A stretch of DNA of 63,252 nucleotides, the filler included, from Chrysochromulina tobinii (taxonomy: Eukaryota): the NCBI GenBank assembly GCA_001275005.1. It is 5 parts of 5 records of this genome, joined end to end, with 100 filler letters (N's around TTAATTAATTAA, not from the genome) between each part and the next. Parts side by side here need not be neighbours in the genome. Positions count along the whole stretch, not along the records: positions 8,594 to 27,684 come from JWZX01000427.1; positions 27,785 to 39,311 come from JWZX01000428.1; positions 39,412 to 50,037 come from JWZX01000429.1; 2 more parts are not named here. The stretch is one strand, 5' to 3'. Below the pieces are notes generated by a model. The model was not told where the DNA came from. It made no database searches and saw only the letters and a list, made by a program, of their open reading frames with translations. Position numbers and translations under genes: made by a program. Shown here piece by piece: positions 1 to 63,252 of this stretch. How positions within the stretch are numbered: the first letter of the stretch is position 1; every line of letters starts with the position of its first letter.

Positions 1-467
1 GGTGGTGGTGGTGGTGGTGGTGGTGACGACAGCGATGATCTCTGCACGATCACTGTCGTCGGTGCCGTCGGTGCCGTCGATGCAGGTGGTTCAACCGCTG
101 TCGGCAGTTGCGACGTGGCACTTGACACGTGAGGTGCATCTGGCTGGACTGCTAATCCTCCACCACGTCCACCGCGCCCGCCTCGGCCACCTCGACCGCC
201 TCGGCCACCTCGACCGCCACGGCCGCCGCGTCCAGCCTGCGAGATTGCGGCCAATGCAGCAAGGAGTCCACGGCTAATGTTGATGCGGGCACCCGCAGGT
301 ATGACCTCCCTGCACTCTGGACATGAAAACGAAGATGAGGCGTCGGGACGCACGGTCTCGAGGCAGTGCGCACAAAGCTCATGGCTGCCGCCGCAAGGAA
401 TGATCTTGGGCTCGCGTTCACCCTCGTCGAAGGGTTCGAGGCACACGGGACAGTCGAGAGCGCTCAT
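1..467 (-). CDS. RING-HC (C3HC4) zinc-finger protein with RGG box; 3' end runs off the window
   Basis: Manual minus-strand translation from ATG 467 (in-frame TAG upstream): MSALDCPVCLEPFDEGEREPKIIPCGGSHELCAHCLETVRPDASSSFSCPECREVIP...GRGGRGGRGGRGGRGG...PPPP. Absent from the ORF track because no stop falls inside the window. Confidence 0.85.
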   Translation of the reverse strand, partial: MSALDCPVCLEPFDEGEREPKIIPCGGSHELCAHCLETVRPDASSSFSCPECREVIPAGARINISRGLLAALAAISQAGRGGRGGRGGRGGRGGRGGRGGRGGGLAVQPDAPHVSSATSQLPTAVEPPASTAPTAPTTVIVQRSSLSSPPPPPPP

Positions 468-821
468 GCCCTCGTCTGCTGTGTCGCCCGGGCTTGCACC
501 CACACTGCTAGCCCGGCACGAGGACCAGGTCTAGCTCGCGACACACCGACGACCGCGCGTCCGCGGTGACTCCAGGCCGAGCCGAGCCGGAAGCTGTGAA
601 CACGCGCGCGCTGTGCTGGTGGCTTCTTCAATAGCTCACCCGCAAACCACATGAGCGATGCGGTTTCGGATGGTGGGCGCTCGGCGGCGGCTCTAAGTTC
701 ACTGGGCGATGGGCTTTCAAGTTTTGCCCTAATCCTGAACAGTTTGTGTGGTTTTGTAATACGATGCCGGAACTCGCAAAAACGCACTCAGACCGCTTCT
801 GTGACCTTCGCTTTCTGAGCC

Positions 822-3389
822 ATGCGGAGTCGAGCCAAGCAGCCTTCGACCGAGGATGCTGCCGAGGTGCGATACTCCGAGCTCCTCGAGAAGAGCCTGG
901 GCAAGATCACCCTAGCCATGCACGGGGCCGTGGACAACTGCATTTCAGCGATGCACCGCGACAAATTGAGCGATGTGGAACTCTATGCACTTACCGGCAG
1001 CGTGCACAGCACGTTCGAGACGCTCGCGCGCAACGTTGCCCAAGAGCTCGAAAATGTCATCGAGGCCGCGCAACAGAGTTCGCGGCAGGCGTTGAAGGCG
1101 CAGGCGGTGACTTTTGCTTTGAAGCTGGAAACGTCGCGGACGGCGGCGGCGGTGACGCTCGAGGCGCGGGCGACTGAGTTGGAAGCGGATATGCACCGCA
1201 AGCTCGAGGAAGCGCTCTTGGCGATGGCCGAAGGTTCGCTGCTCACGCAGACGCACGCCGAGCTTGAGGCGGTGCGGCAAGAGTTGGCGAAGCTGAAGCT
1301 CAAGAGCAGCAATGTCGACGAGGCTATGGGCGTGCTTAAGGAGATGCTGCGCACAAGCGAGAATACGGCTTCGGACTGGAAGAGCAAGCACGACGCGCTC
1401 GCCGAGACGGAGGCGGCATTGCAGGTGGATTCACATGGGCTGCGGCGAGAGAACCTCGAGGCGCACGCTCAGCTGGACGACGCGCTCACCGAACTTGGGA
1501 TTAAGATCGAGGAGAACATGACGCTATCCGAGCAGATCACGATACTGGTGGCCCAGACGGGCGATGGCGAGGCGGTGCGCCGGGAGCGCGACGCACTCAG
1601 TGAGAAGGCAAGAATGCTGCAGGGTGCCCTCGCCAAGCTGGATGCGGCCCAACAGGAGCGCGCTGCCCAACTCGACGCCGCGAATGCCGAGCTCGTGACG
1701 CTCCGCAGCATGCCGGCCGAGCTCACAAAAGCACGTGTGCAGCTGGCCGAAAGGCATAGGGAGTTGACGCAGGCGGAGGCGCGGCACCATGCGGTTGCGG
1801 CAGAGCTGGTGGAAATGCGGCGCGCTGCTGGCGGTGAAGGCCAGCGGCTTGAGCAGCTTCAAACAATGACGGGTAACTTATGGGGCATCATCAACAGTGC
1901 CATGGCCTCGCTAGAGGACGGATTCAAGCGGCTCGGGCTGAACGCGCCCGCGCCCGGAAGCAAGGGTAAAGCGGGCCGCACGGTGCAGATACGGGAGCCA
2001 TTCGAAGGGGAAGGCGATCCTGCGGAGGCCCCCCCGAATCTGGAGGCGCGCGTGGAGGTGCTGACGTCGTATTGCGTGACCATGATGGCCACTCTCGAGC
2101 AAAGTATGGCGGACCTCGCCGCCTCGCGCACCGCACACGCCGAGCTCGAGCAGCGTAACAAGGCGCTCTCAGCCACGTGCGCTAGGCACGAGCGCGCGGC
2201 GACGGACCTCAGCCAGCAGCTCGTCGAGAGGCAGTCCAAGCTCGACGAGGTGCAGAAGAAGCTCGACGCGGCCACGGCGGGTGGCGCAGGGCTCAACTCA
2301 AAGCTCGCGTTTGGAAAGGCGGAGGTGGCCAAGCTGCGTATGGAGATGCGCCTCTGCTGCACCAAGCTGGACGCTGTGCTGCCTCCTGCTGACGGCGCAG
2401 CTGCGGCCGCCGGCAGGCAGGCCGCGGCGGACGCGGCAGCGGATGGGATAGCGGACGACGACGAGTCGTGGCCCCCCGCGGAGCTCGCGCGCCGTGTGGA
2501 ACAGGTGGTGCTGCTGCTCGGACAGGTGCGCACAGACCTGGCGTTGACGGCTGACGCGCTTGGGGCAGCACGAAGCGCCTTCAAGGCACTGCAAACGCAA
2601 ATGGGCTCCGCTGACGATATTGGCAACGCAAAGGTGGCGCAGGTCAAGCTTGAGGAGCAGCAGAAGCGCGCAGCCCTCGTCACGAGTGCCCTAGAGTCGC
2701 TGCGCCATCTGCGCTCGCATCTCATCAAGGCGCTGAGTGGACTGCGCGAGGTACCTGGCTCGGAGGGAGACGGGCACAAGCGTCCGAAAACCGCCCCTGG
2801 CAAGGAGATGCCGCCAAAGGAGCTGACGGCGACGGCCTTCGAGCCGCAGCCCGAATACTGGCAAGTTCGAGGGCTTCCCAACGAAATGGTCATCCGCGTG
2901 GAGCTACCTCAGCTGAGTTACAGCAAGACGGCGCACCAGCAGCGGAAGCGCGTGGTACGTGGCCTCTCATTCGAGGCACAGGGCAGCTGCCCGCGCTCGC
3001 CCTTCGAGACGGCAGCGGCGACGGCAGCGCCACACTCGGCGCGCGCGGCGGTCGGGGGCGGCCATCTGAGGCTTGCGAGGAACCCCCTCGCACTGGCTGA
3101 AAAGGACGACCTCGCCGCACCAGCGCCGCTGGGGCGCGATGATGCGGTCGCTCTCCGCAGCATCAAGGACGCCGCAGCGCCACGTCCACCGACAACGCCT
3201 CGTGTCAGTCGTGAGCTGCCTGCGTCGATGATGCTGCGGCCGGCGACGACTGGCGCGATGATGCCCCGGCCAGCGACGACTGGTGTCCTGCTGTTGCACG
3301 CCGGGCTCTCGGATGGTGAAAGCACTGAGGGTGTTCCGGCACGCGGTGATCGCGTTACCCTTCTCTGTGAACGAAAGATCAGTGCGTAG
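822..3389 (+). CDS. Long coiled-coil protein of unknown function (855 aa)
   Basis: Uninterrupted ORF with GC3-rich codons and heptad-like E/L/A/K-rich sequence over about 640 aa, then a disordered tail. Confidence 0.8.
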   Translation: MRSRAKQPSTEDAAEVRYSELLEKSLGKITLAMHGAVDNCISAMHRDKLSDVELYALTGSVHSTFETLARNVAQELENVIEAAQQSSRQALKAQAVTFALKLETSRTAAAVTLEARATELEADMHRKLEEALLAMAEGSLLTQTHAELEAVRQELAKLKLKSSNVDEAMGVLKEMLRTSENTASDWKSKHDALAETEAALQVDSHGLRRENLEAHAQLDDALTELGIKIEENMTLSEQITILVAQTGDGEAVRRERDALSEKARMLQGALAKLDAAQQERAAQLDAANAELVTLRSMPAELTKARVQLAERHRELTQAEARHHAVAAELVEMRRAAGGEGQRLEQLQTMTGNLWGIINSAMASLEDGFKRLGLNAPAPGSKGKAGRTVQIREPFEGEGDPAEAPPNLEARVEVLTSYCVTMMATLEQSMADLAASRTAHAELEQRNKALSATCARHERAATDLSQQLVERQSKLDEVQKKLDAATAGGAGLNSKLAFGKAEVAKLRMEMRLCCTKLDAVLPPADGAAAAAGRQAAADAAADGIADDDESWPPAELARRVEQVVLLLGQVRTDLALTADALGAARSAFKALQTQMGSADDIGNAKVAQVKLEEQQKRAALVTSALESLRHLRSHLIKALSGLREVPGSEGDGHKRPKTAPGKEMPPKELTATAFEPQPEYWQVRGLPNEMVIRVELPQLSYSKTAHQQRKRVVRGLSFEAQGSCPRSPFETAAATAAPHSARAAVGGGHLRLARNPLALAEKDDLAAPAPLGRDDAVALRSIKDAAAPRPPTTPRVSRELPASMMLRPATTGAMMPRPATTGVLLLHAGLSDGESTEGVPARGDRVTLLCERKISA

Positions 3390-3541
3390 TGGGTGCTGGG
3401 TCGTCTCAGCTGTTCAAATACAATAAAAAGTGGAAAGCAAAGGGGATGCTTCTTCGTTGTGAGGCTCCAGGAGGGGTGAGGCCGACAGTGGAGGGGCGGA
3501 CCGTTCCCATACACGACGCGCAACGAGCACTGGCAACGACA

Positions 3542-3703
3542 TTGACCCAAAGGGGTAGGGGGAGGTATTCTTTCTGGATTCACACACTACCCCCACCACC
3601 AGATTTTGAACTCAGTGATTGACCCAAAGGGGTAGGGGTTTTTTTTTCTGGATTCAGGCATTCACAGTTTCACACACTATCCCCACCACCTGATTTTGAA
3701 CTC
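3542..3703. repeat. Imperfect tandem duplication of an ~80-nt G-tract/C-tract intergenic unit
   Basis: TTGACCCAAAGGGGTAGGGG...TTCTGGATTCA...CACACACTA(C/T)CCCCACCACC(A/T)GATTTTGAACTC occurs twice. Confidence 0.8.
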
Positions 3704-3925
3704 GCGAGAAGATCACGAGGGGAAATGAGCTTTTCGCATGCGCAATCGCACTGCATCCATGAAATTCTCGAATCCAGCCAATCCTTACGAATATTCTGTC
3801 GAGCGTAAAAGTGTGTGTCGACGAGCGCTGTTGTGGGCGGCCGGGGGATCGGCCGATTGCGTTCGAAGGTCCCTTCTTCCGTCATATCCGGCCGCCATTT
3901 GCGAGTTCTTGACCAGCGCCCCACA

Positions 3926-4290
3926 ATGCCCAATCGAGCAGTCCTGCTCTGCACCATTATTCCACTGTGCGTGCGCTCATTCGGGCGCACAACGTACGAG
4001 CCCGTCGACGCCTCTTCCGTGGCTTTGACCGCCGTGGTCAGCATGCCCAGCAGCCGCTTCGGCAGCCTGCTTCTGGTGCACGTGCCGCAAGGCACCATGC
4101 TATTGGCAACGAGAGCGATCGAGCTCCCGACCTATCCGTCCGACTTTCCGACCAACCAATGCCATGAGGCTGTGTCGCGGGCCAACGTGAGCGCGACCGC
4201 GAGCGAGCAGGCAGCAGCTGCGCTGCGAGGAGACGCTGAGGCTCTGCGTGTTGAGCTAAATCAAAGCCGATCGCAGGTGCAGCAGTGCCA

Positions 4291-4380
<90 letters not shown>

Positions 4381-4447
4381 CGAGCAGCAGGACGAGCAGC
4401 AGCAGCAGGACGAGCAGCAGCAGCAGCAGTGGCGGCAGCCGTGGTAG
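3926..4447 (+). CDS. Hypothetical protein with possible signal peptide, short coiled coil and polyQ tail
   Basis: ATG 3926 MPNRAVLLCTIIPLCVRS; EQAAAALRGDAEALRVELNQSRSQVQQCQE followed by Q28. Confidence 0.5.
4295..4378 (+). repeat. (CAG)28 microsatellite; degenerate CAG/CGG repeats continue to ~4550
   Basis: Direct count of pure CAG units. Confidence 0.95.
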
Positions 4448-4571
4448 CGGCAGCGGCAGCGGCAGCAGTGGCGGCTGCAGCGGCAGCGGCAGCGGTAGCA
4501 AGGGCAGCGGCGGCAGCTAGGGCAGCGGCGGCAGCAAGGGCAGCGGCGGATCGCCCGACTTGGGTGCTTTG

Positions 4572-5027
4572 TCAGCTGCATACCGGCTCCTCCATGGCCT
4601 CCAGCTGCTCTTGGGTCAGCGGCGGTGGTGGCTCGATGATGGTGTTCGGCGCCCAAGCAGCCGTTGGTCGACGCTCCAGCACTGCGGGCTTTGACCCGCC
4701 TAGCTTGGACGGCAACGCTGCTGCTGCGCCCTTCGCAGCAGGGCGCTCCTTTGGCGCCGACTGAGCCCGCGCCTTTGACGCGTCTGCATTCACGCCAGTC
4801 GGCGTCGAAATCTTTGCACTAAAGGTGACCTTGGCAGTCTCGCTCAGCTTCTTCGTCGCGTCGTCAGCAAGCTTGCCTAGAGATTCGGTGCTTGAGCCAG
4901 CACCCTGTGACTGCTGCGGTTTTCGTTGACCCTGTAGCGCTGCCAGAGTGGCTTCGGCCTCCTTCTGCAGTGCTTCAGCCGAGCTGGCTGCTTTCGCTGG
5001 CTGCTTTCCCGCACCAACCGGAGGCAT
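4572..5027 (-). CDS. Hypothetical A/K-rich protein (~151 aa)
   Basis: ATG 5027 MPPVGAGKQPAKAASSAEALQKEAEATLAALQG...; natural-looking composition, no recognised domain. A possible GTATGC donor lies near the end. Confidence 0.5.
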   Translation of the reverse strand: MPPVGAGKQPAKAASSAEALQKEAEATLAALQGQRKPQQSQGAGSSTESLGKLADDATKKLSETAKVTFSAKISTPTGVNADASKARAQSAPKERPAAKGAAAALPSKLGGSKPAVLERRPTAAWAPNTIIEPPPPLTQEQLEAMEEPVCS

Positions 5028-5291
5028 GGTCCGGCGGGTCTCTGGTCCTTGTGTGGACGACCCTACCACTTTCAGGTGGAGGAGTTGAGGATCATGTTGG
5101 TTTCCAAACGAATGCAAATTGGTGCTGAATGTCCCGAACTCTTTGGTGGAACCTGAATTTCGCACGTAAAAAATGCCAGACCCCGTGCGCAAGCTGTTCC
5201 CAAACTGTGAAGACGCAATTTCACAGCCAATGTTTATAATTCGACACCTTTCACAGCGAATATGGGGGTGGTCGAGGCCGAGACCGACGGC

Positions 5292-5501
5292 ATGGGCAGA
5301 AAAAAGAAGCATAAGCATTCGAATCGAGGGCGTGACAACAACCTTGAGGGCGTGCAGAGGATCCAGAACAAAGAGAGCAAGCAGATATTGAAGACAGCGG
5401 CGAATGCAGTGGTGGAGTTTGATCGCGTCATGCAGAAGAAGGTGGCCACAGCAATCCTGTTGAATCGCCCTCACGACATCGATTCGCTGCTCATGCTTTG
5501 A
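5292..5501 (+). CDS. Small basic hypothetical protein (69 aa)
   Basis: MGRKKKHKHSNRGRDNNLEGVQRIQNKESKQILKTAANAVVEFDRVMQKK...; divergent from the 5027 gene. Confidence 0.5.
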   Translation: MGRKKKHKHSNRGRDNNLEGVQRIQNKESKQILKTAANAVVEFDRVMQKKVATAILLNRPHDIDSLLML

Positions 5502-6544
5502 CCCGCTGCGGCCGGCTCCAGGCGCGTCGGAGGACGGCGCTGCTCACCATCTCTCCATTTGCCATCGACCTGAGCGCCCCTTTCGCCGCGCGCCTTGACG
5601 CGCGCGCGCTACGGAGGAGATGCGCTCGGACTCCCAAGTCGGGCCAGCTCGTGCCCGCGCAGCACGGATCGATGGCGCGGAGTGCGCGCGCGTGCTGTGC
5701 AGGTGCGGCGGCGAAGGCGCCGACGAAGCGCGCCGCGCGGCGCAACCGGCGCCGAATGTGGTGCCTCGGCCTGCGGTTTGACACCCACGGAGGAGGCGGC
5801 GGCGGTGGTGATGGAAGCTACTTGTGCTCGACAGCGTCGTCATGCGACGGTGTCGAGTGCGTCTTTGCGTTCCCCACGGGGGCGCGCGCCATCGGGCGCG
5901 TCGGTGCACGCAGGTTCTATGCCGCCGGCGTCTCCAACGCCGCCCCGACGGGCACGGAAGCAAGGAAGCGTCGGCGCATTGCAAGGCGATGTGGAGCGGC
6001 ATCCGAGCAGAACCGGGGGAGGCGACGATGGCGCCATTGTCTCCACGCGTCGCCCCCCGCCATCTAGTCTCCACGCGCCGCGTTCCGCCATCGTCGCCTC
6101 CCCGCCTGGTGTGTGTGCGTAACCCACAGAGGCTGCCTCGCACAGATGCCGGCCCCGCCGCGTGCGCCGCAGGCCTGCGCCCGCCGCCGATTCGCCCGGC
6201 TGCGTGGGAGGCGTCCGTAGGTGGCGTCCGCGGTTTCCGCTGATCGGGTCCGGGTGCGTGTGTTCCGCGGGCTTCTTCGAGCGCGACGCGCCGCGGGAGA
6301 GGGGACGAGTACGTGGTTCGTGTTGACGTGCGGTCGTGACTTAGTCGCGAGTCGGTCCATTTCAGAAGCGTAAGTTACCGACTGTTCAAAGAGTTCAAAT
6401 GAGCCGACACAGCGCCGCGGGACGGAACACCAGCCCTTGGCCTTTGGCCCCCTAAGAAATGCGAGGCTCCCTCGCCGCCTCCGCCCTCGCCCTCGCCGCC
6501 GTCGCCCTCTCCTGGGCTCGATGCCTGATTAGATCGCTCTCGGC

Positions 6545-8161
6545 TCATTTCTTTGCTTTGATGCGCGCATTCGCCAGGCGCGCATGCACCTTCTGAAGCG
6601 TGAGCTCAGGTATGGATTCGGCGGCGAGCAGTTTTTGAAGGATGGCGGTTCCTTTCGCAGCTCTCAGGCCGCCGAGCTCTTCGACGGCGGCGTTGAAGCT
6701 CTGGACGAGCGCGGGGGACCACCAGAAGCGGCCGCGCTTCTCAGCCGTCTCCTGTTTCATGTGAAACGTCTTGTCGAGATTCCCGAAGCCCAGCACTCGG
6801 CCGCAGTGCTCCATCGCGTCCTCGGCGCTGACGCCATCCAGCTCGCCCTCTGCCACGCCGCTCAGTCCCAGCTCCTCGCGCCCTCGCGCCTCGCAGCTCG
6901 CGTTGCCGCCCGCCACCGGATTCAGGTAGCCGCGGAACGTCGACGACGCCAGCGCGAGCGCCTCGAGCCGCTCCGTCGGGATCGGCGTGCCAGCGAGCAT
7001 GGCGGCCAGGTCGAAGGCGCCAAGCAAGCGCGTCTTCTCGTCCAGGTCGTGGAGCAGCACCGCGTGCCCGGTGCGCGCCGCCGCGACCACGCCCTGCTCC
7101 TCGCCCAGCATCGCCGCCGTCCACTCCACCTCTTTGTTGCCGATCGGCGTCTCGATGACGTCGTGGAGCACCGCCGAGCGCTTGCCCAGCTTCACCGCCC
7201 AGCGCTTGATGCAGCCGCGCCACGCCTCGTAGCTGTACACGCCCATGGCGACCGTGGCGCGCACGCCGAGGACGTTCACGAAGAACTCCAGCATGGCGTG
7301 CGCTGCTTCGAAGGCGCCCTCGAGCGGCGCGAGGACGTTGCCCTGGAGTCTGATCGGCTGCGCCTCCTCGAACGGCACGATTTGGGCGTATGTGTCGCCG
7401 AAGCCGACGCCGTCCGCGTACGGGCCGAGGGCGAGCAGCATGGCACGGATGATCTCACCCGTAGAGCCTAGCGGATGCGCCGCCCAGTCGTCGCCGTCGA
7501 CGAGCGCGAGCTCGGGCATGTCCTCGCCCTGTGCCGCCGCCGCCGCGTTGATCTTCGCGATGCACGCCTCGAGCGTGTGCGTCGGTGCGCCGGCCGGCGC
7601 CTTGCAAACTCCTTCCTCCGTCGGCTCCTTGGCGCATACCAGTAGAGGCGTGTCGTCGCCATCGCGAAAGGCGCGTAGCCCCGCTGTCAGCGCAGCAAAG
7701 AGCTTCTGGTCCTTGTAGAAGGCGAGTCCGCGGAGAGCGTCGAGCAGCTCCTCGAGCGCGAGCCGCTTCTGCTCCACGGTCGACGAGGGCGGCGTGCCAC
7801 GAACACCGAGCCCGGCGACGAGCGGGGCGATCTCTGCCTCCGTCCAGCCCGCCTCCTGGAGCTGGCTCGAAACCGAGGCGCGCAGGCGCGCCAGCTTGAC
7901 CTCGTGCGGGTCACGCCACGAAAATGTGACGGCGACGCTCTCAGCGTCCCCGCCGGCGCCGGCCGCGACGCCCTGCGATGGCTGTGCGGCGTCTGAAATC
8001 GTAGCGCGACCGCTGGCCTCCGCTGTCGGGGCATCTTTGCCGCGGGATCGTCTGGGCCGGTCCCCACCACCCTTGGGCAACGCCGTCTTGCCGGGCAGGT
8101 CCTCGGACTTGTCGTCTTCGACCTTGCGGGGGTCGCTGCGTGGGCGCTTCTTCGTCGACAT
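6545..8161 (-). CDS. 538-aa protein with C-terminal divergent GARP/SHAQKYF-type Myb domain and possible UDG-like central domain
   Basis: C-terminus RGRFWWSPALVQSFNAAVEELGGLRAAKGTAILQKLL...ELTLQKVHARLANAR matches the GARP pattern R..WT.ELH..F..AV..LGG...A.P..IL..M....LT...V.SHLQKYR. Confidence 0.75.
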   Translation of the reverse strand: MSTKKRPRSDPRKVEDDKSEDLPGKTALPKGGGDRPRRSRGKDAPTAEASGRATISDAAQPSQGVAAGAGGDAESVAVTFSWRDPHEVKLARLRASVSSQLQEAGWTEAEIAPLVAGLGVRGTPPSSTVEQKRLALEELLDALRGLAFYKDQKLFAALTAGLRAFRDGDDTPLLVCAKEPTEEGVCKAPAGAPTHTLEACIAKINAAAAAQGEDMPELALVDGDDWAAHPLGSTGEIIRAMLLALGPYADGVGFGDTYAQIVPFEEAQPIRLQGNVLAPLEGAFEAAHAMLEFFVNVLGVRATVAMGVYSYEAWRGCIKRWAVKLGKRSAVLHDVIETPIGNKEVEWTAAMLGEEQGVVAAARTGHAVLLHDLDEKTRLLGAFDLAAMLAGTPIPTERLEALALASSTFRGYLNPVAGGNASCEARGREELGLSGVAEGELDGVSAEDAMEHCGRVLGFGNLDKTFHMKQETAEKRGRFWWSPALVQSFNAAVEELGGLRAAKGTAILQKLLAAESIPELTLQKVHARLANARIKAKK

Positions 8162-8493
8162 CGGTAGAGGCCGGCGGCGCTTCTGACGCGAGCGCGAGAG
8201 AGCGCCCGCGCGCTCCGTCGGGCGTTTTCATTAAGTGGAAAGCCAAACGACCGTCCTGTCGAATCCCCGCGAAGCCAAGTGAGTCGTGTGCTCGCCTTCC
8301 GCACTTAGCGCCGTTCTGGTCTTTCGTTCGTCGTTCCATGGCGCAATCCTCGAATGCAGGAAACGATGTCGCGCTTTTGCGGCGAGCTCGTGTCCGACCA
8401 TCGACGAAAAGCTCTTGCCCGCAATAGGGTGAGCGGGACGAGCTCGGCATGCGCCGTCAATGGACTCCATTCTGCCGTACGGCTTGCTGGCCT

Positions 8494-8593
8494 NNNNNNN
8501 NNNNNNNNNNNNNNNNNNNNNNNNNNNNNNNNNNNNNTTAATTAATTAANNNNNNNNNNNNNNNNNNNNNNNNNNNNNNNNNNNNNNNNNNNN
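8494..8593. other. Artificial contig linker
   Basis: 44 N + TTAATTAATTAA (stops in all six frames) + 44 N. Confidence 0.99.
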
Positions 8594-9478
8594 GAGACCG
8601 TGCGCCCGCTCGCGAGCCGCATCGAGCTCGTCATGAGCTTGGTGCAGCCGTGCCTCCAAGTCGTGCTGCACGGAGGCCGCCGTGCTCTTATGCATCTCGT
8701 GCCGGCCGGACAGGCGAACAAGCTCCGAGCGCGTGTCCTCGAGCTCGGCGCGGCTGCGCGCGGCCGCCGCACGCTCGGTCGCGGCCGCATTCCTCTGCAC
8801 CTCGAGCTGCGCCTCGAGCTCGTGCAGCTGAGCACGCAACTGCTCCTCGGTCGCTGTCAGCGACGCGATCGTCTGGGGTGCTATGGGCATTGGCTGTGGC
8901 GGCAGCGGCGTCGAGCCAGGCGGTTGCAACCGAGTGCCAGTCGCGGAGGCGCCGAGCGCTGCCGCGGCGGTCGATGCGGTGGAGGTGCTGCCACTCCTGC
9001 CGCGCTGCTGCTGCGGCGGCGCTGGCGGTGGCTCATCCCCAGCCGGCACTGGTTGGGGCTCCTGGCCGCGCGAGCCACCGGTGGCGCTCCCGACGCGGCT
9101 GCTGCTCCCGTTGCCGCTCTTCGGAATGCTCGGCAAGACTGCGCCGCCCAAGCTGCCGGCATCCACCACAGGTGCTCCAGTAGCCTCGATCAGCCGAGGC
9201 CGAGGTACGCGCAGCTCGGCAGCCTCGCGCTGGCTCGACTCGAGCTGCGTCTTCGCGCGCTCGAGGTCCTGCCGAAGCTGGAGGATCTGCATCGCCTGCG
9301 CGCGCTCCTTCTTGTGCAGAGCAGCCATGCTCGCCTCGGCCCACTTAGAGCCACGAGCGATGGCGACCTGCCCAAAGGTGTGCGAGTTCAACTCTGCCGC
9401 GGGCCGCACGTTCTCGCGTGGCGAGTCGACACGTGGCGAGTCGAGCGACTGCGGCTCGAGGGAGAGGGCGGCCGGCAT
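8594..9478 (-). CDS. Coiled-coil protein, 3'-truncated by the contig end
   Basis: Open frame from ATG 9478 to the linker; coiled-coil segments such as QILQLRQDLERAKTQLE and EEQLRAQLHELEAQLE. Confidence 0.7.
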
Positions 9479-9643
9479 CCCACCTTTAAGCCCAACGTCC
9501 CGCACGTCAGGGCGTGGCGCAAGTTTATCGATCTAGAACCCACGAAAAAAGGTCACCTCTAATGAATTGATGGTCGGCACTGTGACCGATCACGTTGTGA
9601 GTTTTCTTGTGCACTTCGCGCCCTGGAGAGTCCCTGGAGGAGA

Positions 9644-10277
9644 ATGAACTTTTACGCCTCTGGTTCTGCGCCAACCGCTTCGGCGAGGCCGGCCGCAGCT
9701 CCAGCACCGTCCAGCGCTGCAGCCTCGGGTGCCTCATCCTCATCGTTTCACAGCCGACAGCAGCAGGAAGATGCTGCACTGCTCACGCTCAACACGCTGC
9801 TGCACGCGATGGTCGGCAAAACACTCGCGATCGATTGCAAGGACGACCGCACTGTCCGCGGCTGCCTCAAGAAGGCAGACAACTACATGAAGTGCGTCGC
9901 CGTTGCCCAGACAGCCCCCTCGCCGAATCAGGCGTCCACCCATATATCCTCAACCCACATCCTCGACCCACGCCTCATGCGGTGCTGGCGTGCTCGTGCG
10001 CAGCCTCCTTCTCACCGACGCCGAGGAGAGCATGCCTGGTGCCGCTGACCAGGTGACTCGCCACGCGACGCTGCGCATAAGCAATTCGTCAATCCGATGC
10101 GTACATCTGCCCGCCGAGACCGACGCGCCAGAGCTCATGATCTCGCGGCTTCGCGCCATTGATCGCGGCCGGCATCGCTTCCGCAAGCGCGTCAAGCTGC
10201 AGCCCAAGGCACGGCCAGAGCGGCACGCACCAATCGTGAGCGCCATCGTTACCGAAGCTGACGCGTATGGCACGTGA
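9644..10277 (+). CDS. LSM10: Sm-like protein, LSm10-like (exons 9644-9891, 10004-10277)
   Basis: Removing GT-AG intron 9892-10003 gives LTLNTLLHAMVGKTLAIDCKDDRTVRGCLKKADNYMNLLLTDAEE...LRISNSSIRCVHLP, with Sm1/Sm2 motifs resembling LSm10 (SL..LL..L.G....VDL.D.....G.....D.FMN..L.....GR.VRYVHIP). Confidence 0.7.
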
Positions 10278-10476
10278 GTTGCTTTTTTGAGCCTTGGGTT
10301 GACTTGGGTTGTCATGACCCATGATCGATGATGAGTTGCGCGCCCCCTTCGACCTTTGTTGAAGTACTGTTGGAGCTTGGAGGTATGTTCGGCGAGGCGG
10401 CGGGAGAAGAGTTCACCGACGTCACGCTGAGCACATCCTCTGTGAACAAAAAACAACTGTGAAACGGCTACCCCCC

Positions 10477-13400
10477 ATGAGCGTGAGCGGCGCTTCCGCA
10501 AAGGCGGCGCACGTGGTGCTCCGACCGGTGCTCCACTTTGACGAGGAGGACTCCCAGGTGCGCTTCGACGAGTGCGCGCGCCGTCTCATCCTGATCAAGC
10601 ACCGCCAGTTTGCGGCCTTCTCCACCGTGCCAACGCTGCCGCCGATTGTGGTCGACTCCAATGGCAAGGTGGAGAACGTGCGCTTTTCGCTCAACCATCG
10701 CTTCGCGGCGCTGCAGCGCTCGGACACCGTCATCGACTTTGTCGACCTGCAGACCAATGCGTCGTTCACGCACGCCGTCAAAGGTGGCGGTTCACGTGGC
10801 CGTTGGCGCATCCTGTCCTACCATTGGACGGGCACCCCCGTCGCCGACTTCTTCGTCGTGACCACCGCGGGCGTCGAGTTTTACCTCGTGCTGCCCGAAA
10901 AGGGCTGCCTCAAGCTCGTCAAAGCACTCGCGCTCGCCGTCGCATGGGCCGTCTACTCGCACGCGACGCGCCTGCTGCTGCTCGCAACAGGCGCGCAGGA
11001 CAATGTGCTGCACGGCGTCCAGATACAGCCGAGCGCGCTGGTGCGGCTTCCCAAGTTTGAGGTGCAGCTGGCGCCGCCCGCCGAGTTGCCGTCCTCGGCA
11101 CAATCCCTGGGCCAGCCCAAGCTGCGCCGCTCATTGCTTCCGAACGACATCTTCGTCGCACGCCTGTACGAGTCGATCTATTGCATCCAAGTGGAGGCTG
11201 AGCGGCAACAGCTGCTCCTCTACCAGCTCTTCCGCGACTTTGTGGTGCGCAAATTCGCGCTCGCCATCTACTCGAGCCGCGCCGTGATGAGCGTCTCGGA
11301 CAACCTGCTTGTCGTCCACGCCCTCGACTCCAAGGTGAGCGCCGCACGAGAGAGAGAGACAGCGAGCCACTCTGTAGGGCCCTATCGCTATGCGCTCTCG
11401 CCCCTTGCCCCCCTCGCCCTCAACCCCCCTCCGCCCCTCCACACCGCCTCGCCACTTGCCCCCCCCCCCACTCGCCCCCGTCCACGCCCGTCGCAGGTAT
11501 GCCTCATCTTCGACCTGCGGATCAACCAGCAGTACCCGATCACGGCGCCGCTGCCGCTCGGCACGGTGGCTTCTGATCAGTTCTCGCCCCTCTACTCACC
11601 CCATTGGACTTTCGTGGCTCCGGACTTGGTGGTCGACCCTCAGGCGGGGCGCGTCGGCCAGCTGCGCATCGACCTGCACACCATCGTACGCTCGTCGATC
11701 GACAAGGCATGCCTGCTCCAGTTCCTGCTCGCGCGCACGCACTGCGCCGACGTGATCCTCGACGTCTTCAGCAAGTCGATTGCTGAGCAAGAGGAGCTAC
11801 CCACGCTCGCACGCATGTTCGACCTCGTGCACGCCGCGTACGCGCGCCAGCTGCTCATCAGGCATGCCGTCGTGAGCGCCCCGGCGCTCGGAAGCGCCTC
11901 GCCTGCTTCCAAAGGTGCCGACCGCCCGAGCACCACCAACAGCGTGGGGAGCAGCGCGAGCATGGGTGGCACGAGCTTCAGCTCGTCGGTTGCACAGCTC
12001 TCCTCGCCGGCACAGCAGCAGCCCTCGTCGCCGTCGACGCCCTCCGCGTCGGCCGCCGACGCCACGAGCCCGACCGCGACGATCACAGACTGGGTGGCCG
12101 CGACGAGCCTCTCGGACAGTATGGACGGTGATCGCGCCCAGGCCACCGGCGCCGCTGCCGCCGCCGGCAGCAGCGCCGCCGGGGGAGGCTCCGACGCCAG
12201 TGCAGTCGCTGGCAGCGGCGCCGGTGCCAACGGCTCGGCTGCAGCCGCCTCCGTGGCCTCGGCCTTCGGCGCCACGCTCCGTGTCCCCCCTGGTGCGCCC
12301 GCCTCTTTCGCTCCCCTGGCGCCGCCGTTTGACAACCAGCCGCCCTTGTACCCGAATGCCGCCACGCCCGACCCACTCGCCCCGACGCTACCCGAGGGTC
12401 CACCCGACTCGACCGCCTTCTTCGAGCGTGTGTTCACGCCGATGGTGAAGGGGCAGAGCACGCCGCCCAACGCTCGCTGCCCGCGCCGCCAATATGCGAT
12501 TGCAGTGCTCACCGAGTTCCTACTCTCGCAGCAGCAGCACTCTCTGCCCACGAACGCGGGCATCGGCACGCTCGCACTCATGCTGCTCGGCGAGCAGGGC
12601 TCCTTCTACCAGATGCACCAGCTCGTCCAGTTCATGCTCGTGCCAGATTCGATCGAGCTCGCGATGCGCCTGCTTTCCTTCGAGCCCAAGTACCCGCCGG
12701 CGGCCGAGCTCGCCATCGACATGCTACAGCGGCTCGGGCCGGGCGCCGTCGAGACGCTCATGGAGTGCCTGATGCGCCGCGGCTTGCTCCTCGCTGCGTG
12801 CCGGCTGCTGCGCTCGCAACGGATGGTGCTCTACCCGGCGCGCAGGCTGCTGCAGGCCGCTTTCGAGTCGGGTGATGCCACGCTCTTCGCAGCCGTGTAC
12901 ACGCACTTCGAGCAGCGGAACGAGGTGTGGCGTGGCTCCAAGGCCTTCCAAGTGCTCTGCGCTGCATGCAGGTGCTCACCACGACGCCCTCTCCTCTCCC
13001 CACAGGTGTGGCGTGGCTCCAAGGCCTTCGCGCCCGAGGAGGGATGCGCCGAGTACGTGGCCAAGTTTGAGGAGATGTTCGGGCCGCCGGCGACGATTGC
13101 GTATGGCCCCTTGCGCATGGATCGCGAGAGCGCACGGACGCAGCCGCTGCAGTCGCAATCGTTGCTGCCGTCGATCGCCGGCCCAACTGCCTCCGAGGAT
13201 GGCGAGGTGGCGGGTGTCACGACCGGCGATGTGACGAACCCCGGCACCGTAACCGACGGCGATGTGACGAACCCCGGCACCGTAACCGACGGTGCCGACG
13301 CTGACCGAGAGGAGTCCAACGGGCAGCTCGCCGAGGGCGGGTGGGGCCTCACAGAGCCCAACCCATCGGACAGCCTTGACGACGACGCGATGGCCTCGTC

Positions 13401-13500
13401 GCCTGACACCGCATGGAGCATGCCCACCGCAGCTGACCTCGCCTCGGCCAGCATTGCGCCCTCGTCGCCCCCCGCCGCTCCCCCCTCCGAAGCGGCTTAG
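10477..13500 (+). CDS. RMC1: Regulator of MON1-CCZ1 complex (RMC1/Mic1/C18orf8); two in-frame introns 11335-11496 and 12925-13005
   Basis: N-terminal beta-propeller-like region (VRFSLNHRFAALQRS, LVRLPKFEV) and C-terminal Mic1 domain (FYQMHQLVQFMLVPDSIELAMRLLS...YPPAAELAIDMLQRL...LFAAVYTHFEQRN). Both introns are 3n and stop-free (162 and 81 nt), hence the single ORF. Confidence 0.88.
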   Translation: MSVSGASAKAAHVVLRPVLHFDEEDSQVRFDECARRLILIKHRQFAAFSTVPTLPPIVVDSNGKVENVRFSLNHRFAALQRSDTVIDFVDLQTNASFTHAVKGGGSRGRWRILSYHWTGTPVADFFVVTTAGVEFYLVLPEKGCLKLVKALALAVAWAVYSHATRLLLLATGAQDNVLHGVQIQPSALVRLPKFEVQLAPPAELPSSAQSLGQPKLRRSLLPNDIFVARLYESIYCIQVEAERQQLLLYQLFRDFVVRKFALAIYSSRAVMSVSDNLLVVHALDSKVSAARERETASHSVGPYRYALSPLAPLALNPPPPLHTASPLAPPPTRPRPRPSQVCLIFDLRINQQYPITAPLPLGTVASDQFSPLYSPHWTFVAPDLVVDPQAGRVGQLRIDLHTIVRSSIDKACLLQFLLARTHCADVILDVFSKSIAEQEELPTLARMFDLVHAAYARQLLIRHAVVSAPALGSASPASKGADRPSTTNSVGSSASMGGTSFSSSVAQLSSPAQQQPSSPSTPSASAADATSPTATITDWVAATSLSDSMDGDRAQATGAAAAAGSSAAGGGSDASAVAGSGAGANGSAAAASVASAFGATLRVPPGAPASFAPLAPPFDNQPPLYPNAATPDPLAPTLPEGPPDSTAFFERVFTPMVKGQSTPPNARCPRRQYAIAVLTEFLLSQQQHSLPTNAGIGTLALMLLGEQGSFYQMHQLVQFMLVPDSIELAMRLLSFEPKYPPAAELAIDMLQRLGPGAVETLMECLMRRGLLLAACRLLRSQRMVLYPARRLLQAAFESGDATLFAAVYTHFEQRNEVWRGSKAFQVLCAACRCSPRRPLLSPQVWRGSKAFAPEEGCAEYVAKFEEMFGPPATIAYGPLRMDRESARTQPLQSQSLLPSIAGPTASEDGEVAGVTTGDVTNPGTVTDGDVTNPGTVTDGADADREESNGQLAEGGWGLTEPNPSDSLDDDAMASSPDTAWSMPTAADLASASIAPSSPPAAPPSEAA
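12925..13005 (+). other. Intron whose first 24 nt duplicate the downstream exon start; family-B 3' cassette
   Basis: AG|GTGTGGCGTGGCTCCAAGGCCTTC...TGCATGCAGGTGCTCACCACGACGCCCTCTCCTCTCCCCACAG|GTGTGGCGTGGCTCCAAGGCCTTC. Confidence 0.85.
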
Positions 13501-14376
13501 CTGGTGACGAAGCTTGTTGCGAGCCGAATGCTTTTCCAGCGTCTCCAGTCTCCCCGTCACCCACCATCATCCTCGAGTTGCGAGGTTCGATTAGAGCGGT
13601 GCGCGGTGTGAGAGGTCAGACATGCTGGGTCCTCTTTCGTCGCGGGGGGAGTCGGGTGAGCACCGGACGACGAGCTGTGCCCGCGGCTTACGGCAGAGCA
13701 CCGGAAAAAGGGCCGGGGTGAACATTCTTCTGAACGAGCGGGAGCGCTGCGCGGTCCGGTGTGCGTTCGGCCGTGCACGAGCGACGAGGGTGCTGCGTGT
13801 ATCGTGTATTATGTGAGCTTCGTCCTTCGTGCCCGGTCCGTCCCCCGGGACCGTCCTTCACGTTTATTAATTACGGTTGTCAGTTCGTCACATATGGATA
13901 TTAACCGACAGTCGAGTGTCACCAAGTATGTACGGTAGTGTAGTTAATACATAAGCGTCTCTACAAGTGTAAAAACAGTAACGCGTCCGGTTCGGTCGGA
14001 AGGTCACTGATGTTGAAGCTCGCGGCCGGGTCGCGGTCGGCTGACGTCTGAACTGACGACCGCGCCTACGGTAGGGACCTAACAGGTAACACGCGGCCGG
14101 GCTTGACGTGCCTTGAGCGGCCGGGCTGGACTCGCGCAGCCGCCCGCGGCCCGCCCCAGGCATCGCCGGCGGCGCGGCGCAAGCGCCAAGCCGCAACGAG
14201 AACCGCAACAAGGCCAAATTATGCGCACTCAGGCATGAAACAAGTGGACGAGAGGCGCACCCGCGGCCCAAGTCGCGCCATCGCTATGCGCTCGCCATGC
14301 TCTGGCCTTCGTTCACCGGAAAATCTGCCACTCGCGCCTTGCGTCATTCACCTCTTCGGACTAGCTCAGGGTGTTC

Positions 14377-15450
14377 TCAGGAGATGTCTTTTGGTGAGGG
14401 CACGACGTAGCCACGGCTGCCATCCTTGGGCCTCCAGATCCGGGTCTTCGCAGCGAGCCCCTGCAGGCTCTCAACCGCACTCAGCCCCTCCTCCTCGGCC
14501 TCGAGCTGCAGGTGGCTCAGCCCCGTCGGCAGCCCGAGCACTGCGGCTTCGGATTTACGAGCAGCCTCGCGCATCTGCTCGTGCTTCACAGCTCTCTCAG
14601 CCGACGCCGTCGCGCACCGCTTGCGCTCGATGGTCACCTCCGCATTCTGCTGCAGGATGCGCGCCATCAGGTCGTCATCCTCCCCGTCCGCATCGGGTGG
14701 CGGCTGCTCGAGCTCAATGCTCGGCTCCGTCAGCTTGAACTGCATCGGCGCCGCCAGCGTCGGCACCGCCTGAGCCTCCGCCTGCGCAGCTGCGGCCGCG
14801 CCCACCGACGGGCCCGCCAGTTCGCGAAATCGCTCGTTCGCCTCGGCAAACCCCAGCCCGCCCGGCGCGTACGCGCGCTCCGCCGCACGCGCTTGCCACT
14901 CCCGGAGGACCACCACGACCCACGCCGCCAATCGCCAACGTCGGCGTGCCCTGGCGCACCGCCACGCCTCGGCGGCGGCGTCGATCATCTCGATACATTG
15001 GCGCACGCAACGCTCCCACGTGGGGTCGTTGGGCCGCTGCCGACCCATCTCGCGAGCGTAATCGGATGCGCTGCGCCCCAGCTCGTCCAGCAGGAGCGGG
15101 TTGGCACCACGGCCAAGCAGCAGCTTCACGAGGCCGACGTCGGCGACGGAGGCGGCAAGCATGAGGGGCACGCGGCCATCCGTGGCGGGCTGGTCAAGCG
15201 CAGCGCCAAGCTCGAGCAGCGTCTCGAGCGCGCCTCCATGCGTCTCAGCTGCCGCTACGCAGAGCAATGGCATGGGCGTCGCTGCCGTCGGCGTTGGATA
15301 CTGCGTCACATGCAAGTAGAGGGCGCCGAGGCGCGACGGCTCTGCCGTGAGTGCCTTGCGGATCTCACCGATGCGCCCGTTCTGGACGGCGCCCAACAGT
15401 GCTTGGGAGAGCGAGTCCCGTGGCGCCTCCTCGGTGAAAGCACCCGCCAT
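14377..15450 (-). CDS. Ankyrin-repeat protein (357 aa)
   Basis: DGRVPLMLAASVADVGLVKLLLGRGANPLLLDELGRSASDYA is an ankyrin consensus. Confidence 0.85.
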   Translation of the reverse strand: MAGAFTEEAPRDSLSQALLGAVQNGRIGEIRKALTAEPSRLGALYLHVTQYPTPTAATPMPLLCVAAAETHGGALETLLELGAALDQPATDGRVPLMLAASVADVGLVKLLLGRGANPLLLDELGRSASDYAREMGRQRPNDPTWERCVRQCIEMIDAAAEAWRCARARRRWRLAAWVVVVLREWQARAAERAYAPGGLGFAEANERFRELAGPSVGAAAAAQAEAQAVPTLAAPMQFKLTEPSIELEQPPPDADGEDDDLMARILQQNAEVTIERKRCATASAERAVKHEQMREAARKSEAAVLGLPTGLSHLQLEAEEEGLSAVESLQGLAAKTRIWRPKDGSRGYVVPSPKDIS

Positions 15451-15628
15451 TGTGCCGTTGAAAAGTCCTCCAACTTATGTTCACTCCAAACTTATGTGCC
15501 GAGCCCGCGAGCGGGCGTCCGGGTGTTCTCGTGCACGCTCGGGCACAATGTGAGCGCCGCCACGGCATCAATCACACAAACTCATCTCACATCCCGCGAA
15601 ATTCGAATTCTCCAGTTTTGCCTCACAC

Positions 15629-16885
15629 ATGTCATTGCACGAACACTTTTCGTGGCTCGCAGCGCTGCACGCCTACGAGCTCGCACGCAGTGTTTCTGTG
15701 CAGCCCAACGATGCCCAACAGGCCGTAAATATCACTTCGGAGCGCGATTCTTATTTCAACGCGTTCGCTTCCGCGGCCGCGCAGTCCGTTCTCACCTCGG
15801 CGCAGTCAGTTCTCACCCCGAAGCGGGATCTCAATGCGTTCGCTTCGGCTGAAACGACTGAAACTGGCTGCTCAATCGCGCTCATGTTTGTGGTCCTGGT
15901 CGTCGTCACGCATTGGCTGAGTCGTGCACTCGTGCAGCTCGGGGGTATAAAAAAGATGAAAGACGGCACTGCGGATACGAGGGCGGGCCTGACCACGCCC
16001 AGCGCAGTGCGTCAGGCAAGGCTCCACGGCGAGCGCTGCTTCGAGAATGAGCCCAATCTTGCGCTTTCGCCGCCACCGACTCTGGAGCGGCATCGCACCG
16101 ATCTGCCCGAGCAAGTTGAGCCCACGCCGCCGCCGATGATGGAAGATGTGGTCGCCGCTACGCCCATCCGCCTGGCGCGCACCCTCGAGGAGCAGCGCTC
16201 GGATCAGCGCGTCCTCTCAGTCCGCAGTGAGTTAGGGGCGATGATCGAGCCCGAGCCATCCGTGCCGGTGCCATCACACGCGAAGCTCGGTAGGTCACAC
16301 GCTGCCGAGTTGCGTGCCAGGCGCGCGGCGATTCAGAAGGAAGCTAAGGAGGCTGCGGACAGAGCTCAAGGGCCGCAGATGGTCGAAGAGCCAGCCCCGC
16401 TTGTGCCGCCGGCGCCAGTCATCGAAGAGCCACTCGCTGCCTATCAGCAGCAGCCCGCAAAGGCCGATGCGAATGACAAGGAGAATGGGTCCCTCGCTAA
16501 CGGCCAAGAGGTATCGCAGAGCGGCATTCAAGGCGAGCAAGGCGTGATTCAAGGGATGCCTGACACGATGATCGTCTCGTCGCGCAAGGTTCTGCGCACC
16601 GTTGACCTTGCCTACTCGAACTCGGACATAAAGGAGGCGCTCATTGCCAAGCTCCGAGACCGCGCCGCGAAGGTGCGAGCGAGCGTCTCGTCCATACAAG
16701 TGCACGATGAGTGCGAAGCATCCGTGCGTGCCCATAACGTCACGTCAAACATCGCGCGCATCCGAGGCATCGGTGCCGTCCAGGTGCTCCCTAACGGCGC
16801 CGGCAGCGTCGCGCAAGTGCTCGCTGCTGCACGACGGCTGGATCTGCCGGTGCTGACCTCGCCTCAGCCGCCCTCGCCCGACTGA
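15629..16885 (+). CDS. Hypothetical single-pass membrane protein (418 aa)
   Basis: Long ORF with hydrophobic segment CSIALMFVVLVVVTHWL and short internal repeats near the N-terminus; no recognised domain. Confidence 0.65.
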   Translation: MSLHEHFSWLAALHAYELARSVSVQPNDAQQAVNITSERDSYFNAFASAAAQSVLTSAQSVLTPKRDLNAFASAETTETGCSIALMFVVLVVVTHWLSRALVQLGGIKKMKDGTADTRAGLTTPSAVRQARLHGERCFENEPNLALSPPPTLERHRTDLPEQVEPTPPPMMEDVVAATPIRLARTLEEQRSDQRVLSVRSELGAMIEPEPSVPVPSHAKLGRSHAAELRARRAAIQKEAKEAADRAQGPQMVEEPAPLVPPAPVIEEPLAAYQQQPAKADANDKENGSLANGQEVSQSGIQGEQGVIQGMPDTMIVSSRKVLRTVDLAYSNSDIKEALIAKLRDRAAKVRASVSSIQVHDECEASVRAHNVTSNIARIRGIGAVQVLPNGAGSVAQVLAAARRLDLPVLTSPQPPSPD

Positions 16886-17392
16886 GCTATACGGATTCCA
16901 TGAACCTTCGACAATCGACATGGAACCATGCCCCTTCGACATGCCCCTGATCTCTCGCACATAAGCCTTACTTGCATGACGCATGTTGCAGCGCATGCGC
17001 GAGACAGTTGACATGCGGTTACGGCATGATCGATACGTCATGGTCGCGATCCGTGATGTCCATGACGGCATGAACCCGGAAGCGGAACCGCATCGTGACG
17101 GTGACCCGCGCAACGTTGGGCTGTGGTCGTGCATGGTTGTGTAAATACTTGAGCCTTCGGCGGTGTTATTCAAAATAATCAAATTGTTGGCCCGCCGCGC
17201 CGCCGCCCCGCGCTTGTACTATTACTTATTACAGTTCGTACACGACCCGCGTCCCCGTCCGCGGTCCGCGGGCCACGCACGGAGGTGTTGCATGCATTTC
17301 GGCATTGTGTTCGCCGTTCCGAGGCGCTATCTAACATGCAGACTCACGTGCATTAGCAGCAGAGCACGGGGCTCTGAGCGACTCGCCATGTC

Positions 17393-18136
17393 TCATGCTG
17401 CGTGCGCCTTGCCATGGTCCTTCCATCGCTTCCATTCCAGATCCTGCCGTCCAAACATCATCCCGTACCCAATCATGGGAAGCGCCCATCGGGAAGCCAG
17501 AGTGTCGCCTCGGCCAAAATACAGGCCGAACCAAATGGCAAGTAGGGCAGCGCTGGTGTTACTGACTCCCATGACGACCAATGAAAGATGGTTGAGGAGC
17601 TGGCTTGTTGGGTATTGCCTGCTCAAGCTGAGGGCGCACGAGCCGAACTCAAGGACCATGACCATCAGTACGAAGACTGCTGAGCATGGCACGGGCCACT
17701 CGGCCAGCGATAGGACGGTCAGGGCCATGCATACGGCGTGATGGACGTAAAACACGGTCGACATGGGAGTGAACATGTCCTTCATGAGATAGCCGAAGAA
17801 CACATAGTGGAAGAGTGCATGCCACGGTGAGGTGAGCTGGGACCACTCAGCGTTCAGCCACAATGACCATGTCGCAAACCGAGGTGCAGTGTCGCGCACG
17901 ATGAGCATTAGAAGAGCGGGCAGCAGAGCCAGCTGCACCGTGCAGCCGATCCAATACGTGTAGAGTGCAGACCCCGAGTGCAGCCGAAGGCACCTCGGTG
18001 ATGAATAGCGCTCGAAGGCGGAGTTGATAAGAAGACCGACGCCGGTGATGAGAACGCAGCCCAGGCAATGCGACGAGGCCTTGCCTTGTGCCATGCCGTC
18101 GACCTCATGCCCCAAACGCACCATCAGCGACGCCAT
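17393..18136 (-). CDS. TLC (TRAM/LAG1/CLN8)-domain membrane protein
   Basis: Multiple TM helices; FFGYLMKD...FYVHHAV...LEFGS motif. Confidence 0.72.
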   Translation of the reverse strand: MASLMVRLGHEVDGMAQGKASSHCLGCVLITGVGLLINSAFERYSSPRCLRLHSGSALYTYWIGCTVQLALLPALLMLIVRDTAPRFATWSLWLNAEWSQLTSPWHALFHYVFFGYLMKDMFTPMSTVFYVHHAVCMALTVLSLAEWPVPCSAVFVLMVMVLEFGSCALSLSRQYPTSQLLNHLSLVVMGVSNTSAALLAIWFGLYFGRGDTLASRWALPMIGYGMMFGRQDLEWKRWKDHGKAHAA

Positions 18137-18280
18137 CTTTCCCAAGCCACTCCTGGTTCCGAAGGAGACATCCGCAGGAGTCCCTCTGGCATGCTTTAAC
18201 TGGCATGCATGCACACGGTTCTCACCAAAGGTTTTAGTCCTGTGGCAGTTTCTCAAGGACACCCACTCGTGGGCCAGAAA

Positions 18281-21200
18281 ATGGCGGACCTTCGACCTGG
18301 TTCACCTGACGCCTTGCTACGCGTGGTGCCGTCGCTCATCGATGGCATGGCGCCCGGAAATGAAGAGGCCGACCAGGTGCAGTGCCTGTTGCAGCTCGCA
18401 CAGATCGTGGACTCCGCGTTTGGCTCGCGTTCAGCACAGCTGTGCATCATTATCGTGGAGCAGGGCGGCGTCGCGCACCTTGCGGAATTGTGTGGGCATC
18501 CGCGAGAGTGGCTGCATCAGACGGCCATGCTCGTCCTAGGCAATCTCGCCGCGGACTCGGTCGACGTGCAGGCAGCTTTCCAGACGGCAGATGGTTTCCA
18601 GCACCTCGTGCCCCATCTCTTCTCCGACAATCCGTCGACGATCATGTTTGCACTCGGCGCAATCCGGAACACGTGCAGCGACCCCGACTGCGTGGGCATC
18701 ATGCAGAAGCAGGGCGCCATGCGACGGCTCCAGGTGCGCCCCCTAGCGCCCCCGCCTCGGACGTTTCGCGTGCTCTCTTCCTCCGCAACGCCCTGCGGAG
18801 TGTGCATGCGTGCCCCATATGTGCCCCACTGTCCCTTGGGCGGAGGCGAGCAATCTTAGAGCAATCTGACCCTTCCTACTCGATCTCAACCTCGTCCCTC
18901 CCATATCGCGCGACACAGGATTTGGCTCGCTCAGAGGATCGCATCATCGGTGAGTACGCGATGGGCTGCCTGCACAACGCCACCGAAATCATCGCTGCGA
19001 CAGTCGCACAACGGCAGCAAGTCCTGATGAAGCGGCGCGACGCCACGATCTACATACAGACCCGCGCTCGCCGCTTCCTCGCAATCCGCCGGGTGAAGAG
19101 CATGAGAGCTGCGCGGCTAGCGGGCCTCGGCACTGTTGAGCATCGCCCGCCGCTTTTAGGAATGGCCACTGCAGCAAACCTGTCTCAGTACCTCGACGCA
19201 CCTGCCGTCGCCCCGCCGCCATCCGCGCCCCTTCCGGAGACCCCTTTGGCTGCGGCCGTGACACGAGCGCCCGATCTTGGCGCTGGCGTCGGTCTGGAGA
19301 TGACGCTCGCGCCGCCGCGGTACGATGCGGCACCCGCGTCGCTCGAGACGACGCTCCCCACCGTTGCCGAGGAGGCAGAGGAAGCTACAGAGGAGGTTAC
19401 AGAGGAGGAGCCTGCGGAGGCAACACCGCCCGCGACAGCGCCCGAGGTCACTGAGAAGGTCACAGCACCGGCCCCCGCGGCACCAGAAGCGGAGACGGCA
19501 CCAGCTCCCGCGGTGGGGGAGGCTGCGGGGGCCCTGGCTGCGCCGCTGCCGCCCGACCTTGGCTCGATCAAGCCCCCCACGGACGAGAAGAAAGACGAGC
19601 CCACCAGAGAAACGGCAGCACCGTCGGTGACTCCGGTGTCGGCCGAGGCGGTAGCTGCGACGAAGGCGACGACCGAGGCTTCGGCAAATGCTCAGGCTCT
19701 TGTACCATCGCAGGCGGAGGCTGCAGTCCCCGCAACCTCGCCAGCAACCTCGCCAGCAACCTCGCCAGCGGCAGCAGAGTCGGTGCCCCAACCAGAGCTC
19801 CTGCCTCCTCTCGAAGCGCCACCAGCAACTGAAGCGGTAACCGCCGCGCCCGCAAGCACGGCAGCGCCATCAGCGTCGGCTGCTGCTGAACCTCCAGCAC
19901 CACCACCAGCACCGCCACCAGCACCACCAGCACCACCAGAGGCACCGCCACCAGCACCACCAGCACCACCAGAGGCACCTGCGCCTGTTGTGGCGAATAT
20001 CCCCTCGGCTCCAGCAGGGTCGCCTGCGGCGCTGCAATCTTCGGCTGAGGTTGCACAGGGGATGATGCAGCTGCCGCCACCACCGACAGTACCGTCGGCG
20101 GCTGAAGAGGCAGCCAAGGCGTACGCCTCGGAGGCCGCGGCCTCGGAGGCGGCGGCCTTGGAGGCGGCGGCCAAGGCTGCTGCGGCGGCGGAGGAGGCTT
20201 CTAAAGCCGCAGTGGCCAAGGCCGCAGCGGCAGTGGAGGCCGCGAGGGCGGAGGGCGAGGCTGCGGCCGCGGCGGCGCTTGCAAGGGCGATGGAGGCGGA
20301 GGCACGTGCGACGGCGGCGGAGGCACGTGCGGCGGCGGCGGAGGAGCGCGCTCGCCAGGCAGAGGTGAAAGCGGTCACCGCCTCTGTGGAATCGGCGGCC
20401 GCGGCCGCGGCCCTCCTTGCCTCCCCGCCTCTGCCGCCAGTGGCGCCAGCAGAAGCTTCACCGACGACCAGTGGCGCCCCACCGGCAGGAGCCGCCCCGG
20501 CTGTTGCGGCGGCGGCGGGGACGGGTGAAGCGGCTCCGGCCAAGACCTCAGCTGAGGGCGGGTTGCCTGTGCCGCCTCCGGAAGCACCTGCTGAGGCGGC
20601 AGCGCCAACAGCGGAGGCAGCCGCAGCGGCGGAGGCCGAGCGGCTTGCGGCGGAGGCGGCGGAGGCGGAGCGACTGGCGGCTGAGGTAGCTGCAGCGGCA
20701 GCGGCGGAGGCGGAGGCAGCAGAGGTCGAGAGGCTAGCGGCCGAGGCAGCCGCAGCGGCGGAGGCCGAGCGGCTTGCGGCGGAGGCAGCGGAGGCGGAGC
20801 GACTGGCAGTTGAGGCAGTCGCAGCAGCGGCGGCGGAGGCGGAGGCAGCAGAGGTCGAGAGGCTAGCGGCCGAGGCAGCCGCAGTGGCGGAGGCGGAGCG
20901 AATGGCGGCTGAGGCAGAGGCAGCGGCGGAGGCGGAGCGGCTGGCGGCTGAGGCAGCGGCAGCGGCAGAAGCCGAGCGGCTGGCGGCGGAGAAGGCGGAG
21001 GCGGAGAGGCTCGAGGCCGAGCGGCTGGAAGAGTTGCGACAAGCCCCGTGGAAGGGGGTGGACAGCAATAGGCTGCGAGGGGCGCTGCGTGACTTCCTCG
21101 CTGACTCGTCGAAGAGAGTGATGGACCTATTCCACGAGTGGGACGGCGACAACAGCGGCGAGATCGATGTGCTCGAGTTCCGTCAGGCGGTCCTAGCGCT

Positions 21201-23523
21201 CGGCTTCGAGGCTGACGCGACCGCCATCGACGCCGTCTTTGCCGAGCTTGACGTGGACGGCACGGGCTCCATCGAGTACGAGGAGCTCAACAGGCTCCTC
21301 AAGGTGAGCGCGGAGACCCTTCAGGCGCGCAAGGCGGCGCGCGATCGCGCGGCGCGGCAAGCCAAGGCGGCGAGCTTCACGACTCTGCAGCTCATACAAG
21401 GTGGGCCGAGCGTGGTCGAGCAGATTCTCGAACTGCTCGCGAGCAAAGCGGCGCGCGTCAGCGACCTGTTCAAGCTGTGGGACCTGGACGGTAATGGGTA
21501 CATCGACCGGGACGAGTTTCACAGGGCCTTCAGCGCGCTCGGGTACGCGGCGCCGCAGGTAGACATCGACGCCGTCTTCGACCAGATGGATGACGATGGC
21601 AGCGGCTCGATCCGGTACACGGAGCTGCGCGAGTTTGTCGGTACCAAGACTCGGGGACCCGCCGCCAAGAAGGCGCTGGCCGACAAGCGGGCCGAGAAGA
21701 AGGTGGAAAGGGCGGCGGCCAGAGCGGCGGCCAAGGCGGCGGCCGCGGAGGAGGAGGCGGCGCGTGCAGCCGCGGCGGCCAAGCTGCTGCCTCTGGCCTC
21801 ACTGCTGCTCGAGATGGACGAGCCTGAGGACGGCGGCGACGAGGAAGGAGCTTACCGCGTCAAGCTGCGCATCGAGCCCACGATCGCCGCGACGACCGCC
21901 GCCGAGGCATCGACGGCCGCGGTGGACGTGGAGTTTGAGACGGTCGTGGCGGCAGCCACGCCGCCTCTCCAATTGCTCGCGGGTCGGATTCAACGCCTCG
22001 CACCTTCTCGCAAGTCCGAAGTGATCGACGTGCTCAAGGAGAGCGGCATGAGTGCGCGCGAGCAGAAGCAGCTTCTCGAGAACGTCCTCAAAGCAGCCCA
22101 GCGGGAGCACAAGGCAAGCGAGGGCGGCGCCGCCTCGGCGTTGCAGGCGCGCATTCGTGGGCGCAATGCACGCGCGGGCAAGCTGCCACCGCCTCCGACG
22201 CGCGAGCCGTTGGTCCTCGCTCCCGGAGAACACGACGCCTTCGTCAGCGCGTGGCTCGAGGAAGGGCTGCCGTACGACCCCAAAGAAGTCTCTGGCCAGC
22301 TGCGCAGCGCGACGGCGCGCGTGCACACGCTGCAGATGAGCATGACCAAGCAGGTGTCGCAGATGCACAAACTCAAGCGTCAGCTCGAGTCGGCACAGCG
22401 CGGCAAGCGCGAGATGCGTTTCGAGCTCACGAAGCACCTGCGCGCGTCCGAGGCGACGCTGGAGACACCGGCGGACCCATGGCAAGCTCAGCTCGAGAAG
22501 CTCGTCTTCAGCGGCGCCAAGGAGACGCTACGGCGTGAGCAAGAGAAGCTGCAGGCGGTACTCAACGAGCAGCTCGCCTTCGACAACACGGCCCAGGCGC
22601 GCCAGGAGCGCGAGTGGCTGCTGCGCATGGCGGCCAAGGCGCGGCTGGAGGCGGCTGAGGCTGAGGAGCGCGCACTCCGCTCGCGCGCCCAATGGGCCGA
22701 GTCGCGCAAGCTGCACACAGCTCGCTCCATCGAGGCCCTCGAGGTGGCACGGAAGAAGAAGGAAAAGGCGCGCATAGCTGCCGAGGCGACGGCGCGCGAG
22801 CATTTTGAGCGCACGAAGCTCGCAGACGATCGGTTCCTTCGCATGCGTAGCTCGTCGCTCGGCCGCTCGAGCAGCAAGCCGATCCTCTCTCCTATCACGT
22901 CGAGCTCGCTGCCCGTGCTGACGCAGGCGACATTGACGCGGTCTCAGAGCCTCAAGCTGCTGCCGCCCGAGGCGCGCGGCCAATATCAGAGGCCACCCAA
23001 GCGCCCCGAGGGGCCTTTCAGCCCTAGCATGCTCCGTGCGCGCTGGAATCGTCTGCGTGACGCAGCGTCGGCCCACGCGGTGATGCTTGAGCCCCATTTA
23101 TTCCGTGGGGCACCGGACTGGTCGGCGCGCCTAGAGGCGCATGACGCCGACGCGGTGCAGCGTCGCGAGCGGCACGACCAGCACCATCTGCCGCCCATTG
23201 CGAGCCGGCTAGTGCCCTCGCCGGATGGGCGACGAGCTCTGCTGCTGCCACTGCTCCCGCCGCTCATCCCGCCGGTGGCGGCTGAGTTCGTCGCAGAGGA
23301 GGAGGCAGACGTGGACGCGGCGGCAGCGGCGGCAGCGGCAGCAGCGGCGGCAGCCGATGAGCTTGCTGCTGCCGAGGCTGAGCTGCAGGCGGCGCAGTCA
23401 GCCTTGCTGGCGGCCGACGACGTGGAGACCGAGGAGAAGGATCCGTACGACATGGCTGCGGCCAGAGTGCAGTCGACTGTGAGGGGCAATGCGACGCGGC
23501 GGGCGTTGAGGGCGTCAAGCTGA
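18281..23523 (+). CDS. Large ARM-repeat / IQ / 4x EF-hand protein (exons 18281-18733, 18919-23523)
   Basis: Exon 1 is ARM-like ([21 protein letters not shown]); phase-0 GT-AG intron 18734-18918; EF hands [54 protein letters not shown] motifs [45 protein letters not shown] repeats. Confidence 0.85.
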
Positions 23524-23787
23524 GAGATAGTGCTGGTGCATACATGTAGCAGGGGGCGGACGTGAGCGGATGGTGGATCGCGCAAGTGAGTGAGAGAGTT
23601 ATTGAGGCACAGACACACCGTAGTACCGAATACGGGGAACAAGCGAAGTCCGAAGTCGACATGCATGCACCTTTTCCCCCTTGACGCAAAGTATCTATTG
23701 ACTGACGACTCAGCCAAATTAAACTATTAACTAAACTTATTAAACTATAATTGGACACGTTGTAGGCCCTCTCCAAGAGTAGCCAAG

Positions 23788-26700
23788 ATGTTGCCCCACT
23801 TTCCAGTATCGCCCACGAAAGCCGCCCGCGATGCGCGAGTTTCGCTCGCACGGTTGGCTTCCGAGGCGCGCGAGGCGGCCACCTTGGCGGCGGCGGCCGC
23901 CACTCGCGCCCGCGCGGAGGTTTCGAGCCCCGTGAAAGCGCGCCAGGAGGCCACGCAGTTGCAGACCCTCATCGAGGCATTGGGGGCCGAGGTGCGTGAG
24001 CTTGAACTGGTCAGAGACGTCGAGCACAAGAACCATTCCACGGCAAAGATGGACGCCAATCGGCTGCGTATCGCTCAGGAGCAGGCCGAGGCGGAGCTGG
24101 AGCACTCGCAGGCCATGGCTCAGAAGCTCACTTTGCAGATGGCGTCTACGCAGATGGGCCTTGCTGACTACACGGCCAAAAAGGAGCTGGCGGATGAATT
24201 TGCGGCGAAAATGTGGGACGAGGCTGGGAGTGTGGCCGAGCGTGCCAGGGCGTTGAGCGAGAAGGCGGAGGGTGCGGCCAAAGAGTACGGCGTGGCGCAC
24301 AGCGCTAGTTTGAGCGAGAAGGCGCAACGGCTCGGGTGCGCCTCCAAGCTGGCAATGGCGGAGGTGCAGCAGCAGGAGGCAGAGATGGAGCTCAAGGACA
24401 TTGAGCAGAAGTTGAACGAGGCGATGGTGATCATCGAGCGAGCGCCGCGCGTGGGGGAGAACGGCGCGAAGGCGCTGTGGGAGAAGCGTCAGTCCCAGCA
24501 GACAGCAGACAGCTTGTCGGAGCACTTGTCTATGGCGCAGATCCGCGTGGAGCGATGCATCGAGGCGGTGTCGGAAGCCCAGAAGAGCCTGAAGGCCGCC
24601 GCAGAGGCCGAGGTTCCCATCAATGTGCTCGCCGCGGAGCTCGATGCGGCACGCATTGAAGCTCAGGGGTTGGCACAGCAGGCTGAGCTCGCTTCAGCAG
24701 GCGCAGAGGCGGCGGCGCGCAAGGCCGAGCAAGCGGCGCGTGTGGCGCGCGCCGCTCATCAAGGTGCAGAGACGAAGCTCGGCCGGGAGCTGCCTGCAAA
24801 GGAGGCAGCGGACGAGGCAGCGGAGAAGGCGATCGAGGTCCTCGATCAAGCAAGGGCGCGCAGTGTGGCCGCGAGGCAACGAGAGATCGACTGCGAAGCG
24901 ACGGCGAGCGCGGCCAAGATGGCATGCGAGCGCAAACAGACGGAGTGGCAGGCGCTCCTTGCCGACGCGAAGGCCAAGAATGCGATCGCCTCAGGGCTCG
25001 AGGCGAAGGAGGTGACGGCCAAGGAGGCGGAGGCGCTTGCCGCCAAGCTGGAGGCCGACGCGGTGGCGGCTGAGGCGCGTCAATACGACCTGCGCGAGAT
25101 CCTCACGGAGACTACTTCGGTGGCCAAGAGCTCCGAGGCCAAGGGCGAGGGCCTGCACATGACGCGGGCGGGACAGCGCACCACTTTCCAGATCGAGGCA
25201 CGCGATGTCTACGGCGACAGGGTCCCTAACGGTGGCGACCTCTTCTTCGTCTCCATTCGGTATTGCGGGCAGGGCACACGCCTGCGCGCGAAGGTGCTCG
25301 ACAACAAAGACGGTACGTACACGGTGACCTACAAACCGGGGAGTACCGGGCGCATCACGATCAGCGTCTCCCTCGCGGGAAAGCCACTCGAAGGCTCGCC
25401 CTTTACGTGCAACGTGCGCGCGCCGCCGCAGCCATGCGCCTCGACCTGCCTGGTGAGCGGCGACGCTCTCACTCGGGCCGTCGCGGGCAACAAGGAGGTG
25501 TTCACGATCTCGTTCCGCGACGAGCTGGGGCAGCTGACCTTCGCGACCGAGCTCGACGTGTGCGTCTTCCCCGCCTTGTTCCCCGCGCGCGAGGACGCCG
25601 TCGCCGTGGGCGGCATGGAGGCATCCCCTCCAGCCGATCGGACAATGGGCAGCCCGAGATCACCAATGTCACCATCCAGCCCAGTCCAGTCGAGTGGCTC
25701 GACGGAGGCGAGCCGGTACTGGGAAGGCGGCGGCGAGGCGGGCGAGAAGATGGTCGTGGCGACCACGACGCTCGATCTGACGCTCACCGTTGATGAGGAC
25801 AGCACATGGCTGGGCAAGGTGCATCCAGGGTGCGTCTTGCGGGTGCTGCGCACTGAAGCAGTAGGTGACGAGGCCGAGGGCGTGGTGCGTGCGATGGTGG
25901 CGCTTGAGGGCATCGAGGAGTTCAAAGGCAACTTGAGCTGGCGTAACACATACGCCGTCCAGCAGCAGTGGCGCACGAGAAGCTGGCGCGAGGCGGTGGG
26001 CGAGTTGGAGAGGACGAAAGAGGATGCCATCCACAACCAGAAAGCAGAGAGGGAAGCGGCCATCCAACGCGCCAAGGAGCGCTCTGCTCGGAGGACTAGG
26101 GAGGCAGCGGCGGAGCGCGAGGCAGAGGCCGCTGCGGAGGCTGCGAAGTCCGCGGCGGAGGCTGCGGAGGCTGCGGCCGCCGCGGCAGACGCTGCAAAGG
26201 CGCGCGAGGCAGAAGCGAGGGCTGCCGAAGCGGCGAAGAATCAAGAAGCAAGAAGAAGAAGAAGAAGCAAGGATGGCGAGGCGCCGCTGGACGGCGAGGC
26301 GCCGCTGGTTGCACCGTCAAGCCCGGCCTCGCCTTCGAAGGCCCAAAGGCCTAAGACGATCGAGAAGAAGGGCGGGAGTCCAAAGCCGGACAAGAACGAC
26401 AAGGGCGAGACAAGCAGCAGTGCGAAGGCCGAAAAGAAGGCCGTGGACGCTCCAAAGTCACCATCCTCGCCCGAGAAGAAGAAGAAGAAGAAGGGCAAGT
26501 CACCGAAGGCGGCCGAGGCGGCGCGGCGCGCGGCCGAGGCACTGAAGATGGAGGGTGCGGCCACCAAGCTCCAGAGCAAGTTTCGCGCGCTGCTGGCGCG
26601 GCGTAAGGTGCAGCAGAAGAAGGCACAAGCCGCTCTACTCAAGGAGAAATCGCGCCGTGGAAGCTCCCCATCCAAGAAGAACCATCCAAGAAGCCCATCC

Positions 26701-27684
26701 AAAACGATGAGCCAGCCGACCGGCGCAGGGTCCAGCGCACAGGCGACTCGGTTGGGAGGCAATGGTTCCCAGGGTGGCCAGAGTCCTCGGCGCTTCTTCC
26801 CTGGCGTGTCGAGCGGATGGATTACCCTTCAGACGCGACAGTGCGTCTTTGCGTCCAGGGTGGGCGTTCGGCTCTCAGCCATTGAGAGGCAGCGCAGCCT
26901 GCAGAGCTGGATTAGCAAGCAGGCCATTTCTTCGGAGCACGAGTGTGCGGAGGTGCTCGCGCGCGAACACATCGTCCCAACCGACATGAGCTTTAGCACA
27001 ACGACGCTCAGTGGTGCTCAGTGGCTCGGAAGATTCGAGGTAGCAAGCGGCGGGTCCTCGGCTGCGCACGCCAGCGCACTCGCGCGCCGGTCAAGGAATG
27101 GATTCGCATACGGTGGCGTGTCGCCCGGCCCCAAGGCTCGAGGTCAGGTGCTCGAGAGCCACGAGGTTCACTTCTCAGTCGACACGGCGAGCACCTTCTG
27201 GCTGCACATCTCACTGCGCTCGCAGACGGCCCCCGTACTGGGCTCGCCCTTTCTACTCACGGTGAAGCCGGGGCCAGCGCACCCGCTGCTCACTCAGGTG
27301 CAGCAGCCGCTGGTTGGCCATTCCACCGGTCTGCCGCCCGAGCACGCAGAGCAGCTGCGGACTGCGGCGTCCCAGGCGGCTGGTCGCGCAAAGCAGCGCC
27401 ACGAAGATGAGAAGGAGCGGGAGAGATTGGCAGCGCTCGCAAAGCAGCCGCGACGTCCATACGTAGCGGCGGAGACGAACGAGATGCACGAGAACACGAG
27501 CGAGGCCGCAGCGGCAGCCGCTGCGGCGGCGCGCGAGGCAGAGGCCAGGGCGGCCGAGGAGGCCCTGGTGCGCAAGTCCAAGGCCGAGAAGGCCGCCGCC
27601 TTGGCCGAGAAGGCGGCGGCCGACTTGGCCAGGGCGCAGTGGTTCAGTTGCACATCGGAGCTCATCGTGCGCGATCGGATGGGC
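23788..27684 (+). CDS. Coiled-coil + filamin/ABP280 Ig-repeat + IQ protein, 3'-truncated
   Basis: GEGLHMTRAGQRTTFQIEARDVYG...VLDNKDGTYTVTYKP...GKPLEGSPF is a filamin repeat; IQ-like LQSKFRALLARRK. Confidence 0.85.
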
Positions 27685-27784
27685 NNNNNNNNNNNNNNNN
27701 NNNNNNNNNNNNNNNNNNNNNNNNNNNNTTAATTAATTAANNNNNNNNNNNNNNNNNNNNNNNNNNNNNNNNNNNNNNNNNNNN
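27685..27784. other. Artificial contig linker
   Basis: 44 N + TTAATTAATTAA + 44 N. Confidence 0.99.
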
Positions 27785-28664
27785 TTGGGCCATCCACGAT
27801 GATGGCAAGGAAGCCATCGCGGCGCTGGCGGAGCCAGTCGCAGAACGAGTCGGCGTAGTCGACGTGGACTTGCACAGCGATCTGGCCGGTAGGGCGTCCG
27901 CTGTCTTTGACGAGCGAGAACGCGGCTTTGCCCGCGGGAAAGTGCCGCAGGAACGCAGCCTCCGCCTCCGAATCGCCGTAGGTAGCGCGAAAGTGGGCAT
28001 AGACAATGTTGATGCGGAAGCGGCTGACTGCAGCGCCCGCGGTGGCCATCGTCGCACCCGCGCCGATGAGGCAGACATTGTCTTCCGCTTCCGGATGCGT
28101 GCTCGTAATCGGCGTAGCAATGACCTTGCGCATCATCGCGTGTTCCGCGGGGCGCTGCGGCCGAGCATTGTTGGCTATGAGAGCAACCGTCGGCGTGGAC
28201 TCAAAGCGCTGCAACTGTTGCAGCGCACGGACCATATCGGGGGTTTGTGCCCCACCCTCGTTGACCACCACCGCCCTCGGGCGTGTGTCCGCGAGTTGCC
28301 GAGCAATGTTGTCACCAACAATATCGGGCGCGTTGGCGCCGTATTCCAGACCAGGTTCGTGTGGCGCAGGAAGCGAGTCCATGTCGGTATCAGGCGGCGG
28401 AGGAGGCGCTCCAGATGGCCCAGATGCCGGCACCCCCCCATTTGGTGAGTCGCCATCGGGATTGGGGCGCGGGCGGCGGGTCGGGTGCTCTTGCGAGTTG
28501 ATTGCGTGTGATGCCATATTATCCGCCGCAATGTCCCCCGCGTTCTGGCCGTACACTAGGCCGGCGTCGTGAGGCAAATTGGGTGGAGGAGGCGATGAAA
28601 GTTGTTGCGCAGCGAGTGAAGGCGCAAAAGGTGACGAGATGTTCGAGGCGTGAAAAGCGTCCAT
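27785..28664 (-). CDS. Hypothetical protein, truncated; possibly ORF1/gag-like protein of a retroelement
   Basis: Open to the contig end; Pro-rich disordered N-terminus with a duplicated motif (PHDAGLVYGQNAGDIAADN / PHEPGLEYGANAPDIVGDN), then an alpha/beta segment; weaker GC3 bias than neighbours. No RT seen. Confidence 0.5.
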
Positions 28665-28931
28665 CTCCGGTGAAGGGAAGGTGGAAGAAGGCACGGGCAG
28701 CGCGGCAAGAGCGCGAGGCGATCACGAAGTTTCACGGAGCGAGACGCGACTGTCGGCAATCCGCCTTTCTAGCCACGCTCCACGAACAACGACCCACGTT
28801 TCGAACTCGGCAGGCTTTCAGAAGGAAAAAAGGTCAGCAAATTCAAGAGAGAACGTCCCAGCCTCTTCACTACAATGTTATGTTCCCGAAATGGCACAAG
28901 TTTCACAGCACACATGCGAGAAGCCGCGCCG

Positions 28932-31900
28932 ATGGGCTTCCCGCGCTGCCCGCGCTGGCTCGCCGCCGCGACGGTGCTGCAGGGGATCGCCGCGACGGTG
29001 CTGCTCCTCTTGGTGATTCAGCCGACTACGGTGGTGGTGCAATCCTTGCAGCCGACTGCCTTGCCGCAGGGCTTCGCCGCGCTGATCAGTCCATCTGTCC
29101 CCGCCGTCACGGAGCCGCAGGCACAGATGCGAGGCCCGCCTGCAGCCGCTGCCCAGTTGGAGCATCCCGCCGCCGCCGACGCTGCCGCCAAGCGGTACGC
29201 GTACGGTGTCGAGGCGCCATTGGAGCTGCCCTCGCCGCCTCCGCCCGAGCCAGCGATGCCGGTTGCGTCGGCGGCGGCGGGATGCTCCGCCGACCGGCGG
29301 TACGACCGGTACCTCGCAAGCCGGCAGTGGACGGCGGCCGAGATGGCGGTGGTCAAGGGCATTGTCAACGCCAGCACGCCCACCGCCAAGCCTGCCACCT
29401 TCCACGGCTACGTGTGCTATCAGCACCGGAACGTGTCGGACGACCCACCACGACGGGGCTGCGCGAACACGGGCGGCGCGGGCGCAGCGCGGCGGAGCGA
29501 GCGGTGCCGAGCGCGCGAGCCAACGTTCCCGACGCCCGCGGGCACGTGCCTGTGCTGCCCGATGAAGGGCCACGTATGCCCGCCCTGCTGGGGCTGCCTG
29601 ATGCCGCTCTCTCGACGGCGCGCGTTTGGCGGCAAACTGTACCGATGCCGTGCTGTGGAACGCTGATGGCCTCTGATTGCAATGGAGTGCGATGATGGAG
29701 TGCGATGGAGTGCGATGGATTGCGAATGAGTGGGTCTGATTGCGTGCCTCATCAGGTACGAGCAGCACCTGATGACCTCTGATGACCTCTGATGACCTCT
29801 ATAACCTCTGATGACCTCTGATGGCCTCTGATGGCCTCTGATGGCCTCTGATGGCCTCTGATGACCTCTGATGGCCTGCCTCATCAGGTACGAGCGCGAG
29901 ACCGGGGGCACAGCCAACGTGTACCTCGCTGTGGAAGAGCTCCGAGGCGCCAAGGTCGATGTGGTCTTCAAGCTGCGTGATGGCGAGGTGAGGGCGAGGA
30001 GCGAGCCGCTGATTGCGTCTGATTGCGTCTGATTGCGTCCCTCATCAGTTGATGACGGGCGAGGAGGGCGAGTCCGCACGCTGATGACCTATGATTGCAT
30101 GCGTCTGATTGCGTCCCTCATCAGGTGACGGACGAGGAGCGCGAGTCCACTCGCCTTGTCTGATTGCATGCTGATTGCCTCTGATCGCGTCTGATTGCGT
30201 CCCTCATCAGGTGACGGACGAGGAGCGCGAGTCCACACGCCTTGTCGAAGCCGTTGGAGAGCGCTGCGGACTGGTGCGTGCCTAATGATCACGCAATCAG
30301 GAGCCTGATGATCACGCAATCAGGAGCCTGATGATCACGCAATCAGGAGCCTGATGATCACGCAATCAGGAGCCTGATGATCACGCAATCAAGAGCCTGA
30401 TGATCACGCAATCAAGAGCCTGATGATCACGCAATCAAGAGCCTGATGATCACGGATTGCCAATGAGTGCCACCACTCATTGCATGCTGATGACCTCTGA
30501 TTGCCTCGCTCATCAGGTGCGACCGATCGTCGCTCTCGAATGGGTCGCCGATCTCGCCATCCTTCGCCCCCCCACCACCTCCTCCACCAACTCCAGGGCC
30601 GCCTTCGACGCGCGCCGTCCCGAGCGCCGCCCGGCGGTGGCGGCCGAGCTCGCAAGGGGGGTCTCCGCGGACATGCTCATGCGCTCGCATGCCTTCGGCC
30701 CGAACAAGCAGGCGAGTGCCACTGATGATCGCCACTCGTTGCCCCTAATTGCGACTCAAGGACACTGATGGCCACTGATGACTGCTGATGACCACTGATG
30801 GCCACCGATGACCTCTGATGGCCACTAATTGCGCCCCCATCCCCTTCTGCGAAGCAGGAGAGGCAGGGGAGACGTGCGCGTGACATGGCGTGGCAGGTGG
30901 GCACACATTGTTTGCACCTCTGATTGCACCTCTGATTGCACCTCTGATTGCCCCTAATTGGCATCTGAGTGCCCTCCCTAATTTGGCAGCTTCGGCGGGT
31001 CGACTCCGCCTCCCTCGTCCAATCCGCTCTCTTCGACGCTCTGTTCGCATCGGGAGATCGACATCTGGAGCACCTCATGCTTCGGGAGGGTGGGGGGCTC
31101 ACCCTCATCGACAATGCGCACACCATCCTCACGCCCCGGTACCGCACAGACCGCCTCTGATGACCTCTGTGAGCCTCTCTTATGACCTCTGTGAGCCTGC
31201 CACGACAGGTACAACACGCGCCACACGCCCAACTCCCTCTTTCTTCCCGGCGCCAACTTCCATTTAAGGAACAAGCTCGGCTTTCCATTCTTGCACTGCT
31301 GCACCCTGCGCTCCACCTGCCCCACCCCCAAGCCGCGCACCTGCCCATTTCCCCACACGCTATACTGGCCCGCCTTGCCGCTCGACTACCGGTGCCACGT
31401 GCCGCGGGGGCGTGTGGGGAAAGCGCTGCCGCCGCGGATGGCGTCGTGTGTGAACGAGCTCGTTCACACCGAGCGGGCGGCGCTCGCGGCCCAGCTGGGC
31501 GTGCGCGCGGGCTCGCGCCGTCTTGAGCGCCTCGTGGGCCGCGCGAAGCTGTTACTCGAGCGCGGCCTTGAGGGGTGCGCTGATTGCCACTGATGACTGC
31601 TGATCACTACGCTGTTCTTCCTGAAATATGCCTGATTGCCTCCATCATCAGGGCGCTCCGGGCCACCGAATGGTCGCCCGGATACTACAATGAGGGCGCC
31701 TTGCATAACGGGGCTGGGGTACCCGCGCCGTGCTGTGCGATCACACTCGACGGGCGGACGGTGCGTGCATGCGTGCCGCTGATGGCGCCTGATTGCGCCT
31801 GAATGCTCCTGATTACACCCGATTGCGATCACGCTCGACGGGCGGACGGTGCGTGCATGCGTGCCGCTGATGGCGCCTGATTGCGCCTGATGGGACCTGA

Positions 31901-32283
31901 GCACACCGTCTTGGACTTGATGGGAGCTGATTGCGCCTGATTGCGCCTGATTGCGCATAGTAACGCCTGATGGGAGCTGATTGCGCCTGATTGCGCCTGA
32001 TTGCGCCTGATTGCGCCTAATTGCGCCTGATGGGATCTGATTGCGCCTGATGGCTCGCAGGGCAACCGCCAAGACGACGAGTGGCGCTGCCACGCACCCG
32101 TGGCCGAATCCCTCCAAACTTTCCAGTTTTGGGACGATGGACGGTTGGCATACGAAGCCGTTGGCGCCTCTGACGTGTTCGGCCATCCGTCGGCCTTCTT
32201 GCCGAAACGCGCTGCGCCGGGCGTCATCACGTCCGTCGCGCTCGCGGGGGCGCTGCACTCCTTCTCCCTGACGCATTGGGAAG
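28932..32283 (+). CDS. Type-II membrane, secretory-pathway kinase-like protein (FAM20/Four-jointed/PI3_4-kinase-like fold), multi-exon; 3' boundary uncertain
   Basis: Exons 28932-29638, 29888-29987, 30211-30273, 30517-30711, 30858-30896, 30990-31138, 31209-31574, 31652-31760, 32061- join in frame. N-terminal TM, GGTANVY...VVFK, ALFDALFASGDRHLEHLML...LTLIDNAH, NSLFLP, LDYRCHVP. Confidence 0.75.
30285..30450. repeat. Seven tandem copies of 23-mer ATGATCACGCAATCA(G/A)GAGCCTG inside intron 30274-30516
   Basis: Direct count: four G-type copies then three A-type copies. Confidence 0.9.
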
Positions 32284-32328
32284 TACCCACGAACCGCTCG
32301 TTCACACCGACGCACCTGGTTCACACCC

Positions 32329-34720
32329 TTGGCCGTCGCTCCGATTGGCACGTGGCGGGCCGAGTCGATGGCCTCATCGAGTGCGAGGGCGCGCGCCGTG
32401 GTGGGCGCCATGTCGAGCGCCGTGATGGGCGCCGTGATGGGCGCCGCCTCGGCGGCGGCGTTGCTGGCGGCAGCGGCGAGGCGGGGGGCAGGCGGGGGGC
32501 AGGCGGGGGGCGAGGCGGGGGCCGAGGCGGATGTCGTCTGTTCCGACGAGGATGAGACATTAGGAGCCGAAGGGGAGGCGATGGTGGCCGTTACGTCGGG
32601 TTTGGGGCTGTGGGCCACCATCTCCACCGAGGGCTCCGCCCTCGTGTGCGTCTTCCCCTGCCTTCGCCTCCGACGCGTTCATAGCCCGTCCTTGTCCGCC
32701 GGGCTGGTCGCCGCGGCCGTTGGCAACCTGAGCCTCCTCACTCTGACCAGGGATGGGGTGCTCTACGAAGCCAACGCCGCACGCCCGGAGTGGCGCTCGC
32801 GCCGTACCGAGCACTCGCGCCGTCCCGAGCGCGCGGTGCACGTGCCCCAGCTCGGGTGGTTACAAACGGTCGGAGGCTCTCTCGAGGGACGGCGCACGGT
32901 ACACGTGGCAGCGTCGTCGCGGGCGGCGGTTGCGGTCACCCGAGATGGTGCCGTCCATATTTGGACCTTGGCTCCTTATTTGGAAACGCCCTCGTCTCGC
33001 GAAGGGCATCCGGACGGACGGGCGGACGGAAGGGAGGACGGAAGGGCGGACGGGCGGGCGGACGGAAGGGCAGACGGACGGGCGGACGGACGGACGGACG
33101 ATTGCGATGCGGACAGCGCTGGCCAATGTACACGTGTCTCGCTGCGCTCTTCCGTCCCTCGCCCCCTTGCCCTTCGCGATCAAGGCAACGGCCAGGGCGA
33201 TAAGGACAAGGGCAAGGACGATGTGGGCGATGGGGAGAAGGGTCTCAGCGTGCTTGCGGTCAGCGCGGCGGTGAGTGCACCTGATTGCAACTGATTACAA
33301 CGGAATGAAGCTGATTGCGGTCCGTGCGGCGGTGAGTTGCGACGTACCTGCTCGTCCCTAATTTGGCAAGCTGCTCCGATTACAGTCTGATTGCCTCCCT
33401 CATCAGGTGAGTGCGACGCACCTGCTCGTCCTCAGCTCGGAAGGTGTCGTCTTCAGTGCAGCGCTGCCTCCGCCGACTGAGGCCAGTCCATATTTGGAAC
33501 GGGCGGCGCTCGGGCGTCCAACGGCCGCCGCCCCCGCCGCCGCCGCCGCCGCCGCCGCCGATGGTGATGATGATGATGATGATGCTGATGATGCGCGCGT
33601 TCTATCTCGGGTGCGCGAGATGCATGCGCGAGCTCAGGGGAGATCGTCCGAGAAGGCGCCTAATAAGGCAAAGCCGGCGCAGAGGATGCCGCTCATTAGC
33701 GCGATTGCGGCCGGGGATTCGTTCAGCCTCGCGATCGTTGGCTGGGGGCATTCGCGTGGCCAGCTGCTTTATTGGGGCGGCGACGGCGGTGGCGACGGCG
33801 GAGGTGACGGCGCTGCCGACGGCGGTGGCGACGGTCGCACACGCCAACGTGTTCCCCAATCGAGGCGCTTGCTTTCCGATCGCAATCAGAGGCGCTTGCT
33901 TTCCGATCGACCGGCCGATGTGGGCGATTGGTATCATGAGCTGTGGGGAAAACGATTCCTTCTGGTCTCTGCGTTTGGTCGACGCGCGCTCGCCCTTGCC
34001 GACGATGGTACGTCTGATGGCGTCTCTGATCGCGTCTCTGCTCGCGCCTCTGATTGCGCCTCTGATGGCGTCTGATTGCGTCTCTGATGGCGTCTGATGG
34101 CGTCTGATTGCCTCACTCATCAGGTACGCCACGTCGCCCTGATTGCCATTGATTGCAACTGATGGGCTGCCTGATGACCTCCCTCATCAGGCACGCTCTT
34201 CTGGTGGAGGCACGCGCCCGAGACGGCGCCTGAGACGGCGCCCGTCCATCGCGTCGAACCGACAGAGCCACCGGCGGTGCGCGCCCACCACGGCGCCACC
34301 CTAATTAGGGTCGTCCCTAATGTGGCACAGCAGCTACTGCCCCGAGTGCATGCGGATGGCCGCCCTGAGTGCCTCCCTCATCAGTCTGATTGCCTCCCTC
34401 ATCAGGCTGATTGCCTCCCTCATCAGGCTGATTGCCTCCCTCATCAGGCTGATTGCCTCCCTCATCAGGTGAGTGCGCTTGCAGCCGGGGCGTCCGTGGC
34501 ATTGCTTCTGGTACCGACCCATGACCTGCGACGGCCGCATGCAAGCGCTCACGCTTCCCCCGCTGCGGCGGCGAGAGGCAATCAGCCTGATGAGGGGGGC
34601 AATCAGCCTGATGAGGGTGGCAATCAGGACGGCCATCAGCAGGAGCGTCCGTTGCTAGCACAGCCTGCGCCATTGCCACGTCCTCTGCTGGTACGCACAG
34701 ACAACATCGGCGTGGTGCAG
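32329..34720 (+). CDS. RCC1-like repeat region (multi-exon), probably continuous with the flanking kinase-like and sulfotransferase-like exons
   Basis: Repeated RCC1-type segments VAAAVGNLSLLTLTRDGVLY, VAASSRAAVAVTRDGAVHIW, VSATHLLVLSSEGVVFS, IAAGDSFSLAI..GQLLYWG, ALALADDGTLFWW. Introns 33271-33406, 34008-34190 and one or two within 34277-34468. Confidence 0.65.
34365..34469 (+). repeat. Five tandem copies of 21-mer CTGATTGCCTCCCTCATCAGG (branch point + 3' splice site cassette)
   Basis: Direct count; an inverted copy lies at ~34575-34640. Confidence 0.92.
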
Positions 34721-34933
34721 GTAGGCCTCTGATGGCCTCTGATGGCCTCTGATTGCCGCACTGATGGCCTCTGATGAACTCTCTGATGGCCTCTGATGCA
34801 CGCTGATGGCCTTTGATTGCCACACTGATGGCCTCTGATTGCTAAACTGATGAACTCTGATGGCCTTTGATGCACGCTGATGACCACTGATGACCTATGA
34901 TGACCTCTGATGACCTCTGATTGCCCCCCTCAG

Positions 34934-36821
34934 GCCGCCTCCGCCATCCGAGGCGCTCTCTCCGCCGTGCGCGAGGGGCTGGGCGCCGGACCGGGCGCCG
35001 GACCGAGCGCCGTGCTGAGCGCGCGCACGCCCTGCTGGGGGGGCGTAACGGACGCGCCGTCGGACCGACCGAAACGCCCAGGACAGCGCCAGCACGACCC
35101 TCGGCAGCGTACCAAAGCGCCATCCTTCAAGGCTTGCCCACTGCGGCGCCCGTTGGACTGCCCCGAATGGCCCTCCAACTCCCCACAGCCTGCGGCACCG
35201 ACTGACGAAACTCAACGGCCGATTGACGAACCTCAACGGCCGGCTGACGAGCCTCGGCGGCGCTGCCTGCCCGCAGCCTTGGTGCTCGGCGCGCGCGGCT
35301 GCGGCGCCCCTGCCTTTGGTCAACGGCTGCTGTCCCACCCGGATGTGGCGCGTGCCCCCCGGGGGATGGCCCCCTGGTGGACGTACCCCTCCCTCGAGAA
35401 CTTCACAGGTGATTGCGACTGATTGCCCCCCGGGGGATGGCCCCCTGGTGGACGTATCCCTCCCTTGAGAACTTCACAGGTGACTGATGACCACTGATGA
35501 CCACTGATTGCGTCTGAGTGCATGCTCACACCCCTCCCTCGAGAACTTCACAGGTGACTGATGACCACTGATGACCACTGATTGCGTCTGAGTGCATGCT
35601 CACACCCCTCCCTTGAGAACTTCACAGAGCACCCGGGCATGCGCCGCGCCGTCGCGGGCGTTGTCGCTCGCGAAGGCGGCGCTCGACACGGCGCTCGGCA
35701 CGACGCTCGGCACGGCGCGCCGCCCGCGCCCGCGACGGCGCTCCTGCTCGTGCAGCAAAGCACACTGGATGCGCGATCGGCGGGATGGGGGCGCGTGCTG
35801 CGTGCCAAGGGCGTCGAGCTATTCGATCTGCTCCCGCGCGTGCAGGCGAGTCTCGTCAAACTGCCTCTGATGGCCTTCTGATGGCCTTCTGATGGCCTCT
35901 GATGGCCTCTGATGGCCTCTGATGGCTTCTGATGGCCTCTGATGAGCTCTGATGAGTTCTGTTCGACTTGTTTCTCTGATGGGTCTCGTCAATGAGTCTC
36001 GTCAATGGCCTCTGATGAGTTCTGTTCGACTTGTTCCCGCGTGTGCAGCCTGGGCTCAAGGTGATTGCCTCTCTCATTGCATGCTGATTGCATCCCTCAT
36101 TGCATGCGTGTGCAGCCTGGGCTCAAGGTGATTGCCTCTCTCATTGCATGCGGATTGCATGCTGATTGCATCCCTCATTGCATGCGTGTGCAGCCTGGGC
36201 TCAAGGTGCTCCTGTACGTCTGCGAGCCGCTCACGCGCCTTCACAGCCTCGAGAGGCGCCTTCACAGCCTCGAGAGGCGACGGGCGGCTTCGTCAACCCC
36301 TAATGGCGATGGCAATCGGGAGCGCGACTTGCCTAATTTGGATGGCAACTGGACGAGAGAGGCCCTGGCGCAGCTCGCGACGCTGAATGCATGCACCACG
36401 CACGAGCCGTTACCGACGTGCGCCGCGCGCCTCGCCGCCGCCAATCCGATAGTGGACGGGCTGTACGGCGTGTGGTTACGCGCGCTGTTGCGGGCGCTGC
36501 CGGCGGCGCAGCTGCGCGTGCTGCGCGCGGAGGACGAGGCGCGCGCGCCGTCGCGGGCGCTGCGCGAGGCGTGGCGCTTTTTCGGGCTGCGCGAATTGCC
36601 TAATTTGGACGACGGAGCGCTCGGTACGGCGCTCGGCGCGGCGCTCGGCACGGCGGCCCCTGGCCCCAAGCCGTGGAGATGAGGGTGAGCGGCCGGCGCT
36701 CAAGTCGGCGCTCGAGACGGGCGCCCTCGCCGCCCTCGCGGCCTTCTATCGCGAGCACAGCGCCGAGCTGGTGCAGCTGATGGATGGGGATGAGAGATTT
36801 GCGTGGGGTGCGGCGGCGTAG
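34934..36821 (+). CDS. Sulfotransferase-like domain (heparan-sulfate/GalNAc4S-6ST-like) with degenerate PAPS motifs and an apparent frameshift near 36600-36660
   Basis: Exons 34934-35408, 35628-35845, 36194-: CLPAALVLGARGCGAPAFGQRLLSHPDV..PWW, PGLKVLLYVCEPLTRLHS, GLYGVWLRALLRALPAAQLRVLRAED..WRFFGL. The typical C-terminus LAAFYREHSAELVQLMDGDERFAW* is in another frame. Confidence 0.7.
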
Positions 36822-37050
36822 GCCGTAGCTTGAAAAAGTGTAGTGCAGGCAGTTGAGTTCCCGTCACGAACGAATCGCGTGTACGTAGCAAGAAAAGGGC
36901 GCGATGATCTTGAACTTGAATCTTGATAGCCCCACACACGCCACGATTTCGAGACGTCTGGAGTTGCATGCAAGAATCTGCTTTCGAAGCAAACTTGAGA
37001 GTTCTTTCGGCCTTGGATAAAAACCCAATGGCACAGAGCTTGGCGCGTGC

Positions 37051-38283
37051 ATGTCAGGCCTGGTCGCGGTTTGCTTGTCTGGCGAGTTGCGATCCTTTTA
37101 CCAGCCCTCCGTACAGGAGGGCCTGATCAAGAGGCTCGACAAGCCCGGGTACGAGTACTTCATCTCGACAGACCATGGATCCGCCGCCGCTGGGCCCAGG
37201 CCCGAGAGCATCGTCTCAACGGGCCGTGGAGCATCGGCGCCGTGGAACGACAGCATCAGCAACGACAGCATGGGCAGCAGTGAGGGCGCTGTCGTGGGCA
37301 GCACGCTCTCCGTGCGCAGCGTCTATGTCGACAGCGGCGAGACGCTCAGGCCCGACCGCAACGGCAACGAGCATGGGCAACTAAGCTGTCCACGAGGCAC
37401 AATGACCCATCCGTATCTCTTCCCGATGACGGTGCGCTTCGTGGCCTGTGCACGCCTCATCTTTCGCGAGGAGCGCCAGCGCCGCTTTTCGTACACGCAC
37501 GTCATCCGCACGCGCACGGATCTCCATTTTGTCGTCCCCTTTCCGCACCCGGAGGAGGCGTTGGCACGCGCGAACGCCGACGTGCTCCTCTTTGACGATC
37601 AGGTGCGCACTGAGTGCCACTGAGTGCCACTACTATCGTACTACTATCGTGGCCCCTATTGTAAACCTATGGCACTGGTCCCTACATGTAATTGATCCTG
37701 ATGTTACTTGATGTCGCTCCTTTGATGAGTACCTCATGAGACATTATTGATCCGCCTTGATCCTGATGAGTACCTCATGAGGTCATGAGCACCCGACCTG
37801 ACCCTCTTCGAACTTCGATGAGCACAGTTGGCTGTGGCACGTCGGTTGCATGCGGACGTGCTGCTGCTCAACCCTCTGCTCGCGTACCGCGAATGCCACG
37901 GACCGGAGGCGTGGGCGCGTGCATGCAACCAGAGCGTCGCGCGATCTCGATCTGATCTCGTGGCCCGCCGCACCCCCTGCTCGCCCATGAACCTCATCGT
38001 GAGCGAAGCAGATCGCACAAATCGCACCTCGGATGGCATCTGATGGCAACTGATGGCCTCCTGATTGGCCTCCTGATGGCCGCCTAATTGCCTCCCTCAT
38101 CAGGTGAGCTACCATCCAGAGCCGCTTCGGCTCGTCCAGTGCGGCTTCACGTTCTCCGTCAAAGCGCACTGTGCAGCCCTGTTTGCGCCGTGCCTGGCCG
38201 TGATTGTGAGGGCGCCTAATTCCACAGCGGGGTCGGGTGGAAAGAGCCGATGTATGCCGGTGGGGCGCCCTCTTGCAGGATGA
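37051..38283 (+). CDS. Putative glycosyltransferase-like protein (exons 37051-37602, 37828-37998, 38104-38283)
   Basis: VAVCLSGELRSF ... SYTHVIRTRTDL ... DDQLAV motifs; two phase-0 introns, the second ending CCTCCCTCATCAG. Confidence 0.65.
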
Positions 38284-38926
38284 TTCCCATGATCCATGAT
38301 CCATTCCATTTGCGTTTTCGGCGGCGTTTTTCCGGTCACTAGGCCTCTTTTAGAATTTAGTGTCGAGGCGGACTTCCTCACACCTCAGCGAATTCCGTTC
38401 CTTTTCGTGGCACGATCGGACCTCAATCTCGGACCAATCTCGGACAATTGCACCTCGCTCGCACGCACGTCGCTACTATCAAGCCGCCTCCCGCCGATCT
38501 ACCGCCTGCCTGCCCTAGTATGCTTACAGTACGGCCTACGCCCTTGCCACCGATTCTTTGCACATCATGGATCATGCGTACTCTGTACTTGTTCTCCAGC
38601 GGGGTTCTGCTGTGGGGTTCTGCTGACCGGGTTTGGGTCCATTGCCATGCGGGCAGCCCACCTCGACCTCGGAGATGCGACCTCGGAGATGCGACCTCGG
38701 AGATGCGACCTCGTGTGCACCTCCGCTCCTCCGCGGCACTCGGCCTGTATCTTGCTCTCACATGCAGACGATGCCTCCCCCGAAGACCTGTGCCCCCCCC
38801 GAAGACCTGTGCCCTGCTCGGGCACGACGGCACCGAGATCTCGATCCGAGTTCAGATGCAATCTCGCGAACGAGATACAATCTCGTCTCGCGACTTCTCA
38901 TCGCTCAGCCGGAGGTCGACGGGCTC

Positions 38927-39311
38927 ACCTGCCTTATTAGGGCCTGTGGTTGAGTCTGTCAGGTCGATGGTCGAAGAGAGAAGGCTCGCGTGGCCTCCCT
39001 TCACACCGCCCATGCTCTTCACAGCGGCCTCGAGCAGCCTGCCCCCCTCGACGTGCTTCTCGTTCAAGCCCTCCTCCGTAACGGCTGTCAGGAGCTCCCG
39101 CAGCAATCTCGGCTCATTCTCGCTCAGCCATGTGAGCACTTGCCTAAAATGGGCCGTCGGCCGTCGCAGGAGCCACGTCACTGGCCGCATGGTCCAGGTA
39201 TACCTGATGGAAGAGGCAATCAGCGGTCTTCAGAGGCAATCAGCGGCCATCGGCGGCCATCAGCGGTACTCAGGGCCAGATGGTTCACGCGTACCCGTCC
39301 TCAAGCAGGGG
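38927..39311 (-). CDS. Internal fragment of an unknown gene (5'-truncated); intron 39204-39294
   Basis: PLLEDG|YTWTMRPVTWLLRRPTAHFRQVLTWLSENEPRLL after removing a minus-strand CTGAT-repeat intron ending CTTCCATCAG; next probable donor GTGAGC at ~38928. Confidence 0.55.
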
Positions 39312-39411
39312 NNNNNNNNNNNNNNNNNNNNNNNNNNNNNNNNNNNNNNNNNNNNTTAATTAATTAANNNNNNNNNNNNNNNNNNNNNNNNNNNNNNNNN
39401 NNNNNNNNNNN
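39312..39411. other. Artificial contig linker
   Basis: 44 N + TTAATTAATTAA + 44 N. Confidence 0.99.
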
Positions 39412-40155
39412 GACGATCATCGCCTCGTAAGCGCGCCAGTCGCCACCGGCGAGGCCGCACCCAATTTCGCAAGGGAAGGCGATCGAGGGCAGCGGCGGGT
39501 CAAGCGCGCCGATGGCTGCGAGGCACTGGCGGAACCACTGCGTGCGGGTTGCGGCCGAGTCGGACGGCGGGCACGGCTGCACGCGGTTGTACTTGCCTGG
39601 CGCGCCCATCTCCCACTGCGCAAATAAGTTGATCACGAGTGGCCGGCCGGGCGCTACGCCGCCGCCTGGCGGCCGGCGCACGTCGATGGTACCCGGCTTG
39701 CTTCGGTGCTCCGGCACCGCAAACTTGTTGGCGGGCGGCATGCGCCGGCGGTCGCGGTACGAGCAGCCATACGGAAGCTTGTCCGCGACACCGGCCGCGA
39801 GGCCGCGCCCGTCGCAACCGACGCAGTTTAACTGCTGCGCGATCGCCGCCACGCGCGCCAGGATCGAGTCATCGAGCACGCCACCCGGCAGGTCGAGGCG
39901 CTCGATGGTCACGGCACCGCCGGCGATTGTGGAGCGCTGCCGCTTGGGCGCGGGTGGCGGCGGGAAGGAAGCAAGGGAGGAGGCGGCGGCAGACGAGGTG
40001 GAGGCGGCGGCGGCAGAGCCTGCACCAGCCACCGGAGCCCCAGGAGGTGATGGGAGCACCGGTGCCGTCGCACCCACTCCCTCGACCTCATCGACGTCGA
40101 TGTCGTTGTCGTCCGTCGTGAGGTCCTCCACGGCTGCCGACGCGGTTCGTGCCAT
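39412..40155 (-). CDS. Macrodomain (ADP-ribose-processing, Poa1/TARG1-like) protein, 3'-truncated
   Basis: IAQQLNCVG..GRGLAAGV, PGTI, VINLFAQW..G.PG, SIAFPCEIGCGLAGGDW..YEAMI. Confidence 0.85.
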
Positions 40156-40594
40156 GATTACGCGGAAAAAAGTTGTTCAAGGCTGTCGAGGCGGCCAACG
40201 AGACATGATCCTGAAGTTTGCTGACTTGCTCAGAAAACTCTCCGCGATCGCCCTCCAGACTTCACACCTTTCTCGTAGCGGGAGCGGCGGCGGCCTTCCG
40301 AAGGTAAAATGGCTTTTTTGCCGCGACGGCCGCCTCGCCTGTCCGCCTCCAGCCTGCAGCGCGCATCGCGGCGGCAGCAGGCTCAGCCTCTGCATACCTG
40401 CCGTGCCATAGCCTGGGGCCAACAACATAAGTTTGCAGGCGGCGGGCGGCGAGACTCTCGCTGCGTGTCCCGCGGACTACCCACAGCTTGCCGGCTTATG
40501 CACGCCTGCTTCAGCTCGTCTGCGGTCGCACGTCGCGCTGACGCTCTCCCACTCATGGGCATGCCGTGTGCAGGGTGCATCCGAAGCCTCCAGG

Positions 40595-43299
40595 ATGAAC
40601 CAGCAGGTTATCCTTCTGGAGGATGGCTGGAACCGGCTAAAGACGGGCGGTGTGCAGAAGATTGAGGAGATCCTCGAGGACATGCAGGGCGGCGTCTACA
40701 AGACCAAGATCAGCACCGACGAGTACTCGAACCTCTACACGTGCGCCGCGCCACGAGTCGCGCGCCCAGCGATGCCGTCGCCGCGCGCGTGCAGCCACAG
40801 CACCGCTGTCTCCCTGCAGCCGCCCACACAGTCCTTGCCATCCAACTCTACTCTCCCCTCACTGACGCGCCTCTCGCTCGGCCCGCAGCACCGTGTACAC
40901 GATGTGCACCCAGAAGCCCCCGAACAACTGGTCCGAGCAGCTGTACAACTACTACTGCGAGGCCGTCAAGGAGTACCTGTCGGCGCGCATCCTGCCGCGC
41001 ATCAAGGAGAAGCACGACGAGAGCATGCTGCGCGAGCTCGTGCGCCGGTGGGAGAACCACAAGCTGCTCGTGCGCTTCCTGTCACACGTGTTCAAATACC
41101 TGGACCGCTTTTACGTCAAGCGGCTGTCACTCCATGAGCTCGCCGAGGTCGGCTCTCAAGCCTTCCACGACATCGTGTTCAACGCGATGAAGCGCGACGT
41201 GCGAGCGGCGATCCTCGAGCTGATCCGTAGGGAGCGCGAAGGCGAGATGGTGGACCGCAAGCTGATCAAGCAGGTGGTCGAGATCTTCGTCGACATGGGC
41301 GGCCAGCGCAACTCGCTCGAGGTGTATGTGCAGGACTTTGAGGACATGCTGCTCTCGACAACGGGTGCGCGCGCGCGCATGCAACCTGCGCCCGCCAACT
41401 GCCCATCTGCGCGTTGCTGGCTGCATGCAGTCGGCTGCATGCAACCTGCGCCCGCCAACTGCCCATCTGCGCGTTGCTGGCTGCATGCAGTCGGCTGCAT
41501 GCAACCTGCGCCCGCCAACTGCCCATCTGCGCGTTGCTGGCTGCATGCATTCGGCTGCAGGCAGTTGGCTGCATGCAGCCGCACGCGCCGGCGTGGGCCG
41601 CTCCCTGGCGCCGCCTCCCTCTCGCGCCGCTGACCCTCTGCTCGCCGCGCGCTCGCTCGCTCTCTTTGCAGCCGACTTTTACTCGCGGGAGGCATCCAAG
41701 TGGGCCGAGGAGGACTCGTTTCCCGACTACATGTGCAAAGCTGAGGACCGGCTCTCGCAGGAGAAGCAGCGCGTGGAGAACTACCTTCACTCCTCGACGG
41801 AGGAGAAGCTGCTCAAAGTGTGCGATGAGCAGCTGCTGCAGACTCCCGAGCAGCTGCTGCTCGAGAAGGAGAACTCGGGGTGCGAGGCGCTGCTGCGCGA
41901 TAACAAGACAGAGGACCTCTCGCGTATGTTCCGGCTCTTCTCGCGCATCCCGACGGGCCTGCCGCCCATCGGCAACATCGTGCGCAAGCACATCACCGAC
42001 GTGGGCCTCTCGCTCGTCAAGGCGCAGGGCTCGGCGCCCGAGGGCGACATGATGGTCTACGTGCAGGAGCTGCTGGACGTGCACGACAAGTACACGGACC
42101 TCGTGGGTCCCGGCCCCGATAAGGGCTGCTTCCAGGGCCACACCATCTTCCACAAGGCGATGAAGGAGGCCTTCGAGGTCTTCGTCAACAAGGACATCGG
42201 CAAGACGTCCACCGCCGAGCTGCTCTCCAACTTTTGCGACAACTTGCTCAAGAAGTCGGGCGAGCGCCTCTCGGACGATGCGCTCGAGGACAAGCTCGAG
42301 AAGGTGGTGCGTCTCTTCTGCTACCTGTCCGACAAGGACATCTTTGCCGAGTTTTACAAAAAGCAGCTCGCGAAGCGGCTGCTGCTCGCGCGCTCGTCGA
42401 GCGACGACGCGGAGCGTGCGATGATTGCGAAGCTCAAGCTGCGCTGCGGCGCGCAGTTCACCTCGAAGCTCGAGGGCATGGTCACCGACATGAACCTCTC
42501 GAGCGACATGCAGACGGCCTTCGTCGAGCACCTGCGCGAAAAGGAGGTTCAGCTCGAGACGGACCTGTCAGTCCAGGTGCTCACCACCGGCTTCTGGCCG
42601 ACGTACAAGTCGGACGACCTCAACCTACCCGCCGAGATGATGAAGTGCATCGAGACCTTCAAGTCATTCTACGACATTCGCACCTCGCACCGCCGGCTGA
42701 GGTGGGTGCACTCGCTCGGATCGGCGACGGTGCTCGGCACCTTCCTCCCGGGCGGCAAGCCCAAGAAGCACGATCTGATGGTCTCCACCTACCAGGCGTG
42801 CATCCTGCTCGTCTTCAATGAGCAGGACACGATGTCCTTCAACGACATCAAGACGCAGCTCAACCTGCCCCCCGATGAGCTCAAACGGTACGCGCTCTCG
42901 CTCTGCGTGGGCAAGTTCAAGATCCTGCTCAAGGAGGGGGCCGACCCCAAGTCAGTCGAGACCGAGGATACGTTCAAGTACAACGCCGCCTTCACCGACC
43001 GCGCGCGCCGTATCAAGGTGCCGATGATCGCCGCCAAGATCTCGCAGGAGGAGAAGGACGCCACGCGCGCCACCGTCGACGAGGACCGCAAGCACGCGAT
43101 CGAGGCCGCCATCGTGCGCATCATGAAGACGCGCAAGACGCTCGACCACACGAAGCTTGTGCTCGAGGCCTCCAACCAGCTGCTCCGCCACTTCAAGCCC
43201 GACCCCAAGCAGATCAAGAAGCGCATCGAGGATCTGATCGCGAGGGAGTACTTAGAGCGAGACCCGAACAACAATACCGTGTACAAGTACCTCGCGTGA
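40595..43299 (+). CDS. CUL1: Cullin-1 (exons 40595-40740, 40889-41364, 41672-43299)
   Basis: [64 protein letters not shown], neddylation domain [15 protein letters not shown]...[21 protein letters not shown]. Confidence 0.97.
41377..41558. repeat. Three 60-nt tandem repeats in cullin intron 2
   Basis: GCATGCAACCTGCGCCCGCCAACTGCCCATCTGCGCGTTGCTGGCTGCATGCAGTCGGCT x3. Confidence 0.92.
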
Positions 43300-43680
43300 C
43301 GTGGCGAAGCGGAGCGGCTCCCACGAAGCGATGAGGGCGGGGCAGGGAGGATCTGTGAGCGGCCCACTTGCACACGTGGGCCCGTGCCCCCGCGCGTCGG
43401 GCCGAGCCTGCGGACGATGGATGGTCTCGACGAAAGTCGCACGATAATGGTTTTGAGGACGAGACGCACGGTCCGAAGAGGTGTAAACATTGTGTGTTGA
43501 GCTTTCAAGTTCAAGTTCAAGTTACTTCGTAAACAACAGACAACCTAACGGAAGCCCAACTTGAACTTGAACTTGAACTTGAACTTGTTGAGCTTTTTTG
43601 ATCCGAAGTTCGGTTCCGAAGTTCGTCGCGCGCTTTCGCGCGCATTTCACACAAGTGGTCGTGTTCAATTGAAGCCCCGA

Positions 43681-46600
43681 ATGGCAGAGGCGTGGGAGCT
43701 CAGCGACGAGGCCCTGTTGTCGATGCCTGAATTCGCGGGCAACGGCACATCCGTGGCGCCCAGCGCTGCGGCTGGCACCAGCGGTGCGGCCGTGCCTCAC
43801 TACGTCGCCAGCCTCAACGCCGCCCAGCGCGATGCGGTCCTCGCACCCATCGATCAACCGCTGCAGATCCTCGCCGGCGCAGGGTCGGGCAAGACATCTG
43901 TGCTGACCGCGCGAATACAGCACATGCTCGCCTCTGGAATACCTGCTTCGCGCGTGCTCGCGCTCACATTCACCAAAGCGGCGGCCGAGGAAATGCGTGA
44001 GCGTCTTCAACGCGCAGTCGGGCCGACGGCCGAGAAAGTGACTATCTCGACGTTCCACGCTCTCTCGCTGGCACTCTGCCGATCGTACGCCGATGCAGCG
44101 GGTCGGCCACGCGACTTCAAAGTCTGGACGACGCGACAGCAGATCAACGCCGTGCGCAAAGCTCTTGCCGAGCTGCGCGTGGCCACAGCGGCGGAGGCTC
44201 GGCCGCAACTGCCGCAACAGCCGCTGTTGCCAGTCTCGATGGCTGCCCAGGCTCCTGCGCCAGTCGCGCCGGACGACGAGGCGGCAGCGGGTGTCACGAC
44301 GGCGGCGGCGGCGGCCAAAAGCTCCGCCGACCCGTCGCGGCTGCTGACGTCGATCATGCACGCCAAGGCACGAGGGCAAGCAGTGGCCGACGGGCAGCTA
44401 CGCACCGTGTACGAGCGGTACACGTCACTGATGCTCCAGGCGAACGCCTTCGACATGCTCGACTTTCTCCTAGTCGCCACGGCCGCGCTCCGTGGCTCCG
44501 CCGAGGCACGCGCCGCCGTGCACCGCAGGCACACCCACGTGCTGGTCGACGAGTTTCAGGATACGAACGCGTTGCAGCTCGAGCTGCTGCGGCTCCTTGT
44601 CAAACCTGCCGACGTGGGTGGCGATGGCGGCAGCGGCGGCGGAGGCGGCTGCCTCACCGTTGTGGGGGATGACGACCAAGCCATCTACGGCTTCCAGGGC
44701 GCCAGCGGCTCCTTTGAACCGTACCGTCTAATGAGCTTCTGATTACCTCTAATGAGCTCTGATTGCCTCTGATTGCCTCTAATGAGCTCCTTTGATCGTA
44801 CCGTCAAGCCTGATTACGCTGATTATGATGATTAAGCTTGATTACGATGATTAAGTACCGTCAAGCCTCCCCCTCAACGCGTCGAGTCACCCTCGGAGTC
44901 CTGCATGCAAGTGCTCACCATCACGCCCTCTCCCCACAGGTACCGTCAAGCCTTCCCCTCAACGCGTCGAGTCATCCTCGCCCAAAACTACCGCTCAACT
45001 TCCACACTCGTCTTCGCGTCGGCCGCACTCGTCGGCCACAACTTGGGCCGCACGCCCAAGAACGCATGGACGCACCAACCAGCGGGCGAGCCCATTGTCA
45101 TTGCCGAGTGCCGCACGGTCGCCAATGAGTGCCGATACGTGTGCGAGGGCATCCGGCAGATGCTGCGAAGTGGGCGTCAGCCGCGTGACATTGCCATCCT
45201 GTTTCGCACGGCGCGCGTCGGCATGGTGATGCAGCAGGCGCTGTGCACCGCCGCGCTGCCCTTCAATTCGCATGCGGCCAACCTGTGGGAAAGCCGCGCG
45301 GTGCGCGAGCTGCGCGCGCTTCTCGAGGTGCTCGTGGCGCCGGCCGATGACGACGCCTTCGAGAGCGCCGTCGTGGCGCTTGTGCCGACGCACGCCGCCG
45401 AATTGCTGGGCTTCCTCCACCAGAGACGCCCGGGCAGCCGCAGGCTGGGCGGCAAGGGCGGCAGGGGCACCAGGGGCGCCAGGAGCGGCAGGGGCGGTAG
45501 AGGCGGCCTGGGTGGCGGTCGAGGACGACAGGCAAGCCCGGGCGGCGGCGGTGTCGAGGCCGACGGTGGGGGCGAGCGCTGTGGCGAGCGGTGGCTTTCT
45601 CTGCGGGCGGTGGCCGAGCAGCTGCGCGCCGAGCACCAAGACGATCCTCCGCGTCGTCCCAAGCGTCCGAAGCTTGATGAGGCGGACCAATTGACGAAGC
45701 ACGACCAGGCCGCCAACGCCGAGAATATGGATCGTGCCGGCAAGGGCGCGCTCGGGGTCAGTAGCGGCGCCAAGGGCGGCGGCAGCGGCGGCGGCGGCGC
45801 CAAGGGCGCCAAGGGCGGCGGCGGCGGCAGCGGCGGCAGCGGCGGCAGCGGCGAGGGCGGCGGCGGCGAGGGCGGCGTCGGCGTCTTCAACGGCGCTCAT
45901 TACGACGCGCTGTGCAAGTGCCTCGGTACGCTCATCACGACGCTCGAGCGCCGTATCGGTATCCTGCTTGCAAGTGCTCACCATCGCGCCCTCTCCCCAC
46001 AGGTACCCTCGAGACGCTCGAGCGCCGTATCGGTATCCTGCAGCTCCGGGCGCTGCTCAACCGTTGCGTCGAGGCGCTGCCGTCCAAGGGCGCGCTCAAC
46101 TCGGCGCCGCGCTCGCGCGTGGGCTCGTCACTGCTCAACGAGCGCGCGGAGACACGCACGACGCTTGCCATCGTGCAGGAGGCGGTGCAGACCTTTGAGC
46201 GCTGCTTTGAGCCTTCACAGCGCCTTTCACAGCCCTTGGAGCCGCAGCCCGCCGCATACACCGGCACCGCACCGACCGGCACGACGGCGGCAGGGGAGAC
46301 GGCGGCGCGGGGGGCTGCCACGCTGCCTCCGAAGCCCACCGCATTCGCCCCACCGGCGGCAGGTGCGATCTCCCTTGATTGAACTAGATTGCCCTTGATT
46401 GCCCTTGATTGCCCACCGCATTCGCCCCACCGGCGGCAGGTGCGGTGGCGGCAGGAGCGGCAGCGGCCTCCCTACCAGATGAGCCGTCCGCGTCCGCGCT
46501 ACCGGACGCTGCCGGCGCCCGTGCCGAGCGCTGCCGCGAGCGGCTTCGCGGACTGCTCGATCACTTTGAGCTCCTGTCCTCGGAGCAGGTGCGATCTCCC

Positions 46601-47181
46601 TTGATTGCCTTTAATTGCCCTTGATTGACCACTTTGAGCTCCTCTCCTCGGAGCAGGTGCGATCTCCCTTGATTGAACTTGATTGAACTTGATTGAACTT
46701 GATTGCCTTTGATTGAGCTTGATTGCCCTTGATTGCAGGAGGGTCGCATCTCGAAGGACAACGATCTCCCTCGATCTCCCTTGATTGCAGGAGGGTCGCA
46801 TCTCGAAGGACAACGCCGACGCGATCACGCTCTGCTCCATCCATGGCGCCAAGGGTCTCGAGTGGCCCATTGTCTTTGGCGTGCGCTTCAACGAAGGCGA
46901 GTGCCCGCTCACCGACGCGAGTACGGTGAGCCGCGTGCTGCTGGCGCTGTGCTCGGTGGCTCCCCGGGATCTGCGACTGACTCCTGGCGTCTGATTGCCA
47001 CCTTCATCAGGCTGCCATCGAGGAGGAGCGCCGCCTCGCGTACGTCGCTATTTCGCGCGCCAAGGAGCACCTCGTCCTCTCGCACGTCGCCACCGACCCG
47101 TCCGGAGCGCCGCTCGAGCCCTCGCGATTCCTCGCCGAGCTGCCGCCTCCCCTCGTGAGACGCACCCTCGCGTACTTTTGA
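43681..47181 (+). CDS. UvrD/PcrA/Srs2-like SF1A DNA helicase (introns 44721-44939, 45926-46002, 46363-46439, 46589-46790, 46926-47010)
   Basis: Motifs LNAAQRDAV, AGAGSGKT, ALTFTKAAA, STFH, VDEFQDTN, VGDDDQAIYGFQGA, QNYRST, SIHGAKGLEW, EEERRLAYVAISRAK, PSRFL; all five introns restore the frame. Confidence 0.93.
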
Positions 47182-47345
47182 GATGGTGGGTTTATAAAGG
47201 GGGTGGGGGGTATAAAACCCATTCCTAAAAATCCCCTCCAAGTTTTGATTGAATTGTAATCAACCACCTCCCGCGAAAAATGGCTCCGCCACCGGACTGG
47301 TGCCGAAGGCGGCTTTCGCAGACTCGTGGCTCTAATCGCGCGTAA

Positions 47346-48202
47346 ATGGACGAGCTGCCACTGGACTCTGTTCCAAAGGCGGCTTTCGCCGACTGGACGT
47401 CGGGCGTTCGCGACTCGGCGGCGGTCGCAGCGCTCGAAGAGGCTGCCGATTCGGTCACCCTCTCGGCTCTCGCAAGCCTCCGTGAGGTGTGTGGCGCCCC
47501 GGGCTCCTCGTGGGCGACGCTGCTCGGCGGCGTGCGCCGCAACAGCAGCGGGGAGGTCGAGCCCCTGCTTGCGCTGCTGCTCGCGCTCCTCGCGCGGCCC
47601 AACACCGCCGCGCCCGCGGCGTCCGCGCTGCTTGCCGCGATGAGCTGCGGTGGCGCCGCGAGCCACGGCGTCTTCCATCCGCTCGTGCTCTTCGAGCTGA
47701 CCAAGGCGCTCCGCCTTCTGCTCGACGAGGGAGCAATGGAGGAGGATCGCACGCCGGTGCTCGACGGGATCCGTCAGCTCCTCGAGCGCTCGCCGCTCCG
47801 CTCGCACGCGGAGGTGCACGCCCAGCTCATCGCGCTGCTCGCGGGCGTGGGTGCATACGCGCAGCTCGGCCTGTGCCTGGGCGACACGCACGGCGATGCG
47901 GAGCACACGCTGCCCGCCGTGATGCGCGCGGTGCTCCCAACGCTGGCGCTCGAGCACGGCACCGACGCCAAGGCGCTCAGCGCGCAGCGCGAGTGCGTCG
48001 ACTTTGTCGCGCTCGCGGTCGAAGGGCAGCTGTCGATGGCGGGCGTGACGGAGGAAGGTGGCAAGCGCGCAGCCGCGGCCCTCCAGGCCGTGCAGGCACT
48101 CCTCCAGCGCGCCTCGGTCGCCGCGCACGACCGCGCGCGCGACAAGGTGTGCGCGGGACTCGCGCGCCTGCTCATGCGCCTGCCGCCCGTGGCGAGCGAC
48201 GC
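47346..48202 (+). CDS. NCAPD3: Condensin II HEAT subunit CAP-D3-like, first exon only
   Basis: AASALLAAMSCGGAASHGVFHPLVLFELTKALR and LLQRASVAAHDRARDKVCAGLARLLMRLP resemble CAP-D3 N-terminal segments; probable donor GTATGT at 48203 followed by GATGACCTCT repeats; no continuation found on this contig. Confidence 0.6.
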
Positions 48203-49270
48203 GTATGTCGGCTTCCTAATTAGCTGCATGACCTCTGATGACCTCTTGATGACCGCTGATGACCTCTGATGACGCTCGAGCAGGTGCTCCCCTCTGATGA
48301 CCTCTGATGACCTCTGATGACCTCTTGATGACCGCTGATCACACACATCATCTTAATGTAACAAAGACGCCACGGCGTGAGAAGTTCTCCGGGAAGTTCT
48401 CAGACTCTTCGTACCGGTTAAGGACCCTATATTCGACTTAGAAGCAAGCTCCAAGCAAGCAAGCATTTGAGTGCTTCGCCGTGCTTGCATCTTACACCGG
48501 GGGAGCCGGACACGAGACATAGCACTTTCACTTAAGAACCTGATACCTGAAGAACCGAACCGACACACCGACGCATGCGCTCGACCACGCCAATGTGCCC
48601 CGGTGCCCACCAAGCTCCCAACTCCCAGCGGCCGACCGTCAGAATGAGGCCACCCCCTTCGACGCCCCCTGCGAACCTGAGACCGGCCCCTTGAGCCCTG
48701 GCCTCGATCAGGGACCTCGACAGTAACTCGACAGTAACTCGACAGTGTAACTCGAAAGACCTCGACAGACCAACCTCAGCCGCCAGCCTGACCGCTGACC
48801 CCATGCTCCCTCGAGCCACGCGGCTCGCGGGCCTCTCGGGCGGGTCGTCGGACGTCGCGGCCGCGGGCCGGGCGCGGGAGTGCGTGTTTGAAAATGTGTG
48901 TTTGCTATTCGTAATAAATGGCTAGACGGTGGCGATCGCTTCTGATATGCTAGGAGCGGAGGCGCTAGGACGACTACATCGCCGTGCTCGCTACACGGAC
49001 AGCGAGGCGCGTTGCCGCTCAAGGTGTCACCCGCGCCACGCCGCCACCATGATCGTAACCATCGTATAGCTTCCTTGCATGCTTCCTTGATCCTTGTAAT
49101 GCAGACTTGAATCGAACGCCATGCTAATGGAACACACCATACGCTGGTGGCCGAACAAGGCCGGCCGCTAGTGAAAGCCGATCCGCCACCCTCGGGCCAC
49201 AGCAACTGGCATCTCCTGCGTATAGTGCGTACTCCCACAATCTCTAAGCCCAGTCTGTAAGAAAGGCAGC

Positions 49271-49702
49271 TCAGTGCCTTCCTCGTTGGAGCTCAATCTG
49301 CATCGGCGTGCATAGCATGGCGTATTCCTCGCGTGTTGCCTGCTGCCGCCGCAGCGCGTCCAGCTCTGCCCGCAACGCCTCCAATTCTTCCTGGGCGTCG
49401 GACGAAAGCGAGCGGAGGTGCTCCTCGGTGTCTGTGCAGAGCCCGCTCCAGATTGGAGACCTTGACCTGCCTCTTCGCTGCCGAGTCTGTGCAGGCACAC
49501 GCACGCAGTTGTGGCCCATCCACAGGCCGTCGTCCCCATGCGTCTGCTCTATGCGCAAGGCATCCAGCCGTAGCCTCTCGAGCTCGGCACGCAGTTCTTC
49601 CAGCTCGTCGATCACGGCCGCTGGCAGAGTGGCGAGCTGTTCCTGCGTCTCAGTGCTCACGAATTGCTGCCCTTCCGCGCACGTCGATGCTCCAGCCCCC
49701 AT
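49271..49702 (-). CDS. Small protein with N-myristoylation-type start and an internally duplicated helix
   Basis: MGAGAS start; STETQEQLATLPAAVIDELEELRAELERLR vs CTDTEEHLRSLSSDAQEELEALRAELDALR. Confidence 0.6.
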   Translation of the reverse strand: MGAGASTCAEGQQFVSTETQEQLATLPAAVIDELEELRAELERLRLDALRIEQTHGDDGLWMGHNCVRVPAQTRQRRGRSRSPIWSGLCTDTEEHLRSLSSDAQEELEALRAELDALRRQQATREEYAMLCTPMQIELQRGRH

Positions 49703-50037
49703 CCCAGCTTCGACCGCGAGCCACTTGGACGTGAGCCCTGGAGGGACGAGTGCAGAGTACTGATCGCTCTGCAGATGCCTCATTAATTCATGTTTCGTCA
49801 GTCGGAGTACCAGTTTCGTCGCGGTCCGACTCGCTCATTCCTCATTAATTTTACTCATGAATCGCTATCTTACGCCGTTAAACAAGGCCGTTAAACAAGC
49901 AAAGCAAGCTTGCTAGCCGTTAAACATGAAACAGGGCGCCTTGGTTCCAAATGTGTACTGAGCCCTGAGCTCCAAGAGTGTATGGACCCAAACGAAGGGA
50001 GCGCTGCTACGGGCGCACGTGGTCGGATGAGCCGCGA

Positions 50038-50137
50038 NNNNNNNNNNNNNNNNNNNNNNNNNNNNNNNNNNNNNNNNNNNNTTAATTAATTAANNNNNNN
50101 NNNNNNNNNNNNNNNNNNNNNNNNNNNNNNNNNNNNN
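50038..50137. other. Artificial contig linker
   Basis: 44 N + TTAATTAATTAA + 44 N. Confidence 0.99.
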
Positions 50138-51310
50138 GCCGGGGCCGGGCGTTGCCTCATGCATCACCGCCGGAGCCTCGAAGGGCAGCTCATGCTGCTC
50201 GTAGCGGCTACCGAAGCCAACGCCGTGGGCGGCGTTCGCACGCCCCTCCCTTTGGGCCACGCTCGTGCGCGCGAGCTGCTGCTCGCCATTGTACGCGATC
50301 GTCTCCCACCGCTCTGCGTCGTACGAGCCCGGCCCGACACCCGCGCCCGTGGACGCGTACCGGGGGCCATCGGTGCTGAGACCGCCCGGCACGGCCGCGT
50401 CGCGGCCCACGAGCGACATGGCGTTGTGCGCCGACGGCTCGATCGACTCGAAGTTCGGGTCGTACTGCCCCGGACCGGGCACGTTCTCGTTGTGCGGCGC
50501 CGGGACCCGCGCCACCTTCGACGCGAAGGCGGCGCTCTTCATCGCCTCGCAGCCGTTGAGCGTCGTCATGTCCTGCTCACGGCCCGTCTCGGTCACCTGC
50601 GGCTTGTACGCGGCCGGCCCGGGCGTCTTCTCGCCCTCGTTCCAGTTGCCGCGCCGGAAAGAGAGGATGCGCTCCGCCGTCGCGTTGAAACCCACTTTGC
50701 CGTCCTGGATCGCCTGTGAGAACGTCTTCTTCGCCGTCATCACGAGCGAGAGGTAAACGGTCGGCTCATATGCGCCAGGGTCGCCGTCGTGGCCGTAGAG
50801 CTTTACGGGGTCGAAGCGGCGCTGCGTGCGCGAGCGAAACACAGTGGAGCCGGTGAGGTCGCGGCTCGTCGAGCCCACCTCTCGCTTGTGCTTCGGGTCG
50901 TACGTCCCGGGCCCTGGGACGAAGTGCTTCTTCGAGAGCTTCTTCTTAAGGCGCTTCTTGTCCTCGCGCTGGCGCTCGGACGGCTTGAGCCGGCGCGCGG
51001 TGCTCACGGCAAGGCTAGACGGCGCGGATCCGATCACGCGCGCGCGCTCGCGCTTGCTCAGTGCCGAGCCCGGCGAGCCGGCCGAGAGGGATGAGGACCG
51101 TGTAGTCCACGATTCAGTCCTCGCTGTCACGGTGTTTGACGGCGGCGACATTGGTTTCTTTGCCCCGGTAGGCGAGGCGTTCGACGGCGAGCGCTTTCCT
51201 GGCGAGCTCCTGGTAGGCGAGCGATGTCGGTTCCCGGCGGGCGAGTCTGGTCGGGTCGGCATCTCCGGTTCCGGCGCCTCTCCCGTGGCCAAATCCTTCA
51301 TGTCCGACAT
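50138..51310 (-). CDS. SHIPPO/PG-rich repeat (ODF3/STPG-like) flagellar protein, 3'-truncated
   Basis: Repeats PGPGTYDP, DPGAYEP, TPGPAAYKP, PGPGQYDP, VGPGSYD, TPGPG. Confidence 0.85.
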
Positions 51311-51804
51311 GTGGAGACTCTTTTTCGTTTTTTTCGGGCCGCAAAGCAGCGAAACTTGTTTTGGTTTCCCCGGGAAAGTCGACTGTCAGTCAGTCAGACT
51401 CGTCCCGGTCCCCCCGCGGCCCTCGGTCAACACAAGTACTCGTTCGCTCGCGGGCTTACTCAATTTTTCCAAAGGCTAAGTCCAAAGTCGTAGTCGAGGT
51501 GTCAGGTCGCTCCGTCCGCGCGCCGGTCTGGCGTCACTCTGGGCGTTTAAGTGGGCGTCTGGCCGCCTTATTGCAATTGCTGGCCGCCGAGCCAATTGCG
51601 CCGAGGCCCGAGCCGTGCACATCATGATCATCCGTATCAAGCAAGCAAGTACTGCTCGCACGGTTGCGCTTGTTTAGATACTTGTTTCGACTCGAGGATG
51701 TTTGCTTGCTATCCGTAGAAAGACACCGAGGGAGCCCGGCAGGGTCTACAGTCAGTCAGTCCGAGGGTCGGAGTCGCACATTTGTCGAAGCTGCCCCCAA
51801 CACG

Positions 51805-53988
51805 CTACAGGCCAACGTCAAGGACGGCGCTGTCCCACCTCGCAAAGCCTGGCCTGGCGATGTGTGAGCCATGCCGGAGCGGTCCGACGGTGGGCGCACT
51901 AACGCTCGTGCTCAGCATCCGCGAGGGCGGCAGGCCGACGCCATAGTCGGCCTTAGACGGGGCGCTGCCGCCATAGTGGGTCGTGTCCCGCTGGGCGAGC
52001 CACATACCCACGCTGTGCTGGCGCGACCACGGTCGCGATGATCCGCCCGCACGCGAGCTGCCGCGGCTCGCACCACGCTCCCCTTTCGCCGCGGCAGCGC
52101 GCGCTCTGCCGGCGGCGGAGGGCGGCGGCGGCAGAGCCGCCTCCCTCAGTCGTTCTCGCTCGACGGAGAGACGAGATGATCGGAGGTGCTCGAGGTTCTG
52201 CTGAAGCAGGTTGCGCTCGGTCGCCTCCTCCAGCTTAGCAAAGCGTGCGGGCGTGAACGTGAACGCAGGCGTCTCCACTCGTGAGAGGACGCTACCAGCG
52301 CTCGCGGAGAGGTCTCCTAATTTAGGCAGGTCAGGCAGGTCTCCCGAGGATCTCCCGTGATCTCCCGAGTTTCTCCTGTGATCTCCGGCGCCTTCAAGGT
52401 CGGCGCCGCGGCTCTTTGCGTAGCTGATGATGGCGGGGTTTGGCGTGGTCGCCCTCAAGTGACTCGCAGCCGCGGCCGGCGCCGCAAAGGGCGGCAGGGG
52501 CGTGGGCGGCGGCAGAAGCGCAGCACTGCCGTCGGCGGGAGTGGACTCGTAACTGCTCCCACCGCCGCCGCCGCGGCTGCGCCCGCGCGCTCTATCGCGC
52601 TGGCGCTGCTCCTCCGCCTCCGCCCGCTTCACATGCTCGCGCAGCTTCGCATTCCCACGCCAGGCCTCGCCGCCCGGCTTGGTGGCCAGGTAGGTAGAGA
52701 GCCGACTCTCAAAGCCCTCGAGGTCTGCTTTCGAAGTGGCGTCGGCCAAGCGCCGTTGGGTGCGAGCGTGCTTGTCGCGCAAATCGAGCCGCGATACTGG
52801 CGTGCCGTCGGGCGCGATCACGTGCGTCGCACGCACCACCGGTCCCGCCCGCGCCGCCGCAACCGGCGGCGGCTCGGGCAGCTCCGGCCGCGGCCCAAAG
52901 GGCAAGTTGCCCTTGGCGGCGGCATGCTCGTGTCGGTTCGCGTGGAGGAGCATCCTCTTGTACTCTCTCCAGTGATCCGTGAGCTGCATCTGGCTGAGCA
53001 ACGCCGCCTCGTCCGGGTAGCTGCGTGCCTGCACCCGCAACACCTCGATGAAGCGACTAAACTCCGGACCGACTCCGACGAAAAGGTCCGTCTTCGCGAG
53101 CGCGAAGAGGGTGACATCTGAGGCGGAGACGACGGAGGCGGTATGAGGCACGTCGAAGAGAACGCCAACCTCGCCGAAGATGGCGCCTGGACCGAGTGTC
53201 GCCACGTGCAGCATCGGCCCCGCCGCCGTGCGCAGCAGCACCCGGCACTCGCCCGCGCCGAGGCAGTAGATCCGGCTCGCCTCCGCCCCCTGCGCCACGA
53301 TCACCGCGTCCGCGTGGCGTCGCTCGAGGGCGAGTCGCTCGGCAATGGGGCGCAGGCTGCGCTCATCGAACGAGGCGAGGCACAGCGCGCTGCGCAGCGC
53401 CGCCACCTTGCGCTCCAGCAGCTCCATCTGCCAGGACGCGTGCGCCGCCATGAAGTCGGCGGACCCCACGCGGAGCACTGTGGCCGAGTCGCCCGCTACG
53501 AGCGAGGGCGCCATCTTGGTGTGCTCGAGCAGGCTGCCCTCGGCGAAGCACTCGCCGGGCTGTAGCCGCCGCAGCGGCGCGCGGCTCGTGCGCACGCTCG
53601 TGTCGCGCACGAGCACCGTCAGCGTGCCGGCCACAAGAAGCAGGAAGCTGTCGTCAGACGCGTTCATCTCGGTGGCGATCATCGCGCCTTTGGCGTACTC
53701 CTCCCAGCGCATCGCGTTGGCTACCGTCGCCTGCTGGTCTTCGTCGAGCTGCAGCATCAGGTCGGCGCCGCGCAGCAAGCGGAGCAGCTGCTTCACCTCG
53801 TTGAACGAGCGCGTGGCCGGCGGCAGTGCCATGAGCTTGGCGAGCGCGTCGCGCTCGCCGGCGCGCAGCTGGAAGCCATGCGGCCGGACCGGCTGCTCGG
53901 GCGGCTGTCGCTCGAACGGTGCCGTCACACCCTGCATCTTGCGCTTCACCTGATTCCACTCGAGCGGCTGCTCGTGGTGACTCGCCAT
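51805..53988 (-). CDS. Protein with two cyclic-nucleotide-binding domains (727 aa)
   Basis: LQPGECFAEGSLL and VIVAQGAEASRIYCLGAGECRV...LGPGAIFGEVGVLFDVPHTASVVS. Confidence 0.85.
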   Translation of the reverse strand: MASHHEQPLEWNQVKRKMQGVTAPFERQPPEQPVRPHGFQLRAGERDALAKLMALPPATRSFNEVKQLLRLLRGADLMLQLDEDQQATVANAMRWEEYAKGAMIATEMNASDDSFLLLVAGTLTVLVRDTSVRTSRAPLRRLQPGECFAEGSLLEHTKMAPSLVAGDSATVLRVGSADFMAAHASWQMELLERKVAALRSALCLASFDERSLRPIAERLALERRHADAVIVAQGAEASRIYCLGAGECRVLLRTAAGPMLHVATLGPGAIFGEVGVLFDVPHTASVVSASDVTLFALAKTDLFVGVGPEFSRFIEVLRVQARSYPDEAALLSQMQLTDHWREYKRMLLHANRHEHAAAKGNLPFGPRPELPEPPPVAAARAGPVVRATHVIAPDGTPVSRLDLRDKHARTQRRLADATSKADLEGFESRLSTYLATKPGGEAWRGNAKLREHVKRAEAEEQRQRDRARGRSRGGGGGSSYESTPADGSAALLPPPTPLPPFAAPAAAASHLRATTPNPAIISYAKSRGADLEGAGDHRRNSGDHGRSSGDLPDLPKLGDLSASAGSVLSRVETPAFTFTPARFAKLEEATERNLLQQNLEHLRSSRLSVERERLREAALPPPPSAAGRARAAAAKGERGASRGSSRAGGSSRPWSRQHSVGMWLAQRDTTHYGGSAPSKADYGVGLPPSRMLSTSVSAPTVGPLRHGSHIARPGFARWDSAVLDVGL

Positions 53989-54138
53989 GTATCCGGATAC
54001 AATTGTAGTCGAAACTGCTCAAGAAGAGCCACACGAATTCCGCAACGTATATTCACACCTGCTGTATGTGAACATTCCTTCCTGTGTGATTTATAACGTT
54101 TGATTGCGAGCAGTTTGGTCCCTGAGAAGAGCGTGTGC

Positions 54139-55368
54139 TCAGGGAAGCAAGCTGCCAGGTTCCTTCCGGACGAACGCGCACAGCCCTGCAACGTAGCGTG
54201 GTGCCGCGCATGGCAACAAGCGGCAGCAGTCAAACCCACCAGGTTGGTCACCAAACGCCCTGGTAAGATTGGGCTCGTCCGCTGCGTGCGACCTGCAGCA
54301 CGGAACCATCGGTCTGACAGTGCCTGGCTTCCGTCCTGGGACATTGGCGTCGGCCAGCAGCCCACGCTGGGCTCGCGCGTGCAGGTCCTGGTACGCTGGC
54401 ACGAGCTCCTCGTCGATCTCAGCCGGTGTCGCCACTTCAAACGCACCATTCGAGAGGGTCTCGAGGAACCATCTCGAACTCTTGGTCGTGTCTTGGCACC
54501 GGTTGAAGCCGTCAATGCGCATGTACGGGCACGCGTTCACCAGCGGCAGTTTCGCCCCCATGATCAAGATCGAAAAGACACTCTGCTCCTGCACCGACGA
54601 AGCGCAGAACTCGTCCGGCTTCGTCACCGCCGCTTCCATCCACGTCTGCATCAGCCGCCGATTGAATGGAGTATTCTCGAGCAGAATGTTCGCATTCATT
54701 ATGTGCGGCCGGCGGCTCATTGCGGCGATGGCCTCGGCACCACTGCCGACGTGTTCCGGAAACGCCGCCAATGTAGCCCGATTGACTGCATTCCGATAAG
54801 TGTTAGGCAGGAACAGCTGCTGATCGCAGTTGACGCCGGCGCAGTGCATCACTCCGTATGCGCTTCTCAGCGTGCGGCGAGGTTCACGTGTGCGGTTCTT
54901 GAACCAGCCCAGGTGTGCGTACGCGGCGCTCACGTCACCGAAATCGGTGTAAAGCCGTGCTGGCCGTCTAGGCGTACTCATTCCGGTCAGACCTCGGATC
55001 GCCTCTCGCACACTCACATCTCGGTAGCGGGCATCATGGTACTTGGATGCATCGGCCCACAGCACGTAGTCGCCCTCCCGACTTTGCTGCAGCGCGCGAT
55101 GGAGTGCAAAGGATTTGAATGCACCGCAATACGGCCGATCCCACGGGTGCTTCTTCTTGCGCTTAGGCTGCATGCGCTGCATACGCTCGAGAGCTTGTCG
55201 ATGTCGAGGCGTCACCGCTGGATCCGAGAGGAAGTCTTCAGCTTTCCAAAGTAGCGTCTTGTTGAAGCCAGCTGCGCTCGCTGTCGCTCCCATGCGCCGG
55301 AGGCTCGTCTCGTACGGCTCGCCAATCGCCACGGAGACGAGCGTGACCACAATGTCCTGAAAGGGCAT
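54139..55368 (-). CDS. Putative nucleotide-diphospho-sugar glycosyltransferase-like protein
   Basis: AFKSFALHRALQQSREGDYVLWADAS (DxS/DxD-like) and EQSVFSIL motifs. Confidence 0.6.
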   Translation of the reverse strand: MPFQDIVVTLVSVAIGEPYETSLRRMGATASAAGFNKTLLWKAEDFLSDPAVTPRHRQALERMQRMQPKRKKKHPWDRPYCGAFKSFALHRALQQSREGDYVLWADASKYHDARYRDVSVREAIRGLTGMSTPRRPARLYTDFGDVSAAYAHLGWFKNRTREPRRTLRSAYGVMHCAGVNCDQQLFLPNTYRNAVNRATLAAFPEHVGSGAEAIAAMSRRPHIMNANILLENTPFNRRLMQTWMEAAVTKPDEFCASSVQEQSVFSILIMGAKLPLVNACPYMRIDGFNRCQDTTKSSRWFLETLSNGAFEVATPAEIDEELVPAYQDLHARAQRGLLADANVPGRKPGTVRPMVPCCRSHAADEPNLTRAFGDQPGGFDCCRLLPCAAPRYVAGLCAFVRKEPGSLLP

Positions 55369-56043
55369 GACCGCGAGTCGGCGCCGCGTGAACGTCGCGG
55401 GCCGCGGGAAGGCGAAAACAAAAGAAAGCACCCCAAAAAGTTGAAAGAGGGAACACGGCTATTGTACCTCGTGTGCCGCGCGAACGGGACATACGGTACC
55501 ACGTCCTGTACTGGGCTTTCTTGTTTAACACAATAACAGTGAGACGAAACACCAAGGGCGAAACACACAGGGTGAACCAACAACTGGATCCGGGGAAAGA
55601 CCGGATTCCTCTTTCCTGTCTGGTCGTGACATAGGAGCTTTATTGTTGCAGCCAATACAGCTAGAGCGGAGAGGACGTCCTGCACTGTATCGGGAATTCA
55701 CAGTTGAAGTGTACGAAATCTGCAGTGATGAGTGAGCTGTATGGATGCTCGCCGTGCCACTGAGCACGCTACCGAGCTGATCAGCTGCGTATTAATGCGG
55801 GGTTGCGGGCCGGACGATTTCGATTACAGTATTACACCAAAATAACACCCGCTCCCTCTTAGCTCTTTCTATTGTGCCATGCAGCCTGTTCTGTGTTGAA
55901 GTCAACTGTGGCTCTCGCTACATGGACCCGGCTGCGCACCCAGCTCGTGGAGCGACCGCGCGTAGCCCGCAACGGCCCCTCTGCTGCACACTGGACCAAC
56001 AAGGGCAACAACTGGGCAACTGCTGGGCGGAATGCTTGACCCC

Positions 56044-56526
56044 TCATGTTGCCTTAGGCTTAGGCTTGATGCCGGTCGACTTTGCGCGCCAGAGCTGCAT
56101 CAGCACGAGACCGATGCTGATGATGTAGGGAAGCTCGGCGGCAAAGTAAGGCACCAAGTTGGGTGGCGGTGTTGCGCTTGTGAACTCCATGAGGTGGTAG
56201 AAGCCGATCGCGTATGCCTTTGCGCCGATAAAGAGCACGATAGGCGTGGAGAGCGCCGCCCAGCGGTCGAATACCGCTGCGATTGCGATGATGATGTAGA
56301 AGGGCAGGAAGCCGTACGCCGAGATGCACGTCGCCATCTGCATGTAGAATGGCCGTGCGAGGAAGAGCGGGTTGTGCTGGTTCACGAAATCCCACGTCTC
56401 CGGCATGAGGAAGCGTTTGTCGGTAGCGGTGAGTGGCGCGTGGCAATAGCAACGCTCAACGGTGACGTTCATCAGGACGAAGTAACACATGAAGAGGACA
56501 AGCACGCCGTCGAGCGCCCGCGCCAT
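56044..56526 (-). CDS. EXPERA (EBP/TMEM97/TM6SF)-domain membrane protein
   Basis: Four TM helices; NPLFLARP.YMQ, FLPFY and ELPY patterns. Confidence 0.75.
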   Translation of the reverse strand: MARALDGVLVLFMCYFVLMNVTVERCYCHAPLTATDKRFLMPETWDFVNQHNPLFLARPFYMQMATCISAYGFLPFYIIIAIAAVFDRWAALSTPIVLFIGAKAYAIGFYHLMEFTSATPPPNLVPYFAAELPYIISIGLVLMQLWRAKSTGIKPKPKAT

Positions 56527-56883
56527 ACTGCTCCTGTGAACTTCTACCGGTAAATTGAAAGGGCTGTGAAACACGCGCGCGGACCCCCTTTTATCGCGGA
56601 CGGAGCTTCGGAGGTGTGCGTGTGGCCGACCTTGCCGTATGCTCGTGACGGCGCGAGTCGGCAGTTGGAGGCGGGCGCGGCGCGCGGCCGCGGGCCGGTT
56701 CGCGATCAAATCTACAATCAACCTCAGAACTGAAGGCACGTTGAAAAAGATATCCGTTGAAATCTTTTTGCATTGACCCGTTGAAATCATTCTGTGCACA
56801 CCTAGGCCTAGTACCCAGGTCCGCACGTTTCTCCAAGCCGCGGAGGGCCCCGCAAGGAGGAAGGACAGCTCGAGCGGTGCTCT

Positions 56884-57405
56884 CTAGTAGGTGGAGTCCC
56901 TCGCGAGTGCCGCGGCGCTCGATGGCGCTAGACCTGCATAGGGGCCGTCGCTCGGCGCGTAGACCTGCATCGGCTGCATGTCGTCGTCGACCAGGATGGC
57001 CGTGCGATGGCGCGGGTTTTGTACGAACGAGGGGTGCGCCCACAGCACATACATCTGCAGGACGGCGTTCGCATTGGTGAGCACCGCCGTGTAGAAGCCG
57101 AGTGGTGCGCACGCCCATGAGAGATTTGCGATCAGCAACAGGAACGCGGCGCGCCCGAGGTAGGTGTACATGAAGCCAAGGTCACGCTGCAAGTGGGCCG
57201 ACTTCTTGTAGAACTCATACCAGACCAGCAGCCCGCCAAATCCGCCGACGTAGATGGACAGCAAAAATGGCGACCCACCGCCGGTCAACATGTTGGAGAG
57301 GGAGAGAACGCCCGTGAGCACCATGAGCAGCCCGGTGACACGGTTCGCAAAGCTGCTGAGCGAGGTTATTAGCGAGAGCGGCTGTTGAATGATGATTGCC
57401 GACAT
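56884..57405 (-). CDS. COPI-associated Golgi membrane protein (TVP15-like)
   Basis: LSIYVGGFGGLLVWYEF...LGFMYTYLGRAAFLLL. Confidence 0.78.
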   Translation of the reverse strand: MSAIIIQQPLSLITSLSSFANRVTGLLMVLTGVLSLSNMLTGGGSPFLLSIYVGGFGGLLVWYEFYKKSAHLQRDLGFMYTYLGRAAFLLLIANLSWACAPLGFYTAVLTNANAVLQMYVLWAHPSFVQNPRHRTAILVDDDMQPMQVYAPSDGPYAGLAPSSAAALARDSTY

Positions 57406-57672
57406 GAAGGGCAAGGACGAGCCGTACTGATGTGGCAAGGGACGGGATCCGTCGAGGCTATGTGACCACTCGGGGACAGTGTTGCGTGTTCACGTGCGCC
57501 TCAGGCTCTCTCAAAAGACCCTGGTAGAGCAGCCGATGCCAGAGTCGAGAGTGCGGAAGGCGCACGACGAAACGCACGCGGCTGTGCCACGCAGTGGCTG
57601 TGAAAAACACGGTGCACCACGCCCTTGTGATTTTGAACTGACCATGAGAAGTGAAGGAGAGAGGAACCATTA

Positions 57673-58722
57673 TTAACAGAACTCAGAAGTTCGGGAGCGG
57701 CGGTCGTCGTCAGCGTCGGCTGTTGGCTCATGCGGCGGAGTCAAAGGAGGAGGAGTATCCAACAACCTCGGGGAAGCGCCGCCGCCGTCCCAGTGGTAGA
57801 GAGCGAGGCCGATGACGACAAGGGCAAAGGCGAGGGCGTATACGATGCCTGGCGATGCCTGCAGGAGCGTCAGCCCCGCCGCGACCGACCAAAAGTCCGA
57901 GGTGAGGAGTGAGAGGTTCATCGTGGTGGCACTCGAGCCACGCTCTAACAGAAAGGCCACCCCCACGTAGAAGCACGTGAGCGCAAGCACAAAGGCAGCG
58001 CCCAGTCCGAGACGCTCCCACGCGCCGCTCGCGCTGCCGCCCGCGCCCGCCCACGCCGCGGACAATGCCTCGCGCTCGAGCACCGCCGACTGAATGAGCG
58101 CGATTGCCGCACCGTACGCGCCGAGGTGGGCGAGGTACTCGACGCGGTCGTCGAGGCGCTGTCGCAGCAGGTGCTCCTGCGCGACGTTGGAGACGCCATA
58201 GAGGGCGGCGCCCGCGAGCACAAGCACATCGCCAAGCCACGCCTGTGGGAAGCCCGCGTCCGTGCGTATCAGGTCCGATGCGAACAGGGCCACGATGCCA
58301 GCGACGCACAGCACGGCCGCGCCGCACTGGCGCGCCGAGTAGCGCACGTGCAGGAACGTGGCCGAGAGGGCCATGACCGTAGGCACAGTGAAGGCGTCGA
58401 GCACAGTCACCGAGCACAGGTCGGTGTACTGGTACGCCTTGACAAGCAGGTAATTGGCCTCGACGTCGGCCACTGCAAGGGCGAGCCACTGCCACCAGGG
58501 TAGCGTCGGCCGCGCCAGTGTGCCGGCCAGCCGTCGATGCCGCCGACGCATCCAGAGTGGCACCCAGTGCAGTGCGAGCAGCGCGTATGCCATGCCAGAC
58601 TGGGCCGTAGGCGCGTCCACGCCAAGGGCGGCGAGCCGCTGCGAGCAGACGCCCGTCACAGTGAGCAGCAGCGAGAGGGCCTGCCAGCCGAGGAGCGCGC
58701 CGAGGCTCGAGGCGCTGCGCAT
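57673..58722 (-). CDS. Solute carrier family 35 member F1/F2-like transporter
   Basis: GVDAPTAQS, DVEANYLLVKAYQYT, GDVLVLAGAALYGVSNVAQE, NLSLLTSDFWS. Confidence 0.92.
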   Translation of the reverse strand: MRSASSLGALLGWQALSLLLTVTGVCSQRLAALGVDAPTAQSGMAYALLALHWVPLWMRRRHRRLAGTLARPTLPWWQWLALAVADVEANYLLVKAYQYTDLCSVTVLDAFTVPTVMALSATFLHVRYSARQCGAAVLCVAGIVALFASDLIRTDAGFPQAWLGDVLVLAGAALYGVSNVAQEHLLRQRLDDRVEYLAHLGAYGAAIALIQSAVLEREALSAAWAGAGGSASGAWERLGLGAAFVLALTCFYVGVAFLLERGSSATTMNLSLLTSDFWSVAAGLTLLQASPGIVYALAFALVVIGLALYHWDGGGASPRLLDTPPPLTPPHEPTADADDDRRSRTSEFC

Positions 58723-59032
58723 CCGGGAGGCTCGTGGGAGCCACGACACAGGGTCACGTCGAGTCTCGTGAACGAGAAGTTGTTTATGTATAGACTTGAC
58801 TTGACTTGAACGAGAAGGATTCCTGTGAAGGTCCTACAGTAGAGGGTCGACTCTTTGTTTAAGGGGGCGACGTTTGAACCACACTTTCCCAATTGCCGCC
58901 CCCAAGTGCGTTCGCCAGAAGTATGATGAGGATGCTAATCACCAGTTTGCGCGTGTTGGACGCTCGCGAATCAAGTGTCGTCGGCGAACACGGCGCGACG
59001 GCCTGCCCCGCCCCGCAGGAGCCATCGAGCTG

Positions 59033-59980
59033 ATGCCACCTCACATGATCCAGTCGCCGCGGCGGTCTGTCGCCGCGCCGGGCCTCAGCAGTGCGCACAT
59101 CTCGCCGCTGCCACAGCTCGCACCGGCTTCCGTGCCGGCCGTCTTCCAGATGTGCCCAAACTGCACACAGCAGATCCTTGCGGCCAATTTCCAGCTGCAC
59201 GAGCTGCACTGCAGCCGCAACTATAAGAAGTGCCCGCACTGTTCGGTGCTGCTGCCCGTTGCCGAACTCGATGCGCACATCGAGGAGCGGCGAGGCACGC
59301 TCGAGGTGCTCGCTGCTGCGCTCGCGCGTGGTGACGCAGCACGTGTGAGGGCGGCACTCGAGCACGACGGCGCGGCCGCGGCGCTCGGCTGGAGCGACGA
59401 GGCCGGTGCCTCGCTGCTGCACCTCGCTGCTGCCCACTCAAAGGACCGGTGGGACCTGCAGGCGCTGGTGGAGCACATGCTGAGCCTCGGCGCCAATGTT
59501 GGCGCTCGTGACAGCCTCGGGTGGACGCCGCTGCACACGGCCGCACGGGCGGGCGCCGCGGCCGCGTGCACGTGCCTCCTCGCCGCTGGCGCTGACGTGC
59601 ACGCCCGCGGCGGTCTGGGCGTCACGCCACTCGAGGTGTGCAGCGGCGAGGAGGTGCGGTTGGCGCTGCTGCACGCGGGAGCCGAGCTCACACCCTCCCG
59701 AGGGGCGAGCCGAGCCGGTAGCAGCCGCGCCGACTCGAGCGAGCCGCCCTCGGGGCCGCCTTCGGGGCCGCCCTCGGGCTCCGCCTCCGCCCGAGGCTCC
59801 TCGCGCGGCGGCGGCGGCGTGTCGGTGGCCGGCCTCGACGTATCTCTTAGACCGGCCGTTAAAGGCGACGGCACCGTACGCGCTGGGAGCTTCGTGCCGC
59901 ATCCACCCTCATCGCGGCCCGTGTCATCGCGCCACGCACAACGTCTGCGCGCGCAGGTGCAGGGGGCTGACGCAGGCTGA
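59033..59980 (+). CDS. TRAFD1/XAF1-type zinc finger + ankyrin repeat protein
   Basis: CPNCTQQILAANFQLHELHCSRNYKKCPHC..ELDAH; ankyrin GWTPLHTAARAG..LLAAGADVH..GVTPLE. Confidence 0.85.
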   Translation: MPPHMIQSPRRSVAAPGLSSAHISPLPQLAPASVPAVFQMCPNCTQQILAANFQLHELHCSRNYKKCPHCSVLLPVAELDAHIEERRGTLEVLAAALARGDAARVRAALEHDGAAAALGWSDEAGASLLHLAAAHSKDRWDLQALVEHMLSLGANVGARDSLGWTPLHTAARAGAAAACTCLLAAGADVHARGGLGVTPLEVCSGEEVRLALLHAGAELTPSRGASRAGSSRADSSEPPSGPPSGPPSGSASARGSSRGGGGVSVAGLDVSLRPAVKGDGTVRAGSFVPHPPSSRPVSSRHAQRLRAQVQGADAG

Positions 59981-60533
59981 CTCGAAGAGCCGTCACACTC
60001 ACAACAGAGGTATCTCCGAAGGATATAGGCGAAAAGAGAAGCTGAGAGGAGGGCACAGGAGAGCGCATGGGAGAGCGGACAGGAGAGGATCCTCTCCGCT
60101 CTCGAGCGCCGCACCCTCCACACACGAGCCACGACGATCAATGCAATCGACGTCACTCGTCACACGTCAGTCAGTACGCGTACGACAGGGTCCGCGCCGA
60201 GTCCACACAGCGAGATCGATCCGTCGCAAGACGCAACGGTCATACCCGGACAGGCCGGACCGCTTCCGCCGACGCTTCCGTACAGCACGCGCGGGCTGCA
60301 AATTTATCTGCTAAAACGCTTAAAACGCGTAATCGCTTCTCGACGGTCGGTAATCACCCTAAGCGCCACACACGTCGGTATCGGTCGACACGTCCGCGAC
60401 GCGACTAGCGACACGTATTATATACGATCGTGTCGACTGTCGTAGCTCGTACCGGCGACGTAAGGCTAAGGGGGCGGTGGCACTGGGTCGGGTCGGGTGT
60501 GAGCCTGGCGGGTTAGCCGCCTTAGCCCGCGGG

Positions 60534-62651
60534 TCAGAGGTCCATCGCCGCGGTTCGCCTGTGGCGGGCATCCTCAGCGTCCTCTTCCACAGGGTTGAAG
60601 CTGGATCTCGTTAAGCGCTCGGCACGGCGTCGATGCTCCTCTCGAGGCGAGAAGGTCTCCTCGTCCTCCACGTCCTTCTCCACCATCGGCGCCGCCGCCG
60701 CCCCACGCCTTCCCGAGCTTAATCCCGAGCTGGCCTTCGCGCCACTGCCGCGGCTCGCTCGGCGGCTTTCCATCGCCGCCTCGGCTGCTTTCGGCCGTGG
60801 CGGCGGCGCCACTGCGGGCGCACGCGCGCTGCCGGTCGCGCCCGCAGAAGCGTGGGTGGTGGGCATGTTCTCGAGTCCATCGGAATCTGCGTCGGCCTCC
60901 GCGCTCTGATTGCCGCCGTTCGCCTTGGTGCTGCCCTTGGCGCCGCCGCCCTTTTTGCGCCCGGCGGTGGCGCCCGCGGCGCCCGCGGCGGCGCCCGTGC
61001 TGGTCGGCGTGGCGGCATCGTCGAGAGCGGCCATGAGCCCTTGCTCTTCCTCCTCGATTTGCTCCGCCTCGGCACCCTTGGCAGAGCCGTTGGTGGCCTT
61101 GCTCTTCTTCGACTTGGGCAGAGGCACGAGGGCGGTGGTGGCGACGGCGGCGGTGGCGAGCGGCACGTTGAGAAGCGTCCATACGAGCGTCGTCAACGGC
61201 AGGAGCCCCGAGGGCGTGCGCGCATCGAGCCAGCGACGCACCGGCGCACAGTGGGTCACGAAGAGCCCGAGCTGCCTGAGCAGCAGCAGCAGCGAGAGCA
61301 GCGCCACGGCAAGCGCCTGTGGGGAGATTGGGAGAAGGACCTCGGGCGAGGGCGGCGGCGGCGGCGGCGAGGGCGCCATCAGCGTGGAGAGCGACGTCGT
61401 CGTCGCGGCGAGAATCGGCGGCGGCGCGCTGCTTGCATGCAGCACCGTGCCGACGTGCGTGGACTGCACAGCCATGAGCTTCTGCAGCTTCGCATCCCAA
61501 GTACGTGTCCAGTCGTCACGCATGAGGCCGCCGGTGTTGTTGATGCGCGGGCCGTCCCGCGAGGCGCGATGGCCGCCCGCCGCCACCGCTGCGAGCTGCT
61601 CAGGCTCGAACGGCGAGTGGCCACCGACGCCCGATTTGGGGTTGAGTCCATCGTAGAAGAGGTTGAGGGACTTTTCCTTGGCGTACTGGAGCGCCCACGT
61701 CTGCCAGGCGAGGTCGCGTGGAGATCCCTCGAAGGGACCGCCGAGATGAAGGATGAGGCTCGCGGGCTCACGCGCCTCAGCCTTCTGGAGCACGAAGAGA
61801 AAGTGCTCCTGCCAGACGAGCTCCGTGTTCTGTGGGAAGTCCTCGCTCTCCATGTATGGGAGCACGTGCACACCCGGCCCGTACGAGTGCGCCATGTACA
61901 CGAGGCGCGTCGGGTCGTGCAGCTCAACGGGCCGCCGGCGTGCACCTACGAGGTTCTCTCCGTCGTGGTAGGTCGGGTACATGGTCGCAAACTCCATCTC
62001 GGGGTCCTGCGCCGCGCCTGGCGTCGCTCCCACTCCCTGCACGCCGATGAGCCAGCGCGGGCACTTGGCATTCACGTGGTCCCCCAGGCGCGCGGCAGCA
62101 ACGTCCCAGTCGGTGGGCTCGCTCTCGACGCTCGGCGGCGTGTTCTTGCCCCACGACGCCGCCGAGGGCAGGTTCTTGAGGTCCACGCCGATGATGTTCC
62201 ACTGCGGGCACAGCCGGTGGCTCACCGACGTCCACGAGTCGAGCACAGTCAGCTCGTTGATCGAGCGCGAGTACCAGAGGGTCTCGAGCGAGTGCGCGAC
62301 GAGCCAGACGAGCAGGCCTTGGCCCGCCGCACGCCGCGAGATGACGCGCAGAGCGTCAATGTACTTGAGCGGCCGGCCCGATCCCTCCTCGAGCAGGTAC
62401 GGGTTGCGCCCATGGTCGAACGACGTGGCGGGAATCGGCTCGTCAAAGAGAACGTGTTGGTGCAGGAACGGAATCTTGATCGCGTTGAAGCCGTAGTGCC
62501 GCACCAGGCCAAGCAGCTCGTCCACTGAGCGCCGCTCGAGGCCACCCGGCAGCCCAAGTGCACTCTCGGCGCCCCACCACACGACGCCCTTCAGCTGGAA
62601 TGGATGCCCATTAGCACGCAGGCTGCCATCAACGGACTCCATCGTCAGCAT
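60534..62651 (-). CDS. GH5 (cellulase-family) domain membrane protein, apparently lacking both catalytic glutamates
   Basis: LKGVVWWGAES..PGGL, FNAIKIPF, WNIIGVDLKNLP, RLVYMAHSYGPGV, TGGLMRDDW; Pro-rich linker, TM segment and disordered tail. Confidence 0.88.
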   Translation of the reverse strand: MLTMESVDGSLRANGHPFQLKGVVWWGAESALGLPGGLERRSVDELLGLVRHYGFNAIKIPFLHQHVLFDEPIPATSFDHGRNPYLLEEGSGRPLKYIDALRVISRRAAGQGLLVWLVAHSLETLWYSRSINELTVLDSWTSVSHRLCPQWNIIGVDLKNLPSAASWGKNTPPSVESEPTDWDVAAARLGDHVNAKCPRWLIGVQGVGATPGAAQDPEMEFATMYPTYHDGENLVGARRRPVELHDPTRLVYMAHSYGPGVHVLPYMESEDFPQNTELVWQEHFLFVLQKAEAREPASLILHLGGPFEGSPRDLAWQTWALQYAKEKSLNLFYDGLNPKSGVGGHSPFEPEQLAAVAAGGHRASRDGPRINNTGGLMRDDWTRTWDAKLQKLMAVQSTHVGTVLHASSAPPPILAATTTSLSTLMAPSPPPPPPSPEVLLPISPQALAVALLSLLLLLRQLGLFVTHCAPVRRWLDARTPSGLLPLTTLVWTLLNVPLATAAVATTALVPLPKSKKSKATNGSAKGAEAEQIEEEEQGLMAALDDAATPTSTGAAAGAAGATAGRKKGGGAKGSTKANGGNQSAEADADSDGLENMPTTHASAGATGSARAPAVAPPPRPKAAEAAMESRRASRGSGAKASSGLSSGRRGAAAAPMVEKDVEDEETFSPREEHRRRAERLTRSSFNPVEEDAEDARHRRTAAMDL

Positions 62652-63252
62652 CGAGGCTGCGATCACTCCTCAAGAGGCACTCCTCCAAGAGGCACTGCGA
62701 CCACAGCTGAATCCTATCAATTAGAATCCTAGGATGCTAGGAACCTACAAGTATGCAGACAAAGTGATTGCATGCAAAACAGACATCAAGCAAGCCAAGA
62801 GAAACGTAGGGCGACCAACGGACTACCCGTCGGGACCATTGGGACTCGGAAAAAAGTGTGGGATTAACATCGATCCTCATGTATACGGCGCCGTTAATAG
62901 TAAGTAAGTAAGTAAGTAAAACACGCCTAACGGCAGCGTACACGTGGCGAGAGGGATACCCCCAGGCATACTAAGCGTGTACGGTGGTATTGGTCAACAG
63001 CCAAGTGCCGGGACTGAACACTGATGAAAGCCATCAGGGGCCGGGGGGCTTCTTACATCAGTCGACGCTCGACCTCGAGGAACCTTTCGACCTCAGCGGA
63101 AAACCACGGTTCCGATGATCCGATCTCTCTAGTGAGATATCGAAGCGCGGCTCTCTTGTTCCCGGAGGCCTTGGGCTCTCGATTTCGCAGCTGTTCGATC
63201 CACTGCTGTTCTCCCCGTTCTCTTTCCTGCCGCTGTAGAGCCGCTTGTCGTC

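What the first reader, a model, noticed from the sequence alone, without database searches (positions are those of the whole stretch)
12925..48340. Candidate intron-generating system: exon duplication supplies one splice site, a stereotyped cassette supplies the other
SEEN: in unrelated genes on three contigs (RMC1, kinase/RCC1/sulfotransferase locus, GT-like gene, minus-strand gene at 39.2 kb, helicase, CAP-D3) frame-restoring introns start with a copy of the first bases of the downstream exon. Examples: 12925 (24 nt), 29639 GTAC, 29988, 30274 GTGCG, 31139 GTAC, 33271 GTGAGTGC, 37999 GTGAGC, 44721 GTACCGTC, 45926 (~40 nt). Most of these end in one of a few shared cassettes (CTGATTGCCTCCCTCATCAG or GCAAGTGCTCACC..CCTCTCCCCACAG); a third ending, CCCTAATTTGGCAG, closes intron 30897-30989. 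Donors are often non-consensus (GTGTGG, GTACCG), as expected if borrowed from coding sequence. Cassette orientation follows the gene strand (39204-39294 on minus). ESTABLISHED: introner transposons in algae such as Aureococcus and Micromonas can co-opt a splice site from a short fixed-length TSD and carry terminal inverted repeats. INFERENCE: here duplications vary from 4 to 56 nt, there are no TIRs, and the filler is a variable-number repeat. This points to a different mechanism, such as staggered-break repair or TPRT/telomerase-like templated addition of a branch-point+AG cassette that splicing then removes cleanly.
Basis: partly seen in the sequence, partly recalled or inferred. Interest (0 to 1): 0.9.

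Follow-up and report, generated by a model that had tools for sequence, protein, structure and literature searches.

The report
Introns half exon copy, half cassette
In a freshwater alga (Chrysochromulina), many introns consist of a 9-55-base copy of the neighbouring coding sequence joined to a short shared cassette, likely made by pasting pieces of other introns into genes, which would make this alga a place to watch new introns arise.

Summary
The pattern is real and extends beyond the window. The DNA is from Chrysochromulina (RMC1 matches C. tobinii). In 140 further loci plus the window, 97 of 183 cassette-ended introns start with a copy of the next exon, against 2.4% in shuffled pairs; copies are 9-55 nt. 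RNA contigs splice two such helicase introns; two relatives read through all five helicase sites. The basic unit is duplication-insert-duplication, spliceable in three registers (donor borrowed, acceptor borrowed, both), often repeated at one site, mostly sense-strand and genic, without terminal inverted repeats. Corrections: several introns are in frame, 12925-13005 has no stop and its donor is unproven; 4-6-nt copies alone are chance-level; the CAP-D3 site is not a demonstrable intron. Likely mechanism: pieces of existing introns are copied, probably from RNA, into staggered breaks, and only spliceable (about 60 nt or more) or in-frame products survive. No enzyme, master template or close empty allele was found. 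It works like an introner but fails the fixed-duplication and end-to-end-similarity criteria. New variant; interest 0.75.

The parts
12925..13005 (+). RMC1 intron 2, 81 nt: exact 24-nt copy of 13006-13029, then family-2 cassette; in frame, stop-free; donor GTGTGG not shown by RNA
29639..29887 (+). family-1 intron, 4-nt copy, with nested 29-nt re-duplication across the acceptor
29988..30210 (+). family-1 intron, three stacked exon-start copies, newest and longest next to the exon
30274..30516 (+). family-1 intron, 5-nt copy; holds an antisense tandem run of a cassette variant (about 30280-30450)
30712..30857 (+). filler intron, GC donor, 6-nt match to upstream exon end
30897..30989 (+). filler intron ending CCCTAATTTGGCAG; last 6 nt match upstream exon end
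31139..31208 (+). filler intron, 4-nt copy (chance-level alone)
31575..31651 (+). family-1 intron, no clear copy
31761..32060 (+). filler intron with a 67-nt duplication across the donor
33271..33406 (+). family-1 intron with an inner copy of the uninterrupted exon junction (two successive events inferred)
34008..34190 (+). family-1 intron (two cassettes)
34364..34468 (+). tandem copies of the family-1 cassette; splicing status unknown (open frame if kept)
34721..34933 (+). filler intron ending CCCCTCAG
35409..35627 (+). stack of donor-bearing inserts, each followed by a copy of the upstream exon end (22-56 nt): acceptor borrowed; model tentative
37999..38103 (+). family-1 intron, 6-nt copy
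39204..39294 (-). family-1 intron of the minus-strand gene, decayed copy
44721..44939 (+). helicase intron 1: nested 8-, 14- and 41-nt exon-start copies, family-2 cassette; often retained in RNA contigs
45926..46002 (+). helicase intron 2: about 42-nt gapped copy, family-2 cassette; 11-nt spliced anchor in RNA
46363..46439 (+). helicase intron 3: 34-nt duplication straddling CAG|GT supplies both splice sites
46589..46790 (+). helicase intron 4, spliced in RNA; duplications across both splice sites
46926..47010 (+). helicase intron 5, spliced in RNA; family-1 cassette, no detectable copy
48212..48340 (+). filler after a truncated gene; no acceptor; not a demonstrable intron
40741..40888 (+). 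control: plain cullin intron, spliced, no cassette or copy
41365..41671 (+). control: plain cullin intron, spliced, no cassette or copy
11335..11496 (+). control: plain RMC1 intron 1

Best explanation
These introns are a 9-55-base copy of the neighbouring exon joined to a short insert shared with other introns, and they likely arise when a piece of an existing intron, probably as spliced-out RNA, is copied into a staggered break in a transcribed gene. Shown: the product is T-X-T (duplicated target T around insert X). It is removed exactly if GT or GC starts T and X ends in AG (donor borrowed), if T ends in AG and X starts with GT (acceptor borrowed), or if T holds AG|GT (both borrowed). Inferred: a reverse transcriptase, primed at a nick through 1-3 matching bases at a G|GT site or after partial reverse splicing, copies the 3' part, 5' part or middle of an intron; the second strand is joined 10-55 nt away by microhomology. 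Inferred: the cassettes (20 and about 45 nt) are too short to be introns, so selection keeps only events whose duplication plus insert reach about 60 nt, or that stay in frame; this is why duplications are long. Each new intron can be a template and a target again, and the repeats then expand by slippage.
For: 97 of 183 cassette ends carry an anchored copy, null 2.4%; lengths continuous 9-55 nt. Three registers: 48, 12 and 20 of 132 non-nested events; 181 of 391 events spliceable against 26% by chance. G before the first copy in 35 of 38 first-time events, AG in 18 of 38 against 5% background. Microhomology at the copy/insert joint mean 2.1 against 1.2 simulated, p=0.001, 35 of 52 scorable. 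Sense strand: 320 of 332 neighbouring clusters within 600 nt agree, 75 of 79 agree with codon strand (44 ambiguous). 12 of 250 clusters in long non-coding DNA against 16.3% expected. A 55-nt donor-bearing subfamily, 6 copies in 4 loci, starts at AG|GTACG. Neighbouring introns share 37 nt or more in 2 of 116 pairs against 0 of 15,965 distant pairs. Copy and insert lengths anticorrelate (rho -0.49, n=52; -0.56, n=48); none of 48 non-nested donor-borrowing events is under 60 nt; the 8 shortest family-2 units (63 nt or less, threshold chosen after the fact) are all multiples of 3. RNA splicing; relatives lack the introns.
Against: No reverse transcriptase was found (10 motif-bearing frames scanned, none hit; about 1% of the genome seen). 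The family-2 core has a sharp 5' start (G in 111 of 117), unlike random 5' truncation. Antisense inserts exist (12 of 332 discordant pairs). Mean filler similarity of neighbours is not above that of distant introns. In the general catalogue only 2 of 5 non-nested units under 60 nt are multiples of 3. Selection alone would give exact splice-site ends and sense orientation inside exons. No empty allele in a close strain: all 12 covering members listed of one strain cluster carry the RMC1 insert, none seen in 10 homologous pairs.
Confidence: 0.5

Rival explanations
1. DNA-only break repair: polymerase-theta-type end joining fills a staggered break, duplicating the overhang and capturing a snippet templated on abundant intronic repeats; selection keeps spliceable or in-frame products.
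For: Variable duplications, microhomology, extra bases between copy and core (gaps up to 27 nt), neighbour copying, antisense inserts, in-frame excess among non-spliceable events (29 of 52, p=0.0007). Break repair is a listed route of intron gain (PMC3296678 passages).
Against: Near absence from non-coding DNA, where such events should pile up; the same few cassettes recur in unrelated genes; 95% sense orientation.
Confidence: 0.25
2. Tiny non-autonomous retro- or DNA elements (introners) moved in trans by a dedicated enzyme that makes long, variable target duplications.
For: Family-2 core is a defined 24-nt unit with a sharp 5' start, 117 copies; donor-bearing subfamily; a marine Chrysochromulina introner carries its donor, borrows its acceptor and lacks inverted repeats; non-LTR introners exist.
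Against: No inverted repeats, no constant length (inserts 21-227 nt), family-1 inserts have no shared 5' end, no autonomous element seen; published families have one fixed duplication of 3-8 nt.
Confidence: 0.14
3. Two steps: a plain 60-90-nt tandem duplication containing AG|GT makes the intron, then repeats overwrite part of it by slippage and conversion from other introns.
For: Unit length peaks at 60-95 nt even for nested events; strains 98.9% alike differ by 80 nt of filler; AG|GT bias.
Against: 24 of 52 copies are still 100% identical to the exon yet already have a complete cassette; 20 of 38 first-time sites lack AG before the copy, so duplication alone gives no acceptor.
Confidence: 0.07
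4. A telomerase-like enzyme with its own antisense RNA template extends the broken sense strand with branch-point repeats and a fixed AG end.
For: Microhomology at the copy's 3' end, tandem cassette copies (34364-34468), sharp family-2 start, CCCTAA-like filler.
Against: Several unrelated cassettes, variable pyrimidine tracts, unique neighbour-shared fillers; no Rfam hit.
Confidence: 0.04

Closest known systems
Introners that borrow a splice site from the target duplication: Chrysochromulina sp. family 5 and Symbiodinium (Gozashti et al., 10.1101/2022.06.06.494994; seen: passages, outline, part 1 of Results, part 1 of Methods; supplements not seen)
   Same: Insert carries one splice site, duplication supplies the other; the marine Chrysochromulina family lacks inverted repeats and carries its donor, like the acceptor-borrowing register here.
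   Different: There 4-nt fixed duplication and end-to-end similar introns; here 9-55 nt, up to half the intron is host sequence, insert is low-complexity and variable. That screen required similarity at both ends and removed low-complexity families, so it would likely miss these.
Introner-like elements of Polarella glacialis (10.1101/2020.10.14.339549; seen: passages and section 5)
   Same: Several registers, including both sites from the duplication (class 14); single-strand classes.
   Different: Each class has one duplication length (3, 4, 5 or 8 nt); no continuous length range or recursive stacking described in what was read.
Intron gain by double-strand-break repair (Daphnia) and by tandem genomic duplication (seen only as passages of PMC3296678; the Daphnia paper is not held)
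   Same: Direct repeats around a filler; duplication supplying splice sites.
   Different: There single events with unrelated fillers (recalled for Daphnia); here a few stereotyped fillers in many genes.
[quoted passage not shown]
   Same: Exact 3' joint, variable 5' joint with truncation, microhomology and extra bases: a working analogy for the donor-borrowing register.
   Different: Ribozyme plus own reverse transcriptase, experimental; gives exon deletions, and no target duplication is described in the section read.
Spliceosome-driven intron transposition proposed for introners without transposon marks (PMC11146597; seen: passages)
   Same: Predicts genic, sense-strand insertion of short non-coding introns.
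   Different: Predicts whole introns without long duplications; here only parts of introns move.

Membership tests
Introner (Gozashti 2022 definition) | 4 or more introns similar up to near both splice boundaries | tested here: not met
   One end is a unique exon copy of 9-55 nt; inserts have no shared 5' start in family 1
Introner (Gozashti 2022 definition) | repeated sequence removed by splicing from unrelated genes | tested here: met
   RNA joints at 46589-46790 and 46926-47010; 205 cassette ends
Introner (Gozashti 2022 definition) | recent gain: empty site in relatives | tested here: inconclusive
   Absent in relatives at 43-51% protein identity (assumes these frames were called on DNA without introns); present in all 12 covering close strains listed
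DNA-transposon (MITE) introner | terminal inverted repeats | tested here: not met
   2 of 48 inserts reach 6 nt, none 8; mixed halves 2.9%. The 20-nt cassette has only 5-nt complementary ends, z -0.8
DNA-transposon (MITE) introner | one fixed short target duplication | tested here: not met
   continuous 9-55 nt, 12-46 nt for family 2
non-LTR retro-insertion (TPRT) | variable target duplication with one fixed insert end and microhomology at the other | tested here: met
non-LTR retro-insertion (TPRT) | random 5' truncation | tested here: inconclusive
   family 1 ragged, family 2 sharp
non-LTR retro-insertion (TPRT) | cognate reverse transcriptase and RNA intermediate | not testable with these tools
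   no genome held; none in 725 kb sampled
Break-repair intron gain | filler unrelated between events, no genic or strand bias before selection | tested here: not met
   shared cassettes; 12 of 250 in non-coding DNA against 16.3%; de novo events not observed
Tandem-duplication intron gain | whole intron is a copy of flanking exon with AG|GT | tested here: not met
   every scored event has a foreign insert, but the catalogue required one, so pure duplications were not counted
Generic 3' splice consensus | all introns end in the cassette | tested here: not met
   0 of 5 plain introns in the window; automated control gave only 4 candidates

The most novel reading that the evidence does not exclude
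Introns in Chrysochromulina multiply without any transposon: halves of spliced-out introns are written back into transcribed genes at G|GT sites, a long copy of host exon makes up the rest of the new intron, and this has built thousands of introns, perhaps a third of those in the genome.
Probability: 0.3. Interest if true: 0.92.

Novelty: new variant of a known kind. Interest (0 to 1): 0.75.

Why it matters
How new spliceosomal introns arise is a long-open question, and bursts of gain are credited to introner transposons. Here the gain leaves long footprints of graded age (identity 83-100%) in a cultured alga with a 59-Mb genome, and falls in a blind spot of introner screens. About 107 cassette ends per Mb away from the search anchors would mean roughly 6,000 introns (rough, biased upward, inferred). 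Strain sequencing and mutation accumulation could test RNA-templated against repair-driven gain directly. Practically, these introns mislead gene models: two annotations splice RMC1 differently.

Tried and rejected
No whole genome was held. Viral collections: 0 hits for cassette 1, 5 for a degenerate filler that look like chance or unrelated repeats, 1 for cassette 2 on a 68% GC contig that looks like algal DNA. Prokaryote genomes: 5 hits, all without filler context. No Rfam match; 7 folded pieces no better than shuffles. First broad detectors were swamped by repeats and were replaced; some gapped copies fall in 'none' and nested events include repeat-on-repeat matches. Empty sites: 10 homologous pairs gave none; the paralogue search was swamped and its output cut. 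Automated plain-intron control gave 4 candidates, 2 of them cassette variants. Donor improvement after insertion: 5 of 5 changes at +3 go to A, but positions 3-6 are not more changed than the rest (p=0.37): weak. Misassembly rejected: same structure in many independent assemblies, copies diverge 4.6%, strain variants differ inside the RMC1 insert, DNA contigs run through both ends of 44721-44939. RNA was laid only on 39412-50037; RMC1 and the third contig were not tested. Rows dropped: 251 hits to 202 unique to 113 terminal; 219 ends to 205 after removing antisense-repeat artefacts, 183 scorable.
Full report
Source. The window is five contigs joined by N spacers; no genome is held. The RMC1 gene matches Chrysochromulina tobinii Ctob_010768 (a haptophyte), and RNA runs holding the helicase are from fresh water. 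Pfam confirms RMC1, cullin and a UvrD helicase, but not CAP-D3, kinase or sulfotransferase in the pieces scanned.

Observation in the window. Of 21 filler-bearing introns tabulated, 12925-13005 opens with an exact 24-nt copy of the next exon, 45926-46002 with a gapped copy of about 42 nt, 44721-44939 with stacked 8-, 14- and 41-nt copies, 46363-46439 is bracketed by a 34-nt duplication that holds CAG|GT, and 35409-35627 ends in copies of the upstream exon; others have 4-8 nt or nothing. Five plain introns have no cassette and at most 3 nt of match. Eight successive introns each clear the first stop of the gene at 28914, and five give a full helicase. The RMC1 insert is in frame and stop-free; the C. 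tobinii model removes all 81 nt, the C. parva model uses a later donor. The 48210 site has no acceptor.

Splicing and age. RNA contigs skip both plain cullin introns (3 of 3 RNA runs) and helicase 46589-46790 (1 of 4) and 46926-47010 (2 of 4). For the two helicase introns with long 5' copies the evidence is thin: an 11-nt exon anchor at 46002, a contig starting at 44940 with 10 unaligned letters, and unspliced contigs into 44721 in three runs. So the long-copy class is not yet proven spliced by reads. Two relatives (51% and 50% identity; contigs up to 34.7 and 17.7 kb) read through all five helicase sites and a 43% relative through the RMC1 site, assuming these frames were called without introns. 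Close strains all keep the RMC1 insert, diverged inside the copy but not in the exon (12 of 12 covering members; 15 of 28 listed).

Beyond the window. A scan for the 19-nt cassette gave 140 loci, with about 2,700 stretches estimated in the collection. Of 113 unique terminal cassettes, 102 are followed by GT or GC and 52 have an upstream anchored copy of the exon start (null 1.8%), 9-55 nt long. With both cassette families and gaps allowed, 97 of 183 score 10 or more (null 2.4%; family 1 78 of 159, family 2 19 of 24). Copies are 83-100% identical, 24 of 52 perfect. A catalogue blind to splice signals found 391 duplication-insert-duplication events; non-nested ones were 48 donor-borrowing, 12 acceptor-borrowing, 20 straddling and 52 not spliceable, the last enriched for multiples of three. 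The loci were chosen for holding cassette 1, so proportions are biased to it.

Marks of mechanism. G precedes the first copy in 35 of 38 first-time events and AG in 18; the copy/insert joint has excess microhomology (p=0.001); fillers are about 95% sense and rare in long non-coding DNA (12 of 250 against 16.3%; most of the 12 look genic); there are no inverted repeats. Family 2 is a 24-nt core with a sharp start, followed in 68 of 117 copies by a variable pyrimidine tract and CAG. A 55-nt subfamily starts at a donor and links both families. Two of 116 neighbouring pairs share 37 nt or more, none of 15,965 distant pairs, though mean similarity is not raised. Copy and insert lengths trade off, with a floor near 60 nt for new introns. 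Filler number varies between strains.

Explanation. The one-event-plus-selection frame is well supported. The template is inferred. I commit to copying of intron pieces, likely from spliced-out RNA (0.5), because insert ends coincide with intron ends in both directions and events are genic and sense. DNA end joining with templated capture (0.25), a tiny element with its own enzyme (0.14), duplication then overwriting (0.07) and a telomerase-like template (0.04) remain. No enzyme was found in 725 kb.

Known systems. It works like introners that borrow a site from the target duplication, including a marine Chrysochromulina family and Polarella classes, but fails their fixed 3-8-nt duplication and both-end similarity; the published screen filtered such cases. 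The 2025 survey's main text does not name haptophytes but lists non-LTR introners. The C. tobin genome paper mentions introns once, about one per gene in 59 Mb. Joint structure resembles linear group II retrohoming; spliceosome-driven insertion has been proposed for introners without transposon marks. Searches found no description of this pattern; the library lacks most subscription papers, and supplements were not read. I recall 10-11-nt intronic repeats reported in Emiliania huxleyi; no call confirmed this.

Verdict. Real, widespread, partly mis-described; a new variant of intron gain by duplication-flanked insertion, with an open and testable mechanism. Interest 0.75.

Noticed in passing
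window 30280-30450 and 34570-34640: Antisense tandem copies of cassette 1 inside plus-strand genes; the cassette has 5-nt complementary ends, so both orientations start CTGAT and end TCAG.
   Followed up: partly
window 33659, 34300, 36332, 36599, 52316: CCTAAT-type filler motifs inside apparent coding sequence; may be inserts kept as amino acids.
   Followed up: partly
L035, L016, L044: Family-2 cores between duplications with periods of 42-63 nt, all multiples of three, some tandemly repeated: a possible source of protein repeats.
   Followed up: partly
window 47346-48340: Gene stops in filler; a DNA contig of higher depth diverges at 48223: truncated paralogue or misjoin.
   Followed up: partly
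L019, L040, L047, L073: A 55-nt donor-bearing subfamily joins family-1 repeats to the family-2 core.
   Followed up: partly
all loci: Duplication plus insert peaks at 60-95 nt even for events nested in existing introns, where a minimum intron size need not apply; unexplained.
   Followed up: no
window 44721-44783, 46363-46381: RNA contigs, one from a poly(A) library, read into these introns: splicing may be inefficient, or DNA is present.
   Followed up: no
window 41385-41560: The plain cullin intron 2 holds its own three-copy 60-nt repeat, unrelated to the cassettes but with TGCATGC.
   Followed up: no
window 28914-32555 and 32581-36822: The 'kinase/RCC1/sulfotransferase locus' reads as at least two genes; only weak RCC1-like Pfam matches, no kinase or sulfotransferase match in the pieces scanned.
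   Followed up: partly
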